From: an uncultured Candidatus Saccharibacteria bacterium
GTDB taxonomy: Bacteria > Patescibacteriota > Doudnabacteria > UBA920
NCBI GenBank assembly: GCA_964561085.1
Contig: CAZLNP010000001.1
Coordinates: 75,335-139,334 of the forward strand
DNA: 64,000 nucleotides
Reading direction: 5' to 3'
In this document: in pieces, positions 1 to 64,000 of the stretch
How the letters are laid out: each line of letters opens with the position of its first letter
Numbering within the stretch: position 1 is the first letter of the stretch
The notes under the pieces: model-generated
Told to the model about the DNA's origin: nothing
Databases searched by the model: none
The model's input: only the letters and a program-made list of their open reading frames with translations
Translations under genes and position numbers: made by a program

Positions 1-561
1 CGCGTTGGCAGTGTCTATAACAATTTTAAAAGGTTTAATTTCAGGATTGCCAGCAAACTTTAAAAATTCTGGAATTGTAATTTTTTCTACTGACTCTTTT
101 ACTTCTAAAGTTCCTTGAGTTTCTGATAAAGGCGCAAGATCATTTTCTAAAATCATTCGGCGCATCTCGTAGATGCCACTCTCTCCCCCAACTGCAATAC
201 CACGCTCGCGCACCATCTTAAAACCATTATACTCTGCTGGGTTATGAGAAGCAGAGACCTGTACACCACCATCTAGCTTGAAAAAACCGACTGCAAAATA
301 ATATGTCGGTGTAGAAATTAAGCCAACATCAACAACATTAACGCCAGAATCACGTAAACCCTTTATAACCTGTTCTTTTAGAGATGGAGTTGAAAGGCGC
401 ATATCGCCGCCGACAGCAATGTTCAAAGTGCGGTCTGGAATTTCTCTAGTCATTAGTGTGGCGAAAGCACGCCCAATAGCGTAAGCCCCTTCTTCATCTA
501 CTTGAGATGGATAGATAGCGCGAATGTCATAAGCTTTAAATATAGATGGTTCAAGATTCAT
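1..561 (-). CDS. Phosphomannomutase/phosphoglucomutase (alpha-D-phosphohexomutase), N-terminal part; gene continues beyond window start
   Basis: Reverse-strand translation from ATG at 561: MNLEPSIFKAYDIRAIYPSQVDEEGAYAIGRAF...GVQVSASHNPAEYNGFKMV; contains the phosphoserine active-site loop SASHNP typical of the family. Confidence 0.8.
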   Translation of the reverse strand, partial: MNLEPSIFKAYDIRAIYPSQVDEEGAYAIGRAFATLMTREIPDRTLNIAVGGDMRLSTPSLKEQVIKGLRDSGVNVVDVGLISTPTYYFAVGFFKLDGGVQVSASHNPAEYNGFKMVRERGIAVGGESGIYEMRRMILENDLAPLSETQGTLEVKESVEKITIPEFLKFAGNPEIKPFKIVIDTANA

Positions 562-680
562 AGAATTATAGTTAAATTTGGCGAGAGCAGCTTGCACTGC
601 TCTGCATTATTATAGCAAAAATAAAAGCCGCTTGCGTTGTAAGCGCATGCGGCTGGGTAAAACATTTTTTGTTGGCAATA

Positions 681-1004
681 CTAGCTGCTCGAAGGAATGG
701 CGAAACCAACGTCGCCTTGAGCAACTATACCACCTGTTCCTTTTAGGCCGACCCTAAAAGTGCCGAACTCGCCTGGCACAGCCGAGACATCTTTGAACAA
801 CCCAGACGATTTGAGCGCCGTCTTTACCTGCCTGAAGAAAGTCCGATTTTTGAGATCTTTGGGATCTGTTATTCCAGACTCCAACAATGAAGTGCTTAGC
901 CTTTCCCTTTGGTCAGGCGAAAGCGACGAGTGAATAGACGGAAGTTCTTCCTTCTTTCTGCCGAATGAAGAACCAATTATGATTGAACCAGTTTGCTTTG
1001 CCAC
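681..1004 (-). CDS. hypothetical protein (107 aa)
   Basis: ORF from track; no motif I can assign. Confidence 0.35.
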   Translation of the reverse strand: MAKQTGSIIIGSSFGRKKEELPSIHSSLSPDQRERLSTSLLESGITDPKDLKNRTFFRQVKTALKSSGLFKDVSAVPGEFGTFRVGLKGTGGIVAQGDVGFAIPSSS

Positions 1005-1423
1005 TAAAAAATTCCTCCTAGAACATAGTGTTAGTCAAAACTGCTGACTACAAAATTGATTTTACTTAATTAGTATATTTTTGTCAAAACAAAAAGCGAC
1101 CCGAAACTGCTGGGGCGCTTCTTTGCATCACTACCTTTTAGGTGTTTTACTTTTTCGATTTTCGATGTCTGTGTCTATCTATGAAACCTTGTGCGGAAAC
1201 ATGAATCTGATACCGGGAGTTAGAGACAATAATGCTGTCTTTCTTTTTTTGTTGACGCGAAATTTCAAGACCGAAAAATTTTAACACCTTTGGGATAAAA
1301 CCCAAAAGACTCATACACGATACCTCCGTTGAAAATAAACTGTCCGAGATGAAAATATAACAGATTTTATTCATCTAGTCCATAACCTTGTTCACACCAC
1401 CAAATTCGGCTACAATATAGGCT

Positions 1424-2542
1424 ATGTCATTTCAAATCGGAATCGTGGGTTTGCCCAACGTTGGTAAGTCCACACTATTTAACGCAATAACAAAGTCCTC
1501 TGTTGAGGCTGCTAATTACCCATTCGCGACTATCGATCCGAACGTGGGTGTTGTTCCTGTGCCCGATGAACGCTTAGCAAAGCTGGCTGTTCAGGAAAAG
1601 TCTAGCAAGATTGTTCCGACTACTATTGAGTTCGTGGACATCGCTGGCCTTGTGAGTGGCGCGCACAAAGGTGAAGGCCTTGGAAATCAGTTCCTGAGCC
1701 ACATTCGCGAAGTTGATGCGATTCTAGAAGTCGCTCGCCTCTTCACTGATGACGACATCATTCATGTTAATGGCTCAGTAGATGCAAAACGTGATATTGA
1801 GACAATCGGAATTGAACTTCAGCTTGCAGACTTGCAAAACGTCGAGAAGCGTTTAGAAAGCAATGGTAAGGCTGTGAAGTCTGGCGACCGTGATGCAAAG
1901 GTGCGTCAAGTAGTTTTGGAAAAATACAAAGTCGCTTTGGAAGCTGGCAAGATGGCGAACACAGTTGAGCTAACAGATGAAGAACGCGCAGCTTCTAAAG
2001 ATGTGCAACTGCTTACAACCAAGCCTTTCTTGCTTGCAGCAAATGCGACATACAACATGTCTAGCAAAAAATACGAAAGCGAAGATGGTAAGCAGATAGA
2101 CACTAGCGTTTTAAACGACAACGCATCTGGCGGCAAGTTCGGCGACACTATTATAGTAGACGCGAAATTAGAAACTGAACTCGCACAACTAGACGACGCA
2201 GACCGTGATGAATATTTAAAGGATTTAGGTTTAACAGAAAGTGGTTTAGACCGCATCATTACTGCTGCATATAAAACTTTAGGTCTAGTAACATTCATTA
2301 CTGCCGGTGAAATGGAAAGTAAAGCATGGACTTGCCCAGCAGGAACGAAAGCTCCACAAGCCGCAGGCGTAATTCACACAGACTTTGAAGCTGGGTTTAT
2401 TCGCGCGGAAGTTATCCAATGGGACAAACTTCTAGAAGCTGGCGGATACGTTGGTGCCAAAGAAAAAGGTTGGCTACGAATGGAAGGCAAAGAATATGTC
2501 ATCCAAGATGGCGACGTAGTTCACTTCCACTTTAATAGATAA
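1424..2542 (+). CDS. ychF: Ribosome-binding ATPase YchF (Obg-family GTPase/ATPase)
   Basis: N-terminus MSFQIGIVGLPNVGKSTLFNA (P-loop), C-terminal TGS-like domain; 372 aa typical length. Confidence 0.95.
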   Translation: MSFQIGIVGLPNVGKSTLFNAITKSSVEAANYPFATIDPNVGVVPVPDERLAKLAVQEKSSKIVPTTIEFVDIAGLVSGAHKGEGLGNQFLSHIREVDAILEVARLFTDDDIIHVNGSVDAKRDIETIGIELQLADLQNVEKRLESNGKAVKSGDRDAKVRQVVLEKYKVALEAGKMANTVELTDEERAASKDVQLLTTKPFLLAANATYNMSSKKYESEDGKQIDTSVLNDNASGGKFGDTIIVDAKLETELAQLDDADRDEYLKDLGLTESGLDRIITAAYKTLGLVTFITAGEMESKAWTCPAGTKAPQAAGVIHTDFEAGFIRAEVIQWDKLLEAGGYVGAKEKGWLRMEGKEYVIQDGDVVHFHFNR

Positions 2543-2544
2543 AA

Positions 2545-2590
2545 AGAAAAAGCGTTTCGACTGGGAGAGTCGAAACGCTTTTATATTTTG
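2545..2590. terminator. bidirectional intrinsic terminator between ychF and convergent small ORF
   Basis: 13-bp perfect stem AAGCGTTTCGACT/AGTCGAAACGCTT with GGGAG loop, A-run upstream and T-run downstream. Confidence 0.6.
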
Positions 2591-2610
2591 ATCAGTTGTT
2601 GCGTTGCCGC

Positions 2611-2883
2611 CTAACGATAAAAAGATTCGAAAGTGTGAATGGTCTTGGAATATTCGTTAACGTGATCTTGCATATGGCGCGCAGCAGCTGAATAAATGCC
2701 ACGAGCCAAGCTTTTACGAATATGAGCTTTCTGTCTTTTTGTAAACTTTATCCTCTTTTGGAAAAGATTGTAAAATTCATTGCCAATCGATGAGGATGTA
2801 GACGTATACTCATCAAGGACGTTAATAACGTCAACTGGCTGAGGTGAGTCCATGCGCAAAAGATCTGCTACACTAAGGTTCAT
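2611..2883 (-). CDS. hypothetical protein (90 aa)
   Basis: ORF from track, convergent with ychF; no recognisable motif. Confidence 0.3.
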   Translation of the reverse strand: MNLSVADLLRMDSPQPVDVINVLDEYTSTSSSIGNEFYNLFQKRIKFTKRQKAHIRKSLARGIYSAAARHMQDHVNEYSKTIHTFESFYR

Positions 2884-3196
2884 TTCATTTCTCCTTCAAT
2901 TTCAAATTGATACCAAAATCAGCATTATTCTACAACATTATACCAAAATTGTCAATACAAGCACCTACAAAATCACCTCTGGACAAAAGACACAGAATAC
3001 AGTAGAATTAAGGAAATTTGAAGAAAATTTTAAGTTTTCTTGAGGTAACATCAGGCACAATCAGGTTAAGAATATTAACCAAAAAGCCTATGGACCACCG
3101 CTTGGACTAGCTTAGAAGCTAGGCCAAATATAGAGAACGACACAATTATTAATATTCTCTGCACCAATTGGGGTGTAGAGATAAGGAAAACTCCTT

Positions 3197-3724
3197 ATGC
3201 CGAGATATGAATTGATGTACATTCTCGCATCTAGTGTATCTGATGATCAGGTACCTACAACCGCTCAAACTATTGAGCAGTACGTCACCGACAACGGTGG
3301 CACAGAAATTACCCACGAACAATTGGGTAAAAAGAAATTAGCTTATCCGATTAAGAAGACCCGCAACGGTCATTACGGAACTATTGTTTTCACTGCTGAA
3401 GGCAAAGGCGTAAATTCTTTGGACGCGAAAATTCGCACACAAAAAGCGACTATCATCCGTCACATCATTGTGAACATTGATGAGCACTTAGAACGTCTTG
3501 AAAAAGATAAAGAAGCTCAAGCAAAGATGAACCGCAATCGCCCACCGGAAGCTATCGCAGCTGACAACAGCGAACAAGTTGTTCCTGAAGCAAAGCCTGC
3601 TGCTAAACCAGTGCGCGAAGCTGCTGTAAAAGCTCCGAAAGCTGAAACACCAAAAGCTGTAGTGACTGAAGAAGTTCTTGACGAAGAAATCGAAAAAGCA
3701 CTTTCTGAAGATATTACTAAATAA
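3197..3724 (+). CDS. rpsF: 30S ribosomal protein S6 with Ala/Lys/Glu-rich C-terminal extension
   Basis: MPRYELMYIL...KKLAYPIKK pattern of bS6; first gene of conserved rpsF-ssb-rpsR cluster. Confidence 0.85.
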   Translation: MPRYELMYILASSVSDDQVPTTAQTIEQYVTDNGGTEITHEQLGKKKLAYPIKKTRNGHYGTIVFTAEGKGVNSLDAKIRTQKATIIRHIIVNIDEHLERLEKDKEAQAKMNRNRPPEAIAADNSEQVVPEAKPAAKPVREAAVKAPKAETPKAVVTEEVLDEEIEKALSEDITK

Positions 3725-3735
3725 AATTTACAACT

Positions 3736-4233
3736 ATGGACTTAAACAAAGTTATGATTATCGGTCGCTTAACTCGCGAACCGGAACTACGCAACACTCC
3801 TAACGGTGCTGCGGTCTGCCAAGTAGGATTGGCAACCAACTACGTTTACACTAACCAACAATCCGGCCAAAAAGTTGAGCAAGTCGAATACCACAATGTG
3901 GTGATGTGGCGCAAACTGGCTGAGATCGCTAACCAGTACTTAAAAAAAGGTCAGCGCGTTTACATCGAAGGTCGTCTAGTAACCCGTTCATGGGATGCAC
4001 AAGATGGCACAAAGCGCAGCAAGACTGAAATCGTTGCCGACAACATGATCATGTTAGACGGTGGCAAAGGTGCTGACGGTGGCATGGGAAGTGGAAACAA
4101 TAACTTCGGCGGCAACAACGCTTCCAATAACGGTCCAGACAATTCTAATCAATCTTTCCCTGATGAAGAACTTCCAACCATTCAAGCTAATGGTGGTGGC
4201 GAAGACATCAGCGTAGAAGATATCCCATTTTAA
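3736..4233 (+). CDS. ssb: Single-stranded DNA-binding protein
   Basis: OB-fold N-terminus MDLNKVMIIGRLTREPELR, Gly/Asn-rich linker, acidic C-terminal tip EDIPF. Confidence 0.9.
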   Translation: MDLNKVMIIGRLTREPELRNTPNGAAVCQVGLATNYVYTNQQSGQKVEQVEYHNVVMWRKLAEIANQYLKKGQRVYIEGRLVTRSWDAQDGTKRSKTEIVADNMIMLDGGKGADGGMGSGNNNFGGNNASNNGPDNSNQSFPDEELPTIQANGGGEDISVEDIPF

Positions 4234-4262
4234 ACTCTAATCAGTCCCCTTAATAATTACTC

Positions 4263-4508
4263 ATGGCATACAATAACAACAAGAATAATAACAATGCTCC
4301 AGTAGTAAAAAAGATTTGCTACTTCTGCTCTAACAAGATCAGCACTGTTGATTACAAAGATGGCCAAACAATGCGCCGCTTTATGTCTCCTCATGCTAAG
4401 ATCTTAGCGCATGGTCGTACAGGCACTTGCCCTAAGCACCAACGCATGGTGACAATCGCTTTAAAGCGTGCTCGTCACATGGCTTTGCTACCTTTTGTAG
4501 CTCCTTAA
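4263..4508 (+). CDS. rpsR: 30S ribosomal protein S18
   Basis: CYFCSNKISTVDYKD...RTGTCPKHQR bS18 signature; follows ssb. Confidence 0.9.
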   Translation: MAYNNNKNNNNAPVVKKICYFCSNKISTVDYKDGQTMRRFMSPHAKILAHGRTGTCPKHQRMVTIALKRARHMALLPFVAP

Positions 4509-4519
4509 GTCACTCAATC

Positions 4520-4590
4520 AACAAATACCTTTGGTACGAAAACACGTCGTTTTCTTAACCAAAGGTATTTGTTTATCACAACGTAAATAG
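4520..4590 (+). terminator. intrinsic terminator after rpsR (nested hairpins)
   Basis: 12-bp inverted repeat AAATACCTTTGG...CCAAAGGTATTT enclosing GAAAAC/GTTTTC, followed by TTGTTTAT. Confidence 0.5.
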
Positions 4591-4603
4591 TAACAAAAAT
4601 AGT

Positions 4604-5164
4604 ATGGATTTAAACGATGTAAAATTAGGCGCAATTGTGCTAATGAATGGTGAACCAATGCAAGTGATTTGGTCTAATCGTATGCGAACTGCACAACGCA
4701 AACCAGTAATGCAAGCTAAGCTTCGCAACGTTATCACCGGTAAAGTTTTAGAATACAGTTTCAAGTTTGGTGAAAAGGTTATTGAAGCAGACGTCACTCG
4801 CGAAAATGCTAATTTCCTGTATGCAGACGATGACGGCACTCACTTCATGAATAACGAAACGTTCGAAACAGTCGACTTCGACAAAGAAGCTACAAAAGAA
4901 CAAGAACTGTTCTTGAAAGAAGGCACTAAAGTGATGGTACTTCGTTTCAACGGCAAACCGGTATCAATTGAATTACCTGTAAAAGTTGAATTAGAAGTCA
5001 TCGAATCCCCTCCTAGCGTAACCGGTAACTCTGGAGGCAGTATTACTAAACCAGTGAAAGTTGAGACTGGCTTAATGGTTAACGCTCCGATGTTCATCAA
5101 AGAAGGTGAAATCATTCGTATCGATACTCGCACTGGCGAATATGTAGAACGAGTGAATAGTTAA
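4604..5164 (+). CDS. efp: Elongation factor P
   Basis: 186 aa; KPGKG-equivalent loop region and three OB/KOW-like segments; strong family resemblance. Confidence 0.93.
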   Translation: MDLNDVKLGAIVLMNGEPMQVIWSNRMRTAQRKPVMQAKLRNVITGKVLEYSFKFGEKVIEADVTRENANFLYADDDGTHFMNNETFETVDFDKEATKEQELFLKEGTKVMVLRFNGKPVSIELPVKVELEVIESPPSVTGNSGGSITKPVKVETGLMVNAPMFIKEGEIIRIDTRTGEYVERVNS

Positions 5165-5188
5165 GAAGAAACAATACAAATTTAAAAA

Positions 5189-5227
5189 GACCCTTTACCC
5201 TCTTTAGGGGGCCACGGGTCTTTTTTT
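5189..5227. terminator. bidirectional intrinsic terminator (efp / convergent redox operon)
   Basis: AGACCC...GGGTCT hairpin with inner AGGG/CCCT, followed by TTTTTTT. Confidence 0.6.
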
Positions 5228-5236
5228 GAAATTTAT

Positions 5237-5860
5237 TTATACAATGATTTTTCCCATATCTTTTGCAGCATCCCAAAGTGCTGCTTTCATCTTATTCTTT
5301 ATTATTGCCATCACTTGTTTTGGGCTAGTGTTGTCCATAATCATGGAAGTTGTTGCTCTAACAATATATTCTGATTCACTTTCTCCATGCACCGGTGAGG
5401 AGTAATTTATATCTTTAGCCAAATGGCTGTCTTCCAATAGCCACTCGCCCGGATAAGTTTCTCCCAATTTTGAAACTGTAGAGATGGTCCCACTCTCAGC
5501 ACCTAAGAATTTTTTAAGCTCTGCTACGAATTGAACTAATTCTTCGCTACGTCCACTTATAGACCAATCATTTTCTTGCATAGTATTTACGGCTTTTTTG
5601 AAATCATTGTCCAGGCTCGCAGCCATCGATTCCAACTTTTCTATCTCCTTTATGAGTTCTGGGTTGCGAAGCGCCTCATAAACATTTTCAGATCTTTCGA
5701 ATTCTCTATGAATCTGTTCCTTCTGAGCAACATCTGGCACTACCTTGATAGAACCGTCATGAGAAATATCTACCTCAGCTCCCTCGTCAACTAACTTTCG
5801 ATCAGAATTAAAGCGCTCAGCATTCATCATTTTAGCTTCCTGATCACTTAAATTTTCCAT
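5237..5860 (-). CDS. hypothetical protein (207 aa), last gene of csoR-trxB-gdhA-trxB operon
   Basis: ORF from track; 37-nt gap to upstream gene, same strand. Confidence 0.5.
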   Translation of the reverse strand: MENLSDQEAKMMNAERFNSDRKLVDEGAEVDISHDGSIKVVPDVAQKEQIHREFERSENVYEALRNPELIKEIEKLESMAASLDNDFKKAVNTMQENDWSISGRSEELVQFVAELKKFLGAESGTISTVSKLGETYPGEWLLEDSHLAKDINYSSPVHGESESEYIVRATTSMIMDNTSPKQVMAIIKNKMKAALWDAAKDMGKIIV

Positions 5861-5897
5861 ATGTTTTGATTAATTTATCTAATACGATTATAGCAAA

Positions 5898-6392
5898 CTA
5901 CGCGGCCTTGCGGAATTCTGTTTCTTCTTCTGAATCGTCTGGCTTTGGTTTTTCAGGTCCTGGCCAAACACTTTCTGGAACTTTTATTACGTTGTCATTT
6001 CCTGTTTGATGCGTATACCCATCTTTCTCCATAGACTCTCGGCGAGATGTGATATTGGCAATCCGCACAATACGAGCTAGCTTATGGATTTTATCTTCCA
6101 AATCAGTAATCTTTTTTACTTCCTGCCCCTGATTCGATATCCTGTCTTTGATTTTTGCCCAAAAGGACATAAAAGCCTGCTGTTCTTCTTCCTTTAATGC
6201 ATTAAGCTCCTCTACTGCTTGATCCAACGAGTCGTAGCCTGCGTCCTTTAGAATTTCTAAAGATTTTTGATGTGGACTTAGTTTATCAAAAATATGTTTA
6301 ATAACTTTCTCCGCTGGTTGATCGTGGCTTTCAAACTCCACTACGTTATCTTTTACCTCGCCTGGACTAAACTCTGATCTTTCACCATGCAT
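5898..6392 (-). CDS. hypothetical acidic protein (164 aa), coiled-coil-like
   Basis: ORF from track; 15-nt gap from the trxB-like gene, same strand. Confidence 0.5.
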   Translation of the reverse strand: MHGERSEFSPGEVKDNVVEFESHDQPAEKVIKHIFDKLSPHQKSLEILKDAGYDSLDQAVEELNALKEEEQQAFMSFWAKIKDRISNQGQEVKKITDLEDKIHKLARIVRIANITSRRESMEKDGYTHQTGNDNVIKVPESVWPGPEKPKPDDSEEETEFRKAA

Positions 6393-6407
6393 ATTTTTAA
6401 AATTTAA

Positions 6408-7322
6408 TTATTTTAAATTAGTAAAATAGTTGCTGACAGCCATGGCGGCCTTAGCACCTTCACCAGCTGCGATAATAATCTGTTCACCCCAGGCATCATT
6501 AATGTCTCCAGCTGCAAATATTCCCGGTACGCTGGTTTGCAAATCTTTATCTACCTTAATTTCATTCTTCTCGTTCTTCTCAAGAATATCCGCAAAAGAA
6601 ATACTTGGCTCGTAACCAATCTCTATAAAGACTCCACTGACGGGCAGCTCTTGGTCTGGCTTACCTATTTGCTGAACAGTCATCGCTTCGACATGAGTAG
6701 TGCCAGAAATTTTAGTTATTTGTGCTTGATGATACGCTTTGACATTAGGCAAGCTCATGATTTTATCTCTTACAATACCTTCACCAGTATAATCGTCAGT
6801 CATGTTAATTACATATACTTGACGAGCCACCCTTGATAGTGCGCAAATCGCATCCATTGCAGAGTTACCACCGCCTACCACAGCTACATCTTTACCTTTA
6901 TACAAAGGTCCATCGCAAGTAGCACAAATTGCTACACCTTTTCCATAAAACTCCTCTTCACCAGGAACACCTAAATGACGAGGGTTCTTTCCAGAAGCAA
7001 CTATTACAGATTTAGCATAGTAAACATTCCCTTGTTTATCTTCCAAAACAAAGCTGGTGATATTTTTGTCTAGTTTTACTATCTCTACATCAAGCTTTAC
7101 TTCAAGATCTTCTTTTAAGGCAGCCATGTGTTCCTGGAAACGCAAAGTTAAATCTGCGCCAGAGATCATGCTGAAACCGGTGTAGTTTTCTACATCGGCT
7201 GACCATATCATTTGCCCACCAACAGCCTTAGCAAGCACTAATGTTTTTAGTTTACGGCGAGCTGTATAGATCGCAGCAGTCATTCCTGCTGGTCCTGCGC
7301 CGATTATGATGCAGTCGTACAT
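6408..7322 (-). CDS. Thioredoxin-reductase-like flavoprotein (CATC redox-active disulfide) lacking the canonical NADPH HRRD motif
   Basis: GAGPAG FAD motif, CATCDG active site, GGGNSAMDA second dinucleotide motif; where TrxR has HRRDxxR this protein reads VINMTDDYTGE. Confidence 0.8.
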   Translation of the reverse strand: MYDCIIIGAGPAGMTAAIYTARRKLKTLVLAKAVGGQMIWSADVENYTGFSMISGADLTLRFQEHMAALKEDLEVKLDVEIVKLDKNITSFVLEDKQGNVYYAKSVIVASGKNPRHLGVPGEEEFYGKGVAICATCDGPLYKGKDVAVVGGGNSAMDAICALSRVARQVYVINMTDDYTGEGIVRDKIMSLPNVKAYHQAQITKISGTTHVEAMTVQQIGKPDQELPVSGVFIEIGYEPSISFADILEKNEKNEIKVDKDLQTSVPGIFAAGDINDAWGEQIIIAAGEGAKAAMAVSNYFTNLK

Positions 7323-7331
7323 ATGACTGTA

Positions 7332-8573
7332 TTATACCATCTTCTCTGCGATGCGCTCTAACGCCACAATGTATGCTGCTGTTCTCATTGTAGTATTATG
7401 CTTTTCTTGAGCAGCGCGGACTGCGGCAAAGGCTGCGACCATGTGTTCATCAAGTTTCTTGAGAACATCTTCCTTAGTCCATGTTTCGTTATTCTGGTTC
7501 TGATACCACTCGAAGTAACTTACACATACTCCTCCGCTGTTTGCGAGGATATCTGGCACTACAGTCACACCGTTTTGCGCAAAGATGGCATCTGCTTCTG
7601 GAGTAGTTGGACCATTAGCCATTTCTAGAATAAATTTTGCTTTGACTTTTGCAGCGTTGTCGCCAGTTAAAACGTTTTCAAGTGCTGCTGGCACTAGAAC
7701 ATCGACATCAAGTTCAAGCAATTCTTCATTAGTAATTTCAATGGTACCCTCTAGCCCGCGCAAAGCCTTATTCGCCGCTTTATGCGCTTCTGCCGCAGCT
7801 AAATCTATTCCTTCAGCGTTAAAAATCCCGCCCTTGCTGTCTGACAAAGCAACCACTTTAAAACCATGCTCTTTTACGTACTCTGCTAAGTAAGTCGCTA
7901 CGTTACCGAAACCTTGAATTGCAATAGTCTTTCGGCCTTCTGTTGCAGAAGCGTCTGGCACAAGTCCAGCTGCCAAAGCTTCGCGAAGTACATAGCCACC
8001 ACCAAAACCAGTTGCTTCGGTGCGACCCTGGCTGCCACCATTCTCTACTGACTTACCAGTAATTACACCAGGAGCTTGCGTGCCGGTTTGTTTTTCAAAT
8101 TCATCACGCATCCACGCCATGATCTGTCCGTTAGTATTTACATCAGGCGCAGGCACATCTACTAAGGGTCCAAAGTTGCGGAACATTTGCTTCATGTAAC
8201 CGCGAGATAAACGCTCAAGTTCCCCTTCGCTCAACTCTTTCGGATTCACAATTATTCCACCCTTACCTCCCCCAAAAGGAACGTTAACTACGGCGTTTTT
8301 GAAAGTCATCCAAAAACTTAACGCGCGAACTTCATCTAAGTTTACATCTTGATGATATCTAATTCCGCCTTTGTATGGACCGCGTGCGTTGTTGTGCTGT
8401 GATCGAAACCCAGAAAAAATCTTTTGAGTTCCGTCGTCCATTTGTACTGGAATTGAAACTTCGATGTAACGATCTGGATTCTTTAATTGGTCTACGATTT
8501 TGGCGTCTGCGTTGCTAACTTGTGCCGCAGCATCTAGTTGGGCTTTTGCTGATTCGAAAGGATTGTTTGTCAT
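7332..8573 (-). CDS. gdhA: Glutamate dehydrogenase (NAD(P)+)
   Basis: KGGIRYH...VNVPFGGGKGG...GFGNVA motifs diagnostic for Glu/Leu/Phe/Val dehydrogenase family, 413 aa. Confidence 0.95.
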   Translation of the reverse strand: MTNNPFESAKAQLDAAAQVSNADAKIVDQLKNPDRYIEVSIPVQMDDGTQKIFSGFRSQHNNARGPYKGGIRYHQDVNLDEVRALSFWMTFKNAVVNVPFGGGKGGIIVNPKELSEGELERLSRGYMKQMFRNFGPLVDVPAPDVNTNGQIMAWMRDEFEKQTGTQAPGVITGKSVENGGSQGRTEATGFGGGYVLREALAAGLVPDASATEGRKTIAIQGFGNVATYLAEYVKEHGFKVVALSDSKGGIFNAEGIDLAAAEAHKAANKALRGLEGTIEITNEELLELDVDVLVPAALENVLTGDNAAKVKAKFILEMANGPTTPEADAIFAQNGVTVVPDILANSGGVCVSYFEWYQNQNNETWTKEDVLKKLDEHMVAAFAAVRAAQEKHNTTMRTAAYIVALERIAEKMV

Positions 8574-8602
8574 GGTTCTAAACTTAATTTTTATTCTTCT
8601 GT

Positions 8603-9544
8603 TTACTCTTCTAACGCTTCAAGGTATTTCTCTACGTCTAGTGCAGCTTTACAACCTTCACCGGCAGCAGTAATTGCTTGGCGATAGCGGTGGTCATGAA
8701 CGTCACCAGCAACAAACACACCCGGAATGTTTGTCATGGTAAATTCTTTTGGTTCAATGTAGCCTTTTTCGTTTGTATCGATGCCAGCTTCACGGAATAT
8801 CTTAGTAGCGGGGGTGTGTCCAATCGCTGCGAAGTATCCTTGTGCTTTAATTTCTCTCTCTTCGCCGGTTGCGTTATCTTTTACGCGAATGCCCTCTACG
8901 CTGTTTTCACCCAACACTTCTGTGACAGTAACGTTAGTGACAAACTCAATTTTCGGATTATCTTGCGCTCGCTTAAGCATGATGCGAGAAGCTTTAAATT
9001 CATCACGACGATGAACAACAGTCACGTGAGAAGCGAACTTGGTCAGGAAATTTGCTTCTTCCATGGCGCTATCTCCGCCGCCAATTACCACTACATCTTT
9101 TTCTTTAAAGAAAAAACCATCACAAGTAGCACAAGCACTTACACCTTTACCACGTAGCTTTTGCTCACTTTCTAGGTTAAGCCAATTTGCTTCTGCGCCA
9201 GTGGCGATAATAACAGCCTTCGCCTTATACTCAGTATTAGCTGTTTTAAGCACGAAGGGGTTAGATTTAAAGTCTACCGACAGTACGTCTTCGTAAATCA
9301 TTTTAGTGCCGAAACGTTCCACTTGCTTAGTCATATTAGCCATGAGTTCTGGCCCTTGAATACCTTCTGGAAAGCCTGGGAAATTTTCTACTTCTGTTGT
9401 TAACATGAGCTGACCTCCAGGAGCGATGCCTGCCATTACTGTTGGCTCTAGTTCTGCTCTAGCAGCATACAAAGCTGCAGTTAGTCCCGCAGGTCCCGCA
9501 CCGATGATTATTAGTTTGTGAGTTTCATTTGATGTTGTTTCCAT
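8603..9544 (-). CDS. trxB: Thioredoxin-disulfide reductase (canonical NADPH type)
   Basis: GAGPAG, CATCDG, GGGDSAMEEA and HRRDEFKASRIM (NADPH 2'-phosphate binding) motifs. Confidence 0.9.
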   Translation of the reverse strand: METTSNETHKLIIIGAGPAGLTAALYAARAELEPTVMAGIAPGGQLMLTTEVENFPGFPEGIQGPELMANMTKQVERFGTKMIYEDVLSVDFKSNPFVLKTANTEYKAKAVIIATGAEANWLNLESEQKLRGKGVSACATCDGFFFKEKDVVVIGGGDSAMEEANFLTKFASHVTVVHRRDEFKASRIMLKRAQDNPKIEFVTNVTVTEVLGENSVEGIRVKDNATGEEREIKAQGYFAAIGHTPATKIFREAGIDTNEKGYIEPKEFTMTNIPGVFVAGDVHDHRYRQAITAAGEGCKAALDVEKYLEALEE

Positions 9545-9565
9545 AACTGTCCTTTCTAGTTTGTA

Positions 9566-9856
9566 CTAATTCTTTTTAGAGTAAATTTTGATGAGTTCTT
9601 CGACCGCAGCTTTACGCTTAGCAGGGTTAGTGCTTTTTGCATCTATGACACATTCGCCTAGGTATCCTTCTAGGATCAAATTGTTCACCTTCTTCATGGC
9701 TTCAATTACGGCGTGGCTTTGATTGATGATATCCATGCAGTAGGCGTCGGTTTCTACCATTGTGGCAACTGCCCGAACATGACCTTCTATGTAACGGAGT
9801 CGTTTTACTAAGTCAGCCTGGTTAGCGGCCGCAACACTGTTAAGTTTTTTTGACAT
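9566..9856 (-). CDS. CsoR/RcnR/FrmR-family (DUF156) metal- or thiol-sensing transcriptional repressor; start re-set to MSKKL (track ORF extends further upstream across the operator)
   Basis: LVKRLRYIEGHVRAV...YCMD...LGEC matches the CsoR-family helix bundle; fingerprint positions appear to be Cys-Tyr-Cys. Confidence 0.75.
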   Translation of the reverse strand: MSKKLNSVAAANQADLVKRLRYIEGHVRAVATMVETDAYCMDIINQSHAVIEAMKKVNNLILEGYLGECVIDAKSTNPAKRKAAVEELIKIYSKKN

Positions 9857-9874
9857 AATTTCTATATTTACTAG

Positions 9875-9891
9875 ACCCCCCTGTGGGGGGT
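9875..9891 (-). promoter_or_regulatory. candidate CsoR-family operator: ACCCCCC-TGT-GGGGGGT inverted repeat overlapping its own promoter
   Basis: Perfect 7-bp GC arms with 3-bp spacer, 19-35 nt upstream of the MSKKL start codon. On the coding strand it sits just downstream of TTGACT-17nt-TATACT (approx 9900-9928). Resembles known CsoR operators, which are G/C-tract palindromes. Confidence 0.5.
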
Positions 9892-9995
9892 ATATATCTA
9901 GTATATGCTCCCCCACTTTTTAAGTCAAACTTGAGAGGTGTTCATATGCATGGTATGATGTGCATGACAATCGCATTCTAAAGCCACTCTGGCTC

Positions 9996-10030
9996 AAATA
10001 AAGCCGCCCGAAAGGGCGGCTTTATTATTG
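9996..10030. terminator. bidirectional intrinsic terminator ending the 1760-aa surface protein gene
   Basis: AAGCCGCCC-GAAA-GGGCGGCTT hairpin flanked by A-run and T-run. Confidence 0.65.
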
Positions 10031-10065
10031 TCTATTTTATCTTTAGCTAATTTAGTATTGCAAGT

Positions 10066-13000
10066 TTAGAACCCCAGCACTCCAGCAGCACGGGTCACAA
10101 GAACTTGGGTCTGTTGAAGAAGTTTGTCTGCAGTATTAGCTGCTACTGCTGTAATTGGGTTGTATCCCCAAGAAGATAGGACTTCCATGGAAGGAATACC
10201 AGCTAGAGCGTTGTCTTTAATGACTTGAAGAGTACCACTGTTGTTAATTAGAGTTCCTGATCTGTGGGTAGAGTTAGGATCAGAGATATTGTCTGTTGAA
10301 GTCATGAAAGAGACATCTCCATACAAGGCATTAGCAAAGGAGAAGCCTTGAGCTTTGAACACCTTCTCAGAAACAAATCCTGCTTTCATTCCACCAGTGA
10401 TTAGGTAACAAGTGCCTTTGTCTGTACCACGATCTGAGCAAGTGATTGAGCCATCTCTTGGAGGAATGAATGATCCTACCGGAAGAGTTAGATCAGAGCT
10501 GCGAGCGGGAACTGCATTGCTCCAAGTGTTAAAGCCATATGAAAGGTATGCACCTGCTGAAGTGTAAGGCCTGCGTTTACCATCTGAAGTAAGAGTGTAG
10601 ATGGTTCCAGTCGAGTCTACGATGTTAGTACCTACTGGATGGCGAGTGACAGAGCCGGAGGTTGAGCCAGATGCAGAAGCTGTGCCAAACAGTGCGAACA
10701 TTGAGAAACCGCCTGTTTCGCAAGTCACAGTATTTGCATTTGTATCTACTGTGCAAGGAGCTAGCGAAGACCAAGTTCCTGAGCTATATCGCCAAACCAC
10801 AAGAGATGATTCACTGATACCATCTATCTCATCATCTTCATAAGAGAAAGTTAAAGTAATAGGATCATTAAAAGAAGTTACGGATGTCCCAATTCCTGTT
10901 AAGGCTTTCAAGTCGTATGTGTGGCCATTTACAGGGTTTAACCCTGTAGGCATTCCAGAAGCGATTAATGCATCTGCAGTATTTATTTGCTTAATCTGGA
11001 ATACAGACTCTGCCCCAACAGCTCCAGCAGGGATATCTAATTCAATTCCAGAATCCCCATCTGTTAATTCAACCGTGCCTCCAGTAGCATTAGAAACATT
11101 ATCACCTATTTCACTTTCTACTTCTGCAGAACCAGTACAACCGTCAGTTGTAAATGTTGCACTAGAACTTGAAGTAGAAACAGATGAAGCGTCTACCGAT
11201 ACCACACTGTAGTGGTATGTAGTACAAGCAGCAAGGGAAGAGATTGTCTTTGAGTGTGAAAGTACTCGTGGAGAAGTATCCGTTACTGCGGAGGTCTCTG
11301 TGTGAGTAGAAGTAAGTCCGTATGTTACACCAGTAGAAGCAAGAGAGCCTGTTGTCCAAGTGATAACCGCACTAGTGGTCGCAGGATTAACACTAATAGC
11401 GGAAATTACTGGGCCAGTTGTATCGATTACCAAAGCCTTGTTGGCAGCTAAGTTAGTAGTCGGAACGAAGTTTACCATGGCATGAGCATCAAGATCAGCG
11501 ATGGTTCCAGAAATAGTTTTAACGGTTAAGTCATCGGTCGAATCACCAGCTTGAACTGTGTAATTACAACTTCCACTGGTCGCGCTAGTGACTGTAAAAG
11601 TACAGGTCCTGTCTGTCGCACCAGTTTCCAATGTCACTGTGACGTTGCCAGTTGAAGTAACAGCCTTCGAGAAGGTGACATCAATGTCTATTACTTCACC
11701 AACGCTGTATGTACCATTAGCTTTGTCAGAAGAAACATTAGTAATAGTTGGAGCGGAAGAATCTAGGGTTACAGGGTGATCAAAGTGAACTGCCCAGTTG
11801 TACAAAGTGTTGCTGTACAAAGATGGGTACGGGTCTGTATCACGCAAGTTCCCAGCTGCGCTGCCAGCATTTTGTGCACCAGTGTTTGTTCCAGGCACAC
11901 CTGTATAAGCGTATCTTAAGCGTTGGTTATTGCCTGTTGGAGTACCGCTTAGAGTAACTCTAACTGTATCGGTGTCAACTAACTCAACTGAGCTAATTGT
12001 TGCCGATGAAGTTGAGTCGTAATATTCAAATCCATAGTTTGTGCGGGCACTAACTAGAGTTGTATCAAAAGCTAGTTGCCCTGCAGGGACATGGAAGTCT
12101 GCCAAAATTACGTTCCCTGTACGAGTAACAGTGTCTGGGCTCAATGGGCGCCAAGTCTCATGATCTATAGCAACTTTCTTAATTACTTTCGCATGATACT
12201 CCCCTAACCAACGGGAACTTGCTGCAGTTAAGTGATGTCGATCTGAGTAGCTAAAGAAGTATTTTGGAGCAACTAGTACGATCTCATCTGGATTATCTTC
12301 CGCTGCATACAATTGATAGATTGGGATTTCCGAAGTAGCATCGTTAGCGTAAGAAGACATGAAAGAACTCATCTGGTCGATGAACATGTAAACCTCATTA
12401 CTCTGTCCAGTAATTGCTTTTACATCAGTATCGTAATCGTTCTGCCATTCTTCTAAGTAACCCTGATATGTTGCTCCACTTACATTATTGAAGTTATCAG
12501 TTTCACCATGAATATTAGTTACGCCCATTACACGAGACACTCGGCCAAGAGACAAAGCAGCGCTTTTTGCATTCGTAACTTGGTTCATCGCATTAGTATA
12601 TGGCCCTGTCCCCTTTTTCAGCTGGGAATATGTATAACCACTAACTCCATGGAGCGACATAACTGTATCTAAATCATTGCCGGTATCGTTGAAAGTCAAA
12701 GAGTTTGCAATCGCACTACTCATGGTTTCAACACTGCTTTCTATCAAAGCTGTGAAGCTACCGCCAGCACCCATTCCACCAGAACCACCGGTTAACATTT
12801 TGTTAGAGTAAGGTTGTGTAGTCGAAAGGGCTGGGCTTGCAGCAACACCAACAGACAAACTTTGACCTGTAGACAGAATTTGGTTTAAATAATTGATTGT
12901 AGCAACTTGGCTAGTTGCAGAACTAAGAGTTGCGGATCCAGTTGTCGGTGCAGTTGCACTACCTGGCGTTACTTCAAACTTCAGGTACATGCCAATATCG

Positions 13001-15348
13001 TCTTCATCTACTATATACGTAGTACTAGTAGCGCCAGAAATAGCAGAATAGCTGCCACCAGCGCTTGTAGCAGTTAGCCATCTGAAAGTAGAACCTGATT
13101 CCGAGTTGCCGTTCACGTCTACAAAGGTGTACGTTCCTGTAAGTTGCTCCCCAACTGCTGCATTCCCTGAAATAGCTACACCTGTCGCAGTTGGCGCGGT
13201 TGGAGTTGCAGAAACTGGACGAGCTGTAGCTGTAGATGATGGATCACTTGTACCATTGCTATTAATTCCAGATACGCGGAAGTTATAATTCAAACCGTTA
13301 GTTAATCCTGTAACCGTAGCTCCTGTGGAAGTAGAAGTGCCATCAGAAAAAGTTAACCAGGTCCCAGAAGTACTGAGCTTGTATTCAACTAAGTAATCAG
13401 TAATTGCAGCGCCGTTGTCTGCTCCAGCAGTCCAAGTCAACGCTACCTGTCCGTCACCAGGTGTTGCACCTAAACCAGATGGAGCAGCTGGGCCAGTTGC
13501 GGGTTCTATAATTTGTACATTATCTAAGTCGCTAGTACCAGTACTACTCATTGCACCCAGCCAGAACCCTTCGTCAGTAAATGTGCCAGATGTAATAGTT
13601 GCGCTTGGTGTTCCAGAACCATTTACAAACACGCTCGCACCTCCACCTTGGAGCGCCGTTAAGGTTAAGGTGAATGGAACTCCATTTGTACAAGATGTGA
13701 ATCCGCTCAAAGTTTGAGGTGATGCAGATGGACCGGATCCAGCAACGTTTGACCCACCAGTCCAGTAATACAATTCCCAGTTCGTTGCATTAGCTAAAAG
13801 AATATAAGATGATGTTCCTACTCCAGTGAAAACTAAATCACCATAGCCAATTGCTACTGGGCCCACACCCGAACCACAAGATGACCTAGTAACAGTAACT
13901 GTAATACTTACATCGCCGTTAGTTCTATCATATGTTTGTACTGTACTCAGTCCAGCGCCACCCCATGCACCAGTACCGGTTATATTTAGATCTCCATTTT
14001 GTTGAACGTTTCCAACAGTCCCTCCCGTACCACCTGGATCAAGCTCAGTCCATTTGTCAGTATCAATAGTGGTGCCAGTAAAATCATCTGACATAGCAAA
14101 GGTATTTGGAATACCGTTAGCTGTACTGGAAACAGGGCCAGTTCCTACAGAGTTAGTAGCAGAAACGCGGAAGTTATATGTAGAACCGTTTACTAAGCCA
14201 GTAACTGTTGCCCCAGTTGAGCCTGATGTGCCGTCGGAAAAAGTAGTCCAAGTAGTGGGCTCAGTGGAAAGTTTATACTCTACTATATAGTCAGTAATAG
14301 CCGCGCCGCCGTTGGTAAGAGGTGCGGACCAAGTCAAAGTTGATTGTCCGCTCGTTCCGCTAGATGCAGACAAGCCTTGCGGTGCAGATGGGACACTTAA
14401 CGCGGGAGTTGCGGTCGCTGTACTGGAAGGTACGCCGGTGCCCACCGAGTTAGTCGCAGAGACGCGGAAATTATAGCTCAACCCATTTGTTAAACCGGTT
14501 ACTGTAGTAGCCGCTGTAGTTGATGTACCGTCTGAAAAAGTAGTCCAAGTAGTTGGTTCGCTAGCCAATTTATATTCGACTAAGTAATCAGTAATAGCCG
14601 CCCCACCATTGCTAACAGGAGCTGTCCATGTTAATCCCATTGCAGTGCTGGCAGGTGTTGTTGTAAGTCCAGTTGGAGCGTCAGGGGCCGTCGCAGCACT
14701 TGCGCTAGCAATCACAACGTTATCAATTAACGTAGCTGTGCCGGAATGCCCCGAAAGGAAAAAACCTTTGTTGGTAAAAGTACCGCCGGTCAATGTCGCT
14801 GCCGCGGTGCCACTCCCGTTAATGTATAGAGCAGCGCCACTAGTGGAATCAATAGCGATGCGGGCACTAAAAGCCACGCCGTTGGTACAGCTAAAAGCTG
14901 TGGTAATATTTTCAGCATTACCATTAGCAAGCTGTCGGGAGAAATAAACTGTATTTGATACAACGTACAGAGTATAAGACTGTCCGCCGCCGGTCAACAC
15001 CCCAGGATCTCCATATCCAATACCAAAAATACTACTACCACTAGCGCAAGTCACATCAGCTGTCATCTCTAATCCCCCAACAGACCTATCATATGTATCG
15101 TCAGTAACCAAATAGTTGTTACCCCAAGAAGCAGAACCTGTCATGCTCAAAGACCCATTCTGTTGAATGTTCCCAGAAGTTCCCCCTACGCCACCAGCAT
15201 CTGTCTCATTCCATTTTACTGTATTAATAGTGGTTCCAGTAAAATCATCTGATAAAAGAGTCGATGCCTGGGAAAGATTAAACGTACTAGTAATGATTCC
15301 TGTCACTGCAAGAACTGCTATGAGCGTATATATGGACTTTTTGAACAT
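10066..15348 (-). CDS. Giant secreted surface protein (1760 aa): signal peptide, tandem LamG/ConA-like + fibronectin type III modules, SASA/SGNH-like esterase-like domain, Ig-like and FN3 domains
   Basis: N-terminal MFKKSIYTLIAVLAVTG signal/anchor. Repeated DDFTGTTI(N/D)T.KW modules, each followed by FN3-like PSAP..LTWTAP..GGAAITDY.VEYK...Y.FRVSA.N units. Central region has GQSLSVG, reminiscent of the sialate-O-acetylesterase GQSN motif. Near-identical ~200-bp DNA tandem repeats (approx 14150-14350 vs 14445-14640). Confidence 0.8.
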   Translation of the reverse strand: MFKKSIYTLIAVLAVTGIITSTFNLSQASTLLSDDFTGTTINTVKWNETDAGGVGGTSGNIQQNGSLSMTGSASWGNNYLVTDDTYDRSVGGLEMTADVTCASGSSIFGIGYGDPGVLTGGGQSYTLYVVSNTVYFSRQLANGNAENITTAFSCTNGVAFSARIAIDSTSGAALYINGSGTAAATLTGGTFTNKGFFLSGHSGTATLIDNVVIASASAATAPDAPTGLTTTPASTAMGLTWTAPVSNGGAAITDYLVEYKLASEPTTWTTFSDGTSTTAATTVTGLTNGLSYNFRVSATNSVGTGVPSSTATATPALSVPSAPQGLSASSGTSGQSTLTWSAPLTNGGAAITDYIVEYKLSTEPTTWTTFSDGTSGSTGATVTGLVNGSTYNFRVSATNSVGTGPVSSTANGIPNTFAMSDDFTGTTIDTDKWTELDPGGTGGTVGNVQQNGDLNITGTGAWGGAGLSTVQTYDRTNGDVSITVTVTRSSCGSGVGPVAIGYGDLVFTGVGTSSYILLANATNWELYYWTGGSNVAGSGPSASPQTLSGFTSCTNGVPFTLTLTALQGGGASVFVNGSGTPSATITSGTFTDEGFWLGAMSSTGTSDLDNVQIIEPATGPAAPSGLGATPGDGQVALTWTAGADNGAAITDYLVEYKLSTSGTWLTFSDGTSTSTGATVTGLTNGLNYNFRVSGINSNGTSDPSSTATARPVSATPTAPTATGVAISGNAAVGEQLTGTYTFVDVNGNSESGSTFRWLTATSAGGSYSAISGATSTTYIVDEDDIGMYLKFEVTPGSATAPTTGSATLSSATSQVATINYLNQILSTGQSLSVGVAASPALSTTQPYSNKMLTGGSGGMGAGGSFTALIESSVETMSSAIANSLTFNDTGNDLDTVMSLHGVSGYTYSQLKKGTGPYTNAMNQVTNAKSAALSLGRVSRVMGVTNIHGETDNFNNVSGATYQGYLEEWQNDYDTDVKAITGQSNEVYMFIDQMSSFMSSYANDATSEIPIYQLYAAEDNPDEIVLVAPKYFFSYSDRHHLTAASSRWLGEYHAKVIKKVAIDHETWRPLSPDTVTRTGNVILADFHVPAGQLAFDTTLVSARTNYGFEYYDSTSSATISSVELVDTDTVRVTLSGTPTGNNQRLRYAYTGVPGTNTGAQNAGSAAGNLRDTDPYPSLYSNTLYNWAVHFDHPVTLDSSAPTITNVSSDKANGTYSVGEVIDIDVTFSKAVTSTGNVTVTLETGATDRTCTFTVTSATSGSCNYTVQAGDSTDDLTVKTISGTIADLDAHAMVNFVPTTNLAANKALVIDTTGPVISAISVNPATTSAVITWTTGSLASTGVTYGLTSTHTETSAVTDTSPRVLSHSKTISSLAACTTYHYSVVSVDASSVSTSSSSATFTTDGCTGSAEVESEIGDNVSNATGGTVELTDGDSGIELDIPAGAVGAESVFQIKQINTADALIASGMPTGLNPVNGHTYDLKALTGIGTSVTSFNDPITLTFSYEDDEIDGISESSLVVWRYSSGTWSSLAPCTVDTNANTVTCETGGFSMFALFGTASASGSTSGSVTRHPVGTNIVDSTGTIYTLTSDGKRRPYTSAGAYLSYGFNTWSNAVPARSSDLTLPVGSFIPPRDGSITCSDRGTDKGTCYLITGGMKAGFVSEKVFKAQGFSFANALYGDVSFMTSTDNISDPNSTHRSGTLINNSGTLQVIKDNALAGIPSMEVLSSWGYNPITAVAANTADKLLQQTQVLVTRAAGVLGF

Positions 15349-15410
15349 AAGGGTTTATTTTAATTCTGCTTTAAGTATGACATATTATTCTCTTATCATT
15401 GATTCAGCCC

Positions 15411-15439
15411 TTGACATTTATCCACAATTGGAGTATACT
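15411..15439 (+). promoter_or_regulatory. consensus sigma70 promoter (TTGACA-17-TATACT) reading rightwards into GC-rich segment
   Basis: TTGACA at 15411-15416, exactly 17-nt spacer, TATACT at 15434-15439. Confidence 0.55.
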
Positions 15440-15446
15440 CTAGCGT

Positions 15447-15838
15447 CGGATGCGTTTCTGGTGCCACCATAGACTGGTGACCCTGGGAATGATCCGCAGT
15501 ATTAACGGAGGATGTCTGCCTACAGAGCGCGGTGCGCTGTTGTGGAAAGACGAGAAAGGACTCTATGTCCCAGACTCTGAGAAAAGCTACTCGCTCTCTA
15601 GTGAAAGCGACCAAAGTAGCCCATGTGCATCAGATGCTAGGAGTGCTCATTGTAGTAGCTCATGCATCAGAAATCACTAGAGTGATTTCGCACATCAGCT
15701 TGTGGCACTTAGCCATAGCAATGGTTCTCTTCGGACTATGGCTAGCCAGCGAAAAGCACTCATCAAAAGAGCTGGCATAGAGGCCAGCACACCCTAAAAA
15801 CTGGACTGCATACTTATTGCGGCTCAGTTTTTTCTTTT
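15447..15838 (+). ncRNA. candidate ~390-nt structured RNA or mRNA of a 71-aa membrane peptide (identity unresolved)
   Basis: Noticeably GC-richer than surroundings, many local hairpins (e.g. GCCATAG...CTATGGC). Bounded by consensus promoter and intrinsic terminator (AAAAACTGGACTGC...GCGGCTCAGTTTTT at 15796-15838). No RNase P or tmRNA signature could be recognised by eye. Confidence 0.3.
15565..15780 (+). CDS. alternative reading of the same unit: 71-aa basic N-terminus/two hydrophobic helix peptide (possible small membrane toxin-like protein)
   Basis: GAAAGGA Shine-Dalgarno 5 nt before ATG at 15565; MSQTLRKATRSLVKATKVAHVHQMLGVLIVVAHASEITRVISHISLWHLAIAMVLFGLWLASEKHSSKELA. Confidence 0.25.
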   Translation: MSQTLRKATRSLVKATKVAHVHQMLGVLIVVAHASEITRVISHISLWHLAIAMVLFGLWLASEKHSSKELA

Positions 15839-15917
15839 ATTGGCTATCTGGGGGGTTAATGAGGGGCTTGATTTTTTCCTCAATTTCTGTTACAATTCGA
15901 TAGTTATTTAAGTTCAT

Positions 15918-15992
15918 GGCGCTATCGTCTAACGGTTAGGACAGACGGTTTTCATCCGTCAAATCGGAGTTCGATTCTCCGTAGCGCTACCA
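15918..15992 (+). tRNA. tRNA-Glu (anticodon TTC), CCA encoded
   Basis: 7-bp acceptor GGCGCTA/TAGCGCT (G1-U72), D-arm GTCT AACGGTTAGG AC, anticodon stem GACGG/CCGTC with loop TTTTCAT, T-arm CGGAG TTCGATT CTCCG, discriminator A then CCA. Confidence 0.85.
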
Positions 15993-17452
15993 CCTAACAT
16001 TTTATCCCTTTTGGAGATAGGCAAACATTCTTTTTTCCAATTGGTTATTACATTTTTATCACTTAGAGAAAAGTTTTCCACTAAACTTTTCACAAGACGG
16101 CGTCGGGATTCTTCCGACGCTGTTTTGTATGCAATGGTTGGGCTTTTAAGCAGTTTTCCAAGGTTTTCCATTTTCAGCATCGATTCAGCATTTTCAGACT
16201 GTACGCCATTTAATTGTTCAGTATATTCAATTTTTTTGTTTAACAATTTTGACTTCATGGATTGATAATCTTCGCTACTGATACTTTTGTCCAAAAATCG
16301 ATCCATTATATCGTCAAGCTGTTTCTCTACTTTATGAATTTCAAATATCCATTTAGCAGTAAGCTCCCCCTGTTGGCTTTTCAAGTCTTCCCTTAACTGT
16401 CCGATTGCTTTCAAAAACATTACTACTTCTTCATCCGAAAATTCAATACCCTTTAGTTCTTCAAAAAACTGTTCATCTACAAGTTCTTCTAACAAATTAT
16501 ATTTATGTTCTGCGCTGCGGCAGTTGTAGTACTTATAATAAACATTTCTATGTACTTTAGTTGAAGAAATACATCTTAATGGTCTATCGCAGGTAGGACA
16601 ATTAAGCATTCCTTGAAATACATACAACCGTTTTCTTTTATGCTTAAAGCTCTTCTTGTCTAACACTTCCTGAACTTTATCAAATAAAGATTTAGTAATG
16701 ATCGGTTGATGAATACCTTTGAAATCTCCTTTATTAGTCCACCGTACGATTCCGTAGTAAAATGGGTTTCTAAACATTTTATAAAGTGTTTTGTGTTTTA
16801 CCAAACCACCGTCATTATTCCTTAACCCCATTTCTTTTAACTTATCCTGTAAAGGTATAATCCCATACAAACCAGTAGCAAACATTTCGAATGCTTGTTT
16901 TACAAGTCTACTTTGAACAGGGTCAGGTTCTTTGAAACCTTTTTTAGAATCTAAATAACCGATTGGAGCTCTTGATGGAAAAAGTCCTTGTTCTAACATT
17001 CTATCAAATGCTGTATTTACTTTAACCCGCAATCTTTGGCTATAGACTGTTGCCTGCCCCCATAAATCATAAATTCTTGAAAGGTCATCGTCTGATTGAG
17101 TTGTGAGATTTTCAGCAGCAAAGTGAAAGTGATAGCCTTGTTCAATAAGTTTGTAAAAATTTCCAATATCTTGGTAATTCCTTGACGATCTGTCCACGGT
17201 AGCAAAGCAAATTCCAGCTAACTTTTCTTTCTTTAATCTTTGTATTAACATGCCAAACAACTTTCTCCCAGGACGAAAGGAAGATTCTACCCCCTCAAAG
17301 AAGTCAACTATTTCTAACCCTCTCTGTTTTGCATATAGTTCTATTTGTTTCTTTTGAATTTCTGGACTCCAGTTTGTTGCTTGGTCTTTTGAACTGACCC
17401 GTACATAAGCTAAGAATTTATTATTAGATAATTTTTTCATGTTGTCCTTCAT
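15959..17452 (-). CDS. Large serine recombinase (resolvase catalytic domain + recombinase domain + zinc ribbon + coiled coil)
   Basis: AYVRVSSKDQ catalytic serine motif near N-terminus, CPTCDRPLRC...C zinc ribbon, 497 aa; C-terminal codons overlap the tRNA-Glu 3' half. Confidence 0.9.
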   Translation of the reverse strand: MKDNMKKLSNNKFLAYVRVSSKDQATNWSPEIQKKQIELYAKQRGLEIVDFFEGVESSFRPGRKLFGMLIQRLKKEKLAGICFATVDRSSRNYQDIGNFYKLIEQGYHFHFAAENLTTQSDDDLSRIYDLWGQATVYSQRLRVKVNTAFDRMLEQGLFPSRAPIGYLDSKKGFKEPDPVQSRLVKQAFEMFATGLYGIIPLQDKLKEMGLRNNDGGLVKHKTLYKMFRNPFYYGIVRWTNKGDFKGIHQPIITKSLFDKVQEVLDKKSFKHKRKRLYVFQGMLNCPTCDRPLRCISSTKVHRNVYYKYYNCRSAEHKYNLLEELVDEQFFEELKGIEFSDEEVVMFLKAIGQLREDLKSQQGELTAKWIFEIHKVEKQLDDIMDRFLDKSISSEDYQSMKSKLLNKKIEYTEQLNGVQSENAESMLKMENLGKLLKSPTIAYKTASEESRRRLVKSLVENFSLSDKNVITNWKKECLPISKRDKMLGGSATENRTPI

Positions 17453-18176
17453 ATATGTTTCCTTTATATGATATTTTATTTTTATAAATATCGTTAGTTA
17501 ATATTTTTTTAATTGTTGACGGCCACCACCTGTTACCTCCACGCTTTGTTGGTATGCTTCGCAAATTTAGGTATGCAGCAATTTTAGTAAGATTCATTCT
17601 CTTATAGCGTTTTAAGTGAAAGATTTTTCTTACAATATCTGCCTCTGCTTGATTTGTTATCAACTGTCCGTCTTTGCAGTCGTATCCGTAAATTTCTCCT
17701 CCATGCCACCTCCCCTTAGCTGCAGCCGAAGCGCGTCCGTTGGTCAGTCGCATTGTAATCATGGCTCTTTCGAATTCACTAAAAGCACCTATAATTTGCC
17801 TAAACAGTTTACGAGTTGCATCATTACTACCTAAGTCTGGTTCAGTTAGTGAGATTAGCTGTTTATTTAGTTTTATAAACTCTCTTATTAGTCCTTCCTG
17901 GATATAGAGGTCACGGGCTAATCTCGTCAGTGACAAAATTACAACTGCTTTTACTTCGCTATTAACTTCTAAATACTGCATCATTTGTGCCAGCGCTGGC
18001 CTATGTTCCAAACCGCCACTTACACCATCGTCTTTAAACCATTCAACTATTTCTATACCGTTCTTTTTTGCATAATTTGATATTGATTCAACTTGTAATT
18101 CAATGTTGTCATTTTCCGCTTGTAGTGCAGTTGATACTCTGCAATATGCTATCGCTTGCATTTTCGTTCCTTCCAT
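17424..18176 (-). CDS. Serine recombinase, short form (resolvase domain + partial recombinase domain, no zinc ribbon)
   Basis: AIAYCRVSTALQ catalytic motif; 250 aa; 3' end overlaps the start of the 497-aa recombinase by 29 nt. Confidence 0.8.
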   Translation of the reverse strand: MEGTKMQAIAYCRVSTALQAENDNIELQVESISNYAKKNGIEIVEWFKDDGVSGGLEHRPALAQMMQYLEVNSEVKAVVILSLTRLARDLYIQEGLIREFIKLNKQLISLTEPDLGSNDATRKLFRQIIGAFSEFERAMITMRLTNGRASAAAKGRWHGGEIYGYDCKDGQLITNQAEADIVRKIFHLKRYKRMNLTKIAAYLNLRSIPTKRGGNRWWPSTIKKILTNDIYKNKISYKGNIYEGQHEKII

Positions 18177-18472
18177 ATCTGATTACTAACTTTTGCGAAT
18201 TCTGACCGAGCGAACTTTATCCCCTTTAACAACGAAAACGCTTTCGCGTAATCTGCGTCTAGTATTGCCCTAATTCTGTCCTGTTCCATCTGCCTTAATT
18301 TTTGTGAAGTACCTTTTAGCCACTCGAGCCGTTCTTCACAATTAGAGAATTTCATGTTACTCCAAATATAAAACCACCAGAGAATGAACTGCCAATTGTT
18401 ACGACACAACAACAGTTTCCCTGGTGGTTTAATTAAACTATACCAAATAAAAATTTGGCGTTCAATATCCAT
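18149..18472 (-). CDS. hypothetical small protein (likely starts at internal MKFSNCEER...)
   Basis: ORF from track upstream of the recombinase pair; N-terminal part of the track ORF is tryptophan-rich and implausible. Confidence 0.3.
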   Translation of the reverse strand: MDIERQIFIWYSLIKPPGKLLLCRNNWQFILWWFYIWSNMKFSNCEERLEWLKGTSQKLRQMEQDRIRAILDADYAKAFSLLKGIKFARSEFAKVSNQIWKERKCKR

Positions 18473-18609
18473 TGTTGTGTCGTATATAAATAGTAATCAC
18501 TATAGATGGCAAAGTACAATCTAGTCCGCAACTAGCCACAAAAGTATTCCCCTGTATACTCTTTATTAAATCCTCCTAAAATGGTGTCTATGGTGTATAT
18601 GCTGTCAGG

Positions 18610-20190
18610 CTAAAATGGTATGTCAGATTCATTTAGTGTATCCAAGGCCGCTTCGTCTGAATCTTCCATGACACCAGAAACAGCATTGACACCACTCTCG
18701 TAAATCTTCGTAAATGTAATCAGTCGTGCGCCGTCCTTATCGCGAGAAACTTTGATTCCGAGCGCCATCAGGTTTGTTGCGACAACTTGCAGTCTACGCC
18801 ATAGCCAATTCGGTGTTTTTGGAAATTCTCTCTGTCTTGTGTCTTGTTTTAGCTTTATTGCCAGTTCTTGAAGCACTAATAGCAAGTCAGTTGGAGTAGC
18901 TTGATAGTGCGTTTTGTTTTCCATGAATGCAATAACAACTTGCGCCACAGGAGAGTCATCAATCGCTTCAGCATTTTGTCTGATTAGGTTTTGAGTTAAC
19001 GCATCTATAAATTCTTCTGCCGTGTGTCCAATCGCAATACTGATAGCACAGCCCCACCGCACAAAATCTGCCATACGGAAGTTGCTTATTTGTTCTGGCA
19101 GTTCCATTCCCGGGTATACTTTAATGGATTTTTGTACTGCTCCAATTATTGCGCCTAAGAGCTGCGGTCGTGCTTGTTCAAACTCTGCCATTAACACACC
19201 TTCTTCTTTATAGTTTTGAGGTCTTTCTAGTTCAATAATTAGTGAACGTTCCAACAAATCAGGTTTACTAACCACAAGATTAATTCCGTTCATGGCAACG
19301 ACACGGCGGAAGCTGTAAATAATATCATCGTCATCTGAATAGAGTTCTCGCTTTGACATACCTTCGCCAGTCACGGTTCTGCATAATAGGTCTGAAAATT
19401 CAGGTTTTATAGGTGATAGATTATCAAGCGGTAAGAAATAATGATGGCTGGCTAACTGCACATACTCTCTGCTGTCGCCATGTGCGGTTAAAGTTTCCAT
19501 TATTGATGGGTCAATTAGCCCACGGAGCAGTTTGAACAAAGTAGTTTTTCTTGACCCTTGCGGTCCGTGAACAACTAATATCGGGTGCGGGAAGTTAGGC
19601 AACACAGACGCTACGAGCCATACAAGCAGTAATAATTTTTGACGTGGTTCTTTCGGAGTAGGAATGAAGTCAAATACTTTTTCTAACTCTGCTCCTGGTA
19701 TAGGTGCAACCTGCAGGCGCTGATGTCCGAATCTGTAAAACAGAATTGGTGCAGGGTCTAGTATTTTCCACTCATCTTTATTTATCAGTACCGCACGACC
19801 ATCACCTAAATCGTAAATTATACCGTTATCAGTTTCAGCAATTCTTACATGTAGCTTTATTTCTTCGCTGTCATGCGTTGCGTGTCCTTCTAGCGTTCTA
19901 ACTGCTGTTTCTATAGTGCCAGACGACACGGCCTTGCCTAATTCATCCCAACCGAGATGCGACAACCATGACTTGAATCCACGCGACCTCAGCTTTAGAG
20001 TCTTATGTCCATTCTCCTCTACAGCTATAAAGCCGTTATCAAACTGGTCATGAAATAGTTTAACGTTTCTGTTCAGTACCAGTTCAACAAGCTGTTCGGT
20101 AAGATTCTTTTCACTATCTGATTCAACTATAGATTCAGCTACAGAATCTTGGGTTTCTTTTTCTATAATTTCGTTTTCTTTGTCTGTCAT
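18610..20190 (-). CDS. Phage/plasmid primase-associated helicase (D5/P4-type P-loop NTPase)
   Basis: Walker A VHGPQGSRKTT about 190 aa from N-terminus, acidic C-terminus; gene order immediately after a primase zinc-finger protein. Confidence 0.6.
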   Translation of the reverse strand: MTDKENEIIEKETQDSVAESIVESDSEKNLTEQLVELVLNRNVKLFHDQFDNGFIAVEENGHKTLKLRSRGFKSWLSHLGWDELGKAVSSGTIETAVRTLEGHATHDSEEIKLHVRIAETDNGIIYDLGDGRAVLINKDEWKILDPAPILFYRFGHQRLQVAPIPGAELEKVFDFIPTPKEPRQKLLLLVWLVASVLPNFPHPILVVHGPQGSRKTTLFKLLRGLIDPSIMETLTAHGDSREYVQLASHHYFLPLDNLSPIKPEFSDLLCRTVTGEGMSKRELYSDDDDIIYSFRRVVAMNGINLVVSKPDLLERSLIIELERPQNYKEEGVLMAEFEQARPQLLGAIIGAVQKSIKVYPGMELPEQISNFRMADFVRWGCAISIAIGHTAEEFIDALTQNLIRQNAEAIDDSPVAQVVIAFMENKTHYQATPTDLLLVLQELAIKLKQDTRQREFPKTPNWLWRRLQVVATNLMALGIKVSRDKDGARLITFTKIYESGVNAVSGVMEDSDEAALDTLNESDIPF

Positions 20191-20193
20191 ATT

Positions 20194-20817
20194 TTATAGT
20201 CCTAGTAAGTACTTGACGGCTTCGGGGAAAGAATAGCCGTGAAGTAACATTATGAATTTAATTGAGTTGCCCCCTTCTTGGCAGCCGAAACACCAACAAG
20301 AATTTGTTTGTGAGTAAACTGTGAATGACGGGCGTTTGTCTTCGTGGAATGGGCATAGCCCTGTGAGATTGTTTCCACTACGCCTTAGTCTGCCGTCGTA
20401 CAAATCAGCTATTGGAATTTGAGTGGCCATTTCTATTTGCTCATCTGTCAATCGTCCTTTAGGCTTCTTGCCACTGGCGACATAAACTTGCCGTCTCAGT
20501 CTTGCTATATGCTTAATTACTTCAAGTAGTTGTAGCCCGTCAGTGTGCTTAACCAATTCTCTGCAAAACCAGTATTCAAAGTCAGTTTTTGTACTGTCAT
20601 ATAATCGTTCCAGTTTCCGCAATATTGATTTCTTGACGGCTTTCTTTACGATTTGCCATTCCTTAATCTTGCTTGGCAGTACAGACTTGATTTCAGGGAA
20701 TATCGATAACAACTCAGCATCTGTATATTTGCGCTTTGAATCCCTATGTTCAGATTCCAGTTCTTCATACATGAGCCACTGCTCATAATCTTTATCGACA
20801 TGACTAGCTTGTGTCAT
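20194..20817 (-). CDS. DnaG-type primase zinc-finger (CHC2) domain protein
   Basis: C-terminal CPFHEDKRPSFTVY...CWCFGCQEGGNSIKF matches the zf-CHC2 consensus; 3-nt gap to the helicase gene. Confidence 0.6.
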   Translation of the reverse strand: MTQASHVDKDYEQWLMYEELESEHRDSKRKYTDAELLSIFPEIKSVLPSKIKEWQIVKKAVKKSILRKLERLYDSTKTDFEYWFCRELVKHTDGLQLLEVIKHIARLRRQVYVASGKKPKGRLTDEQIEMATQIPIADLYDGRLRRSGNNLTGLCPFHEDKRPSFTVYSQTNSCWCFGCQEGGNSIKFIMLLHGYSFPEAVKYLLGL

Positions 20818-21168
20818 CAGTATCTCCTTTCGACTGTTTACAATCGTTATCGAAAATATGAATGACAGCTTCTAAGTAATCTCCGTACTTGTCTAGCACT
20901 TCTTCTATATTCATTTGTTTTCTTTCTGCATAAATGCAAAAAGAGCTTTCTCAAGCAGACAAACAAAACACCCGTTCGGTGATCGTTTATCAACATAAGA
21001 AAGCCCTTCTAGTTTTTACGTATATTCTAGAAGCAGGTGTCGCACCCCCTATACTCAACGGAGCGGTAGGATAGATATACCTCGCTTATCAATGCAGTAC
21101 TGTTTAAAAAGAACTCTTTACTTAATTACTAGGTAATTATAGCAGATTCAAACAACCATGTCAAAAAA

Positions 21169-21501
21169 TTATTTAATAATTTCAAAATCTCTATTGCATT
21201 TAGGGTTAGAGCAGGTGTAGAACTCCGTCAAATTCTTAGAAACAAACCGCATCCCCTGTTTTAAAAGGCCACTCTCATGAAATGGACAATGATAACTTTT
21301 TAGTTCAATTTCAGTATTTAAAGATAAGCTAATTTTCTTGTAAGCAGACTGCTCATCAAAAATTTGTACGGTGAACTCTAAACCACATTTCTCACAAACT
21401 AAATCTAACGCACTATTATCAGTAACTTTATTAAAACGCTTCCGACCCATAGGGTTGCTACATTTTATGCAATAAATTTTCTCTGCTATTTGATTACTCA
21501 T
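21169..21501 (-). CDS. hypothetical double zinc-ribbon protein (110 aa)
   Basis: Four CxxC pairs: CIKC...CEKC and CPFH...CSNPKC. Confidence 0.4.
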   Translation of the reverse strand: MSNQIAEKIYCIKCSNPMGRKRFNKVTDNSALDLVCEKCGLEFTVQIFDEQSAYKKISLSLNTEIELKSYHCPFHESGLLKQGMRFVSKNLTEFYTCSNPKCNRDFEIIK

Positions 21502-21793
21502 ATATATATTGTAGTATTAGTTAACTTCTCTAGACGTGATTTCTTACATTCGGTTAGTACCGAGTGTCCAAGACCCTAAAGCAAGTGACTATAATATAAC
21601 AAAATAACCCCTCTCAGAATAGGCATATAAATACCTATAACCAATACAAAAAGTGTTCTCTGAGGCCATTCTAGGACTTCATGGAATGCTTCAAAGTGCC
21701 TTGTTTATAGTACTTTTAGCTGTAATGGTATATAATTAACCTACAATTCTGCCTAAACCTTCAAGTAATTGAAGGCATGGCGCAATACTAAAC

Positions 21794-21922
21794 CCACTAC
21801 TACATGAAGGCGGCTATCCGTCTTGCTTACCATGTAGTAGTGGTTATCCTTCCGAAAGGTTGGATAAGGCAAGCGGGTAGCCCCTTTTGTTTTTTAAAAT
21901 AATTAAATCCACTACTACAATG
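21794..21922 (+). repeat. iteron-like element: three copies of CCACTACTACA(A)TG (two forming a 13-bp inverted repeat) plus TTATCC/GGATAA hairpin and T-tract
   Basis: Copies at 21794-21806, 21831-21843 (inverted) and 21909-21922 (overlapping the start codon of the downstream ORF). Confidence 0.5.
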
Positions 21923-22477
21923 AAAAAATGCCCATACTGCGCTGAAGAAATGCAGGACGAAGCAGTCGTTTGCAAGCACTGCAAAAAAGATATTCCCAAA
22001 CAAGACAAGCACTTACCAACGAATGTACCCAACTTTAATCCCACATTAAATAATAGAGTTTTAATTGCTATAGTAATTATTATTGCATTGTTATGCCTTT
22101 ACGCCATAATGCGAATGAAGCAAGGCAATACTTCCGTGCCGGCAACCCCGGCAGCAACTACAAATTCAATAAGCAACCAGTCGCTAGAACACAAACTGGC
22201 TTCTATACATTCTAACGACACAGCTCCACCGCAAGAACTGGTTAATCAGTTTAAAGACCAGTTATATAAACTAAGTTTAGTATGTCCGAAAAATACCGAA
22301 CAACAACTAAGCGATTATATCGTGAAAGCACATCAACTAATCACTGAAAAGCGTCCTGTATTTACACTTCTTGAAGTTAGTCAGGGATTTTATACTAGTA
22401 TTCCAAAAACAAATACCACTACAGACTGCGTTGATTACATGACAATATACATGGCTTTAGTCCTAAAAGGTTACTAA
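21920..22477 (+). CDS. hypothetical zinc-ribbon + single-TM membrane protein
   Basis: [23 protein letters not shown] then hydrophobic [17 protein letters not shown]; start re-set from the track TTG to ATG 21920. Confidence 0.45.
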
Positions 22478-23010
22478 ACCACTAAAGTAGTATTTTTCTG
22501 CTGATTGTATTCAGCCAACTGTGCCTTCAAATTTTTAACCACTTTTCGTTTTTCTTCAATAGACACATTTGCGTTCAGGTTATGATTATGCGTAATTATA
22601 CTAGCTTCGCCAAACTCGGTACGCTGAATGTCACAGATTACTGAAAATGCACTAGCTATTGTAGCGAGTTCTTTGGGTGCTAGAATATTTTCACTTTTAG
22701 CATACTCGCCAATCATATCTAGTAAATTGCTAGTCATTTCAATACGCTTGTGTTTAGCTGTGGTCATCTGCTCCATAGAGGAAACCACCACGTCCGCATA
22801 GTTCTGTTTTTCGTCTTGGTATACTTGCGCCTTTTCTAGTTCTTGCTTGATTGATTTTTTAAACTTGCTCCAGTTGTGGCGGGAAGCATAAAGTTGCAAC
22901 GCACTGACGGCAATTTGATTTGCATAATCTTTATGAATGTCTATTAAGGATTCACCTTTAATGTAGCGTTCAAATATTTTAGAGTATTCTGCTTTAGGAA
23001 TTCGTGCCAT
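22474..23010 (-). CDS. hypothetical protein (start re-set to MARIPKAEY...), last gene of five-gene cassette
   Basis: ORF from track; overlaps stop of downstream ORF by 4 nt; N-terminal region looks helix-turn-helix-like. Confidence 0.4.
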
Positions 23011-23067
23011 AAATTTATAACTTACTATATATCTAAAATATATCAACCTCTGCAGTAAGTACACATC

Positions 23068-23676
23068 TTATTCTATGCCATGTTTATTCTTCCAATCCTT
23101 GAAAAGCTGCTCTGTTCGCTGATGTTGCTCATCTGTTAGTTCCCCTACAATTCCAGACTGTTCTTCTAGGTCAATATTTTTAGAAAGTGTTATATAATCT
23201 TTAACCATTTTTGCCTTAGTTTCTAAATCAAACAGACTATCACCGTTATAAGATAATTCTTTAATTCTGCCGTGGCTTAAACTATCTCTTATGCTTTTTA
23301 TTTTCCATAAGAATTTAGTATGTGCGGTTTTGCCCCTGACTTTCTCTACAAAGAAGATTCTATCGCCGAACGAAATTTCATTCGGTTTATACGCAGGGTG
23401 AGTAGGATCAACTTTCTCCATTTTCAAACCTATATTAGTTCTGATAAAATTGTCCAAATCTTCTGTTGAATTACCCAACATTTCATTAACTACATTAGCC
23501 GCTTGGGTTAAGGTGGAATTTAAATCCTGTTCAACGGTATGACAAAACCAAAAAGCAAATTCAACAGTTAATCTTTCTTCTTTTGAAATCTTAAGCATCG
23601 TATCAGGAATTAAGTTAGCAAAATCCTGACTGCTGTATTGCTTCAATAAATTTTCTAAATCAATTTCTTCAGTCAT
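23068..23676 (-). CDS. HEPN-like protein (Rx4H motif)
   Basis: KIKSIRDSLSHGRIKE contains R-x4-H; 202 aa; start overlaps the upstream DUF4238-like gene by 8 nt. Confidence 0.4.
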   Translation of the reverse strand: MTEEIDLENLLKQYSSQDFANLIPDTMLKISKEERLTVEFAFWFCHTVEQDLNSTLTQAANVVNEMLGNSTEDLDNFIRTNIGLKMEKVDPTHPAYKPNEISFGDRIFFVEKVRGKTAHTKFLWKIKSIRDSLSHGRIKELSYNGDSLFDLETKAKMVKDYITLSKNIDLEEQSGIVGELTDEQHQRTEQLFKDWKNKHGIE

Positions 23677-24547
23677 GCTTAATTTCCTTTGCTAATTTTT
23701 CTAACACTTCTTTATCATTATGGAATAGGTATCTATCACTACGTGATGCTAGTGCTAAATTGATTTCATCTACACTCTTTCCACTAATGGTCGCTATTAA
23801 ATTTTCTTCGTGATCATCTAGCATTAACAAGCATACCTTTGAAGTTATAGGAAATACCTTTATTACTCCTCTAACCAGAAACCCCATAGCGGGCGGCTTC
23901 TTCCCTTCAATAAAAGTCATTACAAACGGCGAACTTGTAGTGATAAAAGAATAATTTTCTGGAGCAAAGCAGTATCGCCATTCTAGGTGCAAAAAATTAG
24001 CTGCGAATTGCACACCTGAATTAACAACCATTTCAAGGTGCTGGTTCTTAAACTTTGTATCCGAATCAAGCAGCTCAGTTAAATTGTCATGTAGTTCCCT
24101 CGCAGAGATACCTGGTGTATCCGATGGCAAGAAATCTGGAGTCTTAACTTCATGTTTTTCCTCCGGAATATCCCATTCTTTCATAATTTCCATGAGTTGA
24201 TTCATTGAATCTCTATTCTGATTCTCATAACTAGGTACTCGCACAAATTGATAAGCAATAAATAGCGCTAATTTATCTTTTTCCAATTGTGTCGGGCGTT
24301 CTTTGTTCTCAATTTTCTCTATTATTGGTTTGATATCGCTTTCCATCTGAGCAAAGTATCTTTCAATGTCATTATTTTTCTCACCTTCATAAACCAAAGA
24401 GTAGTAATTACTAATAACCGCCACGTTTTCAAGTGACGGTGAATAGTATTTATTTTCTAACTTATCGTAGACCCAAACCTTTTCGTTATCGGCAAAACCT
24501 CTTAAATAGGTTTGAGGTACATAGTGGTGTCGTTTAGGTTCGCTCAT
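23669..24547 (-). CDS. DUF4238-like protein
   Basis: N-terminal RHHYVPQTYLRGF and C-terminal FITTSSPFVM match what I recall of the DUF4238 family profile; 292 aa, the typical size. Confidence 0.45.
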   Translation of the reverse strand: MSEPKRHHYVPQTYLRGFADNEKVWVYDKLENKYYSPSLENVAVISNYYSLVYEGEKNNDIERYFAQMESDIKPIIEKIENKERPTQLEKDKLALFIAYQFVRVPSYENQNRDSMNQLMEIMKEWDIPEEKHEVKTPDFLPSDTPGISARELHDNLTELLDSDTKFKNQHLEMVVNSGVQFAANFLHLEWRYCFAPENYSFITTSSPFVMTFIEGKKPPAMGFLVRGVIKVFPITSKVCLLMLDDHEENLIATISGKSVDEINLALASRSDRYLFHNDKEVLEKLAKEIKHD

Positions 24548-24548
24548 T

Positions 24549-25328
24549 TTATATTTTTATCATACGAAAAATTATAAACTCCGGTATTTTATTTAGTCTA
24601 ATATAATCTCTTTCCGAGATTTGCTTCATTCCTTCCAAAGGCTTAGGTTCTAAAAAACGCTCTACCAGAAACCCCGCATTATTTGCTTCATTAATCATCT
24701 CACTAATAGGCTTATGCCAAGTAGTAACATCGGCAAGTGCACCTAAACCGTCAGCCAACTTTCTACGGTCCATATAATTACCAATAATTTCAACGCTCTT
24801 AGGCTGCTTTTGTTTAATAATAGCCAACTGCCTAATCTGCTGGTTATCAGTATCCTCTGTAACGACCATTGCAGTTCTTACTGGATGAGCGCAGGAAAAT
24901 TGAAAATAAGAGTTAGGCTTCAGCACACGATAGGCTTCTTGAAAAACTTTAGTCCAATCTTCGATGTAATGTATTGCGAGGCTCGAATAAACAAAATCAA
25001 AACTATTATCCGGAAAAATTAATTGTTCCATGTTCATAACCTCAAACTTACAGTCAGTATAACTGGCTTCAGCAATTTTAATTAACTCAGGAGATATATC
25101 TATACCCACTGATTCATTTGCTCCTTGTTGTTTCAAGTAAATGCTATCTTCCCCACTCCCACACCCGAGACTTAGTACTCGCTTACCTTTTAAGTCAGGC
25201 AACAAGCTATACATAGCCGGCTTTTCGTAATACGCATGGTATATAGAATCATTTGGGTTGCGCACATGAGCTGTATAACCTACGGCATTATCGTTGTACC
25301 AATTTTTAGTTTTATCGTCAGTAGACAT
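24549..25328 (-). CDS. Class I SAM-dependent methyltransferase (not a DNA N6/C5 MTase by motifs)
   Basis: VLSLGCGSGED motif I, acidic residue after beta2, 259 aa; no DPPY/NPPF or PC motifs. Confidence 0.75.
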   Translation of the reverse strand: MSTDDKTKNWYNDNAVGYTAHVRNPNDSIYHAYYEKPAMYSLLPDLKGKRVLSLGCGSGEDSIYLKQQGANESVGIDISPELIKIAEASYTDCKFEVMNMEQLIFPDNSFDFVYSSLAIHYIEDWTKVFQEAYRVLKPNSYFQFSCAHPVRTAMVVTEDTDNQQIRQLAIIKQKQPKSVEIIGNYMDRRKLADGLGALADVTTWHKPISEMINEANNAGFLVERFLEPKPLEGMKQISERDYIRLNKIPEFIIFRMIKI

Positions 25329-25380
25329 ATTAATTTATTAATAATGTAGATTTAAATTATTTGTCAGTTAATTATCACTC

Positions 25381-26208
25381 TTAAAATAATTCAAACTTGG
25401 TAATTAGATCCTTTGGTATATAAAACTCTGATGAGAATCGTTTGCGAATGCTTTTTGCTTTGGACTTATTCCGTTCAATTATAAGTTTGATTTTCTTCTT
25501 TTCTGTATCGATAGACTGTAAATAAGATTCTAGCGTAGGCATGTCTGGACTTTTTTTATAGCACTCCTCTATTTCAATCGCAAATTTAGGTGAAAAACTA
25601 TTAGTAATAATGTAGTCGCCTATAATGGTCTTATAATTATTAGTGGGAAATAATTTTTTACCAGTTGCTACTTGAACAAACTCATTTTGAATAGTCCTTT
25701 TAACTGCTTTGTCCTGTTCTGAATCTGAACCGATAAGACAAAAAGCCAAAGTTTCATTGCTTTTGAAAGCAGCATAATAATCCAGTTCACTTTTTTTACG
25801 ATTTTTGCCTAAGTAAATCCATATATAATGGAAATTATAGAAAAATACTGGGTTATTTTTCTGCGACTCATGTAGCGGTAAAACCACATTTTTCCATTGC
25901 AAATCGTTGTGAGTCAATGAAGTAAGATGATATGTAATACTTTCTCCTTCTGAAAGATTAATCGTTTTGCCGGTATGCATTTGGGAGCTTACTTTCATTC
26001 GCCATTCCTCATTAAGAAAATATACCTTCCCTCTTTTTATTACAGATTCTGAAGCAACTAGCGAGCGCAAAGCTACATATACTGCTTGAATAGTATAGGT
26101 AGAAGATTCGCTTTTTAATTGTTCCATTAATTCAGTAACGGTTAGCTCAGAACTAATTAAAAGCCTAATTAGTTTATCTTCTAACGTTTCCTTTTGAGTG
26201 AATATCAT
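25381..26208 (-). CDS. hypothetical protein with N-terminal winged-helix-like region
   Basis: ORF from track; first gene of tightly packed minus-strand cassette. Confidence 0.35.
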   Translation of the reverse strand: MIFTQKETLEDKLIRLLISSELTVTELMEQLKSESSTYTIQAVYVALRSLVASESVIKRGKVYFLNEEWRMKVSSQMHTGKTINLSEGESITYHLTSLTHNDLQWKNVVLPLHESQKNNPVFFYNFHYIWIYLGKNRKKSELDYYAAFKSNETLAFCLIGSDSEQDKAVKRTIQNEFVQVATGKKLFPTNNYKTIIGDYIITNSFSPKFAIEIEECYKKSPDMPTLESYLQSIDTEKKKIKLIIERNKSKAKSIRKRFSSEFYIPKDLITKFELF

Positions 26209-26277
26209 GATAATAGTATAACTTAAAAGGCTCAGTTTTTAAAATATTCTTTTAAAAACCTATTATTTCACCACATT

Positions 26278-27003
26278 TTGGTTGAAAAGTCAATAGTTTT
26301 GAGCTATACTGCGCTCATGATAAATAACGAAGTCACAACTCAATACAATAATTTCCACACTGACTACAGTATTCAACTATCCGAACAGGATGAAATTAGC
26401 AATGCTATGTTCCATAAAGCAATCGATTTTGAATTAACTGATAAAAAGCTTTTGGACATAGGCTGTGGGGATGGAAGCGCATTAAAAATGCTAAGTGGTA
26501 AAGGCGCTAGTGTCTATGGAATAGACCCCTCTACGGAATTCTTAAAAAAGGCGGAAATTAATAATCCTACTGGGATATTCAGACAGGGTGTTGGAGAAGC
26601 ACTCCCCTTTGAGGCTAATTACTTCGATGTAGTAGTCTCGAAATGGGCAATGCAAACATCTCCTGATGTGCCTGGAATATTGTCCGAAGCAGCTCGAGTT
26701 CTTAAGCCTGGTGGTATGTTCGTATTTTTAACCAAGCATCCTATTCAACAGTGGCTTGAAAAAATTAGAGATTACGGGCATGGATCTAATTACTACTCAC
26801 AGCAAATTGTTACCTCTAACATCTATGAGGGTACTATTAAGCTAAAAGAACCAACTCATACAATTGGGGAATATCTTAACGCAGACTTCTTTAAGAACTT
26901 TGAGGTTCTTGATTACAAAGAAGAGACTCAATTCCCTGCTTCTGAACAATTCAATAATGATATTTACCCCACCTTCCTTTTGATTAAGGCTCGTAAGAAA
27001 TAA
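26278..27003 (+). CDS. Class I SAM-dependent methyltransferase (UbiE/COQ5-like)
   Basis: LLDIGCGDGS motif I and VLKPGGMFVF; true start may be the ATG near 26316 (MINNEV). Confidence 0.75.
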   Translation: MVEKSIVLSYTALMINNEVTTQYNNFHTDYSIQLSEQDEISNAMFHKAIDFELTDKKLLDIGCGDGSALKMLSGKGASVYGIDPSTEFLKKAEINNPTGIFRQGVGEALPFEANYFDVVVSKWAMQTSPDVPGILSEAARVLKPGGMFVFLTKHPIQQWLEKIRDYGHGSNYYSQQIVTSNIYEGTIKLKEPTHTIGEYLNADFFKNFEVLDYKEETQFPASEQFNNDIYPTFLLIKARKK

Positions 27004-27007
27004 TCAC

Positions 27008-27541
27008 ATGAAAATTGCAATATTTAGTTCGTGGCTTCCAGAAGTCAATGAGTATAACCAAAAACTTGCGATACAAATTGCTGAATATTTAGCCGATAAA
27101 GATATCACGGTTGTCACTGGTGGATGTAGCGGTATTCCCGCAGCAGTCGTTGAAGCAGCGCACAATAAAGGAGTAAAAACTATCGGATACTTCCCACATA
27201 AAAGTAAGGAAGAATACCATGACCGCCAGCACGAAAAAAATATTCATGCTTTAGACTATTATTCAACTGCTCATTTTATTTCCGGTTTTACAGCTCGTAG
27301 CTTAGAAATGATCAAAAATGTAGATGCGGCTATAGTCTTGAACGGTAGGATTGGCACCCTATCAGAATTTGGAATTGCAATCGAGGAAGGTTTACCATTA
27401 GCAGTGATTGAGGGCACTGGCGGTATTACTGATGAATTACGAAATCTTGTAAAAGTAGCTCAAAAAGAATTCCCTAATAACGAGGTAATATTCGAACAAG
27501 ACTACAAAAAAGCTATTGATATGCTAATATCAAACCATTAA
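27008..27541 (+). CDS. LOG/TIGR00725-like Rossmann-fold nucleotide-binding protein (SLOG superfamily)
   Basis: VVTGGCSGIPAAVVEAA glycine-rich motif and ...GRIGTLSEF... typical of LOG-like phosphoribohydrolase fold. Confidence 0.6.
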   Translation: MKIAIFSSWLPEVNEYNQKLAIQIAEYLADKDITVVTGGCSGIPAAVVEAAHNKGVKTIGYFPHKSKEEYHDRQHEKNIHALDYYSTAHFISGFTARSLEMIKNVDAAIVLNGRIGTLSEFGIAIEEGLPLAVIEGTGGITDELRNLVKVAQKEFPNNEVIFEQDYKKAIDMLISNH

Positions 27542-27544
27542 TAC

Positions 27545-27576
27545 AAAACGGTCCAATTCAGGACCGTTTTTGTTTT
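27545..27576. terminator. bidirectional intrinsic terminator (LOG-like / HAD convergent pair)
   Basis: AAAACGGTCC-AATTCA-GGACCGTTTT perfect hairpin then TTGTTTT; overlaps last codons of the HAD gene. Confidence 0.6.
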
Positions 27577-28241
27577 GATTCAAAAATTTCAGTTAACTCT
27601 GCCAAAGAAGATATAAACTTGTCTGGCTCCGCACTATCCGGAATAGGAATGATTTCACGTTTATACAATATCGTGCTCAAGCCTAACAATTTGGCTTGAA
27701 GTAATCCCCTATACCAATTATCATCTATTAAAACGCTTTCAGATGGCAATGCACCCGAATCTTTCAATATTTCTAAATAAAAATTCGGGTCGGGTTTTTG
27801 CAGTCCAATGTGTCCTGACATTTTTTGATGGGAAAAATATTGCAACAAACCAGCATCTTCTAATACATTACCAGCTTTAACATTTTGGTTGGCCATAATT
27901 CCCAAGTTAAAAGATTTGCTCAATCCTGAAAGCACCTCCATCGCTTCAGGACGAACTTTCGATAAACCATAATAATCTACATTACATTCGTTGTTGTATA
28001 CTAACTCAGCTTCTTCTTTAAGTTTAGAGTCCTTAAATAGATAATGTAAGGCATTAATCCTAACGCTCCCAGGTTGCTGAGATGCAAACAGCCAAGCTTC
28101 GTAGATATTTGCCATAGTTATATTAGGCAAATACCGCTGTGCTACATTGAACAAAATTTCTTGTCGTAATGTCTCTGGCTTCGTATCATCTAGGATAACG
28201 CCTCCCATATCAAAGAATAGCCATTTGATGTTTTCTTTCAT
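27558..28241 (-). CDS. HAD-superfamily hydrolase
   Basis: FDMGGVI (motif I DxG), ...LIDDN (motif IV) and GHIGLQKPD region. Confidence 0.75.
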   Translation of the reverse strand: MKENIKWLFFDMGGVILDDTKPETLRQEILFNVAQRYLPNITMANIYEAWLFASQQPGSVRINALHYLFKDSKLKEEAELVYNNECNVDYYGLSKVRPEAMEVLSGLSKSFNLGIMANQNVKAGNVLEDAGLLQYFSHQKMSGHIGLQKPDPNFYLEILKDSGALPSESVLIDDNWYRGLLQAKLLGLSTILYKREIIPIPDSAEPDKFISSLAELTEIFESKQKRS

Positions 28242-28319
28242 GCAATTAGTATACCATCTTCAATTAAAGGTATGACACCAGAGACACCATTTTTGTCATA
28301 ATATATATTCTATTAACCA

Positions 28320-28420
28320 ATCCACATGGAATCACCAGAGGTCATCGTGGTAACTCTAGGATAATCTTAGAACTCACCACTATGATTGAGTTTTGGATTT
28401 TACCGAAAAGTTTTGAAAAC
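28320..28420. repeat. intergenic repeat element, copy A (shares three blocks with copy B at 30530-30760)
   Basis: CCACATGGAATCACC / GGTCATCGTGGTAACTCTAGGA / GAGTTTTGGATTTTACCGAAAAGTTTTGAAAAC recur, partly permuted, at 30532-30557, 30686-30720 and 30720-30737. Confidence 0.5.
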
Positions 28421-29184
28421 TATATCTTCTCCCAAATACCTTTAAACATCTCGCGTAGGTTTTGCGCCATAACTGCATCGTGAGTCTCAACCATATAATG
28501 CGGGTGTTGATTTGTAACTATAAACATTACATAATCTCCCAAGACCACATGCGTTGCGGTAAAGTCTACAGTTTTATCCCAATATTTTGTTTGACGTCTA
28601 TCGTCAGATACTCTATTCGCAACTTCTTTTTCAACTTGTTTGTTATTTGTAAATACTCTTAAACCAAAATTTTCCGGAAAGATTTCCCAATGATACTCAA
28701 CCCAATCTTTATATTCTTCCAATAGAGAAGTGTCCTGGAATCCCCACCAATTTTTATCATCTAATTTCTTAGCACTTTCTATCCAAACTGGTAATTGCTT
28801 TTTAAGAAAATCAGCTAGCTGAGGTTCATCTATAAAACGAATTTTAGGCACTGAATACTGCTTAGACTTAGGTAACGCCTGGAGTTCTAAGATTGCCTGT
28901 TCTATGGCAGTCTTTTTTTGTTCTAATTCCTGCTCTTGAGATTTATATAGAGTACGAAGCTCTTCAGGTGGCAAAGCAGTGTAATAAGTAGTAGTTCCCC
29001 CTAGGTCTTCTTGAATAACCCCCTTTTTTACAAGTTCCTTTGAAACACCATATACAGTGGTTCTATTGATTTTAGAAATACGAGACACATCAGCGGCTGA
29101 TAGTTTGCCATTCTCTTGAATACATAGATATACCGAGATTTCTTTATCAGTGAAGCCTAATTGTTGTAAATATTCATTTAACAT
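28420..29184 (-). CDS. TrmB-family transcriptional regulator
   Basis: N-terminal LGFTDKEISVYLCIQENGKLSAADVSRISKINRTTVYGVSKELVKKGVI winged-HTH characteristic of TrmB, plus C-terminal sensing domain. Confidence 0.75.
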   Translation of the reverse strand: MLNEYLQQLGFTDKEISVYLCIQENGKLSAADVSRISKINRTTVYGVSKELVKKGVIQEDLGGTTTYYTALPPEELRTLYKSQEQELEQKKTAIEQAILELQALPKSKQYSVPKIRFIDEPQLADFLKKQLPVWIESAKKLDDKNWWGFQDTSLLEEYKDWVEYHWEIFPENFGLRVFTNNKQVEKEVANRVSDDRRQTKYWDKTVDFTATHVVLGDYVMFIVTNQHPHYMVETHDAVMAQNLREMFKGIWEKI

Positions 29185-29284
29185 AGCTTAATTATAGCAT
29201 GTTGTTGAAGATAAATCAACAGTTATTTAATGGCTTATTTACGATATTATTTAGATTAATTTCTACATTCTTTTGAAGTAGTAT

Positions 29285-29313
29285 TGACAAAAGAGCAAAA
29301 ATCTGTTATACTG
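29285..29313 (+). promoter_or_regulatory. consensus sigma70 promoter TTGACA-17-TATACT for the PLP-fold gene
   Basis: TTGACAaaagagcaaaaatctgtTATACT followed by GAGGAGG Shine-Dalgarno and ATG at 29364. Confidence 0.6.
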
Positions 29314-29363
29314 GTAAGTCAAAAATAAAAACTATTAAAAAACAAGTCTTGAGGAGGACAATA

Positions 29364-30422
29364 ATGAATACACTATCGAACAAAAGAAAGGCTCTCTATG
29401 CTTCAATCTTGGGTTCTGTAAAGAACTCCCCTGTCGAGTCTATCGAGTTTGAGGGTAACCATTACCACTTCAAGCTTGATTACAAACTTCCCTACGGGGA
29501 ATGCCATTATGCCAGAGTGTTTTCTCAGCTAATATATCTCAAGGAATGCTTAGGCATTATCAAACCTGGAGATACATTACTAGAAACAACTTCCGGTTCT
29601 GGCGGACGAGGTGCAGCTGCTGTAGCAACTGCTCTTGGATACCGGATTATAATCGGCCTTCCCGCCGGTGGAGAAAAAGCTCGTGAAGATGCCATCAAGA
29701 AAGCGGGTGGAGAACTACTTCTTACGCCGTCTGAAGCTTACGTAAATGGTTTCCCGGAATTCATCAAAAAGTATCTTGTTGAAAACCGTGGAACCAGATA
29801 TATCAATCATGTTATGGGCGATATATCTGGCAGAGGGATTTCCATTAATCATGCGGCGATTAATGCCTTCCGCCCATTTGTGTACGAAGTATTGGAAGCT
29901 GGTATTAAACCAGACGTTGTGATCAGTCCTCTTGGCAACGGGACTACAACGCTTCCAATGGTTGAGGGGTTCAAATCTCTCTTTGCGAAAACAGAAGTTG
30001 TAGGTTTTGAGTCTGTTGCTGCCGGTTATGCACACAGAAAATACTATGCTGGCAAGTACGAAGACATCTTCGGAATAAACCCAGATGTGTTTACTCGGCA
30101 TGACCTGCCGGGCTCATCACCTTCTCACACAACTTTTCCAATGCCCGCTCTAGATGCAGCAATACCGCAACTAGATGGTGTCGGATTGGTGACAAGTGAT
30201 TACACAGATCGACTGTTCAGTGAAACCGTTGGCTTCAAGCCTTCGGATAAAAGTAACTGGGTCGTGAAGTGGGATGACTTTCATCATTCTGCGCTAACGG
30301 AATTTGGCCGGACTGGCAGAGCCGGTTTCGCACTCGCCGTCACATTGGCACGTAAAAAAGAAGTGTCTGGCAAACATTTTCTTGTACCAATATTTGACGC
30401 ATCCTGGCATTACGATAGCTGA
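29364..30422 (+). CDS. PLP-fold type II (CysK/tryptophan-synthase-beta-like) protein, apparently lacking the Schiff-base lysine
   Basis: IIKPGDTLLETTSGSGGRGAA matches the cysteine-synthase [21 protein letters not shown] Gly-loop. The position of the SIKDR lysine reads GECHYAR. Start re-set from the track TTG to ATG 29364. Confidence 0.65.
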   Translation: MNTLSNKRKALYASILGSVKNSPVESIEFEGNHYHFKLDYKLPYGECHYARVFSQLIYLKECLGIIKPGDTLLETTSGSGGRGAAAVATALGYRIIIGLPAGGEKAREDAIKKAGGELLLTPSEAYVNGFPEFIKKYLVENRGTRYINHVMGDISGRGISINHAAINAFRPFVYEVLEAGIKPDVVISPLGNGTTTLPMVEGFKSLFAKTEVVGFESVAAGYAHRKYYAGKYEDIFGINPDVFTRHDLPGSSPSHTTFPMPALDAAIPQLDGVGLVTSDYTDRLFSETVGFKPSDKSNWVVKWDDFHHSALTEFGRTGRAGFALAVTLARKKEVSGKHFLVPIFDASWHYDS

Positions 30423-30529
30423 AAAGCGCTCGAACTGATTATCTTTACGATAGTCAGTTCTTTTTTATTCTAAGAACATACTTTTACATGAATTATATGA
30501 ATATATTACTTGTACATTTCTATGACTCT

Positions 30530-30760
30530 CGGGGTCATCTAGTGAACTCTAGGAGGTGTCTGAGTTTCCATATAAACTTCTCTTACTAAAGCCAAATAGT
30601 TTTTCCACCTGTACCTATAGGACCTACCACGCAAATTCAAAACACCCTCACGGGTGTTTTTGCGTAGGTTTTCATTGGCTATGCGTGAGTTTTCAGTTTG
30701 ACCTAAAAGTTTTGAAAACCACATGGTATCCATCGTGATTTGAAAACTTTATTAGCTAGG
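30530..30760. repeat. intergenic composite repeat, copy B (blocks shared with copy A and copy C) including a hairpin AAAACACCC-TCAC-GGGTGTTTT
   Basis: 30579-30629 TCTCTTACTA..TTTTCCACCTGTACCTATAGGACCTACCA is ~90% identical to 31682-31731. Other blocks match copy A. Track ORFs 30539..30733 and 30556..30738 lie entirely inside the repeat. Confidence 0.55.
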
Positions 30761-30782
30761 GTAAAGTGAGTATAATGAATAT

Positions 30783-31667
30783 ATGAGTGAATTTAATAAA
30801 AACATACCAGGTACAGAGTTCAGTAATATCCCAGCACAGAGGGAAAATATAGAAAAACCATCTCCGGAATCCATTGCTTTAGAAAAACTAAAAAGCTCAG
30901 GCGAGATATTGTCCTATTACAAACAAAGCCGATCTACTTATATCGACATGAATGGTTGGCAAACTGATTTATCTGACGAAGAGGTTATTAACCATTTTAA
31001 GGAATCCCCTACTTTATTCCATAGCACATTTTTAACTAAAGAAAATAAAATAGAGCGGATAGGCCAGCAAGGATTAACAACCGAATCCTTCCGCGAACGC
31101 GCTGGTATTAAACCAGAACCACCCCTTGCAGAGGTGGTACAAGAAGCGAATGAGTATACAGAAGACGACTTTTGGAATGACATGATGGAAATGGAATATG
31201 ATATGGATAGTGCTTTCAAAAAAAGTCCTGAATACAATAAAAAGTATATATCCTTTTCATACTTACCTTGGTGGAATGAGCGTGAGATTATTGAAGATGC
31301 CCCGAATTCCGAATTTGACTTTGATGATAATGGCAAGATTAAGGATTTGAAAATTAGCATAGCACTTAATCCAAAATCTGGCCGTAGAATAATCGAAGAA
31401 AATCTAGAAAGCTTGAAAGATAATGATAGCGAGATAGCAAAGTTAGGCCGATTAACTTCCTTCTGCGAAGTCCTCGAACCAATCCGAACGGCACCCAGAG
31501 ATTTTGCTGCAATATTCCTATTAATCAAAGGTTACGAAGATATTGACGATCCAAAGAAAAAAGAATTATTTGTAAAATTTATTGAAAGATTAGGAGGCAA
31601 AAGTCAGTTGCCTATCTTTGATTACTACGGTAATTTGCTTTGGCCCCACCAGAATAAAGCTAACTAA
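30783..31667 (+). CDS. hypothetical acidic protein (294 aa) flanked by direct repeat copies B and C
   Basis: ORF from track; no motif assigned. Confidence 0.45.
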   Translation: MSEFNKNIPGTEFSNIPAQRENIEKPSPESIALEKLKSSGEILSYYKQSRSTYIDMNGWQTDLSDEEVINHFKESPTLFHSTFLTKENKIERIGQQGLTTESFRERAGIKPEPPLAEVVQEANEYTEDDFWNDMMEMEYDMDSAFKKSPEYNKKYISFSYLPWWNEREIIEDAPNSEFDFDDNGKIKDLKISIALNPKSGRRIIEENLESLKDNDSEIAKLGRLTSFCEVLEPIRTAPRDFAAIFLLIKGYEDIDDPKKKELFVKFIERLGGKSQLPIFDYYGNLLWPHQNKAN

Positions 31668-31681
31668 TGATATAATAAATC

Positions 31682-31770
31682 TCTCTTACTAGCGCCATAA
31701 AGGTTTTCCACCTGTATCTATAGGACCTACCAACAGTCCGCAGTATCGAGAGACCCAAATGGGTCTTTTA
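31682..31770. repeat. intergenic repeat copy C plus terminator-like hairpin AGACCC-AAAT-GGGTCT-TTT
   Basis: See copy B; the repeat is followed about 20 nt later by a stem-loop and T-run. Confidence 0.5.
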
Positions 31771-31786
31771 AAATAATTTATTATAT

Positions 31787-32596
31787 ATGAAAAATCGCAT
31801 CATTTTAATAAGCATAATATCCATTGCTTTATTAGCCGTTAGCTGCAGCGAGCAAGCACCGTCTGTTGATAATGCCAATACAAACTTACCTACATCAAAT
31901 TTACAAGAAGCAGATAATTCAAATAATTCTCAGCAAACCGATAATAATTTTTACGACAAAATTAACCAGAATACTAGCACTTGGAAAACATATTCCAATA
32001 ATTCTTTAGCGCTATCGTTTCAATATCCTAATGAACTAGGTGAAGTAAAAGAGGGCGCGGGTTCAAATGGTTATTCTCATGATTTTTCATTCACAAAAGA
32101 AAACCAAAGCTACAGCTATACTGCCATTCTTCCTTTTTCCCGAGATTCTATAAATAGCTATAACAACCAAATCAAAATTGAAAATATGGGAGAACGAGGC
32201 CCAGGTGAAACAAACGATTTTCCTGTAGAAATAGCAACTACTATAATTACTACAAAGCCAGTCGATTATAATTGCTCAAAAGATTTTGGACTTGATGTAA
32301 CTGCTAATGAATTTTGTAGCATTGTAAATATTAACGACACCAAGATTATCAGATCCATAACCAACGGCGATGGGCCTAATGGTAGAGATGCATCGTCTCT
32401 TGCATATTTATTCTATAAAGATGGTGCTTGGGTATCGTTTGCAAAAACTTTTTATGTATATCGATTTAGCAATGACGAAAGTTCTTACCCCAATTCCATG
32501 CTGAGCAAAGAATTAAATGCAAAAACGCGCAATGAAAAAGTAAAAGCTGAATTGGATATATTCGATAAGATGTTAAAAACAGTAAGTCTGGAATAA
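31787..32596 (+). CDS. hypothetical lipoprotein
   Basis: MKNRIILISIISIALLAVSC: signal peptide with lipobox-like LAVSC. Confidence 0.55.
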   Translation: MKNRIILISIISIALLAVSCSEQAPSVDNANTNLPTSNLQEADNSNNSQQTDNNFYDKINQNTSTWKTYSNNSLALSFQYPNELGEVKEGAGSNGYSHDFSFTKENQSYSYTAILPFSRDSINSYNNQIKIENMGERGPGETNDFPVEIATTIITTKPVDYNCSKDFGLDVTANEFCSIVNINDTKIIRSITNGDGPNGRDASSLAYLFYKDGAWVSFAKTFYVYRFSNDESSYPNSMLSKELNAKTRNEKVKAELDIFDKMLKTVSLE

Positions 32597-32714
32597 TCAT
32601 ATTTGCATCGATTTTGCCCTAAGACTCGAATGCATCAAAACGACTGTGTGAAATCTCCTAGAAATCCTTTATAGCTCCCCTAGTTGATCAGTTCTAGACG
32701 CGGTATCACTACCA

Positions 32715-32752
32715 AGAAAAAAGTACTCCAATTATTGGAGTACTTTTTTCTT
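32715..32752. terminator. bidirectional intrinsic terminator
   Basis: AAAAAAGTACTCCA-ATTATT-GGAGTACTTTTTT perfect 14-bp stem. Confidence 0.65.
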
Positions 32753-32805
32753 TGCCATGCTTGCTTATTGAAAGCAGTTCAATCCAAACTACTCCTAAAT
32801 AATTC

Positions 32806-33549
32806 CTACTTCTTAGTCACACTTTCAATTGCTCTAAGGATTTCAATCGGTAAAGCAAAGATGACTGTGTTGGATTTATCTGAGCTTAAATCATTTATAG
32901 TATTCAAAGTACGCAAGTGCAAAGCACCTGGTGCTCCAGACAAAGTTTCAGCTGCCTTCGCTAAGTTATCTGCAGCAACGACTTCCCCCTCAGCTTGAAT
33001 AATCACAGAACGACGTTCACGTTCTGCCTCAGCTTGACGACCAATCACACGCTTCATTTCTTCCGGCAAAACTACATCTTTCAATTCAACAGATTGCACA
33101 TCAACTCCCCAAGCATCGGTAGCATCATCTACTATGCTGCGAATTCGTTCTGCGGTTGCTACACGACTAGAAAGTAATTCATCTAAAGTGACCTCTCCTA
33201 CTACATTACGCATAGTCGTTTGAGCTAACTGAGAAACAGCGTAATAAAAATTCTCTACCTCGATGATCGCTTTTTGTGCATCGGCAATTCTGTAGTAGAT
33301 AACAGCGTTTACACTTGCTGAGATGTTGTCCTTAGTAATAGTTTCTTGATTTGGCACATCCACTGCTTTAATACGCATATCAACTTTTTGATAGCTCTGG
33401 AATACAGGGATGACTAATCTCCAGCCTGGCTCCATAATCCCAGAGAACTTTCCGATTGTGAACCTGACCCCTCGTTGATATTGGTTTATCTGTTTGATTG
33501 AGATAAGCAAGATGAAACCAATAGCTCCTAGCAAAATTACAAATATCAT
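32806..33549 (-). CDS. SPFH/band-7 (stomatin/prohibitin-like) membrane protein
   Basis: N-terminal TM then YQRGVRFTIGKF...; 247 aa, typical SPFH-domain organisation. Confidence 0.8.
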   Translation of the reverse strand: MIFVILLGAIGFILLISIKQINQYQRGVRFTIGKFSGIMEPGWRLVIPVFQSYQKVDMRIKAVDVPNQETITKDNISASVNAVIYYRIADAQKAIIEVENFYYAVSQLAQTTMRNVVGEVTLDELLSSRVATAERIRSIVDDATDAWGVDVQSVELKDVVLPEEMKRVIGRQAEAERERRSVIIQAEGEVVAADNLAKAAETLSGAPGALHLRTLNTINDLSSDKSNTVIFALPIEILRAIESVTKK

Positions 33550-33581
33550 AGTTTTATCCTTTAATTACAGTTAGTCTAGCA

Positions 33582-34760
33582 CTAAGATTTGCGAGCGTAA
33601 ATATACGCGGCAAGCAGCGTAGCCACTGGCACTGCCAATATTAAAGTGATGCTTCCCACCAAAGCTCGCACTAATTCTTCAGCCATGAACTCACTATTAA
33701 GTAGAATCCAAAGCGGCTGAGACTTTTGTAAGGTCAGCAGTAAAAACAGTGGCAAGGCTGCGCCGGCATAGACTAAAATTAATGTGTTTATTAGAGAAGC
33801 AATGTGTTCTCTACCAATCGACAACCCTTTTTGATACAAAGCTTTCACGGACAAAGTTTGATCAGTTTTGTGCAACTCTTCTACGGCGGCAGTTTGAGCC
33901 GTTGTGACATCATCCAGAACTCCTAGAACAGAAATCATAATACCAGCAAGTAAAATCCCTTGAAGATTAATACTACCTAAGAAACCTGTCTCTAGAATGA
34001 AGGCATCGCTTTGACCGAACCCAAATATACTAGAAATTTGTACGAACGCGTAAGCAATGGCAGCCGTAATAGCTAAAGAGATAATCGTACTGACAGCAGA
34101 AATTTGAATGCGCTTATTGAACCCATGAGAGATGAACATGCTTACTAACACAATTGCACCTGCTCCAACCAGTGCCACCAAGAACGGATCTTTCCCCGCT
34201 AAAATTTGTGGGGCGATGAAGAAAAGAAGTATACATCCAGTTATTCCTAATCCTATTAGTGAAGTTAAACCACGGCGGCGCCCAACAATTAATGCCAAAG
34301 CTAAAAATACACCAACAACAATGTATAGCCCCGGAAGTCTGTACCGATCTATAATCACATATTCTTCAGTCACTTCCGCGGAAATCGATCCAAGCACGAC
34401 TTTATCGCCGACTTCATATTGCACACTACGAGCTGCATCTAGAATTTGGGTGTTATCTACTAAAACTTCTTCACCTGCATCTTCAGCGTCATCAGTCAGC
34501 CTTACTTTTAGTTGCTGAGTTATGTATTGAGTTCGCTGAACATCATCAACTTGCTCAAAAATAACTTCAATAACTTCCCCTTTAGCATAGCCCTTAAATG
34601 AGGTTGTATCTTGAGAAGCGTTCTCTTGGCTAAAAGATGAGTTACTACTTGGCAATTGCAAAACATAGACCCCAGCCGCGGCAATAATGATAGCAAATAC
34701 AATTAGAAGATGAATTAATCGAAATTGTTTAAACATATTTATAGTGTACATTTTCCGCAA
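33582..34760 (-). CDS. YibE/F-family polytopic membrane protein
   Basis: About 10 predicted TM helices after a periplasmic N-domain; resembles YibE/F family by overall pattern; overlaps the Fur-family gene by 22 nt. Confidence 0.5.
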   Translation of the reverse strand: MRKMYTINMFKQFRLIHLLIVFAIIIAAAGVYVLQLPSSNSSFSQENASQDTTSFKGYAKGEVIEVIFEQVDDVQRTQYITQQLKVRLTDDAEDAGEEVLVDNTQILDAARSVQYEVGDKVVLGSISAEVTEEYVIIDRYRLPGLYIVVGVFLALALIVGRRRGLTSLIGLGITGCILLFFIAPQILAGKDPFLVALVGAGAIVLVSMFISHGFNKRIQISAVSTIISLAITAAIAYAFVQISSIFGFGQSDAFILETGFLGSINLQGILLAGIMISVLGVLDDVTTAQTAAVEELHKTDQTLSVKALYQKGLSIGREHIASLINTLILVYAGAALPLFLLLTLQKSQPLWILLNSEFMAEELVRALVGSITLILAVPVATLLAAYIYARKS

Positions 34761-35170
34761 AGTCCGAACAACTCAAAAGAATGTCCAGTCACTTGCTTAA
34801 AATTTACAGAGTTTTTAATAGCTTTGCTTATGATGGAATCAAGATCACAATTCTCTATGTCTTCCACTTTCCCGCACTGACTACAAATAAAGTGATGATG
34901 ATCCTCTAAACCCGCAAACTCATAATGACCATGTCCATGCTGAAAATTAATTTGTTTTATCAAACCCGCCGCTAAAAACTCTTTGATAGAGCGGTAGACA
35001 GTCGCCATATCTGGAGCAGGTTCAGTGAATTTTCTATAAATCCCTTCTACAGACAGCGGCTTCTTACTCTTTGCCAATATAGACAAAAGCTGGACTTTTG
35101 ATTGAGTCGCCTTGAAACCTGCCTTCCTTAGCAAATCAGCGTATTGATTGTCGATTCTAGGTGTTTTCAT
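34739..35170 (-). CDS. Fur-family metalloregulator (likely Zur given divergent ZIP transporter)
   Basis: wHTH N-domain, HHHFICSQCGKV...C..C metal-site motifs. Confidence 0.8.
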   Translation of the reverse strand: MKTPRIDNQYADLLRKAGFKATQSKVQLLSILAKSKKPLSVEGIYRKFTEPAPDMATVYRSIKEFLAAGLIKQINFQHGHGHYEFAGLEDHHHFICSQCGKVEDIENCDLDSIISKAIKNSVNFKQVTGHSFELFGLCGKCTL

Positions 35171-35203
35171 GTTATTTACATACTAGCATTTAGTTGATCT
35201 AAA

Positions 35204-35245
35204 TGCAAATTACTTGCATTATCATTTTAGATATGATAGTATTGT
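35204..35245. promoter_or_regulatory. candidate Fur/Zur box in divergent fur/ZIP promoter region
   Basis: TGCAAATTACTTGCA palindrome and GCATTATCATTTTAGATATGATAGTATT containing an AATGATAAT-like half site. Confidence 0.3.
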
Positions 35246-35267
35246 TTCAATCAATAATATTTTTCAA

Positions 35268-36146
35268 ATGACAACAATCTATATTTTATTAGCCTCGTTC
35301 GCGGTGATGCTTATGTCTCTGGTAGGCATATTTACCGTGACTCGAGTCTTCCGTGGATGGGCGGAACGAAATCTAAAATACCTGGCAACTTTTGCAACTG
35401 GTGTCTTCATTGTGGTTGCATACAACTTAGTCAAAGAAACTTTTCATAGCGATATTGCTCTCGCTCCCCTACTTGGAATCATGCTAATTGGAGTTCTAAT
35501 TGCTTTTGCGGTAGACAAAGCTATCCCTAACTCTCATCACCACCATGACGATAGCGAGCACCCGGATTCACACAGTAAAGCTGGGGCACAAAGAATCATC
35601 CTCAGCGATACATTACACAACATTACTGATGGGTTTTTAATTGTCCCAGCCTTTTTAGTTGATGTGCATCTAGGATTGCTTACAACTGCAGGCATTATGA
35701 TTCATGAGATAGCGCAAGAAGTTTCAGAATTCTTTGTTCTTAAAAGCGCAGGATATTCGACTAAAAAAGCACTTACCATAAACTTTGTGACATCGGGGAG
35801 TATTCTACTTGGAGTACTAGGAGCACTATTCATTACCAACATTTCTGAGGACATAATTTTCTCTCTACTAGCAGTGGCTGCAGGAATCATTGTTTACACT
35901 ATATTAAAGGATTTAATTCCTTACTCACTCTCTGTCGCTAAAAAAGAAAAGACTTACCTAAAACATCTTGTTGCTGCGCTGGCTGGGATTGCAATCATTG
36001 CCGCGTTAACAACTGCCACTGCAGATACCCATGTTCATTCTGAAGATGAACATGCCCATACTGAGGAAATTCATCTTGAAGAAAATCACTCAGAGGAACC
36101 TAGTGCTGATATAATTCATTCCGAAGAAGATACACATTCTCACTAA
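35268..36146 (+). CDS. ZIP-family divalent-metal (zinc) transporter
   Basis: His-rich loop NSHHHHDDSEHPDSHS, conserved HEIAQE..F motif of ZupT/ZIP TM helices; start re-set to MTTIYILL. Confidence 0.75.
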   Translation: MTTIYILLASFAVMLMSLVGIFTVTRVFRGWAERNLKYLATFATGVFIVVAYNLVKETFHSDIALAPLLGIMLIGVLIAFAVDKAIPNSHHHHDDSEHPDSHSKAGAQRIILSDTLHNITDGFLIVPAFLVDVHLGLLTTAGIMIHEIAQEVSEFFVLKSAGYSTKKALTINFVTSGSILLGVLGALFITNISEDIIFSLLAVAAGIIVYTILKDLIPYSLSVAKKEKTYLKHLVAALAGIAIIAALTTATADTHVHSEDEHAHTEEIHLEENHSEEPSADIIHSEEDTHSH

Positions 36147-36147
36147 T

Positions 36148-36179
36148 CAAAAAAGCAGGCAATATTGCCTGCTTTTTTG
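36148..36179 (+). terminator. intrinsic terminator after ZIP gene
   Basis: AAAAAGCAGGC-AATATT-GCCTGCTTTTTT. Confidence 0.7.
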
Positions 36180-36361
36180 ATTATCTATCACTTTTAGGCT
36201 ATACTAACTAAGCCTTGGATATTGCTGAGGGAGAAGCGATAGGTCTCGCGTTATTAGACAGCGAGCGCTTCAACCATTGAATCAATATCAATTATAACCG
36301 GCTTGTCCGGTCTTTTTTTATATCAGACCGTGGCACAAATTTATAATTAAAGGAAAAACAT

Positions 36362-36667
36362 ATGCAATGTCCAAACGATCAAGCGACTCTCTTAATGACT
36401 GAACGACAAGGTATCGAAATTGATTACTGTCCTACCTGTCGAGGTGTATGGCTAGATAAAGGCGAGCTAGATAAACTAATTGCTAATAGCGAAGTCGGTG
36501 CTGCTCCTGCACAGTCATACCAGTCCCCTGCGCCACAACAACAACCGCAACAGCAATATCAGCAACCGCGCTACGAACAACAGCGTCCAACTTACTCAAA
36601 CGACGACCATAACTACAAAAAGAAGCACAAAAAAGAATCATTCTTAGGAGATCTATTCGATTTCTAA
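36362..36667 (+). CDS. zinc-ribbon (zf-TFIIB-like) domain protein with Gln/Pro-rich tail
   Basis: MQCPNDQATL...YCPTCRGVWLDKGELDKL matches the common bacterial C4 zinc-ribbon family. Confidence 0.55.
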   Translation: MQCPNDQATLLMTERQGIEIDYCPTCRGVWLDKGELDKLIANSEVGAAPAQSYQSPAPQQQPQQQYQQPRYEQQRPTYSNDDHNYKKKHKKESFLGDLFDF

Positions 36668-36710
36668 ATGATTTTAGTAAAACACGTGGCCCACAAAAAT
36701 AAGAACATGA

Positions 36711-38147
36711 ATGTTTGTTAACAACTCACCCTGGCTAAAACAATTAAATAGAACCAGACCCGTTACAGCGCTCGATGGAGATCATCATGCTGACGTGGCA
36801 ATAATCGGCGGCGGAATTGCAGGTATATCCACCGCCTTTTATGCTTTAAAAAATACCAACAAGCACGTAATTCTTGTAGAGGCAGGGAAAATTGCGCATG
36901 GCGCTACCGGACACAATGGCGGCTTTTTAGCTACTTATTTTGAAAGAAGTTTTTCAAGTCTTATTTCCGAGTTTGGAATCAAGAAAGCATCCGAGGGCCA
37001 GCAAGCAATTGAGTCCACGTGGACTTTACTAGATGAAATTCGTGAAGAGGCCCAAATCCAAACCCCAATTTGGCAATTCACGGGTTACGCTGCTTGTGCC
37101 AACATAGACGAAGTCCTAGTGCACCTAAGAAATAATGCACTAAGAGTTAAAGCTGGGCTCCCTACTACTTTGCTTATGGTTTCTGACGAAGCAAAAGACC
37201 TAAACAGTATTCCAGATATGTACAAAGAACTCTACACAGCTCTACCGAAAGCAGATATTCTTTCCTTGTTAGAAACAACTGATGAAGAGTACATTGCTAT
37301 CTTGCCAGAACGTAAAGGCTGTATGAACAGTGCTTTATTTTGTGAGGAGCTGATCGGTTATTTGCTTGCCGAGTATCCCGAAAGATTCACTCTTGCCGAA
37401 AACACACCCGTGCGACGCCTTGTCCTTAAAGATAGCTACGCGGTCTTAGACATATCCAAAACAAAAAAAGTCACCGCTAAAGAAGTAGTGCTTTGCACCA
37501 ATGGTTTTGAGAATATCAATATAGTTAATACTCCAGGGAAAGCAATTAATGCTAAGTTTCATCAGCTAGTTCGCGGCATAGTTGGATACATGGCCGGTTA
37601 TACAGAAGAGCTTAACAAGCCCCCAGCAGAAATTAGCTATCTACCCAAGAAGTCTAATCACAGCAGCGATATTTACGAAGAAGATCCGTACTTTTACCTC
37701 ACCCGAAGGCCTTTTGAAACCGAGACCAAGGAAACCCATAACCTAATTTGTATTGGTGGGCCTGAGGCTTTAATGGATGATACTAACAATTACAACCAAG
37801 AACATCTTTACCCAGATGAAGCTCGTTCAGAAATAGATAACTTCCTCCGCTACACTTACAAACACAGTCCCAAAGATAAAATTGAGTACAAGTTTCTATG
37901 GCATGGCCTTATGGGATTCACACCCAATGGTATTAGATTAATTGGCCCTGAGCCCAACAACCCAATTCTGTACTATAATTTGGGATGCAATGGCGTTGGC
38001 TTACTTCCTTCCATTTATGGAGGGCAAAGGATCTCTTGGTTTTTGTCAGGGAAAAAAGTTGAGCCATCAATTTTTGATCCGAAGGGAGACACTAAACAAG
38101 TCATCCCAAAGAAGCACATTCGCAAACGCTTAAACTTAAAAAAATAG
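36711..38147 (+). CDS. FAD-dependent oxidoreductase (DAO/glycine-oxidase-like)
   Basis: DVAIIGGGIAGISTAFYAL Rossmann dinucleotide motif near the N-terminus, 478 aa. Confidence 0.75.
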   Translation: MFVNNSPWLKQLNRTRPVTALDGDHHADVAIIGGGIAGISTAFYALKNTNKHVILVEAGKIAHGATGHNGGFLATYFERSFSSLISEFGIKKASEGQQAIESTWTLLDEIREEAQIQTPIWQFTGYAACANIDEVLVHLRNNALRVKAGLPTTLLMVSDEAKDLNSIPDMYKELYTALPKADILSLLETTDEEYIAILPERKGCMNSALFCEELIGYLLAEYPERFTLAENTPVRRLVLKDSYAVLDISKTKKVTAKEVVLCTNGFENINIVNTPGKAINAKFHQLVRGIVGYMAGYTEELNKPPAEISYLPKKSNHSSDIYEEDPYFYLTRRPFETETKETHNLICIGGPEALMDDTNNYNQEHLYPDEARSEIDNFLRYTYKHSPKDKIEYKFLWHGLMGFTPNGIRLIGPEPNNPILYYNLGCNGVGLLPSIYGGQRISWFLSGKKVEPSIFDPKGDTKQVIPKKHIRKRLNLKK

Positions 38148-38169
38148 CGCGTTAACGAACTAAGTACCT

Positions 38170-38370
38170 CTACTTATGTTCTATAATGTCGCCAGGCTGG
38201 CAGTTTAATGCCTTACAGATTGCAGCCAAGGTTGAAAAACGGATAGCTTTAGCTTTACCGTTTTTTAATATAGATATATTAGCCATCGTAATCCCTACTT
38301 TCTCTGCCAATTCCGTCACACTCATCTTTCTCTTCGCTAACATTACATCAATATTTATTATTATTGCCAT
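38170..38370 (-). CDS. XRE-family (Cro/C1-type HTH) transcriptional regulator
   Basis: MSVTELAEKVGITMANISILKNGKAKAIRFSTLAAICKAL. Confidence 0.8.
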   Translation of the reverse strand: MAIIINIDVMLAKRKMSVTELAEKVGITMANISILKNGKAKAIRFSTLAAICKALNCQPGDIIEHK

Positions 38371-38371
38371 A

Positions 38372-38836
38372 TTAAACTGTTAAATCATTTTCTAATTTGA
38401 TATCTAAAACATTCTCTAACAACATTTGTAGCAGTGCCGCGAATACTGCAATCACTAATGGCGCCCCACTAAATGCCAGCCACATCAAGATCATTCCTGG
38501 AGCATCATCTTCTTGAGCTACTCTAAATATCCATGGCAAACACGCGACATATAGAACTGTCATTACCATTGCGCAATATTTAATTTTATCTAAAGCTTTA
38601 ACAGAATTAACAGAAAAAGCAGTGTTATTATTTATGTATCCCAAAAGTTTTATTCCCTGATATAGCGCTATATAGAATGGAATACATGTAAGGTACAACA
38701 ACACGAAGAATATTAGATCATTTTTGATGCCGTTAGTGATGATTTCGTAAGGCAGTGCGATACCTGCAATACCAAACACAGCCAAACCCATCACAATGAT
38801 GACTAATTCAAGAAATAAAGTAGAACCTTTTTTCAT
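38372..38836 (-). CDS. DUF2975-like membrane protein (common partner of short XRE regulators)
   Basis: Four hydrophobic helices; stop abuts the XRE gene start; start re-set to MKKGSTLF. Confidence 0.5.
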   Translation of the reverse strand: MKKGSTLFLELVIIVMGLAVFGIAGIALPYEIITNGIKNDLIFFVLLYLTCIPFYIALYQGIKLLGYINNNTAFSVNSVKALDKIKYCAMVMTVLYVACLPWIFRVAQEDDAPGMILMWLAFSGAPLVIAVFAALLQMLLENVLDIKLENDLTV

Positions 38837-38978
38837 AAAATTTAAATTAATTTTTGTTAAACTTATTGTATATAGACGTTTATTGTTTGTCAATATATTT
38901 TTATTGTTAAAAATATGCTAGTTACAGAGCCTTGCTACTTTCCCAAATAGGGCTACAATAAAAGTAGAAAGGATATTT

Positions 38979-39764
38979 ATGAAAAAGTTACTTGGTCTCG
39001 TCATCGCTATATCTGTTATTATTTCCCCATTAATTACACCTATTTCTAAGGTAGAAGCTTACACTCCTCCTAAAATAGAAGTGGATGCACTGGGTCGCAG
39101 CCAGTTCCGCATTAGCATTACTAATGCCCCAAGCTACAGCACAGTTGACCTGTATTACCACCAGTCCGATTCAGAACTTTGGAATGGTACATTAGATATT
39201 GGGACCACAGACAGAAATGGGCGTTTTACTACCACTCGAACTTTTAACTCCTTTTCTCCGCAACTCGATTGGTTCTGGTACGCTAAAGTTGGTGGATACA
39301 ACACACCATCAATCTCAACAAATTCCCGCTCTACTTCCGACAAAACATACTACCCAGATAGGCCAGGTAGAGTCCGTGCTAATACCACTTTCAAGAGCGG
39401 TGCACTTGTCTTAGATAATGGCACGGTTTACTTAATTTATCGGGACCAAAAAATTGGATTCTCTAACGAACGCGTTTTCTTAGATCTTGGATATCAATGG
39501 AGTGACGTAGTTTACGGAAACACCTCTTACTTACCACACATCTATACAGTCACAAGTGGCACATATTCTCACCCATGGGGTAGTTGGGTAAAATCTGGTA
39601 ACACCATCTACTTCGTTCACGAGGACGGCTTAATTCCAGTCCCTTCTGACAGCATCTTCAAGAATAATGGCGGAGAATCCAAACTAACTGTACCGATGAA
39701 CTACTATGATAGACAGTTAGATACACTCTCCAAAATGAAAAATAACGACTCTCGCCTGAAATAA
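38979..39764 (+). CDS. hypothetical secreted protein
   Basis: MKKLLGLVIAISVIISPLITPISKVEA signal peptide. Confidence 0.5.
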   Translation: MKKLLGLVIAISVIISPLITPISKVEAYTPPKIEVDALGRSQFRISITNAPSYSTVDLYYHQSDSELWNGTLDIGTTDRNGRFTTTRTFNSFSPQLDWFWYAKVGGYNTPSISTNSRSTSDKTYYPDRPGRVRANTTFKSGALVLDNGTVYLIYRDQKIGFSNERVFLDLGYQWSDVVYGNTSYLPHIYTVTSGTYSHPWGSWVKSGNTIYFVHEDGLIPVPSDSIFKNNGGESKLTVPMNYYDRQLDTLSKMKNNDSRLK

Positions 39765-39799
39765 AAATAAAATTTCATAGCTAGTGATATAATGAAGTT

Positions 39800-40828
39800 A
39801 TGAACATAACTCATTTTGAAGTGTCCGACGAAGACAAGAAGATTCTGCACTCTTTGTCATCAAACGTTGGGGGTCTCCAGCAAGATAAAATTGACTACAT
39901 CGAAGAAAACTTAAGCTCATCAACAATAAGTCGCGCTACCAAAGCAGAGGCAGTGACGGTCTTTGTTAATTCCATGGTTGATAAGTCCATAATTGACTCG
40001 CTGCCAAATTTAAAGCTCATCATCACTCGGTCTACAGGTTTCGATCACATCGATGTAGCCCACGCCCAATCCAAAGGAATTCTAGTTTGCAATATCCCCG
40101 CCTATGGCTCACGTACTGTAGCTGAGTTTACTTTTGCTTTAATCCTAACTCTGTCTCGCAAAGTATTTAGCGCGATTGAGCAGATTAAATTTAATAAAAG
40201 TTGGGATGTTTCGAATTTTGAAGGGTTTAATTTGCAGGGTAAAACCTTAGGGGTGGTTGGCACTGGGCGCATTGGTTTGAACGTCATACAAATAGCTAAA
40301 GGGTTCGATATGAAAATAATGGCCCACGATGCTTTTCCAAATGAAGATAAAGCTAAAGCTTATGGCTTTGAATACTCCAAATCACTAGAAGAATTGCTCG
40401 CGGCTTCTGACATTGTCACCTTACATGTGCCTGCGAACCCTGATACTCATCATCTAATTAATTTAGATAACATCTCGAAAGTGAAAAAGGGTTGCATGTT
40501 AATAAATACAGCGCGCGGTGATGTAATTGACCCAGCCGCACTAATCAAAGGTTTAAACGAAGGAATTTTGGGAGGTGCCGGACTGGACGTACTTGAAGGA
40601 GAACATGAACTAAAGGAAGAGGCTGAGTTAATGTCTTCGAATCATCTAAGTTTCGAGAAACTTAAAGTGCTCTTGGAAGATCACGAATTAATGGATCATC
40701 CAAAGGTTATTATTACCCCACACGTTGCGTTCAATACAAGAGAAGCTCGCACCGAAATTATGACCACCACTTTGACTAATCTATCTGGGTTCATGGCTAA
40801 CGAACCCCAAAATGTTATTACTATATAA
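39800..40828 (+). CDS. D-isomer-specific 2-hydroxyacid dehydrogenase (hydroxypyruvate/glycerate dehydrogenase-like)
   Basis: GVVGTGRIG NAD motif, ...INTARG.. and catalytic His region HVAFNT. Confidence 0.85.
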   Translation: MNITHFEVSDEDKKILHSLSSNVGGLQQDKIDYIEENLSSSTISRATKAEAVTVFVNSMVDKSIIDSLPNLKLIITRSTGFDHIDVAHAQSKGILVCNIPAYGSRTVAEFTFALILTLSRKVFSAIEQIKFNKSWDVSNFEGFNLQGKTLGVVGTGRIGLNVIQIAKGFDMKIMAHDAFPNEDKAKAYGFEYSKSLEELLAASDIVTLHVPANPDTHHLINLDNISKVKKGCMLINTARGDVIDPAALIKGLNEGILGGAGLDVLEGEHELKEEAELMSSNHLSFEKLKVLLEDHELMDHPKVIITPHVAFNTREARTEIMTTTLTNLSGFMANEPQNVITI

Positions 40829-40830
40829 AA

Positions 40831-42105
40831 ATGAGTAAACAATGGATAAAAAATAGGTCTGAGCTACAAACCTCACCGGAAAGAAAAATAGTGTTAGATA
40901 TAATTGAGGCTGCTTACGACGCTATTGATACAAAAGAAATTATTAAGAAGAGCGTGAAGCTTGATGGCAAGACACTGACTGTCAAAGATAAGGTTTTCAA
41001 CCTGGAAGGGGTTGAGCATATCTATGTAATCGGTTTTGGGAAGGCATCTTGTCTAGCAGCTTCTGAATTAGACGGAATTTTAGGCTCTGTAATTAAAGAA
41101 GGAGTGGCAATTGGCCTCGCTCCGATTGCCTGCGACTACATACAAACTTATGGGGGCTCTCATCCATTACCTTCTGTTGCTAACGTGGAGTTCTCAGATA
41201 AGATTGTCCAGCTCAGTAGAGAAATTACTGAAAAAGATTTAGTAATAACAGTAGTTTCTGGAGGTGGATCTTCCCTACTATGCTGGCCAATGGATGAATG
41301 TAAACAAGCTAATAAACTATATGAAGAGTTCCTGAAAACTGGCGGCGACATCAGAGAATTAAACACTGTCCGCAAACACATTTCCATGCTTAAAGGTGGT
41401 GGCCTGGCTAAAGTTCTCTACCCTGCCACCGTAATTGGTTTAATTTTTTCTGACGTACCTGGTGATAATTATGAATACATTGCATCTGGGCCAACTTACA
41501 AAGACATAACCACTATTGCAGATGCTCAAGCAATCTTGGACAAGTATGGACTTACGGGCTACACGCTTAACGAAACTCCGAACGAAGATGTCTATTTTGA
41601 AAAGGTTACTAACATACCGTTAGTTTCTAACATTGAAGCCCTTGAAGCGATGAAAAGTAAAGTAAAGAGTCTAGGGTTAAAAGCAGAAATTCTATCTTCG
41701 GAACTTTATGGGGCACCAGAGCAAATTGTAAAAAAGTTTATCAAGGAGATCGAGCCTGGATGTGTTGTATTAGGTGGTGGTGAACCACAGGCGATAGTTC
41801 CTGATTCAGGAGGAACTGGCGGTCGTTGTCAGCGACTAGGCATTGAAATGCTCTCCGTCTTAAAGAAGACCGATGTGTTTGCCAGCATAGCCTCAGACGG
41901 TTTAGATAACAGTAATGCTGCAGGCGTCATAGAAGATTGGGATACTTTACAGATGGTTCAATCCAAAGCGATCGATATAGAAGATTACAAAAACCGGTGG
42001 GACAGCCTTGGATTCTACAAACAGACTGGAAATGAACTTTTAGAAACAGGGCCAACGCAAGCCAACGTTTCTGATCTGATGATTTTATATAGAAATAGAG
42101 GCTAA
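40831..42105 (+). CDS. Glycerate kinase (MOFRL/GckA family)
   Basis: DUF4147-like N-domain (VIGFGKAS) and MOFRL C-domain; 3-nt gap from the dehydrogenase gene. Confidence 0.75.
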   Translation: MSKQWIKNRSELQTSPERKIVLDIIEAAYDAIDTKEIIKKSVKLDGKTLTVKDKVFNLEGVEHIYVIGFGKASCLAASELDGILGSVIKEGVAIGLAPIACDYIQTYGGSHPLPSVANVEFSDKIVQLSREITEKDLVITVVSGGGSSLLCWPMDECKQANKLYEEFLKTGGDIRELNTVRKHISMLKGGGLAKVLYPATVIGLIFSDVPGDNYEYIASGPTYKDITTIADAQAILDKYGLTGYTLNETPNEDVYFEKVTNIPLVSNIEALEAMKSKVKSLGLKAEILSSELYGAPEQIVKKFIKEIEPGCVVLGGGEPQAIVPDSGGTGGRCQRLGIEMLSVLKKTDVFASIASDGLDNSNAAGVIEDWDTLQMVQSKAIDIEDYKNRWDSLGFYKQTGNELLETGPTQANVSDLMILYRNRG

Positions 42106-42151
42106 GTCTTGTGGGACTTAGCCTTTTAAATAAACTCTTTAGCGAAACTTA

Positions 42152-42949
42152 TTAGTTAGCTAGAGTTCTCAAGTCTCTGACGATTAAGTCTGAGATTTCT
42201 GGTAGTTGTTTTTTCATTACCTCAATACGTTTTTCAATTTGCCTAAAGAATCCCTCAGCCACATCGCTTTTCTTAAGAAGAAGCTCAGCAAATAGTTTAA
42301 TGTCACCATTCCCAGAGCCGACCGGTTGCCATGCAAACTTGGCCAACTTCGATACCTTTTCTCTCTTTCGTTTGCTGTCGCCGATTAATTCCAAGCACTT
42401 GTTCTGATAGAACGTAAGGTGTCTAAGCTCTTCGCTCTGTATTAAACTAATGATCTTTCTCAACTCAGGGTCAGAAGTGTGTTGCATATATGCCCAATAC
42501 CCGGCTTTAGCTGTAACTTCATTGAACAATCCCACCAGCATATGAACAGCCGGAGATGAATACCAATACCACCATGACGCAAGAATCATACGCCAAGTGC
42601 GTAATAAGTATTTCCAATCCACATTTTGATTTGTTAGTGGTTCAAAAATGTGTCCGTGAACACGTAAGTATTCTTGAATGGCCACCCCGTGACGAGTTTC
42701 CTCATACTCCCAAGCTCTGCTAAACTCGCGGATGTCAGCATCCATGTATGATGGCATTTTGCTGATTTCTTTAGCATATTGAACCATTACCATCAGTTCA
42801 ATTTTCCGAAAATATAATAGCATAGAGACTTCATCTTCCGACAAAGGTGGCTTGCTACCCGTCGCTTGTAATTTTAGCTTTTGTATTTGTGCGTCTAATG
42901 CTGCAGTGTTCCGAGTATTCCTAAACTCCATTATTGCTGCTCTACTCAT
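42152..42949 (-). CDS. ferritin-like diiron-carboxylate protein (desaturase/MiaE-like)
   Basis: Two ExxH diiron motifs: EYEETRHG and SEELRH. Confidence 0.45.
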   Translation of the reverse strand: MSRAAIMEFRNTRNTAALDAQIQKLKLQATGSKPPLSEDEVSMLLYFRKIELMVMVQYAKEISKMPSYMDADIREFSRAWEYEETRHGVAIQEYLRVHGHIFEPLTNQNVDWKYLLRTWRMILASWWYWYSSPAVHMLVGLFNEVTAKAGYWAYMQHTSDPELRKIISLIQSEELRHLTFYQNKCLELIGDSKRKREKVSKLAKFAWQPVGSGNGDIKLFAELLLKKSDVAEGFFRQIEKRIEVMKKQLPEISDLIVRDLRTLAN

Positions 42950-43057
42950 TTTGTAATGTCCTCCGATATGATTTACTTACAATAGTACTAATACTACCTA
43001 AGACATAAAAACCGCCGAGTGACGGTTTTTATATTCTAGATACTAAACGCTTCTAAA

Positions 43058-43660
43058 CTATTTAGGCATCAAAACTGAGTCAATCACGAATGTCACACCG
43101 TTCTTGGAAATAACATCTTGAGTTTGAACCATTGTTGTACCATTAACAGTGATTACACCATTCTTATTACCAATAAGTAGTGTTTGGCCTTGGACTGACT
43201 TAAGAGTCATGCCATCTTTTAGATCCTTAGCTAAATAGCGACCCGCTACCACGTGATAAGTAAGAATCTTAGTAAGCATTTCTTTGCTTTCAGGCTTCAC
43301 TAAAGTTTCCACTGTCCCAGCTGGAAGCTTTGCGAAGGCATCGTTAGTAGGTGCGAATACTGTAAAAGGACCTTCTCCCTTTAAAGTTTCAACTAATCCT
43401 GCTGCTTTAACAGCAGTCACTAAAGTAGTGACGTTGCTAGCATTGGACGCGTTGTCTACAATATCCTTTGACGGTACCATCATTGCTCCACCGACTTCTA
43501 CGCCAGCTTCGTTCATCATGGAATCGTTAGTTGCTGTAGCATCATTTTTAACCATGGCCTCATCTTTCATCATGGAGTCCTGGTTATCTGCTTTGTTGCC
43601 ACAACCAGCGGCCAAAAGTGATAGCGCTACAATAGGGACAAGAATGTATCTTGCTTTCAT
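43058..43660 (-). CDS. Fasciclin (FAS1) domain lipoprotein
   Basis: LLAAGCG lipobox, FTVFAPTNDAF...TYHVV FAS1 motifs. Confidence 0.8.
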   Translation of the reverse strand: MKARYILVPIVALSLLAAGCGNKADNQDSMMKDEAMVKNDATATNDSMMNEAGVEVGGAMMVPSKDIVDNASNASNVTTLVTAVKAAGLVETLKGEGPFTVFAPTNDAFAKLPAGTVETLVKPESKEMLTKILTYHVVAGRYLAKDLKDGMTLKSVQGQTLLIGNKNGVITVNGTTMVQTQDVISKNGVTFVIDSVLMPK

Positions 43661-43696
43661 AATTTATGTTCCTTTTCTCTAATTAATTTATTAGAT

Positions 43697-43719
43697 AATA
43701 CTTAACTAAGTTAAGTATT
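43697..43719. promoter_or_regulatory. palindrome AATACTTAAC-TAA-GTTAAGTATT (candidate MarR operator, site 1)
   Basis: Perfect 10-bp arms with 3-bp spacer, upstream of the fasciclin gene start and downstream of the MarR stop. Confidence 0.4.
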
Positions 43720-43769
43720 ATACATATTCATTATAATGTCAAGGAATGAATAAACTATGATATTTACTG

Positions 43770-44252
43770 CTATTTACTATGTTTCTCGGAGTAATCCACA
43801 ATCCCCTCTAGGACCTTAATGTACCCAATTGCATCTGGTAACGAAATTCCTGCGGATATCTTCTCCATCTCCTTAGTTAAATTCGCTTCCATTTGTTTTA
43901 CGAAAGCTTTCCCCTCTTTGCTTAAATGAATTATTTTTGCGCGCTTGTCTGTAGGGTCTGGAGATACTATGACAAAGCCTCTTTTCTTAAGTTTATTGAT
44001 AACTACTGTAATAAAAGGCTGTTCCACTCCCATTATTTCAGAAAGGAGTAAAGCACGTAATCCAGCAGAGTGATCGTTAATTGTTCCTAGTGCTACCCAA
44101 TCGGAATTAGATATATCTAAGCGGTTTAGCAAATCAGAAGTAGTTCCCATCAAAGCTTTATAGGCTTTTGTCTGTAAAAGACCAATGTGGTAAGTATTTG
44201 TAATTCCGGATTTATTCTTTTGGCTCTTCAAAAATGACAATATAGTTTTCAT
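43770..44252 (-). CDS. MarR-family transcriptional regulator
   Basis: Winged HTH ...NSDWVALGTINDHSAGLRALLLSEIMGVEQPFITVVINKLKKRGFV... Confidence 0.8.
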   Translation of the reverse strand: MKTILSFLKSQKNKSGITNTYHIGLLQTKAYKALMGTTSDLLNRLDISNSDWVALGTINDHSAGLRALLLSEIMGVEQPFITVVINKLKKRGFVIVSPDPTDKRAKIIHLSKEGKAFVKQMEANLTKEMEKISAGISLPDAIGYIKVLEGIVDYSEKHSK

Positions 44253-44260
44253 TAGTTTAC

Positions 44261-44302
44261 ATTCTTAAGAATCTATTATATAATACTTAAGCTACTTAAG
44301 TA
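44261..44302. promoter_or_regulatory. palindromes ATTCTTAAGAAT and TACTTAAG-CTA-CTTAAGTA (candidate MarR operator, site 2) in the divergent MarR/DipZ-like intergenic region
   Basis: Same TACTTAAG-N3-CTTAAGTA architecture as site 1. Confidence 0.4.
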
Positions 44303-44324
44303 AAGTTATTAATTACTAATTTTT

Positions 44325-45947
44325 ATGATCGAACTTTTATTTGCTGTCATAGCAGGCGTTCTGACTGTAGGGGCTCCATGTATTTTACCCATGCTTCCTA
44401 TTCTACTAGGAACAACTGTTGGCCAACAAAGTAAGTGGCGCCCTGCGTTCATTGCCTTAGGGTTTATCATTGCTTTCTCTATTGTAGCATTTTTATTCGG
44501 ATTATTTACTAATATTTTAGGTCTATCCCCTCAGGTCCTACGTACGGTCGCCGTTGTAATGCTGGCCATTTTCGGGGTATTCATGGTTTGGCCTACTCCT
44601 TTTGAAAAACTTACTACTTACTTAACCGGTTTCATAAATGGAGCAAATCGCCTAAGTCAGAAAGCTGGTAACGGAAACCTTGGCGCTTTGGTTCTCGGTC
44701 TGATGCTTGGAGTAATTTGGACCCCTTGTGCAGGGCCAGTGCTTGGTAGCATCTTAACATTAATAGCAACAAAACAAGACATAGTAAAAGCTGGACTTCT
44801 TTTGCTTGCTTACGCAATCGGCGCCGGTATTCCCCTTCTACTTGTTGGATACGGTGGCCAGTACGTCACTACTAAAGTTCGCTTCTTTGCTCAATATGCT
44901 CGCCGTATTCAGCAAGGGTTTGGTATTTTAATTCTACTTTTAGCTGGAGCGATATACTTCCAATACGATACAGTTATTCAAGCAAAGATTTTGCAGTATG
45001 TTCCAGTTCCAAATATAGAATTACCTGGCAGCGAAAAAGAACAAAGAGAAAGTGGTATTGGGCAGTATGGCGCCGCGCCTGAATTTACAGGAATAACAAA
45101 GTGGTTAAACGGTGATGAACAAAAGATTGCTGATTTAAAGGGTAAAGTAGTCTTAATAGATTTCTGGACTTACTCTTGTATTAACTGTGTCCGAACTTTA
45201 CCAAATGTTACTGCATGGTACGACAAATATAAGAATGACGGGCTAGTAGTAATCGGCGTTCATACTCCTGAATTTGCTTTTGAAAGGGAGACCAGTAATG
45301 TTGAGAGGGCAATTGATCGTTTTAACATTAACTACCCTGTCGCCCAAGATAATGACTATGCCACATGGAATGCTTACTCAAACAATGCTTGGCCAGCAAG
45401 CTACCTAATAGATAAAGAAGGTAATATTGTTTACAAGCATTTTGGTGAAGGTAACTATGATGTGACGGAGAACAATATCCGTAAATTGCTTGGCCTTGAA
45501 GGCGGTACTGAAACGAAAGTTGAACTTCCCAACTTTAGAGCCATTCAAACACCAGAAATTTACTTTGGATTAAGTCGCCAAGAATACATTGCTAACAACG
45601 AACGCATTAGTGGAGACGCCCAACAACTAGAGCTACCAGCTGAAATTCCAAGCAATCAATTCGCTGTATCAGGTAATTGGAAATTTAATGCTGAGTCAGC
45701 GAAGCTAGTTAGCGGTCCCGGCAAAATCAAACTGCAGTTCAATGCGAGTAAGGTTTACATGGTTGCCCAATCTGTGGCATCACCCGTAACTCTGCGTATT
45801 CTGGTAGACGAGCAGTTTGTAAAAGAAATTACTGTGTCTGGATCTGATATATACACCCTGTTCGAGTCCGAAGAATATAAAGATCGCACTCTGGAAATAG
45901 AAATCCCACCAAGTGATTTTGAAGCCTTTACGTTCACATTCGGATAA
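44325..45947 (+). CDS. DipZ-like thiol:disulfide interchange protein (CcdA/DsbD transmembrane domain fused to TlpA-like thioredoxin domain and C-terminal beta-rich domain)
   Basis: Paired Cys in TM region (GAPCILP, WTPCAGP), periplasmic thioredoxin fold with WTYSCINCVRTLP. Confidence 0.75.
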   Translation: MIELLFAVIAGVLTVGAPCILPMLPILLGTTVGQQSKWRPAFIALGFIIAFSIVAFLFGLFTNILGLSPQVLRTVAVVMLAIFGVFMVWPTPFEKLTTYLTGFINGANRLSQKAGNGNLGALVLGLMLGVIWTPCAGPVLGSILTLIATKQDIVKAGLLLLAYAIGAGIPLLLVGYGGQYVTTKVRFFAQYARRIQQGFGILILLLAGAIYFQYDTVIQAKILQYVPVPNIELPGSEKEQRESGIGQYGAAPEFTGITKWLNGDEQKIADLKGKVVLIDFWTYSCINCVRTLPNVTAWYDKYKNDGLVVIGVHTPEFAFERETSNVERAIDRFNINYPVAQDNDYATWNAYSNNAWPASYLIDKEGNIVYKHFGEGNYDVTENNIRKLLGLEGGTETKVELPNFRAIQTPEIYFGLSRQEYIANNERISGDAQQLELPAEIPSNQFAVSGNWKFNAESAKLVSGPGKIKLQFNASKVYMVAQSVASPVTLRILVDEQFVKEITVSGSDIYTLFESEEYKDRTLEIEIPPSDFEAFTFTFG

Positions 45948-46159
45948 AACAAAAACCCGCTCAAGCGCTAAGCCTGAGCGGGTAAACTGATTGCTATCTA
46001 AAGTCTAGGCATTAGTAGCAGGAGGTGTTTCAGTTGTTTTCTTTTCTTCTTCGTCGTTGTTGTTTAATTTTGCTTTCATCTTTTTACCTTTCTCTGTGTG
46101 TACAGAATTAATTGATGACATATACACCATACTATTCTGAGATGAGGTAAAGATGTTTT

Positions 46160-46669
46160 TTATTTCGTTGCTTTCTTTTTCCCTTCTATGAAAGTTATCT
46201 CTGAGTCAGTATCTCTTACGGTAGTATCAGGAAAAACTTCTCGGGGGTACTTCTGAAATACGATGTATCCTTCTAAATACTGAAGGAAGTCATATCGTTT
46301 GGGCATGAATTGAAAATGGTAGGCAAAGAAGTGCCTTATTGGGTCGTACTCTGGGGTGTACTCATAATGCCCACGAATCTCACCATCGCTAAATACTCTT
46401 AAATGATATTGCTCTTCAAAGGAAGAAAGCTTTCGCCAAGACAATATTTGCCCAGTATCTTCCCAAGCGATGAAATGGTTACCAAATCCCCATTTTGTGC
46501 TTAAATGTCGCTTTAATTGCGGTAAAGATTTATCTGGATGAAGCCAACCAATATGATACGGCTGTCTGCGCTTCTCATGAAAAGGCAAAGCTAAATGCTC
46601 CAACTTCTTAAAACTTGGATAAATAAACCGCCAAAATTTTTGTTTTAGTTTCTGAACCGTTGTCATCAT
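46160..46669 (-). CDS. hypothetical protein (169 aa)
   Basis: ORF from track. Confidence 0.4.
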   Translation of the reverse strand: MMTTVQKLKQKFWRFIYPSFKKLEHLALPFHEKRRQPYHIGWLHPDKSLPQLKRHLSTKWGFGNHFIAWEDTGQILSWRKLSSFEEQYHLRVFSDGEIRGHYEYTPEYDPIRHFFAYHFQFMPKRYDFLQYLEGYIVFQKYPREVFPDTTVRDTDSEITFIEGKKKATK

Positions 46670-46755
46670 ATATATTATACCAAAACTTTAAAGAAATTGG
46701 GGAAATTATTTTTTAAATCATATCTTTATCATGTAGGGTCAGGTATACTTAAAGT

Positions 46756-47445
46756 ATGATAAAAACAAAATTTATATCGATATTTCTACTAGCAATTGCA
46801 GTGGGTCAATTCCCACTGTTTTCTATTAGTGCCCAATCAAGTTTTCCAAGTCGGCCACAAAGCACCATACTAAATGTCCCATATGTCTCTCAGATCCCTA
46901 CTGGCAATTGGAATGATCCCCGCCAAGCTGACGGATGCGAAGAAGCAAGTATTATAATGGCCATGTCTTGGATTAGAGGCGGCACAGTTCCCCCAGAGGA
47001 AGCCGAGCGAGATATTATTAATATGTCTGAATACGAAAGAGCAATCCTCGGATTCTTCCAAGATACCTCTGCTCAAGATACCGCAGAATTGATGCGAAAT
47101 TTCTATCTATATAAAGACGTAATTGTTAAACAAAACATTAGCGTAGAAGATGTGAAGCAAGAGCTTGCTTCTAATAGAGTGGTAATCTTGCCGATTAATG
47201 TTCGCGCTACTGGGTTAGCGATGTATCAGGGTGGACCTGTCCGCCATACAATAGTAGTAGTTGGCTATGACGATAAGAGTGATCAATTAATTATTCACGA
47301 CCCTCTTTACAAAAACATTCAAAATTTCTGGATTTCTTCGAGCGCAATTAATAAGTCACTGCGGAATTACGACTCTGGGAATCACCTCTCTACCAGCAAT
47401 GGAACAGCATTGATAAGTGTTGGTCGAGCCAGTATAATGTATTAA
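46756..47445 (+). CDS. secreted peptidase-C39-like (papain-fold) domain protein
   Basis: Signal peptide, VPYVSQ...GCEEAS candidate catalytic Cys and HTIVVVGYDD His segment as in C39_2/BtrH-like domains. Confidence 0.55.
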   Translation: MIKTKFISIFLLAIAVGQFPLFSISAQSSFPSRPQSTILNVPYVSQIPTGNWNDPRQADGCEEASIIMAMSWIRGGTVPPEEAERDIINMSEYERAILGFFQDTSAQDTAELMRNFYLYKDVIVKQNISVEDVKQELASNRVVILPINVRATGLAMYQGGPVRHTIVVVGYDDKSDQLIIHDPLYKNIQNFWISSSAINKSLRNYDSGNHLSTSNGTALISVGRASIMY

Positions 47446-48500
47446 TGAACTCAGTAAATATCTTAGCGATCGAGACTAGCTGTGATGAAACAGCGGCCAG
47501 TGTTTTGCGTGGCGATATAAAAGCAAGCCAGCCGAAATTTAAATTTCTCTCCTCAGTTGTAAAATCTCAAATTTCTATCCACAAGAAAACTGGTGGGGTT
47601 GTGCCGGAAGTAGCTGCTCGCGAGCACATGGTAAACATTCTGCCTGTTACAGGCAAAGCTCTCACCGACGCCAAGCTAAAACTAAATCAAATAGATTACA
47701 TTGCTGTCACTAGTGGACCCGGCTTGGTAGTGGCTTTAATTGTTGGTACAGAGTTTGCTAAAGGTTTAGCCCTAGCGACGAAGACTCCCCTGCTCCCTAC
47801 TAACCATATGGAAGGTCATTTATATTCTGCGTTTGCTGACAAGCCCGAGAAGGTACAGTTCCCAGTGCTATCTATAATTGTTAGTGGTGGTCACACAATG
47901 TTTGTGCTTTTAAAGGACTACAAGAACTACAAAGTAATTGGCAACACTGTTGATGATGCCGCTGGCGAAGCTTTCGATAAAGTAGCTCGCCTTCTTAAAC
48001 TTCCCTACCCTGGAGGGCCCGAGATTTCCAAACTAGCACACCTAGGTAAAACTGACATAAAGTTTCCTCGCCCAATGATTGGCGAAAATAACTTTAACTT
48101 CTCTTTCTCAGGATTAAAAACAGCGGTGCTCTATTATATAGACAAAGTTAGGTCTGGCCAAAAAGACAAACCTCTATCTAAACAGCAAAAAGCAGATGTA
48201 GCCATGTCTTTTGAGAATGCAGTGGCTGACGTCATAACCAGAAAAGCTGCCAAAGCTGTGGCAAAATACAAATGTAAGACAGTTGCCCTTTCAGGAGGGG
48301 TAGCCGCTAACAAAAAACTTCGCGCTGAGTTGGATCGGATGGCTGGAGAAAATAATATTAATTTTACAGTACCCGATTTTGAACTATGTACCGATAACGC
48401 GCAAATGATAGCCCTAGCAGCTTACTTTAACCTGCGCGCTGGCAAAAAACCAACCTCATCTGGGAAAGTTAGAGCCAATCCAGCCTGGGAAATTAGCTAA
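47445..48500 (+). CDS. tsaD: tRNA N6-adenosine threonylcarbamoyltransferase
   Basis: ILAIETSCDETAASV, SGGVAAN..LR motifs of the Kae1/TsaD family. Confidence 0.9.
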   Translation: MNSVNILAIETSCDETAASVLRGDIKASQPKFKFLSSVVKSQISIHKKTGGVVPEVAAREHMVNILPVTGKALTDAKLKLNQIDYIAVTSGPGLVVALIVGTEFAKGLALATKTPLLPTNHMEGHLYSAFADKPEKVQFPVLSIIVSGGHTMFVLLKDYKNYKVIGNTVDDAAGEAFDKVARLLKLPYPGGPEISKLAHLGKTDIKFPRPMIGENNFNFSFSGLKTAVLYYIDKVRSGQKDKPLSKQQKADVAMSFENAVADVITRKAAKAVAKYKCKTVALSGGVAANKKLRAELDRMAGENNINFTVPDFELCTDNAQMIALAAYFNLRAGKKPTSSGKVRANPAWEIS

Positions 48501-48519
48501 TCTTTACAAACGCCTTAAT

Positions 48520-48766
48520 TTTCAATATACTCTAACTAGATAAGAGCCAATACTTCGGCTGTCACCGAAGTGGCGCAGAAAGAACGTTGCAACTTTTTTG
48601 AAAGTTCAACTATTAGAATCTGCCGGAACCTTCCGTAAACAGGACAAATTAAGCCTACAAGTTGTAGGAAATCTAGATGGTACCGTCTCGTTAATCTCAC
48701 AAGAAACGCGAGGCTCTAGACACCGCCAGTAACTGGTAGCGGTGTTTTATTTTTAACCAAAAACAT
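48520..48766 (+). promoter_or_regulatory. candidate T-box riboswitch leader of valS
   Basis: TCTAGA-UGGUACC-GUCUCG matches the T-box antiterminator core (7-nt bulge UGGNACC, N=U fitting the tRNA-Val discriminator A). Upstream hairpin loop CUGUCACC carries a Val GUC codon followed by a purine. Terminator ACACCGC...GCGGTGTTTTATTTT ends just before the valS start. Confidence 0.35.
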
Positions 48767-50986
48767 ATGGCCTCAGAAATTGATCAACAAATAGATATGG
48801 AAAAATCTTACGATGCTTCCAAATACGAAACTGACATATATAAATTATGGATGGATTCAGGGTTCTTCAATCCAGATAACATGCCAAAAGATGCGGAGCC
48901 TTTTACTATTGTCCTCCCTCCGCCGAACGTAACTGGAACACTTCATTTGGGCCATGCTTACGAGCATACTATTCAAGACATCTTAATTCGTCATAAACGA
49001 ATGCAAGGCCGGAAGACTTTGTGGCTTCCTGGAGTGGATCATGCTGCGATTGCCACTCAAAGTAAAGTTGAGAAAATTTTAGACAAAGAAGAGGGGAAAC
49101 GCAAAACAGATTTAGGCCGTGATGAATTCCTAAAACGCGTGAATGATTTTGCTCAAGCTAGCCACGACACAATTGTTGGGCAACTAAGAACGCTTGGATC
49201 ATCTTTAGATTGGAGTCGTGAAGCTTACACTCTAGACGATAAGCGAAACTTGGCAGTACGCACTGCTTTTAAATCCATGTACGACGATGGGCTTATTTAC
49301 CGTGGCCATAAAGTAGTGAACTGGGATCCGAAAGGTCAGACAGTTATCTCAGATGAAGAAATAGTTCACCAAGAGCGTGATGCACTTCTCTATACATTCA
49401 AGTACTCATCTGATTTCCCTATTCCAATTTCTACTACCCGCCCTGAAACTAAAGTTGGAGATACAGCGGTTGCTGTTCATCCTAGTGATGAGCGTTATTC
49501 TGAATTCGTAGGTAAAGAATACGACATGGAATTTGCAGGGGTACCAATCCATATTAAAGTTGTTGCTGATGAAAGCGTAGAAAAAGATTTTGGTACTGGA
49601 GCGCTTGGAGTTACTCCAGCTCATAGTCAAATTGATGCCGAAATTGCCGAACGCCACAACCTACCAATGAAGGCAGTTATTAACGAGTTTGCGAAGATGA
49701 CGGTTGGCAGTGAAGATATACTGGGCAAAAAGACCACTGAAGCGCGCACTATAATTGTCGATTGGTTAAAGTCTCAAAACTTGCTTATTTCTGAGGAAAA
49801 TATCAAGCAGAACGTGGCGACTGCTGAACGCTCTGGGGGTGTTATTGAACCGCTTCCAAAGCTTCAATGGTTCTTGAATGTAAATAAAACATTCACGATG
49901 AAGCATTCAGAAATTGAAGGCATTAAAGAAGGAGGCCAAGTTACCCTAAAACAACTAATGCTTCACGTTGTGACTGAGAACCAAATTGGCATTACGCCAG
50001 ACCGCTTCGGCAAAGTTTATGTGAACTGGGTTAACAATTTACACGACTGGTGTATTTCTCGCCAGTTGTGGTTTGGACACAGAATCCCTGTTTGGTACAA
50101 AGGCAACGTGGCAAATCCAGAAGAAATTTACTGCGGAGTAGATGCGCCAGACAGAGACAAAGAAAATAGCGAGTGGGTTCAAGATGAAGACACATTAGAC
50201 ACATGGTTCTCATCAGGACTATGGACCTTCTCTACATTAGGGTGGCCCGAAAAAACTCCTGACTTAGAAACTTTTCACCCGACTTCTGTAATTGCACCGG
50301 GGTATGAAATCCTGTTCTTCTGGGTAGCTCGTATGATTCTAATGTCTACTTACAACGTCGGTCAGATCCCTTTCAAGCAAGTTTTAATCCATGGAATGGT
50401 TCGCGACAAACAAGGCCGCAAGTTTAGCAAGTCTCTAAACAACGGCATTGATCCAATTGAAATGATAGACAAGTACGGTGCGGATGCTTTGCGCTTTGCA
50501 ATTATCAGTGGCAACGCGATTGGTAATGACGTAATGTTTGATGAACAAAAAGTTAAAGGGATGAAGCACTTTGGAAACAAAGTTTGGAATATCACTCGTT
50601 TTGTTCTTTCAAATTTAGATGCAGCGAAAGTTAATCCGCTACCAATGACGGACGCAGACAAGGCTATTCTTGATCAGCTAGCAGAAACAACAAAGCTAAC
50701 CACGAAGTACTTAGAAGAGTACAGACTCCACGAAGCTGCGCAAGAACTCTACGACTTCATTTGGAAAAACTTTGCCGATGTCTACATTGAAGCTAGCAAA
50801 CCTCAACTTCAAGACGAAGTTAACAAAGCTAACACCCAAGCAATTCTTCTACATTGTCTAATCCAATCTATTAAACTCCTCCACCCTTTCATGCCATTTG
50901 TGACAGAGGTATTATGGCAGGAACTGAAGAAAGATAATCTAGTGGATGAGCCACTACTAATGGTCGCAGACTGGCCTAAATCCTAG
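48767..50986 (+). CDS. valS: Valine--tRNA ligase (short form without long C-terminal coiled coil)
   Basis: PPPNVTGTLHLGHA (HIGH), WLPGVDHAAIATQ, KFSKSLNNGIDP (KMSKS). Confidence 0.88.
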   Translation: MASEIDQQIDMEKSYDASKYETDIYKLWMDSGFFNPDNMPKDAEPFTIVLPPPNVTGTLHLGHAYEHTIQDILIRHKRMQGRKTLWLPGVDHAAIATQSKVEKILDKEEGKRKTDLGRDEFLKRVNDFAQASHDTIVGQLRTLGSSLDWSREAYTLDDKRNLAVRTAFKSMYDDGLIYRGHKVVNWDPKGQTVISDEEIVHQERDALLYTFKYSSDFPIPISTTRPETKVGDTAVAVHPSDERYSEFVGKEYDMEFAGVPIHIKVVADESVEKDFGTGALGVTPAHSQIDAEIAERHNLPMKAVINEFAKMTVGSEDILGKKTTEARTIIVDWLKSQNLLISEENIKQNVATAERSGGVIEPLPKLQWFLNVNKTFTMKHSEIEGIKEGGQVTLKQLMLHVVTENQIGITPDRFGKVYVNWVNNLHDWCISRQLWFGHRIPVWYKGNVANPEEIYCGVDAPDRDKENSEWVQDEDTLDTWFSSGLWTFSTLGWPEKTPDLETFHPTSVIAPGYEILFFWVARMILMSTYNVGQIPFKQVLIHGMVRDKQGRKFSKSLNNGIDPIEMIDKYGADALRFAIISGNAIGNDVMFDEQKVKGMKHFGNKVWNITRFVLSNLDAAKVNPLPMTDADKAILDQLAETTKLTTKYLEEYRLHEAAQELYDFIWKNFADVYIEASKPQLQDEVNKANTQAILLHCLIQSIKLLHPFMPFVTEVLWQELKKDNLVDEPLLMVADWPKS

Positions 50987-51032
50987 TTAATAAGCAAAAA
51001 ACAGCCCCACGCGGGCTGTTTTTGTTATATAG

Positions 51033-52241
51033 CTAAACTGGGTTAGACGACCTGTTTTGTTCGTCCAGCAGACGAGTATGATGCCTTACGTATCTGTAAG
51101 CTATGTAGAAAAGCACTAAGAATAGAATCAACAGTAGAACTAGTAAACTCCAAATTACTGCGGGCCCCTGAGCAATCACTCCACTTGCAGAAGCAGGTTC
51201 CTTCAAGACAAACTTGGCTGAAGCCACAGACTCCACACCTTCATAGGTACTAGACACTCTAATAGTGTAGGTGCCAGTCGGAGTTAGTGGCGCAATATTA
51301 AATGTTTTCAAGAATTGAACCTGTCCACTAAATGATATTGTGTCTTGAGTCTCCAATACAACTTTTCCCAAAGGAGAGATAATCTGATAGTTTACATTTT
51401 GATTAGAAATTTGCTGACCAGTATTACTTACTAACGTGACCCAACTAACAAGTTTTCCGCCAGTTTCAACAGTTTCGTACTCGGGCAATATTTCATAGAA
51501 AACTCCAAAAATTATATCGGATGCATCTATAGGTGGGTTTGGAGGAAGTGGGATGGAGGTTCCGCCATCGCCGTCACCTGTTCCTGAACCTGGGTCTTCT
51601 CCATCATTGCCACCAGGTTGTCCAGGTTGCGTAGGCTGACCTGGCTCCTGTGGAACCTTAGGAGATTGGATTACAAAGTATGCTTGTGTACTGCCAGAAC
51701 GAGTTAAGTCATATGAATCATAGACTCGTGCAGTCACTGAATAAACACCATACGGTAGCGGATCGGGAGATTGCCATATCCAATCACCCTGCAGGCTTGC
51801 TCTGGCAGTGGTATTTAAATTTTTTGGGCCCTCTATGTATAAGAAGATGATTCCGTTTGGAACAGAGGTGGTACCTGAAAATGTAGGCCGAACAGTCTCG
51901 AAGACATACGCTGGTAAAATATTTCCGCCGACAGTAATGTTTCTTTGAGGAATTTGTCCAAGTGGTTCTGCTTTAATGGTTACTGTCGGAAAAGCTGTCG
52001 ATACAGGAGGCCTGCTTCCAGATGTAGATGTTGGCTCTGTTGGACCAGGATTAATACCAGCAACGGTTGCTGTAATGGTAAGATTCTCGGTATCTGTGAC
52101 GTCAAAAGCGCTCGCGTCTATTAAGAAAGTGCCCATCCCTGTAGCCATCACTAAAGCAGCAACACCAAAACACATGCTCATCGAAAGATGATACAACCTA
52201 TGTGCATGATGATGAGTCCACTTTTCTGGTTTGATTTTCAT
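51033..52241 (-). CDS. hypothetical cell-surface protein with N-terminal signal/TM, Pro/Gly/Thr-rich linker and C-terminal TM anchor
   Basis: ORF from track; hydrophobic segments at both termini, GQPTQPGQPGGNDGEDPGSG low-complexity linker. Confidence 0.5.
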   Translation of the reverse strand: MKIKPEKWTHHHAHRLYHLSMSMCFGVAALVMATGMGTFLIDASAFDVTDTENLTITATVAGINPGPTEPTSTSGSRPPVSTAFPTVTIKAEPLGQIPQRNITVGGNILPAYVFETVRPTFSGTTSVPNGIIFLYIEGPKNLNTTARASLQGDWIWQSPDPLPYGVYSVTARVYDSYDLTRSGSTQAYFVIQSPKVPQEPGQPTQPGQPGGNDGEDPGSGTGDGDGGTSIPLPPNPPIDASDIIFGVFYEILPEYETVETGGKLVSWVTLVSNTGQQISNQNVNYQIISPLGKVVLETQDTISFSGQVQFLKTFNIAPLTPTGTYTIRVSSTYEGVESVASAKFVLKEPASASGVIAQGPAVIWSLLVLLLILFLVLFYIAYRYVRHHTRLLDEQNRSSNPV

Positions 52242-52265
52242 TATTGTATTTATAGAGTTTCGATG

Positions 52266-52829
52266 TTACTGCGCTGGTGCCGCCGCTGGTGTAGGGACCG
52301 GTGCCGGGCTAGTCGCTGGTGTAGAAGTAGCTGGCGTTCCTGCACTGCCACTATTATTTAGTGGCGCTAATTCAATTATTTTATTTGTACTTGGGCGGAA
52401 AAGAATCGCCTTTCTATCTTTCTGATAGATAAGAACTTTGTCACCCACTTCAGCTTTTTCAAAAAATGGCTGACCTTCAAGTTTACTTAAATCAGATACA
52501 GTAGCGATGGTAGGATCTTCATCGGTTGGCAAAATAATCAATTTACCTACTTGCTCTACTAATTGTTTATTTGATTCCTTAGTCTTTGCAGCAGGATCGT
52601 TTTGGACAGATTCTAAATCTTTTTGGACAGACTTTAGCTGTTGCTGAGAGCGGATAAATAGGAATAGTGCGCCAAGAACTACTACAACAGCGATAACAAT
52701 TACAGCCCAAAGCAATCTTTTAGGCACTCTTGCTACCTCCGGTCGATTGCGCATACCTTCAGTTAAAGGGCGCTTTTCGGTCACACTGATTTTTGGAGAT
52801 TGGTTTTTTATTTCATCAAACATAAGCAT
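52266..52829 (-). CDS. hypothetical single-pass membrane protein with Pro/Thr/Ala-rich tail
   Basis: ORF from track; TM LLWAVIVIAVVVVLGALFLFI. Confidence 0.45.
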   Translation of the reverse strand: MLMFDEIKNQSPKISVTEKRPLTEGMRNRPEVARVPKRLLWAVIVIAVVVVLGALFLFIRSQQQLKSVQKDLESVQNDPAAKTKESNKQLVEQVGKLIILPTDEDPTIATVSDLSKLEGQPFFEKAEVGDKVLIYQKDRKAILFRPSTNKIIELAPLNNSGSAGTPATSTPATSPAPVPTPAAAPAQ

Positions 52830-52906
52830 TTTTACTATCTATATCATTATACAATAAAACCCTAAGTAATAACTACTACTTAGGGTTTATATGTTTTTCG
52901 AATAGA

Positions 52907-55900
52907 TTATGGATTGGTTCCACTGCCTTCACCGCCGCCGTCTCCTGGAGGCGTATCACCTGAAGGTGGTGTATCTCCTGATGGAGTATCGGCAGGTGGG
53001 TCTGATGCAGGAGGTGTCCCACCGTCGCCAGAGCCTTCACCGGAACCGCTGTCACCAGAGCCACTATCTCCAGATCCTGAATCACCGTCATCGGCACCGG
53101 CCACAAAGCCGCTTGGAGTATCTATACTCATAAATGTTGTAGCGTTACGAACTGCTAACGCTGTCCATGACATCTTCACGTCACTAGGAGCTGGCTTGCT
53201 TAACACAATTGTGAAGCCAAACTTGCTCTTGTTTGTTACAACATAAGTGATGCCTTCAGCTAAGAAGGTTTGTGCTGCAGCAATTGAATCGTTCTTAAGA
53301 ACTTCGCGAGCTTCTTCATCTAGTAATTCTTGATCTACGTCTTGCTCAAAGCTAATTGATGCATTAACTATTGGCTGAGCTAGGTATTCACGAGTAAACA
53401 CTACATCTACACTTTGAACACCAGCTTTCACTACGGCGAACCCTGCAGTGTCAGAAGTAAAGTAAGGAGTGCCGAAGAATTCAACGTCGCTGCTGAATGA
53501 TAGCAGGTCACCAATTGCACTGATTGTATCAACTGTTAACCCACCGTTGAACATGGTTGTAGAAGCCACAGATAGTCCTCCGTCAGAAGTAGCTGAGCTC
53601 AAGAAGTCAGCACGCAAAGTTTGCGTTGTCACAGTTGGAGTGATTATTTCACCATTAGCAACTACTACGTCAGTTACAACTTCGGAGAGATTTTCTGAGT
53701 CTAAGCTTGGAAGTTGAGAAATTAAGTATTCTAGAATTTGTGAAGAATTTTGCGCTGAGTTTAACAATCCCTGTTCTGTACCAGTGTAATCAAAGGTTAA
53801 TCCAGCGAGCTGATCTTCAATAGCAAGGCCATTGTAGTTAGATGGTTTGATGAAAGCGTCAATTTTTCCAACGCCACCAGTAAATGTTTCTAGAGCTTGC
53901 CCAATCACAGATCCAGCTTTAGTTGCCTTCATGGCAGCACCTGGTATTGTTGCTGAGTTAACCAAGAAGTCACCTGGCATAATCTCGCCGTTCTCGTTAG
54001 AGACCTTAACCTGCGCTCGGCCAATCAACGCAACTGAATATTTTGTATTACCACTGCCTTCTTCTAGCTCAGAGCCAAGCTCTAATCCTGACTCTTCTAC
54101 TACAACTCCAAGAATTGATTTAGAACCAGACATGTCTGCTCGAGCAATTAGCGCATCTTCAGAATTGTCTATTGCTACCACTTCCCCTGCTTCTAAAGAG
54201 TCATCTGATGATTCATAGTTTTCAGATATACTATTGCCTGAAACCTTTACTGAATCTGCAACAACGTTTTCAGCTGTCACTGTTTCAGATGTGATTGTTT
54301 CGGCTGTCACTTCTTCAGCAACAACACTCTCCGCAATTATACTTTCTACCATGATACTACCTTCGATTTGAGCATCGCCTCTCACTATAATATTGCCAAA
54401 TAGCTCTAGCTCTGCAGAGTCTGCAGCTGTGCCAATTGTAAGCTTGCGAGTATTAGTGTTTACATTAAACAATGTGCTGCCGGTGTTATCTGAAATGTTT
54501 ACCGCAGTATCAGATGCCGCCTGAAGTACAATATCGCTACTAGCACCTGTGCTTGAACCATTCCAAGATAAGTTAACTAATACCAATACTTGGGTTTGAG
54601 AAGTGCCAGGAGTCCAGCTCTCTAGAGCTTTTCCAATAGTTGGTCCGTTAACCGACGCCTTCATAGCTTTACCAGGGTAGGTACCAGAAGATACGATTGC
54701 ATCTCCTGCTGCAATTGGTGCAGAGTCTGGCGCGATGTTTACAGGAACACGTCCAGCCAAAGCAACAGGTACAGTTGGCAAACCGTTAATAGCCGCTTCT
54801 TCCTGAGACAGACGTAAACCAGGTTTTGTAGAGTAGATACCAACTACTGTTCTGTCATAGCCAACAGAAGAGCGAACTACTAAACCAGTTTCATTTGGAT
54901 TCAAGCTAAGTACATCCCCTGCCACAAGGCCTTGTTCACGAGTTGGGTAGTCTTCCGCAATGTCATAAGCACCTGTAGTAGAAACAAGTGAGTGGCTAAA
55001 CAAGAAGCTACCCATGTTGTCGGCATTACTGTCTCCAGTCTGATTGCCAACAAAGCTAATGCTACCATAGTTTCCGCTTCCAGAATCAAATTTAAGCGCG
55101 TATGAATTAGTAAATGTCTTACTCCATGTGTAGACGCTACCGATACCACCTTCAGTGGTTCCTAAATATAGGGTTCCATTAAAAGCAATTATTGCAGAAA
55201 GTGAATCAACATTAGCCTGACTGCCAAATGTGCCTTCAGTAGAGTTTATTATATCCCACTTACGAGTAGTATCATCATACTCATATAAATTAGCCTGATT
55301 AACGTCACTATATGTGCCAGCATACAATCTTCCATTGTACTCTCGTAATACAGGCACGGAATCAGTAAAGTCTGCTTGGGTTTGATCAAGAATGCCTTCA
55401 GTAATCCCTGTCGGGTCAAAACTCAACTCAGGTTCGCCAAATCTTCCCTCAAGGTCACTAGCATTGCTAAATACAAATGAATAAACTTGCCCGGCGTCGG
55501 GTTCAGCAGTACCAAAGTACAAACGGCCATTATGGACTGCTAAGGATGAGATATCATCGATAGCGGTAAGGCCTCCAGCTGAAAATGTTCCGTCTGTTGT
55601 ATGAAGTCTTACGAAATTATTACTATTGCTATTTTCTCCTGTGTAAACACATAATCTAGCTCCATCACTGCCAGTACCTGCAGCAATACCCCAGAACAGA
55701 CGGCCATCGTATACAGCCAATTGACCAGAGTCTTGGTTATTCTGAGCAGTACAATATTGAGATCCACTCCCGCCATAACTAAGGTTAACAAAAGCTCCGC
55801 TTCCTCTATACGAGTACACCTGCGCTGCATCCGCCTCTTGGGTAGCAACTATTAGTACACCTCCATAAACTACCATATCGCTAATGCCATCAATGCCATT

Positions 55901-58900
55901 CTCAGCTCCGAATTCTCCCAAAGTATAATTGTCCATCATCCAGGCCGATCCATTGTAAGAATAAAGTGCCCCACGGTCTGCAGCAGCACCAGTTCTGGTA
56001 CCAGCGTATAATTTACCGTTAAACACTGTTAATACCATGGAGTCAGCTTCAGCAAAATCACCAGAAACCACCTTACCAGGAGTACTGTCTGATACTTTTG
56101 TCCATGTTGTACCGCCATCGTGCCTATAAACACTAGATCCATTTGTTTCTGCAGTAGCAGCATATAATTTACCATTGTAGATAGCAAAGCTAGATACGCC
56201 ATCACGAGCTGTTTCAGATCCAAATGTTCCAGCAGCGCTATTGGTAATAGTGAAAGTGCTTCCAGTATTTGCATCGGTTTGTGCTCCAACTGTTAAGTCA
56301 CCAGATGCCACGGTTAAGCGACCAGCAATGTTTACTGTTGTTGCACTTGTACCTAAGTTTAGAGTGGTAGTATTGCCGTTGTTTAAGAAGTTAAATGTGC
56401 TACTAGCCAGTGATTGACTAATTCCGCCATCGGAGAAGTAAGTAGAGCCATTACCAGCAACTATACCGTCAATAAAGTAACCACGACCGTAGCGATTTGC
56501 CAAAGGTTCAGAAGTATTAATACCACCAACTTCTGGAACATGCATTTCTACCACACTAGCGCCGTTATCCCAAGTAAGCGCAGGTGATATTATAAATAGG
56601 TTTGCTGAAGGATTGTCTATAATTTTCGCATAACAGACCGCAGTGGAACCGGAACAGTTTCCTGAAACAGGATCAACCTTTACATAATTTCCTATGTCAA
56701 AATCGTTATCAGAGGATACTGTCAGGCTGGTGCTATTTGAACCAGTTCCAACAGCTGTAGTTGAACCATCAAGCTGAGTGAAACCAGAGGTAATAGATCC
56801 ATAGTTGCTAGCAGCTAATAGTGCTGCACCACTGCTATTTTGTAGTTGTAACAAGTCTGCGGTTTGGCTAGCAATAGCCTTAACTTTCATGGTAATCGCA
56901 GAAGTAGACCAGGAGTTTTGAACTGCAAAGGCAGCATCGCCAGGCAAAGTTGCTGTACCAAATACATATTTAGAGTTACCTTGATCGAAAGCGAAGTTTA
57001 GACCATAGACAGTCGCATTAGAGTTACCTCCTACCCCAAACGCCACTGTTCCATTAGATTGCTGAGCTTGGAACAGGTCCGCGGATTGAGATGCAAAACC
57101 TTGAACCACTAATCCTTTATGAGATGCATTAGCTGAGTTAATCTGAGCAGTGGCATTGTTATCTACTGTGCTGTAGGCATTAACTAATAGCTTATTGCTA
57201 GTTCCGAAAGTAGTGGCATTAATACCAACATTACCATTGCTTGAGTTTGCAAATAATGTAGTTAAACTTGGGGTACCGTAGAACAAAGTACCTGTAACAC
57301 CAGATCCATCATTAGTTACTTTTAACCGATGTCCTGTACCAGCATCATTAGCGCCAACATCCAGCAACAAGGCAGAGCCACTAGGAGAAACTCCAGCAAT
57401 TAAACCTCCTCCGGAGTAGTTGTATGAATTAGAGTTAGAGTTAGCGGCTACTAATTGAGTAGCGAGAACTCTCAAAGTGTTACCATCGCTATTAGTGGAT
57501 TGACGGATTTCAGTATTGCCGGTCATGCCGATACTTCCAGCTACTTGCAAAATTCCATTTGCAGAGTTTGGAACAACTCCCACGCCAACATTTCCACCAG
57601 CAAATACGGCAGCGTAGCTGTTTATAGCACCTGTTTGAGAATCTACATAAAGGCCATAAGAGGTTTCTCCACCACTTGCCCCTTGATTGCCAATACGCAT
57701 TCCGTAAATATTTTGGGTACCGTTAACTGGACTACCCGCAGCGTTTTGAATACGTATAGAGTACGTATCATGAGTTCCAGAAGTTCCAGAAGCAGTGATA
57801 GTTGGAGCGATGTTAATACCACTAACGACTGATACTCCAGAAGTAGATGTTGAGTTATTTGTAAATGCTAAGTTAATTAAGTTACCTGTATTGCCAGAAC
57901 CTGGATTGTAAGAAGCACCACTAGTAGAAAGTAGTGAACCTGTTGTTAAGGAGGACCCTAGGGTAGCAGAAACTAGGCTGCCAGAGGTTAAACCACTACC
58001 GCTAAGAGCAGCAAGTGTACCAGTAGTAGCAGAGTTAGCAGTTAGGTTGAATATACCAGTACCAGTGTAAACGCCAGTGTTAGTAAGAGCTAAGTCTGCT
58101 CCAGTTGTTGTTGTGTTTGCAATTGAAATAGTATCGTTTGCAGTTGTTTGCGAGAGCACAGTTCCAGTCCTGGTCCAATATCCTAAAGCACCACTAGTAG
58201 GCGCAGTTGTTGTTAGCGTCCCATTACCACCAGAAGTATATAGAGCACCGTTAGTTGTTAGAGCTGAAAATTGAATAGTGCCTGAAGAAACAATTCCAGT
58301 AGCAGCAGCAATTGCACCTGAGGAGTTTACTTGAAACAAGTCGCCAGAACCTACTGTTAACAAGGCAGCTGGTGTTGTGTCGCCTATTCCGACGTTGCCG
58401 CTAGCCAAAACAGTAAGTTTTGCAGATGTCTGATTACGAACTTCTAACAGTTTAGCAGTAGCATTAACTAAGTTATTAGTTGTATCTAATGTATATCCAA
58501 CAGCTGAACCACCGTCTGCAACACCAGGATTGGCAATAAACTTATTATTACCACCCGCATCCATTAATGAAATTATTCCACTTCTAGGGTTGGTATGGAA
58601 ATTAGCCAAGTCTCCTTCATAGCTTTTAAAAGTAAGGGATGAAGCATAGGTATTATCCACACCTTGAATCGTTAATCCTTGATAAACAGACAGGGTTGCG
58701 CCATTACCCCCACCCTCATTACTACCACCGAATGAAAAGTAGTTACCCATAATATTCAGCCTAGGGGCGTGGGCATATGCTGTAGCTCCTGCAATTGTAT
58801 TTACGCCAGTGGTACTAATAAGCTGCCAACCCAATGAGTTAGTAATATTAATTCCGTTATTCCCCAGTATTTGCCCAGCGGACGATGCGTACAAGGGAGG

Positions 58901-61900
58901 AGATGTCACAGTCCCAGCTGCACCAGTATCAGAGTATGATGTTCCAGATGTAGAATATCTAGTAAAGGTGCCATTGGACCCACCAGAGGAACGATAGATA
59001 TAGTAGCTTGTTGCTAAAGTTGAAGCTGTCCAGGTTAAGTCAACTTGGTTATTTCCGCCGGTCACATTTACATATATATACGCAGGGGCGGATTCCCCCG
59101 TTGCATCAATTGACGTAATAACATAGTAGTAGTTGGCATTCGCCAAGCTACCGCCAGTAGTTGCTGTACCGCTAAAGTTAGTTGGAGCTTGGACGCCGTA
59201 TGCTTTAATGTTTCCTTGGGAAACTGATAGTTTTTCTGCCGGCGACACAGTACCAATCCCCACTCTTTGAGATGTATCAATAGTCAAAGCTGCGGTACTG
59301 TTAGTACCTAAAGTTAAATTGCTAGAGTTAATTGTTTGCACAACCCCAGCACTGGTCATTTGCAAAGTCTCAACATTGCCAGCAGTAACTAAACGGATGC
59401 TTCCGCCACTAGTTCCATCTTGTACGCGCAAATAACTAGCAGAGGTAGCAAGCAACATATTTCCTGTAGCAGAAATTTGAATAGGTTGTGTACTTGAAAG
59501 CTCACTATACCCACCACCATTGTAGGTAGCTTTTAGCATGTCAAAGTAACCACCACCGGAGTCATATCTTAGAAGTAAAGGAGCTACTCCTCCGCTACTG
59601 TTTGCTTGAAGTCTTGCAGTGGGTGATGTTGCATTTATACCAACATTACCATCGCCTTGAATGGTCATTTTTTCTGCCAAAGCGGCTGCGCTATTAACAG
59701 TGTAGAATCCTATATTTGATGTGCGGGAAGCGTGGGTTGCTGTGGTCCAATAAGAAGCAATTCGAGCCATATCTTGGTTGTCAGTGGTGGAAGATTCACC
59801 CTGCAAAAGAATACCTGTTCCAAAGTTGGCAGCTGCAGTACCTGTAGAATTACTTGAAGAAATAAATTGATCAACTATAGTATTAGTTGTTGTGTTATCA
59901 CCATTGTAAGACCTTAGTGCGCCTCCACTACCTCGCAAAGAGAAGTAAAGTCCACCGCCAGAGGAGTATGATTGTAATAAACCACCCGCAGATGTGCTAT
60001 TATTGGGGCGGAAATCTAACCCTGGATAATATCCATTAGTTGCATCGCCGGCTAGAATCAAGGTCGGATTAACACCAGAGACATCCAAATGGATATTTCC
60101 ATTTCCTGAACCACCTGACACAGTTAATTTGGAAGATGGGGCAGTTGTCCCAATCCCCACATTACCTGCATCGAAAATCGCTGCGTAGTTGTTTGTGGCG
60201 CCAGTTGCTGTTGCATACAAACCCACGTTTACAGAAGTCGCGCCAGCGCCAGTTGCTTCTGCTGAAATTGCAGTTCTTGTTTGAGATGCAGTCGCATCAT
60301 TTTGAAGAACTCGTAGCTGGTTGTAGTTTCCAGGAGCGGTAGTGTTAATGCCGACATTACTATTCCCTGTACCAGAGCCACCAGGAACAAATAAAATATA
60401 TTTAGACGCGTTTTGGTTTACTAAAGAAAACTCTCTCGAGCCTCCACCAACATTAAATGTGAAGTCCCCGTTTTGACTAAGCCCGGAATTACCACCTACC
60501 ATTTGAAGAACTTGAGCTGCATCTGTACGACTAAGTGTGACTCTGCCTGTAGTTATCTGAACGTCACCAGCAGTAGTGACTAAGGCATAATTAGCTGCAG
60601 TTGCTCCTGAAGCAGTTAATTGCAATGCGTAGTTTACAGCAGATGCCCCTGTATGAGTATTAGAGATTTGAGCACCATAAGTAGCCTGAGCTCCAGTTAC
60701 AGCTCCTTGCAAAGCAACATTTAATCCAGTTTGATTATTTAGAGCCCCTGTACCATTTGAAGAAAGAGACAGCAAGTTTCCAGAAGTTAATCCATTCCCA
60801 GTAACTGCAGCAAGTGTTCCTGTAGTAGCAGAGTTAGCAGTTAGGTTGAATATACCAGTACCAGTGTAAACGCCAGTATTAGTAAGAGCTAAGTCTGCTC
60901 CAGTTGTTGTTGTGTTAGCTACAGAGATAACATCATTTGCTGTAGCAGGTTGAAGAGTTGTTCCTGTTCTAGACCAATAACCAATAGTACCACTTGTTGG
61001 AGCGGTTGTTGTTAGAGTTCCATTACCACCAGAAGTATATAGAGCGCCGTTGGTTGTTAAAGAGGAGAATTGAATAGTTCCAGAAGAAGAAAGACCAGTA
61101 AGTGCAGAAGCCACACCAGCTGAAGTAATTTTAAAGTTAGTAAAGTCAATTAAGTTGCCGCCAGCTGTGGTTCCTGAAATTAATGTGTCCCAACCTGTAC
61201 CAAGTCTAATGGCAGCCGAAGTTATACCTGTTCCGTCTGTCACATTTCCAATGTTAACACCATTTGGATTACAAGTTGAGCCACCAGTACAAGCTGTGAA
61301 AGTTGGAGCAACTGAGACACCATTAATAGTCTTAGTGCCAGATGCACCAGTAGTCACGTTTACTGTTGGTGAAATTAAAATTCCATTTGTTGTGGAAGTA
61401 GCTGTGCCATTTGTTGCATCTGTAAAGGCTAAGCTAACAAGGCTTCCCGTTTCTGTTGCCGAACCATGATTGTAAGAAGCACTTGAAACTCTATATGCTC
61501 CCCCAGTTGTAAGAGCAGAACCTAGAGTTATAGACTCAGCAATGCCAGTAGTTAGACCTGTTGCTGAAGTGCCTTGAATTGTCCCAGTAGTTGCAGAGTT
61601 TGCAGTCAGAGTAATTAGGCCAGTACCAGTATAAACTCCTGAAGTAGTGACTGCCAAGCCATTGCCTGCAGTTGCAGCACCCATTTGAAGATCAACTAGT
61701 TCTGCATTAGTGGCTAAGTTAGCGCCGCCACCTGTGATGAGCAATCCAGTTCCAGATGTCATGCCAGTGAAAGACATTTTAGAACCATGACCAGTCGTGA
61801 GTGAGTTACCAACAACATTAAATCCAAGGGCGTCAGCTGCGCCAGTTCCTGTATAAACTCCTGTGCTGGTTATAGTAATACCTGCACCCACAGTATTAGC

Positions 61901-64000
61901 ACCAAGAGGTAGGTCTATTAATTCTCCACCAGTTTGCATAGTAGCTCCAGAACCTTGAATTTGCATACCATTACCAGTTGTAATTCCTAAGGTGGCTACA
62001 TAAAAACCAGTACCTGAATTAACAGAGCTCGCAAGTAATGCTAAAGCAGAGGACGATGCTGATTGGTTAGTGTTCGCAGAAGTTACTCTCATTGTTCCGG
62101 AACCTTGGATATAGCCTGTGACACCACTTATAGCACCGGCAGAAGAAATATCAATGTTAGTAGTTTGCAGAGAGAAAGTACCAGAGCCACCGCCAATAGT
62201 CACAAGAGAAGTAGCCCCACCAGTACCAATGTTAACTGCACTAGAGCCTGAGGTATTGATGTTGGTTGTGCCAGTCAAAGTTAAACCACCAGTTCCCTGA
62301 AGTAAGCCAGAGCCAGAGTTAACACCAACCGCTACCACAGCACCAGCTGAAGAAACATCAAAGTTTGTAAAGTCGATTGCGGAAGTTGTACCAACAATAT
62401 TATTGTCAGCAATAGAGAGTGCATTTGTGAAGTCTGTATCAGTGATTGTTATTGCTGTTGTTTCAGCAGTTGCAGCGCCTAAAGTAATGGCACCGTTTTC
62501 AGAAAGCTGGAACAAAGTAGTAGCTGCATCATCTTGCACCAAGATTGGAGAACCAGTGTTTTGAGATTGATCAACAATAATATTCAAGCCATTACCAGTG
62601 TAAGCATTCGCATCTACGCCATCCATTGTAATTTGAATTGCATCACCGGCAAAAGTTCCGCCAGTTGCCTGGTTAACTGTAAGTTGTAATAAGTCACCGG
62701 TCACTGCACCTGTTGTTGTTTCTGTGATAATTACCGGATTGTTTGATGCAGTTTCAATTGTATTACCAGCACCATATGCTGCTTGCAAAGTTACAAGACC
62801 CGCACAAGACGACCATGAAGGAGCTGCTGCTGTATTCCCTACTAAACACTGCCCAGTAGTTCCGACCGCGGTGAATGACAATGCATTTGATGCGCCACCA
62901 TACATCACACCGTTTTGGGTGATGGCGTTAGCTTGCCATGTTCCAGAGTTAATTGATGGAACTCCAGAAGAAGCAGAGAAGTTTTGACCAGTACCACCAT
63001 ATTGAGAACCAACCGCTGTCCCGTTCCATGTTCCCGTTGTGATAACGCCTGTATTGGCAGTGACTACAAGGCCATTGAAGCCTGTCGCATCAGTAATAGC
63101 TCCAGCTGAGGAAATATCTATGTTTGTTGTTTGCAGGGAAAAAGTTCCAGAACCCCCACCAATTGTTGTAAGAGTGTTGTTAGTACCTGTAGAAATGCTT
63201 GTCGCAAAGTTGCTGTTGTTGTTTAGACTCACTGCTCCACCAGCTGTAGTAATACCGACGGAAGCAGCAATAGCTCCAGAAGAATTTACTTGGAACAAAT
63301 CCCCTGAACCAACGGTTAGAAGGGAAGCGGGAGTTGAATCGCCAATACCGACGTTGCCAGTACTAGTTTTAATTGTTACTTGAGTTGTGTTATTTTCTCT
63401 TATAGAAATGTCGCCACCAGTTGGTCTGTTGATGTATAAATTAGTAGCATCACCAAGCAGTGAATAGTTTGAACTAGTTAAAGTTCCCTGAACGCTCAAG
63501 CCTGCATATCCCGTTCCGAAACCTGCATCACCTATAATAGTGCTAAGTTGGCCACTAGTACCTTTTACTTCAAATTTACCCGCCAATGATGCAACACCGG
63601 TCCCTACTCCAACATTTCTACTACTATCTATATATAGAGCATTCCCTGCATTAACATCAAAACGAATATTACCACTAGCCTGTCTATTCACAAAGTAAAG
63701 GTCTGTTGTGTACACACCAAAGTCTGCCTCTGCAGTTCCTGCTTGATCCACGAACTGAACTGCTTCTCCCAAATTACCTTGAACTACTAATGCAGTGACC
63801 TTTGCAGCATCATTAGCAGAAACCCATAATGGATTAAGTTGATCTGCTCCAAAATAAGCACCACTCAAGTTTGTTGGAGTTGATGTACCAATACCAACGT
63901 TTCCACCACTTGCTGGAACTATGATTGCATAGTTATTTGTGCCACCTGAAGCATTAAAGTAACCAGCTACGTTTGTAGAGCTAGTCCCAGTGTGTGTATT
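52907..64000 (-). CDS. Giant fibre/adhesin-like protein, >3650 aa, 5' end beyond window
   Basis: Continuous ORF to the window edge. Dozens of ~30-aa GNVGIGTT.P...L.V.G beta-helix-like units, long internal duplications (DNA approx 58020-58355 vs 60822-61140 about 90% identical), central FNGKLYAGT-type propeller-like repeats, two homologous ~120-aa C-proximal modules and a GSGDSGSG/TPPSGDTPP low-complexity C-terminus. Confidence 0.8.
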   Translation of the reverse strand, partial: NTHTGTSSTNVAGYFNASGGTNNYAIIVPASGGNVGIGTSTPTNLSGAYFGADQLNPLWVSANDAAKVTALVVQGNLGEAVQFVDQAGTAEADFGVYTTDLYFVNRQASGNIRFDVNAGNALYIDSSRNVGVGTGVASLAGKFEVKGTSGQLSTIIGDAGFGTGYAGLSVQGTLTSSNYSLLGDATNLYINRPTGGDISIRENNTTQVTIKTSTGNVGIGDSTPASLLTVGSGDLFQVNSSGAIAASVGITTAGGAVSLNNNSNFATSISTGTNNTLTTIGGGSGTFSLQTTNIDISSAGAITDATGFNGLVVTANTGVITTGTWNGTAVGSQYGGTGQNFSASSGVPSINSGTWQANAITQNGVMYGGASNALSFTAVGTTGQCLVGNTAAAPSWSSCAGLVTLQAAYGAGNTIETASNNPVIITETTTGAVTGDLLQLTVNQATGGTFAGDAIQITMDGVDANAYTGNGLNIIVDQSQNTGSPILVQDDAATTLFQLSENGAITLGAATAETTAITITDTDFTNALSIADNNIVGTTSAIDFTNFDVSSAGAVVAVGVNSGSGLLQGTGGLTLTGTTNINTSGSSAVNIGTGGATSLVTIGGGSGTFSLQTTNIDISSAGAISGVTGYIQGSGTMRVTSANTNQSASSSALALLASSVNSGTGFYVATLGITTGNGMQIQGSGATMQTGGELIDLPLGANTVGAGITITSTGVYTGTGAADALGFNVVGNSLTTGHGSKMSFTGMTSGTGLLITGGGANLATNAELVDLQMGAATAGNGLAVTTSGVYTGTGLITLTANSATTGTIQGTSATGLTTGIAESITLGSALTTGGAYRVSSASYNHGSATETGSLVSLAFTDATNGTATSTTNGILISPTVNVTTGASGTKTINGVSVAPTFTACTGGSTCNPNGVNIGNVTDGTGITSAAIRLGTGWDTLISGTTAGGNLIDFTNFKITSAGVASALTGLSSSGTIQFSSLTTNGALYTSGGNGTLTTTAPTSGTIGYWSRTGTTLQPATANDVISVANTTTTGADLALTNTGVYTGTGIFNLTANSATTGTLAAVTGNGLTSGNLLSLSSNGTGALNNQTGLNVALQGAVTGAQATYGAQISNTHTGASAVNYALQLTASGATAANYALVTTAGDVQITTGRVTLSRTDAAQVLQMVGGNSGLSQNGDFTFNVGGGSREFSLVNQNASKYILFVPGGSGTGNSNVGINTTAPGNYNQLRVLQNDATASQTRTAISAEATGAGATSVNVGLYATATGATNNYAAIFDAGNVGIGTTAPSSKLTVSGGSGNGNIHLDVSGVNPTLILAGDATNGYYPGLDFRPNNSTSAGGLLQSYSSGGGLYFSLRGSGGALRSYNGDNTTTNTIVDQFISSSNSTGTAAANFGTGILLQGESSTTDNQDMARIASYWTTATHASRTSNIGFYTVNSAAALAEKMTIQGDGNVGINATSPTARLQANSSGGVAPLLLRYDSGGGYFDMLKATYNGGGYSELSSTQPIQISATGNMLLATSASYLRVQDGTSGGSIRLVTAGNVETLQMTSAGVVQTINSSNLTLGTNSTAALTIDTSQRVGIGTVSPAEKLSVSQGNIKAYGVQAPTNFSGTATTGGSLANANYYYVITSIDATGESAPAYIYVNVTGGNNQVDLTWTASTLATSYYIYRSSGGSNGTFTRYSTSGTSYSDTGAAGTVTSPPLYASSAGQILGNNGINITNSLGWQLISTTGVNTIAGATAYAHAPRLNIMGNYFSFGGSNEGGGNGATLSVYQGLTIQGVDNTYASSLTFKSYEGDLANFHTNPRSGIISLMDAGGNNKFIANPGVADGGSAVGYTLDTTNNLVNATAKLLEVRNQTSAKLTVLASGNVGIGDTTPAALLTVGSGDLFQVNSSGAIAAATGIVSSGTIQFSALTTNGALYTSGGNGTLTTTAPTSGALGYWTRTGTVLSQTTANDTISIANTTTTGADLALTNTGVYTGTGIFNLTANSATTGTLAALSGSGLTSGSLVSATLGSSLTTGSLLSTSGASYNPGSGNTGNLINLAFTNNSTSTSGVSVVSGINIAPTITASGTSGTHDTYSIRIQNAAGSPVNGTQNIYGMRIGNQGASGGETSYGLYVDSQTGAINSYAAVFAGGNVGVGVVPNSANGILQVAGSIGMTGNTEIRQSTNSDGNTLRVLATQLVAANSNSNSYNYSGGGLIAGVSPSGSALLLDVGANDAGTGHRLKVTNDGSGVTGTLFYGTPSLTTLFANSSNGNVGINATTFGTSNKLLVNAYSTVDNNATAQINSANASHKGLVVQGFASQSADLFQAQQSNGTVAFGVGGNSNATVYGLNFAFDQGNSKYVFGTATLPGDAAFAVQNSWSTSAITMKVKAIASQTADLLQLQNSSGAALLAASNYGSITSGFTQLDGSTTAVGTGSNSTSLTVSSDNDFDIGNYVKVDPVSGNCSGSTAVCYAKIIDNPSANLFIISPALTWDNGASVVEMHVPEVGGINTSEPLANRYGRGYFIDGIVAGNGSTYFSDGGISQSLASSTFNFLNNGNTTTLNLGTSATTVNIAGRLTVASGDLTVGAQTDANTGSTFTITNSAAGTFGSETARDGVSSFAIYNGKLYAATAETNGSSVYRHDGGTTWTKVSDSTPGKVVSGDFAEADSMVLTVFNGKLYAGTRTGAAADRGALYSYNGSAWMMDNYTLGEFGAENGIDGISDMVVYGGVLIVATQEADAAQVYSYRGSGAFVNLSYGGSGSQYCTAQNNQDSGQLAVYDGRLFWGIAAGTGSDGARLCVYTGENSNSNNFVRLHTTDGTFSAGGLTAIDDISSLAVHNGRLYFGTAEPDAGQVYSFVFSNASDLEGRFGEPELSFDPTGITEGILDQTQADFTDSVPVLREYNGRLYAGTYSDVNQANLYEYDDTTRKWDIINSTEGTFGSQANVDSLSAIIAFNGTLYLGTTEGGIGSVYTWSKTFTNSYALKFDSGSGNYGSISFVGNQTGDSNADNMGSFLFSHSLVSTTGAYDIAEDYPTREQGLVAGDVLSLNPNETGLVVRSSVGYDRTVVGIYSTKPGLRLSQEEAAINGLPTVPVALAGRVPVNIAPDSAPIAAGDAIVSSGTYPGKAMKASVNGPTIGKALESWTPGTSQTQVLVLVNLSWNGSSTGASSDIVLQAASDTAVNISDNTGSTLFNVNTNTRKLTIGTAADSAELELFGNIIVRGDAQIEGSIMVESIIAESVVAEEVTAETITSETVTAENVVADSVKVSGNSISENYESSDDSLEAGEVVAIDNSEDALIARADMSGSKSILGVVVEESGLELGSELEEGSGNTKYSVALIGRAQVKVSNENGEIMPGDFLVNSATIPGAAMKATKAGSVIGQALETFTGGVGKIDAFIKPSNYNGLAIEDQLAGLTFDYTGTEQGLLNSAQNSSQILEYLISQLPSLDSENLSEVVTDVVVANGEIITPTVTTQTLRADFLSSATSDGGLSVASTTMFNGGLTVDTISAIGDLLSFSSDVEFFGTPYFTSDTAGFAVVKAGVQSVDVVFTREYLAQPIVNASISFEQDVDQELLDEEAREVLKNDSIAAAQTFLAEGITYVVTNKSKFGFTIVLSKPAPSDVKMSWTALAVRNATTFMSIDTPSGFVAGADDGDSGSGDSGSGDSGSGEGSGDGGTPPASDPPADTPSGDTPPSGDTPPGDGGGEGSGTNP

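Follow-up and report, generated by a model that had tools for sequence, protein, structure and literature searches.

What occupies the DNA between the tRNA-Glu(UUC) gene of this uncultured Patescibacteria (CPR) bacterium and the SPFH gene downstream, where exactly does it begin and end, and did it arrive as one piece? For this part of the window, the 64,000-nucleotide stretch analysed here, an earlier note had suggested a ~17-kb integrative element next to the tRNA, and comparison with related genomes bears out that suggestion. We consider it highly probable that positions 15993–32714 represent a composite integrative element, inserted site-specifically at the CTACCA end of the tRNA.

An empty site fixes the ends of the insert

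The boundaries of the locus are defined by the following features:

15918–15992, + strand: tRNA-Glu(UUC) with encoded CCA (ARAGORN; Rfam tRNA, 60.6 bits)
15987–15992, + strand: left CTACCA core (attL), from junction comparison and the empty site
~32714/32715–32752, + strand: host rho-independent terminator, directly 3′ of the tRNA CCA in the empty site

Related genomes present the locus in three states, with the target tRNA intact and identical in all of them. The empty site (state 0, represented by one 1.25-kb contig, L090) comes from a strain of ~95% identity, with flanks 94.5–94.8% identical to those of the window, and fuses position 15992 to 32715, followed by the terminator and the SPFH gene. 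This related genome without the insert places the ends at exactly 15993 and 32714 (16,722 bp), with a 6-bp CTACCA on either side that corresponds to the last two acceptor-stem bases, the discriminator base and the CCA of tRNA-Glu. Because the empty site places the 32715–32752 hairpin directly after the tRNA, the hairpin is the original terminator of tRNA-Glu. The L090 junction further establishes as the true right end the degenerate copy of the tRNA 3′ end that the earlier note had pointed to at 32689–32714; its 18/26 match is real but weak on its own, as two sites in the window reach that score. The alternative boundary suggested at 21800–21900 falls away, as the region harbors no att site and carries an RNA gene, LOOT, instead. 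Windowed GC content, also named as a check, is lower in the insert (0.35–0.37) than in the left (0.43) and right (0.415) flanks. Related genomes thus differ in whether they carry the insert, with junctions precise to the base, as is the mark of an integrative element. None of the contigs showed an excised circle or attP junction, and joints of the arm-CTACCA-int 3′ type are present only in the relatives L085 and L260.

The insert is a stack of three units

The intermediate state (state 1, represented by three contigs: L255, L256 and L258) fuses position 15992 to 31733 via a single CTACCA and carries the last unit of the insert alone, whereas the window (state 2) holds the full stack. The mobile insert of the earlier note therefore stands but its single unit does not: on the evidence of the intermediate-state contigs, the insert resolves into three units placed end to end, with every junction at CTACCA:

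15993–30629: unit A, 14.6 kb, integrase-bearing
30572–30629, + strand: internal far-end arm D1a (CTACCA core 30624–30629), unit A/unit B junction
30630–31732, + strand: unit B, 1,103 bp, with a terminator hairpin, a 294-aa ORF (30783–31667) and arm D1b
31675–31732, + strand: arm D1b (core 31727–31732), end of unit B
31733–32714, + strand: unit C, 982 bp, with a terminator hairpin, a 269-aa ORF (31787–32596) and a degenerate arm
32685–32714, + strand: degenerate arm of unit C (core 32709–32714), right end

An x-CTACCA-y pattern is found at all four window junctions and at every related junction, and the shared core that can be read from them spans these six base pairs only, a stretch longer than the 2-bp staggered crossover that characterizes large serine recombinases. 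Units B and C are single-gene units without an integrase, each closing with its own arm and CTACCA; they may travel or be mere leftovers. Unit B recurs with 100% identity in L253 and L254 and with 97.6% identity in L252, where it follows a different element with McrBC and methylase cargo, in a host whose giant fn3 gene shares only 66–69% nucleotide identity with that of the window. We take this as evidence that the 1.1-kb unit was probably transferred very recently between two species.

We also considered an integron and rejected it: the ORFs examined include no tyrosine recombinase, and the units end in an arm and CTACCA instead of attC, so that the likeness is one of layout only.

Unit A combines a serine integrase operon with variable cargo

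Unit A, which we propose to be the autonomous part of the stack, carries its replication genes, a small conserved protein and both recombinases in a single predicted operon behind a consensus promoter, and the LOOT RNA gene and cargo divergent from it:

15959–17452, − strand: large serine recombinase (integrase), 497 aa, Resolvase and Recombinase domains, ending 34 nt inside the tRNA
17424–18176, − strand: truncated serine recombinase, 250 aa, catalytic domain and part of the recombinase domain
18149–18472, − strand: 107-aa protein encoded immediately upstream of the recombinases; homologs beside int in L081 and L084
18610–20190, − strand: P-loop protein, 526 aa, helicase-like module of CPR primase-helicase replication proteins
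20194–20817, − strand: 207-aa protein, C-terminal DnaG-type CHC2 zinc finger as the only domain found
21136–21164, − strand: perfect TTGACA-17-TATAAT promoter with TG extension, directed toward the replication and integrase genes
21750–21882, + strand: LOOT RNA gene (RF03000), with a TATAAT box of its own and a terminal T-run, at the border of core module and cargo
21887–30422: cargo of unit A, ~8.5 kb, variable

The predicted overlap of a recombinase gene with the 3′ half of the tRNA on the opposite strand is confirmed: the 34 shared nucleotides comprise ten codons, the stop codon and one further nucleotide, and the integrase tail reads ...GGSATENRTPI*. The domain architecture of the product is that of a large serine recombinase, with a PF00239 match at residues 14–122 (E 1e-14), a PF07508 match of 55 bits, a sub-threshold PF13408 (Zn_ribbon_recom) match of 21.6 bits (cut-off 25.3), and alignment of residues 167–473 to the C-terminal domain of A118 integrase (4KIS, E 5e-8). 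Residues Y16, R18, V19 and S20 and cysteines C285, C288 and C311 are invariant in an alignment of 25 homologs. The second serine recombinase anticipated by the earlier note is present as well, truncated and with its catalytic-serine motif kept, and a counterpart in L081 has the same end point at 61% identity. Family scans of the ORFs examined detected no tyrosine recombinase or transposase; they gave no family match for the 107-aa protein, a candidate accessory or directionality factor by inference from its position, and no recombination directionality factor was identified.

As for the proposed primase-helicase pair, the CHC2 zinc finger and P-loop proteins are there, but the assignment is supported only indirectly: many homologs of the 526-aa protein are fusion proteins with a PrimPol, Toprim or RepB primase domain, and no catalytic domain of a primase was detected in the window. 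Together with the integrase, this replication module makes up the element core, for which autonomous replication, and with it a replicative episomal stage, is predicted. The iteron-like repeats reported earlier reduce to a 9-nt repeat of 2.9 copies, a motif without enrichment. The cargo encodes a Zn-ribbon protein, a HEPN_Apea-like protein (weak match), a DUF4238 protein, two SAM methyltransferases, SLOG, HAD hydrolase and TrmB proteins, a PLP enzyme and unknowns. A Pfam scan, with PHROGs searches for ten proteins, revealed no phage structural or conjugation genes in the cargo or insert, nor did the window yield any conjugation machinery (T4SS or FtsK-like TraB); of the relatives examined, L085 alone has a DUF87/FtsK-like ATPase.

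tRNA overlap and LOOT RNA characterize the integrase family

A recombinase gene overlaps tRNA-Glu in L081, L083, L084, L172 and L173, and the host flanks differ in every case. Of 50 distinct integrase 3′ ends in the family, 20 run 12–71 nt into an antisense tRNA, with nine tRNA identities represented, and C-terminal tails throughout the family are reverse-complement tRNA peptides. To the right of the core, the different targets are unrelated (AGAAAAAAG..., ACAGTCCG..., CGCAAATTC..., AAAAACACCC...), which is unusual because large serine integrases normally read both attB half-sites.

The LOOT gene of the window scores 50.3 bits against a gathering threshold of 46.4 and is the weakest member, with the consensus helices present; its relatives score 69–85.5 bits. 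A LOOT model built in this analysis detects the RNA in all close relatives whose flank is long enough, against no match on 1.1 Mb of control CPR loci. LOOT is thus linked to elements of this integrase clade, and elements that combine a serine-integrase gene reading into a tRNA with LOOT are a poorly described group.

Far-end arms continue the integrase reading frame

The far-end arm motif (GTTTTCCACCxGTA...) lies 8.9–10.5 kb from int in L083, L172 and L084. Far-end arms encode a conserved WKTYLALVREVY-like peptide in frame with int, seen only at these arm sites and joined to the int ORF in the tandem array L260; in the window, the minus strand of D1a encodes GRSYRYRWKNYLALVREVY.... Because the far-end arms continue the integrase frame with a conserved peptide, integration appears to swap the C-terminus of the integrase. 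We propose that such a state-dependent C-terminus could act as a built-in integration/excision switch, which is not known for serine integrases. The full scheme is speculative and, taken as a whole, rather unlikely: int would span attP and end in a WKTYLALVREVY-like tail in the free form and in an antisense-tRNA tail when integrated, the tail would set the direction of recombination, the tRNA end would serve as a loading platform for integrase-less units, and LOOT would serve the element as a regulatory or replication RNA of its own.

Another explanation, which we regard as a serious possibility short of an even chance, is that the conserved arm is a DNA binding site for the integrase only, with the peptide as a by-product and a tail devoid of any state-dependent role. 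The zinc-ribbon domains of large serine integrases touch attP 20–30 bp from the core in A118-type structures, and the motif sits at just this distance; moreover, the codon differences among arms (42 synonymous versus 82 non-synonymous) are only mildly skewed. Against a mere binding site, in each of the six distinct arms the frame stays open, in phase with int, for 19 or more further codons, the substitutions are conservative (Y/F, L/M, V/I), and the motif is retained in an element that targets tRNA-Ala and whose 521-aa integrase includes it.

Alternative origins of the insert

Could the insert be a single 16.7-kb element, with D1a and D1b as duplicated 3′-UTR or terminator modules of no role in recombination? 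The empty site alone shows presence or absence of the whole block only, and each repeat does follow a gene and precede a hairpin. Nevertheless, the three intermediate-state contigs break exactly at the D1b core and already contradict this reading, which the core-bounded unit B found identical in another host, the unrelatedness of the genes preceding the two repeats, and the like arm that marks the far end of L083 and L084 render very improbable. Nor do we favor a fixed genomic island that other strains have lost by homologous or illegitimate recombination, independently of integrase mobility. The sequences give no direction of change and the CTACCA repeats could in principle allow slippage, but six bases are too short for homologous recombination, one hexamer at the tRNA end is used by three different junction pairs, and the architecture recurs at tRNA-Glu in unrelated host contexts and at eight other tRNA types. 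Precise loss that restores tRNA and terminator is itself the signature of site-specific excision, and we give this island scenario next to no credence.

An origin as a prophage or phage satellite, inserted by a phage serine integrase, is improbable too. Serine integrases are classic phage enzymes, both the integrase and the primase zinc finger have PHROGs matches, and prophages and satellites commonly carry defence-like cargo of the DUF4238 and HEPN kind. On the other hand, capsid, portal, terminase, tail and lysis genes are absent among the proteins scanned (ten with PHROGs), 14.6 kb is too small for a tailed phage, the 2.9 million viral contigs of IMG/VR contain no relative above 29% identity, and the DUF87/FtsK-like ATPase of L085 points to plasmid or AICE-like biology.

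A model for stack growth at the tRNA end

For the composite integrative element that we favor, the junctions suggest growth by accretion through successive recombination at the tRNA-proximal junction, in which unit C would have arrived first and units A and B later as a block. The 497-aa integrase would read mainly the T-arm and acceptor side of its tRNA target and cut within or next to CTACCA, so that the tRNA is left whole while each incoming left end supplies a new terminator or integrase 3′ end. With the core inside the integrase ORF, ~20–30 arm codons, including the WKTYLALVREVY-like motif, would complete int in the free or tandem form and be exchanged for 10–20 codons of antisense tRNA upon integration. 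Recombination into an occupied (attL-like) junction is non-canonical for large serine integrases.

Discussion

In its resolvase, recombinase and zinc-ribbon/coiled-coil architecture the integrase resembles those of phiC31, Bxb1, A118, SCCmec (CcrAB) and Tn5397 (TndX), and with phiC31-type elements it shares a very short site identity, the lack of long direct repeats and a position at the element edge. Unlike in those elements, the target is a tRNA 3′ end that is kept intact, the int ORF crosses the core and stops within the tRNA, right half-sites lack conservation, a single site holds several stacked units, and a CPR host and a linked LOOT RNA are involved. In SSV1-type archaeal integrases, which are tyrosine recombinases, attP lies inside int and the gene is cut in its middle and split upon tRNA-gene integration; alike are the core within the ORF, the tRNA target and an integrated int that differs from the free one, but the serine integrase here would lose or exchange only its last 20–30 codons and keep all known domains. 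Streptococcal ICE/CIME accretion and SXT/R391 tandem arrays, the latter cited in PMC3218068 (ref. 30), likewise arise by repeated insertion at one att, with internal att sites and integrase-less units that can ride along, but they depend on tyrosine recombinases and longer identical cores, in contrast to the serine integrase and 6-bp core of this stack.

Among serine recombinases, the small ORF14 enzyme of the filamentous phages phiRSM1 and phiRSM3 integrates at the 3′ end of tRNA-Ser through a short core that equals the tRNA end, reverse to int; it is resolvase/invertase-sized without a large C-terminal domain, and its core is 13 nt long and lies between genes of an inovirus rather than in a plasmid-like island (PMC3816273). 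Bioinformatic cases at tRNA genes also include serine recombinases in tRNA-Leu in Mycobacterium AICEs, which likewise pair a replication gene with the integrase (Ghinet 2011, PMC3218068), and 14 of 297 S-Int islands at t(m)RNA genes (Mageeney 2020, PMC7192596). In the parts of these two reports consulted, such targeting is described as rare and, in 2020, as needing experimental proof, the hosts are Actinobacteria and other cultured phyla, and we found no description of gene overlap, C-terminal swap, accretion or an RNA partner.

Large serine integrases are prized genome-engineering tools, and the natural three-state series described here fixes the junctions of a tRNA-targeting serine-integrase element to the base, within a clade-wide design that extends over nine tRNA types. 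To our knowledge, tRNA genes were for a long time not regarded as targets of serine integrases. It is mostly the conserved tRNA side that seems to set the target, with the other side free to vary; if true, this tolerance of unrelated sequence would be attractive for portable landing sites. The orphan LOOT RNA gains a genomic context that opens its function to experimental approach. Finally, we know of very few mobile elements described in CPR bacteria, and here the identical 1.1-kb unit present in two of their species is evidence of a transfer in the very recent past.

An insert at the 3' end of tRNA-Glu

The DNA between tRNA-Glu and the SPFH gene begins with a large serine recombinase gene, int, whose end lies within the tRNA gene itself, and the features on which the analysis turns are as follows.

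15918-15992, + strand: tRNA-Glu(UUC) with encoded CCA (ARAGORN; 60.6 bits with the Rfam tRNA model), the sole tRNA in the window
15959-17452, - strand: int, 497 aa; Resolvase and Recombinase domains, plus a recombinase zinc ribbon that scores below threshold
21164-21136, - strand: perfect TTGACA-17-TATAAT promoter facing the replication and integrase genes
21750-21882: LOOT RNA (RF03000), Rfam score 50.3 bits against a threshold of 46.4

The final 34 nt of int lie inside tRNA-Glu on the opposite strand, so that the protein ends in ...KRDKMLGGSATENRTPI, and over residues 167-473 it can be aligned with the serine integrase of Listeria phage A118, in that enzyme's C-terminal domain (4KIS, E 5e-8). 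ARAGORN, Rfam and the domain matches agree with an earlier note that described, from the sequence alone, a tRNA-Glu(UUC) with CCA and a 497-aa antisense recombinase ending in it.

To delimit the insert we used an exact look-up of the SPFH protein in public assemblies, which yielded one short contig of an empty site, L090 (1,251 nt, from a strain of ~95% nucleotide identity to the window), where tRNA-Glu, ending ...GTAGCGCTACCA, is followed directly by AGAAAAAAGTACTCCAATTATTGGAGTACTTTTTTCTT and then by the SPFH gene. Because L090 joins tRNA-Glu straight to the terminator and the SPFH gene, the insert is the 16,722 bp of 15993-32714, with a CTACCA at each edge (15987-15992 and 32709-32714), and the hairpin at 32714-32752 is the original terminator of tRNA-Glu. 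The earlier note had pointed to a degenerate copy of the tRNA end (18/26 identities) before this terminator; the match is unconvincing by itself, since two window sites score 18/26, and it is the empty site that shows it to mark the true right end. That note had also proposed comparison with an empty site and with flanking GC: L090 has the tRNA-Glu locus without the insert, and GC passes from 0.43 left of 15993 to 0.35-0.37 within 15993-32714 and ~0.415 beyond, distinguishing the insert from both flanks.

A model that puts the crossover within the anticodon or T-loop, and a tRNA 3' half on the element, was considered and dropped, as the displaced tRNA half is absent: no 25-mer with at least 19 matches occurs elsewhere in the window, L081, L083 or L084, which places the crossover at the extreme 3' end of the tRNA and leaves the host tRNA whole. 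Inspection by eye of the reconstructed attP sites gave no convincing inverted-repeat symmetry between their left and right halves, and the right half-sites of the different targets are mutually unrelated. No circular form was seen among the contigs compared, and no recombination directionality factor was identified.

The neighbouring SPFH protein has its homologs in Patescibacteria (CPR), the nearest after the same species being labelled Moraniibacteriota. None of 80 CPR loci has tRNA-Glu adjoining SPFH, and conservation of gene order thus does not reach that far; informative strains came only from exact-protein look-ups. In many CPR genomes SPFH adjoins tRNA-Thr(CGU), not tRNA-Glu, as in L002, L004, L007, L008, L013, L019, L023, L025 and L040, which makes the adjacency in the window lineage-specific. 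A 95%-identical MAG contig (L001/L088) is collinear with window 32270-42093 and then jumps to 46173-46683 and 47389-48283, indicating a second indel or rearrangement, of ~4 kb, between the strains. Two giant ORFs also lie in the window, one of 1,760 aa (10066-15348) and one of 3,653 aa (52907-63868); the former is an fn3/IG-repeat surface-type protein whose orthologs adjoin tRNA-Glu or the far end of the element in L084, L252 and L253, on the opposite side of the tRNA from that in the window.

A stack of three units

A second contig series, obtained by exact-protein look-ups of the 269-aa and 294-aa ORFs followed by blastn, divides the insert into units A (15993-30629), B (30630-31732, with the 294-aa gene) and C (31733-32714, with the 269-aa gene). 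In L255 (14.7 kb), L256 and L258 the window sequence up to 15992 is joined to 31733 onward via a single CTACCA, so that these contigs hold just the last 982 bp, unit C. Unit B is found at 100% identity in L253 and L254 and at 97.6% in L252. The element ahead of unit B in L252 is a different one, which carries McrBC and DNA methylase genes as cargo; beyond unit B, both L252 and L253 have CTACCA-AAAAACACCC..., a peptidase gene and a giant fn3 gene of only 66-69% identity to that of the window. L252 and L253 thus represent another host species, and the transfer of unit B was recent. The earlier note's single ~17-kb element therefore holds as an insertion at tRNA-Glu, as seen from L090, but the contigs with unit C alone and the occurrence of unit B elsewhere show three units rather than one.

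All joints have the form x-CTACCA-y. The internal far-end arms of units A and B, D1a (30572-30629) and D1b (31675-31732), are 86% alike, and the likeness stops exactly after CTACCA; gene duplication as their source was rejected, the 294-aa and 269-aa proteins behind them being unrelated. On the simplest history, inferred in both order and mechanism, unit C would have arrived first and A+B (15,740 bp) would then have entered between tRNA-Glu and C. The joints of the locus and of the predicted free forms are as follows.

Predicted attP of A+B: D1b-CTACCA-CCTAACATT
Predicted circle joint of unit B: D1b-CTACCA-CGCAAATTC
Predicted circle joint of unit C: unit C arm-CTACCA-ACAGTCC
tRNA-side joints of the locus: tRNA to int 3' end; tRNA to ACAGTCC; tRNA to AGAAAAAAG

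Two unitigs from SRR12762285, L254 (window 30623-31733) and L089 (window 31704-36144), stop one base outside each CTACCA core of unit B, at the points where its known contexts diverge (right, ACAG... versus AAAAAC...; left, ...GGAC versus ...CGTC). Judged from these contig ends, the pattern fits the co-existence of both unit B contexts in that sample.

A further 53-nt repeat, D2 (77%; 28340-28432 versus 30533-30556 plus 30679-30731), together with its left neighbour repeats the flanks of the D1a-core-hairpin block with the block itself absent (...GAACTCACCA abutting CTATGATTGAG...). D2 may be a fourth, decayed junction, in which case TrmB and the PLP enzyme (28380-30629) would form an older accreted unit.

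The far-end arm and the integrase reading frame

Arms of the D1 type recur in L083, L172, L084 and L173, on the same strand as the tRNA and at a distance of 8.9-10.5 kb from int; every time, CTACCA and a terminator hairpin come after the arm. Read on the int strand in the phase of the core (TGGTAG = G-R), 6 of 6 distinct arms encode the peptide G-R-x4-(R/G/K)-W-K-T-(Y/F/A)-(L/M)-(A/G)-(L/I/M)-(V/I)-x-x-(V/I)-Y, which a six-frame search of ~3.5 Mb found confined to arm sites. In L260, with tandem elements at tRNA-Ala, the upstream integrase P0023 (521 aa) runs through the core into the arm of the neighbouring element and contains the arm peptide. For the window, int is predicted to end in ...GGRSYRYRWKTFMALVREIYYIIS in the free form and in ...GGSATENRTPI when integrated. 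The arms differ by 42 synonymous and 82 non-synonymous codon changes, the replacements being conservative, a pattern compatible with coding constraint, though a pure constraint on a DNA site may also account for it. The unit C arm and the arm behind the L085 integrase form a second, more tRNA-like type, and the unit C arm alone retains 18/26 tRNA identities in register; as for tRNA mimicry by the arms, they gave no Rfam tRNA match even at E up to 10, and the idea was rejected.

Relatives of the integrase

The search returned 110 int homologs at E up to 1e-10. In the relatives at 68% (L081/L082), 45% (L083, L172) and 43% identity (L084, L173) the gene likewise reaches 34 or 64 nt into an antisense tRNA-Glu, and the host genes past the tRNA differ case by case (L081/L082, L083/L172, L084/L173). 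Across 80 metagenome loci and the tRNA-Glu relatives L081-L084, L172 and L173, an antisense tRNA overlap of 12-71 nt was found at 20 of 50 distinct complete integrase 3' ends, involving tRNAs for Glu, Arg, Asn, Leu, His, Ala, Trp, Gln and Val, and the C-terminal tails of the family are recognisable reverse-complement tRNA peptides (e.g. ...NRTPI, ...EDSNL, ...GTRTRN). Among 2.9 million viral contigs of IMG/VR only distant recombinases were found, with no relative above 29% identity.

L086 carries two oppositely oriented LOOT genes either side of a CBASS operon (SMODS, HORMA, AAA, DUF6602; 11627-15026), and L260 carries two serial integrases ending at tRNA-Ala (9306-19612), the second covering all 74 nt of the tRNA. 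Both relatives are tandem arrays.

Putative replication genes and cargo

From the promoter, the genes run in the order 207-aa protein (DnaG-type zinc finger), 526-aa P-loop protein, 107-aa protein, 250-aa truncated recombinase and int. Among homologs of the 526-aa protein, fusions to PrimPol+PriCT_1, Toprim or RepB-primase domains are frequent, and the protein shares 51% identity with a 538-aa protein of L083 and L172; most probably, therefore, it is the half of a plasmid-type replication protein that resembles a helicase. The primase-helicase pair of the earlier note is only partly supported, by the zinc-finger and P-loop proteins, and scans of the window gave no primase catalytic domain; the note's iteron-like repeats were not supported, and the second serine recombinase of the note is the truncated gene at 17424-18176. 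This gene has top family matches that are CcrB-like, overlaps the int start by 29 nt both here and in L081, and is 61% identical to its L081 counterpart (4574-5314), with the same end (...HEKII and ...YKTII). Given this identity and shared end point, it looks conserved rather than decaying.

The cargo comprises DUF4238 (150 bits), a weak HEPN_Apea match, two SAM methyltransferases, SLOG, HAD, TrmB and a PLP enzyme, with no match to phage structural or conjugation genes among the proteins scanned. Relatives carry a DUF87/FtsK-like ATPase (L085), CBASS (L086), or a reverse transcriptase and methylases (L084 and L083).

LOOT RNA marks the border with the cargo

The window LOOT comes with a TATAAT box of its own and finishes in a T-run, and stronger matches (69-85.5 bits) occur in L081, L083, L084, L085 and, twice, L086. 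A covariance model built from the LOOT matches of the relatives gave 13 matches in 1.0 Mb, which take in the window and all integrase loci of at least 34% identity with enough flank; it matched L260 as well. Integrase loci of greater divergence gave zero matches, as did 1.1 Mb of CPR loci used as a control. In every case LOOT stands where the replication/integration core gives way to the cargo, and the ORF that begins a few to ~60 nt downstream of it, in the same orientation, is variable. The literature searched presents LOOT only as an RNA found in metagenomes, its role unknown (PMC7779021, PMC7657543). Functions for LOOT, the truncated recombinase and the exchange of int tails can be proposed by inference only.

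LOOT apparently runs ~35 nt past the Rfam model (window 21750-21920; L081, L083-L086, L175-L177, L260), and a conserved ...GCGGGGGGCTTTGTGTT... segment 3' of the model can base-pair with the long hairpin's apical loop. Its two sides co-vary (CCCTCCG/CGGGGGG, CCCTGCG/CGTGGGG, CCCTACG/CGTAGGG, CCCATCG/CGGTGGG, CCCGTCA/TGGCGGG; in the window GGCTATCCGT/GCGGGTAGCC), and position and co-variation suggest a loop-tail pseudoknot, individual shuffle tests being weak. In 2 of 11 loci the 5' strand of the long stem recurs right where the following ORF has its start codon and co-varies with the stem (CCACTACTACA directly before ATG in the window, 21794-21804 and 21910-21920; CCATAGC before ATG in L085, 3004-3012 and ~3129-3137), so that LOOT or a read-through transcript could pair with the translation start.

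Comparison with known systems

SSV1-type archaeal tyrosine integrases have attP inside the integrase ORF and a tRNA gene as target, and the element in the window resembles them on both counts. ICE and CIME elements stack by accretion, which the units of the window recall; insertion into an occupied junction, as read here, is atypical for large serine integrases. Mageeney et al. list 14 candidates, among 297 serine-integrase islands, that lie at t(m)RNA genes, and call for experimental proof (PMC7192596). Ghinet et al. 2011 describe as rare the insertion of serine-recombinase AICEs in tRNA-Leu, of which they note eight in Mycobacterium, and cite phiRSM1 as the sole precedent (PMC3218068); phiRSM relies on a small serine recombinase, and its core of 13 nt lies where tRNA-Ser has its 3' end (PMC3816273). 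From the sequence comparisons, the window holds a large-serine-integrase element of CPR bacteria that targets a tRNA 3' end, has its core within the integrase ORF, is linked to an orphan structured RNA and appears to accrete integrase-less units.

Follow-up and report, generated by a model that had tools for sequence, protein, structure and literature searches.

The window, by which we mean the whole stretch of 64,000 nucleotides that was analysed, looks like part of a patescibacterial genome. It carries two adjacent serine recombinase genes, the second of which runs into a tRNA gene. The features of the locus are as follows.

15918..15992, plus strand: tRNA-Glu(UUC), called by ARAGORN (Rfam tRNA, 60.6 bits)
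15981..15992, no strand assigned: predicted attL core, covering the last ~12 nt at the tRNA 3' end and taken by analogy only to be supplied by the element
15959..17452, minus strand: long serine recombinase ORF, 497 aa, a full-length large serine recombinase
17424..18176, minus strand: short serine recombinase ORF, 250 aa, or 245 aa with the ATG at 18161
18149..18355, minus strand: 68-aa ORF kept in relatives, a candidate accessory or directionality factor
18400..18484, minus strand: leader or operator candidate, with 16-bp inverted arms at 18484-18469 and 18415-18400
18610..20190, minus strand: P-loop protein, 526 aa, with weak Rad17 P-loop and phage primase matches
20194..20817, minus strand: DnaG-type CHC2 primase zinc finger protein, 207 aa (Pfam, TIGR01391, PHROGs)
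21136..21164, minus strand: sigma-70 promoter-like site, a perfect match to TTGACA-17-TGnTATAAT, by consensus only
21750..21882, plus strand: LOOT RNA (Rfam RF03000), 50.3 bits (gathering score 46.4)

The two recombinase genes lie head-to-tail with a 29-nt overlap (17424-17452), and the catalytic motifs are AIAYCRVSTALQ in the short protein and AYVRVSSKDQ in the long one, all as given in the preliminary description. At the upstream end, the stop of the 68-aa ORF overlaps the start of the short recombinase gene, so that three genes are chained. At the downstream end, the long ORF and tRNA-Glu are convergent and overlap by 34 nt, and the tRNA 3' end is covered. For the 29-nt overlap, the first ATG is backed by the conserved N-terminus of the homologues, M-x-D-N. 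The best explanation of this arrangement is that the 68-aa ORF and the two recombinase genes form a recombination operon, situated in an integrated, self-replicating element at the end closest to the tRNA.

The short protein belongs to a widespread class within the large serine recombinase (LSR) lineage in which the natural C-terminus directly follows the recombinase domain. It consists of a catalytic domain, an alpha-E helix and an LSR-type recombinase domain, with Pfam matches to Resolvase (1-145 of 145, E 2.3e-33) and Recombinase (2-87 of 102, E 3.6e-11). Pfam, the family alignment and the AF2 model (pLDDT 83.6, two confidently folded domains) bear out the first impression that it has neither zinc ribbon nor coiled coil. 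The accompanying suggestion was that it carries only part of the recombinase domain; this is no broken piece, as 68 of 68 aligned full-length members stop at the same place, ...H-E-x-I-I, on the boundary between recombinase domain and zinc ribbon. The protein has more than 480 homologues, spread over many phyla; the best 120 are all 200-266 aa long, mostly 240-266, and nearly all share the two-domain Pfam set. In a scan of viral contigs, only distant relatives were found (at most 47% identity).

Several comparisons place the short protein nearer to integrases than to resolvases or invertases. The recombinase domain (PF07508) follows the alpha-E helix in both the short and the long protein, and the short protein, at 250 aa and with PF07508, does not have the format of the small serine recombinases (~180-210 aa, with a short C-terminal helix-turn-helix). 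Its top Foldseek matches are the Bxb1, SPbeta and phiC31 integrases, its best PDB matches are the TP901-1 and SPbeta integrases, and its recombinase domain superposes on that of a Listeria integrase (4kis_A) at 2.4 A over 112 columns. Similarly, PHROGs scores it as an integrase (phrog_95, E 2e-66) well ahead of an invertase (phrog_125, E 2e-36).

The short gene is intact and predicted to be functional, and it is not a decayed copy. That it is a real gene follows from its fixed length and boundary, its invariant catalytic residues, a dN/dS of 0.13 (measured against a 90%-identical relative) and the confident two-domain model. Y11, R13, S15, D49, S53, R59, R85 and R88 are invariant across the 68 aligned sequences, and the loss of catalytic Ser or Arg that had been named as a sign of decay is therefore not seen at S15, R13, R59, R85 or R88. 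Nor are there frameshift remnants beside the gene, where they had been suspected: there is no room for them and none was seen. The preliminary description had called the gene truncated and perhaps a decayed duplicate. Such a reading, in which the short gene is the functionless remnant of a second integrase, would draw on its missing zinc ribbon and coiled coil, and on the Thr that it carries in place of D67 of Tn3 resolvase, a position that is Asp in 61 of the 68 relatives. However, the two neighbouring proteins are only 32% identical (82 aa aligned), hundreds of homologues in many phyla have the same length, and the Thr variant recurs in six related, intact short sequences. Taken with the constraint and the fold described above, this leaves decay hardly credible. 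In Tn3 resolvase itself, D67 mutants cleave ~60-fold more slowly, and the residue is not essential (PMC2794168).

Two further ways of explaining a short recombinase beside a long one were rejected. A single frameshifted gene, or a fusion made by programmed frameshifting, is contradicted by the downstream ORF, which opens with a complete catalytic domain of its own, and by the homologous loci, in which the overlap varies from 4 to 32 nt or is replaced by a gap of 20-70 nt. A split integrase, in which a solo short protein would be completed by a separate zinc-ribbon and coiled-coil protein, was considered for eight loci with an adjacent ORF of ~380 aa beside a tRNA; that ORF proved to be a tyrosine integrase.

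The long protein has Pfam Resolvase and Recombinase domains and a sub-threshold match to Zn_ribbon_recom (21.6 bits, cut-off 25.3). In its AF2 model (pLDDT 86.9), residues 283-321 form the strands of a zinc ribbon and 340-387/393-436 an antiparallel coiled coil, and these two elements establish that it is full length, as had been stated. Y16, R18, S20, D87, R88 and R91 are invariant in its family, as are C285, C288 and C311 of the zinc ribbon; position 316, a Cys in 90% or more of the family, is by sequence inspection a His in the window. The final ~10 codons read the tRNA in reverse complement, and the corresponding tail (487-497) has a pLDDT below 50. Homologues also have tRNA-encoded tails. 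In 11 of 13 informative pairs, the 3' end of the long gene overlaps a tRNA-Glu, -Lys, -His or -Arg gene, a tmRNA gene or a tRNA-like gene; across the long clade, at least eight tRNA species are targeted at their 3' ends, as is tmRNA, and the target tracks the phylogeny of the long protein. Solo long relatives, 43-46% identical to that of the window and with no short partner, are also found at tRNA-Glu (L060, L141, L142, L155 and L167). On the best reading, the long protein is a putative tRNA-targeting integrase with attP within the 3' end of its own gene. The G1-U72 wobble of tRNA-Glu was considered as a mark of hybrid origin and rejected, as it is found in all related tRNA-Glu genes.

By analogy with other loci, we infer that the attL core and crossover position in the window would be the 3'-terminal ~12 nt of tRNA-Glu. 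A 7.4-kb element in L017 is delimited by an 11-bp repeat of the 3' end of tRNA-His, GGGGTGGCTAG, and the homology between L019 and L020 breaks off at the same position. For the far end of the element in the window, 24-mers (up to 3 mismatches), local alignment, 12-17-mers and a scan for inverted arms gave nothing convincing. The best 12-mer (39930-39941, one mismatch) falls within the coding sequence of a conserved 2-hydroxyacid dehydrogenase and so was treated as a chance match, and a degenerate 17/24 match at ~32691-32714 was not significant. The related locus L056 is collinear with the window over 9.1 kb at 90% identity, and as a result yields no element boundary. The low-GC region of the window reaches well past the conserved element backbone.

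Upstream of the recombinases, the 68-aa ORF is kept in the window, L001, L007 and L058, and a 107-aa frame that contains it (18149-18472) has a dN/dS of 0.09. The 107-aa frame had no Pfam hit, and the 68-aa ORF none in NCBIfam or PHROGs. The conserved 16-bp arms of the leader flank the promoter-like sequence TTGAAC-17-TATAGT (18465-18437) of the operon. An alignment of four loci contains three compensatory pairs in the arms and four in the whole predicted structure, and the inverted repeat, with its 53-bp spacing, is unsuited to serve as a dimer site. No res-like site or array for the short protein was identified. An invertible promoter between the arms is unlikely, since the segment is only 53 bp long and has the same orientation in five of five loci.

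The next genes upstream are putative replication genes. The 526-aa P-loop protein, 88% identical to its L001 homologue and from a family encoded upstream of recombinase genes in L001, L007, L010 and L060 too, is probably the replicative helicase or initiator of the element. The 207-aa protein matches Pfam Zn_ribbon_DnaG (E 1.9e-22), TIGR01391 and the PHROGs DNA primase. The sigma-70-like site (21136..21164) lies upstream of this primase-to-recombinase gene string, and the LOOT RNA falls inside the conserved element backbone; the syntenic copy in L001 scores 45 bits.

Both recombinase genes are intact, conserved and under constraint, their pairing is conserved, and the long gene is linked to tRNA and tmRNA targets. 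The short-then-long order recurs in at least 14 other loci (L001, L002, L007, L010, L012-L017, L019, L020, L058 and L143), with the genes overlapping or less than 70 nt apart; the stop/start overlap is 29 nt in the window and 4-32 nt in seven pairs. The pair adjoins unrelated replication genes of at least four kinds. We found no description of serine recombinase pairs in Patescibacteria, or of recombinases that lack the zinc ribbon, in the literature. One might suppose that two independent elements, each with one recombinase, are stacked at a single tRNA, given that tandem islands often accumulate at tRNA genes and that the low-GC region outruns the backbone. That is very improbable in view of the 29-nt gene overlap, the recurrence of this order and spacing alongside a wide range of targets and backbones, and the absence of any att-like repeat between the two genes.

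A greater challenge to our interpretation comes from the idea, put forward in the preliminary description, of a cooperating pair or a directionality partner. The two proteins would form mixed oligomers through their catalytic domains, or the short one would modulate the long one; as in CcrA/CcrB or with a recombination directionality factor, the short protein would then be needed for integration, for the switch to excision or for both. The adjacency and overlapping frames kept in at least 14 loci favour this, as does the affinity of the short protein, nearer to LSRs than to resolvases and invertases by PHROGs and PDB matches, and the element has no recognisable directionality factor. Moreover, the pair moves as a cassette between different backbones: L019 and L020 share 93% and 96% identity in the two recombinases but 42% in the adjacent replicase. 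Against it, the genes have also been reshuffled relative to each other, as emerges when window/L001 is compared with window/L058: the window and L001 have short proteins that are 74% identical, long proteins that are only 37% identical, and different targets. Long relatives at tRNA-Glu do without the short gene. Short relatives function without an LSR: in L061, one is the sole recombinase of a circular 10.4-kb replicon, directly after a primase-helicase gene, others are the sole recombinases of small Bacillaceae plasmids, and yet others are encoded beside tRNAs, with a tyrosine integrase gene starting 3-32 nt downstream. There is no co-variation between the target and the DNA-binding domain of the short protein, its recombinase domain being similar across the Glu, Lys, His, Arg and tmRNA elements. 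Finally, directionality factors are usually regulated apart from the integrase, and an excision factor co-transcribed with the integrase would defeat directional control. On balance we regard such a partnership as possible but doubtful.

A variant of cooperation would divide the labour at one ~12-bp tRNA core, with the long protein integrating one way and the short protein, which has no coiled coil to impose direction, excising or recombining both ways. The short protein retains a complete active site, the 11-bp identity core in L017 exceeds what an LSR needs, and the small serine recombinase of phiRSM both integrates and excises at a tRNA 3' end (PMC4471427). It is nevertheless difficult to reconcile with a short recombinase domain that is alike across all five kinds of target, and with solo short relatives whose circular replicons contain no tRNA fragment, and we consider it improbable.

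We therefore propose that the long protein is a tRNA integrase and that the short protein is a separate, functional accessory recombinase with a resolvase-like role, a proposal that, taken whole, we judge to stand about evenly between right and wrong. The long protein would recombine attP in its own 3' end with the last ~12 nt of tRNA-Glu, which would rebuild the tRNA and leave the long ORF reading into it. The short protein would act on a site in the circular replicating form of the element, for example in multimer resolution, and perhaps might also regulate its own operon. We infer that this accessory role is the most likely one, and the short protein is probably not an obligate co-integrase: an obligate partnership is disfavoured by the solo long relatives at the same tRNA, by the short relatives that stand alone or beside tyrosine integrases, and by a domain that does not track the target.

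Other observations count against so independent a role. The overlapping stop and start suggest that both proteins are made together, and the L019 and L020 identities show the recombinases moving as one unit. Between the window and L058 the pair persists although the replicase is unrelated, which links the short gene no less closely to the integration module than to replication. The matrix of identities among the short proteins correlates with that among their long partners (r 0.88, Mantel p 4e-4), and this correlation, the lack of a res-like site and the Thr at the D67-equivalent position all count against our reading. With its far end not located by the searches above, the element is at most putatively mobile today. 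That the short protein instead cooperates with the full-length integrase, as a subunit of mixed oligomers or as an excision-specific enzyme at the tRNA core, is in our estimation unlikely, without being negligible. If true, it would amount to reversible integration without a conventional directionality factor, a two-recombinase solution undescribed so far.

Large serine recombinases are a model of one-way DNA rearrangement and a tool of genome engineering. This locus reveals a widespread 'domain-minimal' class, made up of catalytic and recombinase domains only, that is labelled generically in databases and, as far as we could find, is uncharacterised in the literature. In one Patescibacteria-centred clade, the short protein has become a fixed operon partner of a full integrase. 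Such an operon offers a ready natural test of the parts played by the zinc ribbon and the coiled coil, and of the ability of two serine recombinases to work on one task together. Should the short protein be merely a plasmid-type resolvase, the annotation of mobile elements in candidate phyla would still be improved. The targeting of tRNA 3' ends and tmRNA by the long clade matters because the integration of serine recombinases into tRNA genes has been called 'rare' (PMC3218068).

Among known systems, CcrA/CcrB of SCCmec resembles the locus in having two adjacent, co-oriented serine recombinase genes on a mobile element at the 3' end of a conserved gene. However, the pair, which had been suggested to be like it, does not belong to this system. 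CcrB is the best NCBIfam match of the short protein, but with 108 bits where the cut-off is 900, and CcrA scores 52.7 bits (cut-off 700); the long protein scores 49.2 (CcrA) and 42 (CcrB). CcrA and CcrB are both full-length (442 and 542 aa model lengths), whereas the short partner here has no zinc ribbon or coiled coil. They target rlmH rather than a tRNA gene, and here both partner types also occur solo in relatives.

Streptococcal ICEs carry serine integrase triplets, proposed to stem from successive duplications (Ambroset et al., 2016; PMC4701971), whereas the partners here are 32% identical and one lacks two domains. The single integrases of such ICEs have their attachment site in the integrase 3' end, so that integration swaps the C-terminus (PMC4701971). 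They resemble the long recombinase, whose predicted att site is likewise placed within its gene at the 3' end, but these ICEs insert in rumA, mutT, traG and hsdM, and not in tRNA or tmRNA genes. Integration into tRNA genes, rarely documented, is shared with the serine recombinases of mycobacterial AICEs at tRNA-Leu. It is also shared with the Int of the phiRSM filamentous phages of Ralstonia, which integrates and excises at a 13-bp core in the tRNA-Ser 3' end (PMC4471427), compared with 11 bp in L017. That Int is of the resolvase/invertase type and acts alone in both directions, whereas the tRNA-linked enzyme here is a full-length LSR, and the small partner does not follow the target.

For the short protein, the functional model is provided by the resolvases, as relatives with the same domains are the sole recombinases of small plasmids and a circular replicon. 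The Tn3/gamma-delta, Sin and beta resolvases lie beside replication or transposition genes, resolve multimers or cointegrates and repress their own promoters. In sequence and fold, however, the short protein is nearer to the integrases, and it has an LSR-type recombinase domain of ~90 aa in place of the ~40-aa helix-turn-helix of the resolvases. The long protein shares the four-part architecture of the phiC31, Bxb1 and SPbeta integrases. To our knowledge, recombination directionality factors have no defining sequence signature, and we know of none that is itself a serine recombinase. The candidates for a cofactor beside the long protein, comparable to phiC31 gp3, Bxb1 gp47 and SPbeta SprB, are the 68-aa ORF and the short recombinase.

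The preliminary description of two overlapping serine recombinase genes, the downstream one also overlapping a tRNA gene, is borne out by the ORF coordinates, Pfam and AlphaFold. The operon and its surroundings comprise:

15918-15992, plus strand: tRNA-Glu(UUC)
15959-17452, minus strand: long recombinase ORF, 497 aa
17424-18176, minus strand: short recombinase ORF, 250 aa
18149-18355, minus strand: conserved 68-aa ORF, seen in the window's subgroup, overlapping the start of the short gene
18400-18484, minus strand: 16-bp inverted arms (TACGACACAACAATGG / CTGTTGTTGTGTCGTA), 53 bp apart, upstream of the recombinase operon

The short and long ORFs overlap by 29 nt, and the long ORF shares its final 34 nt with the tRNA gene on the opposite strand. 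By Pfam, Resolvase is complete in the short protein (E 2e-33) and is followed by Recombinase (profile 2-87 of 102); the long protein has both of these domains plus a zinc ribbon just under threshold. As modelled by AlphaFold (pLDDT 86.9), the long protein has the strands of a zinc ribbon and an extended antiparallel coiled coil (340-387/393-436), and its tRNA-encoded last 11 residues are disordered.

It had also been proposed that the short gene is a truncation or decaying duplicate. This is contradicted by the family length, the invariant residues, the dN/dS ratios and the low identity to its neighbour (32%, over 82 residues only). Databases contain over 480 homologues of the short protein. 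Among the top 120, lengths run from 200 to 266 aa without exception (mostly 240-266), nearly all share its two Pfam domains, and most come from Patescibacteria-type genomes. All 68 aligned family members stop at ...H-E-x-I-I, the boundary between the recombinase domain and the zinc ribbon, and Y11, R13, S15, Q19, D49, S53, R59, R85 and R88 are invariant throughout this alignment. The sole oddity noted is a Thr in the window protein where Tn3 resolvase has D67; 61 of the 68 sequences have Asp there, six close relatives have Thr, and one has Ser. D67 is not essential to Tn3 resolvase, though D67 mutants are ~60-fold slower (PMC2794168). Measured against L056, a 90%-identical relative, the short gene has a dN/dS of 0.13, the long gene one of 0.02, and a 107-aa ORF frame (18149-18472) enclosing the small upstream ORF one of 0.09. 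The best matches to the structure model of the short protein (pLDDT 83.6) are the integrases of Bxb1, SPbeta and phiC31; the recombinase domain of the Listeria integrase fits its C-terminal domain at 2.4 A, and sequence profiles group the protein with integrases, not resolvases or invertases. It is extremely improbable that the short gene is a pseudogene.

Sequence comparisons point to the long protein as the integrase that targets the tRNA. Of 13 informative pairs, 11 have the 3' end of the long gene running into a convergent gene: a tRNA (Glu, Lys, His, Arg), a tmRNA or a tRNA-like gene. Translating the T-arm and acceptor stem in reverse complement yields the C-terminal tails (GSATENRTPI and similar), and the integration target tracks the phylogeny of the long protein. 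Long relatives lacking the short gene also lie at tRNA-Glu (L060, L141, L142, L155 and L167; 43-46% identity) and at tRNA-Leu, -Ala, -Pro and -Asn. The best-defined example of this element type is the 7.4-kb element of locus L017, where 11 bp of the tRNA-His 3' end (GGGGTGGCTAG) stand as a direct repeat at both bounds (189-204 and 7581-7596; 11/11 matching, 14/16 with flanks). The displaced repeat copy there sits after a terminator-like hairpin. The recombinase cassettes of two further loci, L019 and L020, are 90% identical, and divergence starts exactly at the tRNA-3'-end repeat position; L019 occupies a non-tRNA secondary site beside transporter genes. The L017 bounds and the L019/L020 breakpoint therefore place attP inside the integrase gene's own 3' end. 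Upon integration, the element would supply the tRNA with its final ~12 nt. For the window itself we infer the crossover position; the far end of its element was not found within the 64-kb window.

Short and long genes together form a conserved module, occurring in that order, with an overlap or a gap of under 70 nt, in L001, L002, L007, L010, L012-L017, L019, L020, L058 and L143. A replication-type protein of 370-600 aa, from at least four unrelated families, is always encoded upstream of the pair. The long recombinase of the tmRNA-integrated pair in L010 (7596-9189) is split by an apparent frameshift into 425-aa and 111-aa ORFs, either a decaying copy or an assembly error, unlike the intact window genes. 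For the 68-aa ORF (MKFS..EER..WLK...AFSLLKGIKFARSEF) no family match was found, and the mechanically listed 107-aa ORF probably overstates its true extent. The inverted arms 5' of it bracket a promoter-like TTGAAC-17-TATAGT. Four divergent loci retain this layout, the arms showing three compensatory changes, and it could be an operator, leader hairpin or recombinase binding site.

Other features of the window deserve mention. At 16000-39000 the GC content is lowered to 0.33-0.41, the flanks having 0.42-0.49; this tract is far longer than the ~7-kb conserved element backbone and may contain several islands or cargo. Inside the backbone, with a zinc-ribbon ORF of 110 aa on one side and an ORF of 196 aa on the other, lies a LOOT RNA (Rfam RF03000; 21750-21882, plus strand; 50.3 bits, gathering score 46.4). 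L001 has a match of 45 bits at the syntenic place (4307-4437, minus strand), and this orphan motif may belong to a mobile element. Past the backbone, in the low-GC region, an Apea-like HEPN gene (weak, E 1.8e-4) adjoins a DUF4238 gene (E 9e-44) at 23068-24547 (minus strand), and the two may be a defence-type pair carried as cargo. Two giant ORFs occupy the minus strand at 10066-15348 (1760 aa) and 52907-63868 (3653 aa); the former directly flanks tRNA-Glu and has repeated 'GGAAITDY...TNGLSYNFRVSA' units that, by eye, look like fibronectin-III repeats.

What, then, does the short protein do? A heteromeric, directionality or excision role would fit the coupled reading frames, the transfer of the L019/L020 cassette as one unit, the retention of the pair across differing replication modules and the correlation between partner identities (Mantel p 4e-4). 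However, identity between the window and L001 is 88% for the replicase, 82% for the primase and 74% for the short recombinase but just 37% for the long recombinase, and the targets differ. L058 and the window have a common target; their long proteins are 69% and their short proteins 60% identical, and their replicases are unrelated. These unlike identities count for independence of the short protein, and its recombinase domain does not co-vary with target. Moreover, a 47%-identical, 250-aa short relative, directly after a Toprim-DnaB primase-helicase, is the sole recombinase of L061, an IMG/VR contig of 10532 nt that, from its terminal repeat of 119 nt, is a circular replicon of ~10.4 kb (other genes: replication initiator, HTH_17 protein, HicB), and the only recombinase on small Priestia and Anoxybacillus plasmids has the same architecture. 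At eight loci, a tyrosine integrase adjoining a tRNA has a more distant short relative 3-32 nt upstream of it. Weighing independence against cooperation, we favour a resolvase-like accessory role, at about an even chance, and consider the heteromeric, directionality and excision roles, even combined, somewhat doubtful. The short protein would serve as an accessory recombinase on the circular replicating form of the element.

Short serine recombinases of 216-252 aa occur in Acidobacteria (L036, L037, L039, L040, L041, L049 and L053) and Syntrophomonadaceae (L052), immediately upstream of tyrosine integrases abutting tRNA genes. The order 'short serine recombinase, integrase, tRNA' is a recurrent layout, regardless of integrase family.

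The CcrA/CcrB system had been suggested as a parallel, but by both scores and domain architecture the window's pair is not a member of it. Neither the canonical large nor the canonical small serine recombinases include the short protein, and no description of a conserved operon pairing a natural relative lacking zinc ribbon and coiled coil with a tRNA-targeting integrase turned up in the searchable literature. Taken singly, multi-recombinase modules, attachment sites within integrase genes and serine recombinases that target tRNAs are already known. For the long recombinase, the serine integrases of streptococcal ICEs are a precedent for an attachment site within the integrase gene (PMC4701971), and phiRSM and the mycobacterial AICEs, rare cases of serine-recombinase insertion into tRNA genes (PMC4471427, PMC3218068), are precedents for its target.

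Follow-up and report, generated by a model that had tools for sequence, protein, structure and literature searches.

LOOT RNA, a predicted SF3 helicase and a primase-type zinc-finger protein in a probable mobile element at a tRNA-Glu gene

Phage P4 integrates at a tRNA gene and relies on a primase-helicase (alpha) for its replication, and SCC elements, like the one described here, use serine recombinases. In SaPI, the origin directly follows rep, and a C-terminal winged helix reads its oppositely oriented iterons (PMC9371898); Cch2 binds double-stranded DNA downstream of its own gene (PMC7581432). In P4, the CI RNA pairs with an upstream (seqA) and a downstream (seqC) sequence (PMC4825925). 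LOOT (RF03000) is a curated Rfam RNA family for which the literature searched gives neither function nor host; where that literature names LOOT, its genomic setting, a hypervariable Watson-Crick helix P3 and a start-codon mimic go unmentioned (the discovery paper's supplement was outside the search).

The region considered here is part of a 64-kb stretch of DNA (the window, meaning all of the DNA analysed). As a whole it probably carries the core replication and control functions of a mobile element inserted at a tRNA-Glu gene, and the identity of its individual parts can be given with high confidence. Judged from relatives, the host is probably a bacterium of the Patescibacteria (CPR). The left junction is placed at a tRNA-Glu (UUC) gene (15918-15992, + strand; ARAGORN, and 60.6 bits with the Rfam tRNA model), whose 3' half is overlapped by the end of a recombinase gene; the same overlap of tRNA and recombinase 3' end is found in L002, L127 and L125, three relatives of the locus. 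GC content drops at 16 kb, from 0.44-0.46 to 0.35. The overlapping gene encodes a large serine recombinase of 497 aa (15959-17452, -; Pfam Resolvase, Recombinase and Zn_ribbon_recom), and next to it is that of a second, shorter serine recombinase of 250 aa (17424-18176, -; Pfam Resolvase, 2.3e-33, and Recombinase, 3.6e-11), a pair also present in L002 and L123. A recombinase at the insertion junction, the compositional break and the recurrence of this synteny in relatives fit a serine-recombinase integrative element. For the far (right) end and att sites, a search for a duplicated tRNA segment found none. Four adjacent ORFs compared with PHROGs for phage-responsive repressor, packaging and interference genes had no functionally annotated match, and no satellite-type genes were recognised among ORFs further along with Pfam and PADLOC, an absence that is weak evidence in CPR.

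The replication genes are on the minus strand. The largest encodes a 526-aa protein (18610-20190) that is, judged by fold, a predicted D5/SaPI-type SF3 helicase: a family-conserved N-terminal domain is followed by a P-loop ATPase and by a C-terminal helix-strand region resembling a winged helix, the combination of N-terminal domain and SF3 ATPase core being that of D5 and SaPI5 PriRep. None of the D5 and primase-helicase models in Pfam and NCBIfam matches it in sequence, and the only matches are weak ones to the P-loop (Rad17, E 0.0028; phrog_2249, E 0.0011). An earlier note on this DNA had pointed to about 190 residues without an assigned domain ahead of Walker A, which is correct, some 200 residues preceding GPQGSRKT (G209-K215), and had suggested that they might hold a novel or diverged catalytic primase. 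That suggestion fails: almost all homologues align over 84-98% of this N-terminal region of about 190 residues, also where a PrimPol or Toprim domain of their own stands in front of it, so it is part of the conserved helicase module and no hidden primase.

The gene before it encodes a 207-aa protein (20194-20817, -) with a helical N-terminal domain and a DnaG-type zinc-binding domain. The C-terminal primase zinc finger recognised earlier is plain in zf-CHC2 (PF01807, residues 130-204, E=1.9e-22), and TIGR01391 dnaG matches over this part alone. The AlphaFold model (pLDDT 88) has four helices followed by the DnaG zinc-binding domain, and it is through that domain only that Foldseek finds PDB matches, 1d0q and 2au3. 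The protein belongs to a conserved family (40 proteins in alignment A1, most of 186-231 aa) in which C155, C176 and C179 are invariant. Its N-terminus was rightly said to be without TOPRIM or AEP motifs: for TOPRIM, there is no Pfam or NCBIfam match beyond the zinc finger, the fold is all-helical and it has no fold match. No catalytic primase domain was found in the helicase, in the 207-aa protein or among ORFs of at least 90 aa scanned to about 40.8 kb. Structure model, Foldseek and ORF scans agree on a module made up of a D5-like helicase and a primase-type zinc finger, much as first described, without a catalytic primase domain.

A small minus-strand ORF does overlap the start of the zinc-finger gene, about 10 nt from where it had been placed: it spans 20804-20914, has 36 codons plus stop and is the putative first gene of the replication operon, and gene calling on an identical Logan contig picked up its equivalent. 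By eye, this 36-aa ORF has a loose motif in common with small proteins that precede the zinc-finger gene in L123 and L002. Ahead of it are the promoter and structured leader of the operon (20915-21164, -), identified by promoter scan and folding (leader z = -4.06); the promoter is TTGACA-17-TATAAT (12/12), with TG before the -10, from 21164 to 21136. A 110-aa zinc-ribbon protein with four CxxC motifs and weak zinc-ribbon matches (21169-21501, -) is encoded between the operon and the LOOT gene. Stop-codon readthrough joining the zinc-finger protein and the helicase, whose ORFs are in frame in the window and split by TAA-AAT, was considered and ruled out: the frame relation is lost in L123 and L125, and a 56-aa ORF intervenes in L002.

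From its consensus promoter this operon would yield the 36-aa protein, the 207-aa protein and the helicase, with primers made by an enzyme of the host, DnaG or another; template recognition or recruitment may fall to the zinc-binding protein. Among loci, the primase part around the conserved helicase is interchangeable (PrimPol, Toprim, RepB-like, or zinc finger alone), which makes these elements a natural system for the question of host-outsourced, helicase-coupled priming.

As in SaPI and SCCmec, the helicase may load itself at short repeats that end its own gene (18582-18694), and we lean towards placing a replication origin there. The candidate origin (18576-18694) surrounds the helicase stop codon, with copies of GACA(C/G)CA at 18582 and 18600 (-) and at 18670 and 18688 (+), besides degenerate ones, at spacings of 9 and 18 bp and in opposite orientation on either side of the stop codon. 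TRF reports a period of 9 at 18581-18606, and the segment contains an inverted repeat (I2). Four exact copies in 113 bp compare with about 0.1 expected per 280-nt span, and the cluster is at the same place in eight relatives, L123, L002 and L127 among them; five others have different repeat sequences at the helicase 3' end. By sequence, these are candidate iterons of the SaPI/SCC type. Against an origin, the segment between the two groups is coding sequence and no AT-rich spacer, and there are two extra GACACCA copies at 28274 and 28283.

The earlier note had proposed a different site for iterons or an origin: three copies of a 13-mer, two as a 13-bp inverted repeat and one at a start codon, accompanied by a second hairpin (21844-21867) and a T-run (21885-21895). 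All of these are present. There are exactly three copies of the repeat CCACTACTACA in the window, at 21794 (+), 21833 (-) and 21909 (+), and the first two copies form a perfect inverted repeat (21794-21806 / 21831-21843); if up to one mismatch is allowed, chance alone would give 0.79 matches, three are reached in 3 of 100 shuffles, and judged by count alone the three copies are only modestly unusual. Their proposed function is another matter. The segment 21750-21894 (+, about 150 nt) matches LOOT RNA in Rfam (50.3 bits, gathering score 46.4, model positions 1-121) and with a covariance model built here, R2 (51.7 bits, E 1.2e-14); covariation among relatives supports the assignment, and the fold has z = -5.14. 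On this sequence evidence the inverted repeat CCACTACTACATG is the 13-bp LOOT helix P3, and the supposed origin features are likewise parts of the RNA.

Its 5' domain (21750-21782, UGCCUAAACC...GGCAUGGCG) is present, with P1 (21750-21753 / 21779-21782) enclosing CCUAAAC, the P2 hairpin (21758-21764 / 21769-21775) and GCAUGG. As RF03000 requires, the long P3 is followed by a GAAA-tetraloop hairpin, P4 (21844-21867, loop CCGAAAGG), which is the former second hairpin; the former T-tract is the U tail (21885-21895) of the conserved 3' end. The P3 loop (21807-21827) pairs with the 3' tail (21868-21886) in a long-range pseudoknot helix of 19 bp (-29.8 kcal/mol), with the U run directly after it, and this combination would terminate most LOOT transcripts. 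The last Rfam hairpin, P5 (model positions 106-121), is absent: the pairs that the Rfam alignment imposes there are mismatched, in the R2 alignment the hairpin is deleted, and the corresponding sequence pairs with the P3 loop instead. The window RNA is read here as a variant without one peripheral hairpin. A -10-like element, TGGTATATAAT (21726-21736, +), 13 nt upstream of LOOT, is its putative promoter and would direct it divergently from the replication operon; the element is identical in L002, and TATAAT-like boxes precede LOOT, at about -30 to -18, in most of the other loci.

LOOT recurs beside the helicase and serine-recombinase module in Patescibacteria (CPR) loci. Rfam recognises it in L127, L124 and L002, all fetched via helicase homologues, and in six more loci, one of them (L135) with two copies. 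With the covariance models built here, 15 of 80 metagenome loci and 14 of 80 genome loci are LOOT-positive; 11 of these 14 genome records carry a lineage name, in every case CPR. In most helicase-anchored loci, LOOT and the helicase are on opposite strands, with LOOT about 0.5-2.5 kb upstream. LOOT is also found in phage-like contigs, without this helicase in the part of them that was fetched, and a helicase search in viral contigs gave no match. A first DNA pattern for LOOT (14 specified bases) was non-specific, with at least 120 matches, among which Rfam confirmed L106. Tighter patterns gave seven full-length LOOT matches (six distinct sequences); eight near-identical phage contigs that they also returned were false positives, because their 31-mer is the SD and start codon of a coding gene.

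MAFFT alignment of the divergent LOOTs was unusable, and single-sequence covariance models with realignment were used instead. In the resulting alignments, 95-97% of cells are paired, compared with about 40% in slid controls, and changes on both sides are seen in 30 of 33 and 38 of 43 pairs; G-U pairs in P2, P4, P5 and the long-range helix show which strand is transcribed. Double-sided changes affect 15 of the 19 pairs in the long-range helix, and the mean duplex energy of the P3 loop is -26.3 kcal/mol with its own tail and -14.7 with the tails of other loci. All LOOT copies studied have this 3' extension beyond the 121-position Rfam model, pairing with the P3 loop. P3 itself is near-purely Watson-Crick (2 G-U in 337 bp; no one-sided changes at 9 pairs in 21 sequences) and hypervariable: its arms are unrelated between elements whose LOOT is elsewhere 82-83% identical, yet they stay complementary.

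The third copy, CCACTACTACA then ATG (21909-21922, +), is a mimic of the P3 5' strand. It abuts the ATG at 21920 of the first gene after LOOT, which encodes a 185-aa protein (21920-22477, +; Pfam Zn_ribbon_3) that begins with a zinc ribbon and has a hydrophobic segment like a membrane span; in L346 and L381, too, an ORF after LOOT has an N-terminal CxxC...CxxC motif, which in L346 is a Pfam zinc ribbon and in L381 was recognised by eye. In 5 of about 37 LOOT loci, all independent (the window locus, L106, L188, L227 and L292), the P3 5' strand of the locus itself recurs perfectly, its copy ending 0-6 nt ahead of the next gene's ATG, and in a control with arms from other loci at least 8/9 was reached in only 4 of 982 comparisons. 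A relaxed search for partial P3-arm copies within 2.5 kb found about 1.0 per locus, close to the 0.84 with foreign arms, so a 12/14 match at 21510-21523 may be chance. The idea that the third copy is a regulatory site is kept as a putative one, with the change that it most likely acts at the RNA level.

With the third copy, the P3 5' strand is repeated over the next gene's ribosome-binding region, and the P3 3' strand could pair either inside LOOT or with the downstream mRNA. Such alternative pairing might form a strand-choice switch on the zinc-ribbon protein gene, in a layout like CI, seqA and seqC of phage P4; at the window locus this is a tentative proposal, with the balance somewhat against it. 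Since the mimic is present in so few LOOT loci, it cannot be LOOT's general function. P3 forms first in transcription, and its perfect 13-bp helix would have to open, which speaks against a switch, as would efficient termination at the tail, which would rarely leave the mimic on the same transcript; the near-absence of G-U in P3 is also needless for an ordinary RNA helix.

That near-absence would be natural if the 13-mers acted as DNA (iterons, an origin hairpin or cruciform, or recombinase or repressor sites), with the RNA fold secondary, as for a palindrome or hairpin needed on both strands, and P3 does adjoin replication genes in most helicase-anchored loci. Its fixed position in an RNA whose other four helices covary with one-strand G-U pairs makes this improbable, as do the unrelated arms, their variable spacing (P3 loops are about 22-32 nt) and the occurrence of LOOT on contigs without this helicase. 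Nor do the copies make an array, there being two arms and, in a minority of loci, one extra copy, and repeats with iteron geometry, the better candidates, are those at the helicase 3' end. Another possibility is a direct role in replication, LOOT being a primer or an origin transcript that stands in for the missing primase: it is adjacent to and divergent from the replication operon of an element without a catalytic primase. This is very improbable, because LOOT occurs equally with helicases fused to PrimPol (seven loci, including L188) or Toprim (L227), and also in the phage-like contigs.

A cis-acting sensor, riboswitch-like or protein-binding, is a different kind of alternative: the fold would set termination at the U tail and, where there is a mimic, exposure of the ribosome site. 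The complex, pseudoknotted and strongly covarying structure is in keeping with this, as are the start of LOOT near a -10-like box, a same-strand ORF within about 100 nt in the loci read, the U run after the final helix, and the order of 5' strand, 3' strand and mimic, which resembles a riboswitch expression platform. The genes downstream are mixed (zinc-ribbon, predicted membrane protein, unknowns), which a metabolite riboswitch would not usually show, there is no evident candidate ligand and Rfam classes LOOT as sRNA, all of which leaves a sensor unlikely. A broader reading, which we regard as doubtful, is that LOOT is the RNA by which specificity or immunity is determined in a broad class of Patescibacteria mobile elements that are temperate, with P3 as a barcode whose 3' strand would be antisense to a matching sequence at a target's ribosome site.

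LOOT now has a setting, in integrative elements and phage-like contigs, and every named host genome found belongs to Patescibacteria, a group with almost no characterised gene regulation. Its fold is corrected by a 19-bp helix between P3 loop and tail that is outside the current Rfam model. Two oddities are testable: P3 evolves much faster than the remaining LOOT yet avoids G-U, and some loci carry a start-region mimic.

Compared with described systems, the window RNA passes the gathering score of RF03000 and has its CCUAAAC-hairpin-GCAUGG 5' domain, long P3 and GAAA hairpin, but differs in lacking the last Rfam hairpin and in the 3' extension. The zinc-binding domain of the 207-aa protein is that of DnaG and T7 gp4-type primases in sequence and fold (PF01807, 1d0q, 2au3); unlike them, the protein has no TOPRIM RNA-polymerase domain, and its zinc domain is at the C-terminus, after a helical hairpin. 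In the relatives L186 and L193, a zinc finger is combined with Toprim upstream of the helicase. With SaPI Pri-Rep and SCCmec Cch the locus shares a helicase preceded by a priming-related gene and short opposite-orientation repeats at the helicase 3' end (PMC9371898, PMC7581432). It differs from them in that the helicase has no sequence-level family match, its partner is a zinc-binding domain only, the repeats straddle a stop codon rather than an AT-rich spacer, and the host is CPR-like, with no phage-interference genes seen. The likeness to P4 immunity is a central RNA segment complementary to upstream and downstream sequences of the same transcription unit (PMC4825925). There is no homology (the window contains no match at gathering score to any Rfam family but LOOT and tRNA), pairing upstream is with the opposite strand of a stable helix, and the downstream target is the ribosome-binding region of an operon divergent from the replication genes, whereas in P4 it is terminator control within the replication operon. 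If LOOT were a specificity determinant, it would represent an RNA-only regulatory logic comparable to P4 and P1 immunity, built on an unrelated and far more elaborate pseudoknotted scaffold.

The window holds exactly three copies of CCACTACTACA: two face each other as a perfect 13-bp inverted repeat, and the third adjoins the ATG at 21920. The earlier note had described these 13-mers correctly, as it had a second hairpin (21844-21867) and a T-run (21885-21895). Its reading of the 13-mers as iterons or an origin is not supported: Rfam assigns 21750-21882 (+) to the structured RNA LOOT (RF03000) with a score above the gathering score, and the two paired copies are its helix P3 (21794-21806 / 21831-21843, +). 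Our own model, built from 17 relatives, gives 51.7 bits (E ~1e-14) for 21750-21894. The second hairpin is helix P4, with a GAAA tetraloop (21844-21867, +), and the T-run is the conserved 3' tail of the RNA (21885-21895, +); the last Rfam hairpin is absent from this copy. A TATAAT-like box lies 13 nt upstream of LOOT, as in relatives. Many LOOT loci conserve an ACAA(C/T)TTAAT-like motif downstream of the -10 box and ahead of the first base pair of LOOT (21740-21749 in the window; within the upstream 20 nt of most loci); it probably forms a 5' leader that the Rfam model does not include. Here a known orphan RNA is present as a variant copy, in a setting that had not been recognised before, and no description of its structural and evolutionary features reported here was found in searchable papers.

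One such feature is a long-range helix, picked by RNAalifold without prompting, in which the P3 loop pairs with the conserved 3' tail (consensus ~CUGGYGGNGGGCUUUGUGUUU), past the end of the 121-position Rfam model. Aligned by structure across 27 sequences, the helix has 19 pairs that are 94.9% paired (~40% for slid controls), 15 of them with double-sided changes; loops paired with their own tails average -26.3 kcal/mol, and with the tails of other loci -14.7. The window's copy of the helix joins 21807-21827 to 21868-21886 (-29.8 kcal/mol), with UUGUUUUUU directly 3' of it, a terminator-like arrangement. P3 itself is 99.4% paired, with double-sided changes in 8 of 9 pairs and no one-sided (G-U) changes, and its sequences are unrelated between LOOTs that are 82-83% identical outside P3. 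Only 2 of 337 P3 pairs in 31 LOOTs are G-U, compared with ~6-18% in the other LOOT helices (our own tally of pair types). Because P3 avoids G-U, a role for it at the DNA level, or on both strands, keeps a small probability.

The third copy of the 13-mer has counterparts elsewhere. In five loci the P3 5' strand of the locus itself recurs 14-41 nt after the tail, just before the ATG of the next gene: CCACTACTACA in the window (gap to the ATG 0 nt), CCGCTACAG in L292 (1 nt), CCATGCAAAG in L188 (2 nt), CCGACTAAA in L227 (3 nt) and CCTACGCGAA in L106 (6 nt), the last four being other LOOT loci compared with the window. With arms from other loci, a match of at least 8 of 9 came up in just 4 of 982 comparisons; the remaining ~32 LOOTs have no such copy. 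Separately, 21510-21523 matches the P3 3' strand at 12 of 14 positions (TGTAGTATTAGTTA vs TGTAGTAGTGGTTA), 9 nt upstream of the start of a divergent 110-aa zinc-ribbon ORF, so that the start region of that mRNA would carry P3 5'-strand-like sequence; in a relaxed search, partial P3-arm matches of this kind were near chance level. In three loci that are otherwise unrelated (window 21920-22477, L346 3008-4102, L381 4972-6087), the next ORF downstream of LOOT carries an N-terminal CxxC...CxxC motif; Pfam recognises a zinc ribbon in L346 and, below its curated cut-off, in the window, and in L381 the motif is seen by eye only.

LOOT here lies within an inserted element, whose left junction is at a tRNA-Glu (15918-15992, +), into which the 3' end of a gene for a large serine recombinase extends; a second serine recombinase gene follows, and GC changes at 16 kb from 0.44-0.46 to 0.35. 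The right end was looked for and not found. On unrelated contigs the same parts recur in order: a small ORF, then genes for a zinc-finger protein (~200-250 aa), a helicase (~520-540 aa) and one or two serine recombinases, and lastly a tRNA that overlaps the recombinase end. The nearest named relative is a Candidatus Doudnabacteria genome (helicase identity 64%). In L124 the recombinase 3' end meets a group I intron match (10417-10627, 53.2 bits) in place of the plain tRNA seen in other loci, which suggests an intron-bearing tRNA as integration target. Cargo adjoining the module in the window (23068-24547, -) includes a DUF4238 protein matching the PADLOC candidate defence model DUF4238-Pers (E 3.3e-10) and overlapping a protein with a weak Apea-like HEPN match; a SLOG-domain protein (27008-27541) has faint ThsA/PsyrA similarity. 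There are also two very large ORFs, one of 1760 aa (10066-15348, -) with, by sequence, fibronectin-III-type-looking repeats behind a signal-like N-terminus, and one of 3653 aa (52907-63868, -).

The replication genes comprise a helicase ORF (18610-20190, -; 526 aa), a zinc-finger ORF (20194-20817, -; 207 aa) and a 36-aa ORF (20804-20914, -) overlapping the start of the latter. The first two are as the earlier note described them, and its reading of a zinc finger plus helicase without a catalytic primase holds up. The 207-aa protein is one of a conserved family of 40 (most 186-231 aa). In its predicted model (pLDDT 88) four helices, among them a long helical hairpin, make up the N-terminus and lead into a DnaG zinc-binding domain; this domain alone matches PDB entries, 1d0q and 2au3, and the protein has no TOPRIM or AEP fold. 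For the helicase, Pfam gives no useful match. The suggestion of a novel or diverged catalytic domain in the N-termini is not borne out: that of the 207-aa protein is helical in the model, and the first ~190 residues of the helicase, which include invariant positions, are part of the helicase module rather than a hidden primase, since they are covered at 84-98% in nearly all homologues, including those with PrimPol+PriCT, Toprim, RepB-primase or DUF3854 domains in front. A scan of ORFs of at least 90 aa, up to ~40.8 kb, found no catalytic primase domain. Another possibility is a readthrough fusion of the zinc-finger and helicase ORFs, which are in frame in the window; this is unlikely, because the frame relation is not conserved in relatives. 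Nor is LOOT a stand-in for the missing primase, since it occurs alike with zinc-finger, PrimPol-fused and Toprim-fused helicases. Upstream of these genes, 20915-21164 (-) may control the replication operon: it has a perfect TTGACA-17-TATAAT promoter (TG before the -10) and a ~215-nt leader whose fold is far better than those of shuffles (z -4.06). The leader includes a long imperfect hairpin (20931-21018) and another hairpin just before the 36-aa ORF.

Among loci fetched through the helicase, Rfam or our own models found LOOT in 15 of 80 from metagenomes and 14 of 80 from genomes, in most of them on the strand opposite to the helicase, some 0.5-2.5 kb upstream of it. Eleven of the 14 LOOT-positive genome records carry a lineage name, and all 11 are CPR (Yanofskybacteria, Moraniibacteriota, Saccharibacteria, Paceibacterota, Staskawiczbacteria, Parcubacteria, Doudnabacteria, Minisyncoccia). 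No LOOT passed the models in Peregrinibacteria, Peribacteria, Nitrospirota, Chloroflexi, proteobacterial or archaeal loci with the same helicase family; a Gracilibacteria locus (L256) gave a weak match (18.4 bits). LOOT also lies on IMG/VR contigs without this helicase in the stretch fetched; these have a terminase and a ParB-methylase (L346), a portal-like gene (weak match, L330) or a serine recombinase (L381, L106). One contig, L135, has two LOOT genes ~13 kb apart (7584-7731 and 20931-21073) with different P3 sequences, CCCGTCAAA and CGTACAGCA. Eight near-identical phage contigs (L302, L327, L349, L300, L314, L315, L326, L333) were rejected as false positives; their match is limited to 31 nt of the LOOT 5' domain, and there GGCATGGC is the SD and start codon of a small zinc-ribbon ORF.

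Better origin candidates than the 13-mers, as putative helicase-binding sites, are the GACA(C/G)CA repeats at the 3' end of the helicase gene. Four copies lie within 113 bp around the stop codon, two per orientation and 18 bp apart, with degenerate copies between (expected count ~0.1 per 280-nt span). The cluster holds its position in L123, L002, L210, L127, L211, L212, L214 and L217, and takes in 5 of the 6 copies in L123; more distant relatives have different short repeats there. About 9.7 kb away and in opposite orientation, 28272-28294 (+) reads ATGACACCAGAGACACCATTTTT, closely like these repeats, with two GACACCA copies 9 bp apart and then TTTT; it could be a second helicase-binding site or a marker of the element's far side.

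The identities of these parts, their joint recurrence and the RNA-level covariation are observed; from them we infer a mechanism in which the helicase would load itself at the repeats at the end of its own gene, with priming borrowed from the host. LOOT transcripts would mostly end at the tail, and at loci with the repeated strand the P3 3' strand could have two alternative pairing partners, one inside LOOT and one in the ribosome-binding region of the next gene. Known systems offer likenesses for both halves. Directly downstream of rep lies the SaPI origin, whose oppositely oriented iterons are read by a C-terminal winged helix (PMC9371898), a published layout that the window's repeats match, and SCCmec Cch2 binds dsDNA downstream of its own gene (PMC7581432), the place of the candidate origin here. 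In P4 (the system, not the helix), CI RNA pairs with seqA upstream and seqC downstream (PMC4825925), and the alternative pairing proposed for the P3 3' strand of LOOT is formally like it.

Follow-up and report, generated by a model that had tools for sequence, protein, structure and literature searches.

Candidate single-gene defence functions for a DUF4238 gene and a neighbouring solo HEPN gene in a Saccharibacteria mobile-element setting

HEPN-MNT systems carry an RX4HXY motif with an AMPylated Tyr, which fits the title of PDB entry 7ae2 ('H107A-Y109F'). The HEPN protein HepS ('HEPN Solo') of prophage Gifsy-1 is a partner-less abortive-infection protein of roughly 210 aa and a tRNA anticodon nuclease (PMC13043305; PDB 9oij/9oik). 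DUF4238, from a P2 prophage hotspot, was validated by Rousset et al. 2022 as a single-gene anti-phage system; it suffices alone for defence in E. coli and protects against T7 (PMC9122126). Here we compare these systems with a locus in a 64,000-nt window of DNA from an uncultured Candidatus Saccharibacteria bacterium. A first-pass annotation of this window had proposed that five tightly packed genes form an undescribed defence or toxin module with a DUF4238-HEPN pair at its centre.

The five minus-strand ORFs are present where they had been placed, and all of them show coding-type evolution (Table 1). In comparisons with relatives at 84–93% nucleotide identity, third codon positions carry most substitutions in every ORF. 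By codon position 1/2/3, the counts are 14/4/55 for the DUF4238 gene, 6/9/37 for the HEPN gene, 10/5/35 for ORF5 and 15/10/41 for the methyltransferase gene; for the 275-aa ORF they are 8/2/50 (against L034). Starting from the 275-aa side, the ORFs are separated by 52 nt, 1 nt, an 8-nt overlap and 57 nt. The description of all gaps as under 55 nt holds for the first three junctions; the last slightly exceeds it at 57 nt with the ATG of ORF5, but measures 3 nt with a GTG start at 23064.

Table 1 Features of the locus and its surroundings (positions in the window)
Feature	Positions	Strand	Evidence or remark
tRNA-Glu(TTC), probable integration landmark	15918..15992	+	ARAGORN; Rfam tRNA 60.6 bits
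Pair of serine recombinase genes that overlap (15959-17452, 17424-18176)	15959..18176	-	Resolvase, Recombinase, Zn_ribbon_recom domains
526-aa P-loop protein and CHC2 primase zinc-finger protein	18610..20817	-	Zn_ribbon_DnaG 1.9e-22; PHROG DNA primase families
ORF5, 178 aa from ATG (196 aa from GTG at 23064)	22474..23010	-	ORF, coding-type substitutions
Stand-alone HEPN-fold protein, 202 aa	23068..23676	-	AF2 fold and family conservation; small uncharacterised family
Rx4H codons, R130-D-S-L-S-H135, then G136-R137	23272..23289	-	Invariant R130, H135
DUF4238/HEPN overlap, ATGACTGA	23669..23676	-	8 nt, DUF4238 stop to HEPN start
DUF4238 protein, 292 aa	23669..24547	-	PF14022 full length; family includes single-gene anti-phage Rst_DUF4238
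DUF4238 N-terminal motif PKRHHYVP, residues 4-11	24515..24538	-	Conserved in 13 DUF4238 sequences
Class I SAM-dependent methyltransferase, UbiE/BioC-like, 259 aa	24549..25328	-	Methyltransf_11, Methyltransf_25
275-aa ORF, candidate N-terminal wHTH	25381..26208	-	ORF and codon-position substitutions

The central overlap can be read directly in the sequence, and AGGAA, a Shine-Dalgarno-like element, lies 9 nt 5' of the HEPN ATG. This arrangement had been taken as the sign of an obligate pair. An 8-nt overlap indicates co-transcription or translational coupling, not dependence, and operons commonly show such close packing on one strand, which in itself is not beyond chance. Given the 1-nt gap and the overlap, the methyltransferase, DUF4238 and HEPN genes would be expressed as one unit, and the latter two are probably co-transcribed and translationally coupled. 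A promoter and terminator scan of the locus gave signals no higher than shuffled expectation.

The label 'DUF4238-like' passed an HMM check, with PF14022 matched over its full length (profile 1–281 of 281, E 8.7e-44, 150.5 bits against a cutoff of 27). The protein belongs to a known single-gene anti-phage family, and the five genes are not a conserved new multi-gene system; the word 'undescribed' does not apply to DUF4238, which is already a validated single-gene system (PMC9122126) with a PADLOC model of its own. That model, DUF4238-Pers, matches distantly (E 3.3e-10, 37.9 bits, profile 1–261 of 309), as does phrog_29785 among the PHROGs (E 4.6e-9). Gp11 of phage pro483 aligns in tblastn at 24% identity over 85% of the query (E 4e-8), and in this P2-like phage the homologue stands alone between replication and portal genes. 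The present protein and Rst_DUF4238/DUF4238-Pers thus share full-length PF14022, similar size, a mobile-element setting and a family without a conserved partner gene, and the PADLOC and PHROG models that match derive from a 309-aa phage protein. They differ in that the present protein is ~24% identical to the P2-like phage protein, its gene is probably coupled translationally to a HEPN gene and lies directly behind a methyltransferase gene, its host is not an enterobacterium, and its activity is putative.

Across 13 DUF4238 sequences, P4, H8 and P11 of the N-terminal region are invariant and E3, K5, R6 and H7 nearly so. FITTSSPFVM, previously reported as the C-terminus, is internal (residues 201–210). 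An AF2 model built from a 13-sequence alignment reached a pLDDT of 73.6, and the predicted fold had no meaningful structural match in the PDB. Scans of viral contigs for the DUF4238 family found none.

The R-x4-H motif seen in the first pass, SIRDSLSHGR, occupies residues 128–137 of the 202-aa protein and is well supported. The AF2 model (pLDDT 93.8) shows the all-alpha HEPN fold, and R130 and H135, together with R137, E49 and Y143, are invariant in a 37-sequence family alignment of ~30% mean identity. On both grounds it is a true member of the HEPN fold. The sole Pfam family to match, PF18739 (HEPN_Apea), scores 22.4 bits against a gathering cutoff of 24.4 and spans the Rx4H region (residues 78–164, profile 32–127). 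The present protein differs in this from Apea-like HEPN proteins, and only 5 of the 37 family members match HEPN_Apea at E<0.01, so that the existing Pfam model does not cover this family. It is also rare, with 71 clusters among 1.84 billion representatives. Searches with tblastn against phage and plasmid collections gave no match to the protein, and scans of viral contigs found no family member.

One alternative is that the 202-aa protein is a non-defensive HEPN fold, for instance an enzyme that processes RNA or a regulator of the MtlR type, in a cassette of miscellaneous accessory metabolism. We consider this very unlikely: the Arg, the His and the second Arg are invariant in a family of ~30% identity, an argument for a catalytic role; the rarity, patchy distribution and variable contexts of the family are typical of defence or selfish genes and not of housekeeping genes; and the gene is directly coupled to a gene of a known defence family. 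In size (~200 aa), single HEPN domain and canonical Rx4H the protein resembles HepS; as with HepS, no partner or inhibitor gene is conserved beside it, and it is associated with a mobile element. The likeness is one of organisation only, as a profile search against the PDB returned HepS at E 0.37 (13.5 bits), over the motif region alone.

In structural comparison, the 202-aa protein matched the toxins of HEPN-MNT systems most closely (7ae2, 5yep, 8xdj). Together with the position of the gene on or beside a mobile element, and with HicAB toxin-antitoxin modules near two other HEPN-family loci, these matches would fit the toxin of an addiction module keeping the integrative element stable, with ORF5, an unrecognised small gene or an RNA as antitoxin. 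Several observations speak against it. No NTP_transf_2 (MNT) match was found in the cassette or the flanking ORFs, and RDSLSHGR has no Tyr two residues past the His, that position being an invariant Arg in the 37 sequences. Compared with HEPN-MNT toxins (SO_3166/SO_3165, PDB 5yep; 7ae2), which have an adjacent MNT nucleotidyltransferase, the present protein is also longer by ~60 residues and has additional helices at both its N- and C-terminus. The missing MNT gene and Tyr led us to reject HEPN-MNT toxin-antitoxin. A search of positions 21000–27500 found no tandem repeats, Rfam gave no relevant match, including any antitoxin RNA, and a type III (RNA antitoxin) AbiF/ToxIN-like Abi was discarded, the repeat RNA gene beside the toxin being absent. 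Moreover, no ORF5 homologue lies beside any other HEPN-family member sampled, and no small ORF is conserved next to members of the family. An addiction module accordingly has little probability in our view.

To assess conservation of the proposed pair, HEPN loci were collected from metagenomes with a 9-sequence subset of the divergent 37-sequence alignment. DUF4238 HMMs found no match in any of 14 distinct HEPN-family loci, eight of which extended 2.8 kb or more upstream and several of which were short contigs. Conversely, the HEPN-family HMM drew a blank in the 16 other DUF4238 loci, and phage pro483 carries no gene of this family. The neighbours of DUF4238 in these 16 loci and pro483 are unrelated, as for a single-gene system; for the high-GC loci they were judged by HMM searches and by scanning ten adjoining ORFs with Pfam. 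The DUF4238 sample of 17 loci is tiny beside the whole family. All-versus-all BLASTP of the neighbours at 15 HEPN loci revealed no recurring partner, with only HicA and trigger factor repeated, at two loci each. HEPN-family members sit in variable or mobile settings: one is flanked by serine recombinases and accompanied by Prim-Pol, GmrSD and a HATPase_c_3 protein; neighbours of others include HicAB, Bro-N, Schlafen/AlbA_2, DUF2779 and a weak HNH match. The cassette arrangement recurs only in near-identical relatives (84–100% nucleotide identity) and is kept in every one seen. A conserved DUF4238-HEPN pair, an idea to be given up if the two never co-occurred in other genomes, thus fails in this sample.

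These data also bear on a narrower form of the earlier idea, a two-component system restricted to this clade, in which DUF4238 would be sensor, regulator or antitoxin and the coupled HEPN protein the RNase effector. The 8-nt overlap with its Shine-Dalgarno-like element favours it, and DUF4238 may have an effector-less sensor role. As the pair is kept in every close relative and would be expressed as one unit, a functional link in this lineage is possible. Against this, the two families are apart outside relatives of 84–100% identity, HEPN-family members have no conserved neighbour, and each family occurs alone elsewhere, DUF4238 defending E. coli by itself (PMC9122126). We regard such a system as unlikely.

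The remaining three genes were no better conserved as partners. Homologues of the methyltransferase, the 275-aa ORF and ORF5 were absent from the 14 HEPN loci, the 16 other DUF4238 loci and pro483. The 275-aa ORF, seen only in relatives of >90% identity, had no match in Pfam, NCBIfam, PHROG, PADLOC or the PDB, and its N-terminal 81 aa gave a faint ArsR HTH_5 match (E 0.041). ORF5 is conserved in relatives L003 and L033 with a coding-type substitution pattern; neither the full protein nor its N-terminal fragment, at lax thresholds as well, matched a family or structure in Pfam, NCBIfam, PHROGs, PADLOC or the PDB. The methyltransferase matched Methyltransf_11 (6.6e-25) and Methyltransf_25 (1.5e-22), and every NCBIfam match was far under its cutoff. 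It had been called a generic class I enzyme without DNA-methyltransferase motifs, and this was confirmed: N6_N4_Mtase scored 18 bits against a cutoff of 26.7, and the translation contains no (D/N/S)PP(Y/F). A restriction-modification reading was dropped on these grounds.

A single novel defence system of five genes, in which a regulator, a modifying methyltransferase, a sensor and an effector would be joined by an accessory gene, draws on the packing of the genes on one strand and on a generic methyltransferase-domain similarity to PADLOC mad2, with nothing more specific. The mad2 match is limited to the shared SAM-binding core, and a MADS-like reading was set aside. In addition, a divergent neighbouring methyltransferase (26278-27003), 30% identical to that of the cassette, belongs to a different gene set, and in the loci sampled elsewhere the other genes of the cassette accompany no DUF4238 or HEPN homologue. 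We consider a five-gene system extremely improbable. The methyltransferase and the 275-aa ORF are not conserved partners of DUF4238 or HEPN in the loci sampled; it is more plausible to group them with the methyltransferase, SLOG and HAD genes next door.

The proposal that the genes lie inside an integrative element was partly upheld. Serine recombinases, primase-like genes and a tRNA adjoin the cassette; the 3' end of a recombinase ORF overlaps tRNA-Glu(TTC), and the order of the replication-type genes is unchanged in a relative (L033). Element borders were not found, no convincing att-type direct repeats delimiting the element having been detected, and cargo status is consequently read from adjacency alone. 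The defence flavour ascribed to the region was sustained.

Taken together, positions 22474-26208 are probably a lineage-specific stack of independent cargo genes that holds two single-gene defence candidates, and not one system; we hold this with moderate confidence. On this view a serine-recombinase integrative element sits next to tRNA-Glu, the accessory stretch lies beside its recombinase and replication genes, and DUF4238 and HEPN would be two candidate anti-phage or abortive-infection modules, each of a single gene and acting independently in vivo. The DUF4238 protein is a distant homologue of the T7-blocking P2-hotspot DUF4238, with a predicted fold lacking a solved relative. By analogy with HepS, the HEPN protein may oligomerise, pairing Rx4H motifs into one RNase site, and may be held inactive in uninfected cells; an infection cue would then lead it to cleave tRNA or mRNA and arrest growth. 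As expected of the HEPN superfamily, such RNase activity would be independent of metal. A bolder proposal joins two parts: in this lineage DUF4238 and the solo HEPN are welded into a coupled two-part immune module, in which DUF4238 might, for example, sense infection and then release or activate the HEPN nuclease; independently, the 71-cluster HEPN family would be a new class of self-contained abortive-infection nucleases with its own trigger. This proposal seems to us quite unlikely to hold.

Our results remove a false lead, as the five-gene 'system' is not conserved and is not to be pursued as a unit. They bring to light a small, uncharacterised family of solo HEPN proteins that fold well and share an invariant E...R-x4-H-x-R...Y signature, a cheap candidate, given the HepS precedent, for a partner-less abortive-infection nuclease. 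The natural DUF4238-HEPN expression fusion lets one ask whether DUF4238 needs or tolerates an effector, and a two-part DUF4238-HEPN module, if true, would provide the first mechanistic handle on DUF4238.

The five minus-strand ORFs at 22474-26208 that the first-pass annotation had proposed as an undescribed defence or toxin module were recovered as described. Reading the sequence showed that the 275-aa ORF and the methyltransferase gene are 52 nt apart, that 1 nt separates the latter from the DUF4238 gene, and that the DUF4238 gene overlaps the 202-aa ORF by 8 nt (ATGACTGA). The packing claimed, with gaps under 55 nt, was confirmed except for the last gap, as the ATG of the 178-aa ORF5 lies 57 nt past the preceding gene (3 nt with an upstream GTG start). 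Compared with the contigs of close relatives (84-93% nucleotide identity), most substitutions in the cassette genes fell at third codon positions (positions 1/2/3: DUF4238 14/4/55, HEPN 6/9/37, ORF5 10/5/35), and all five ORFs are real genes.

Features in and around the cassette
Feature	Position	Strand	Details
Giant ORF, 1760 aa	10066-15348	-	Multiple fibronectin-III, AIR9-type Ig, SASA esterase domains
tRNA-Glu	15918-15992
Two serine recombinase genes	15918-18176 region		Past tRNA-Glu; 29-nt mutual overlap
P-loop protein; CHC2 primase zinc-finger protein			After serine recombinase genes
LOOT RNA (Rfam RF03000)	21750-21882	+	Full-length; 50.3 bits vs gathering score 46.4; E 4e-7
Zinc-ribbon/membrane ORF	21887-22477	+	Converges on ORF5
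ORF5, 178 aa	22474-23010	-
HEPN, 202 aa	23068-23676	-
DUF4238, 292 aa	23669-24547	-
Methyltransferase, 259 aa	24549-25328	-
275-aa ORF	25381-26208	-
Class I methyltransferase	26278-27003	+	Second gene set
SLOG/LOG-like LDcluster4 protein	27008-27541	+	Second gene set; 1.7e-20
YjjG-type HAD nucleotidase	27558-28241	-	Second gene set
TrmB-family regulator	28420-29184	-	Second gene set
58-nt direct repeat	30572-30629; 31675-31732		86% identity
Two ORFs, no Pfam match	30783-31667; 31787-32596		Each downstream of a 58-nt repeat
Giant ORF, 3653 aa	52907-63868	-

The 202-aa protein scored 22.4 bits against Pfam HEPN_Apea, below the 24.4 cutoff. In a full HMMER search against 1.84 billion cluster representatives, the family proved small (71 clusters, members of about 160-240 aa). 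Alignment of 37 sequences, about 30% identical on average, showed E49, R130, H135, R137 and Y143 to be invariant and the consensus LWKLNDIRNDISHNRI corresponded to the canonical R(N/D)xxxH HEPN signature, and the AlphaFold2 model from this alignment was all-alpha (pLDDT 93.8, pTM 0.86). The HEPN call is thus right at the level of fold and motif. Such a solo HEPN would be a latent RNase, with an infection cue leading to translation arrest.

A 47%-identical homologue sits between serine recombinase genes, with Prim-Pol, GmrSD and an HATPase_c_3 protein nearby. Neighbours of other members include HicAB, Bro-N, Schlafen/AlbA_2, DUF2779 and a weak HNH match. A few members are located among housekeeping genes, and searches of phage, plasmid and viral-contig collections gave no match to the family. 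A HEPN-fold protein with a non-defensive role is improbable in our estimate. A HEPN toxin-antitoxin addiction module appears equally doubtful. The HEPN-MNT toxin was rejected: an MNT gene is absent from the cassette, and an invariant Arg occupies H+2, where HEPN-MNT systems have Tyr. A type III system was also rejected, because neither tandem repeats nor a relevant RNA match were found. Separately, HicAB pairs lie within ~1-2 kb of family members at two unrelated loci (L043/L044/L045, 2177-3102; L030, 1879-2470), and L043-45 also have, some 1.6 kb upstream, an MNT-like NTP_transf_2 gene that is an orphan. At another locus (L026), the ORF directly upstream of the family member (276-557, +) contains a second R-x4-H-like motif, 'KLRNILSH', and may represent a tandem HEPN or a fragmentary gene.

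The 292-aa protein was verified as a full-length DUF4238 (PF14022, 150.5 bits, E 8.7e-44), and it also matched the PADLOC DUF4238-Pers model (3.3e-10) and phrog_29785. Conserved residues comprise an N-terminal PKRHH-x-VP block, E62, Q100, R103, P207 and N263; FITTSSPFVM, previously taken for the C-terminus, spans residues 201-210. The predicted model (pLDDT 73.6) had no meaningful match in the PDB. A DUF4238 protein of the P2-like phage pro483 aligned at 24% identity over 85% coverage, and its gene stands alone between replication and portal genes. Rousset et al. showed that a single DUF4238 protein from a P2 prophage hotspot, when cloned, conferred strong protection against T7, its molecular function being unknown (PMC9122126). 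With this activity published, 'undescribed' does not apply to DUF4238. The window protein would likewise act in defence.

We then compared the surroundings of both families. DUF4238 HMMs matched none of 14 distinct HEPN-family loci, close relatives left out (L001/L002, L022/L023, L024-L031, L036, L037/L038, L040-L042, L043-L045), 8 of which extended 2.8 kb or more upstream. Conversely, HEPN-family HMMs matched nothing among 16 DUF4238 loci (14 distant ones and the two closest homologues, at 54% and 51% identity). The downstream genes of these two homologues, compared pair by pair, gave no match either, and a Pfam scan of ten ORFs adjacent to DUF4238 homologues found no HEPN family. The arrangement was common only to L003, L007, L033, L034 and L035 (84-100% nucleotide identity), which represent one element in populations that are closely related. 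The first-pass annotation had held that a pair never co-occurring elsewhere would speak against it, and in the sampled loci the pair did not co-occur outside these relatives. DUF4238 plus HEPN is thus not a conserved unit. A lineage-specific DUF4238-HEPN two-component module, a reading kept alive by the 8-nt overlap, we regard as unlikely. We favour, with moderate confidence, two independent single-gene defence candidates, stacked and co-expressed. The genes, their domains, the fold, the conserved motif and the lack of co-occurrence are shown by the analysis; the defence and RNase activities and the independence of the two proteins in vivo are inferred from it.

A true five-gene system is very improbable. 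By phmmer, the methyltransferase, the 275-aa protein and ORF5 were found in near-identical contigs only, and when the genes around 15 HEPN loci were compared all-against-all by BLASTP, none recurred beyond HEPN genes, HicA and trigger factor (the last two at two loci each). The methyltransferase is a generic class I SAM enzyme (Methyltransf_11, 6.6e-25) that matched no DNA-MTase family above the cutoff and lacks a (D/N/S)PP(Y/F) motif, as proposed; a PADLOC 'mad2' match was dismissed, since it extends over the common SAM-binding core alone. The enzyme shares 30% identity with the divergently encoded methyltransferase of the second gene set. The 275-aa protein had no match in Pfam, NCBIfam, PHROGs, PADLOC or PDB, apart from a faint ArsR HTH_5 match in its N-terminal 81 residues (E 0.041), which leaves the wHTH proposed for it no more than putative. 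This protein and the cassette methyltransferase probably go together with the second gene set and its methyltransferase, SLOG and HAD genes, a set that points to modification of nucleotides or small molecules. SLOG domains occur in defence sensors too. ORF5 had no informative match (Pfam, NCBIfam, PHROGs, PDB) and is assigned to neither the defence candidates nor this set.

The tRNA-Glu, serine recombinase, P-loop and primase genes form an integrative-element backbone, colinear in the close relative L033, and GC stays low (0.33-0.39) between roughly 16 and 29 kb. The first recombinase gene runs with its 3' end into the tRNA-Glu on the opposite strand. No att-type direct repeat and no genome without the insertion were found to mark the element borders, so placement 'on a mobile element' is reduced to adjacency to its backbone. 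Elsewhere in the window, the LOOT RNA lies directly upstream of the zinc-ribbon/membrane ORF, and a literature search gave nothing useful on its function. The 58-nt repeats may represent a promoter or leader common to paralogous genes, and the 1760-aa ORF is read as a surface protein because of its domains.

Collectively, the original observation was accurate and the HEPN and DUF4238 identities stand, while the conserved system does not. The cassette is not a categorically new system: it adds a new and distant DUF4238 protein to a defence family already known, adjoining a protein from a small HEPN family that is uncharacterised. Experiments on the solo-HEPN family and on the natural coupling of DUF4238 with HEPN would be reasonable but are not urgent.
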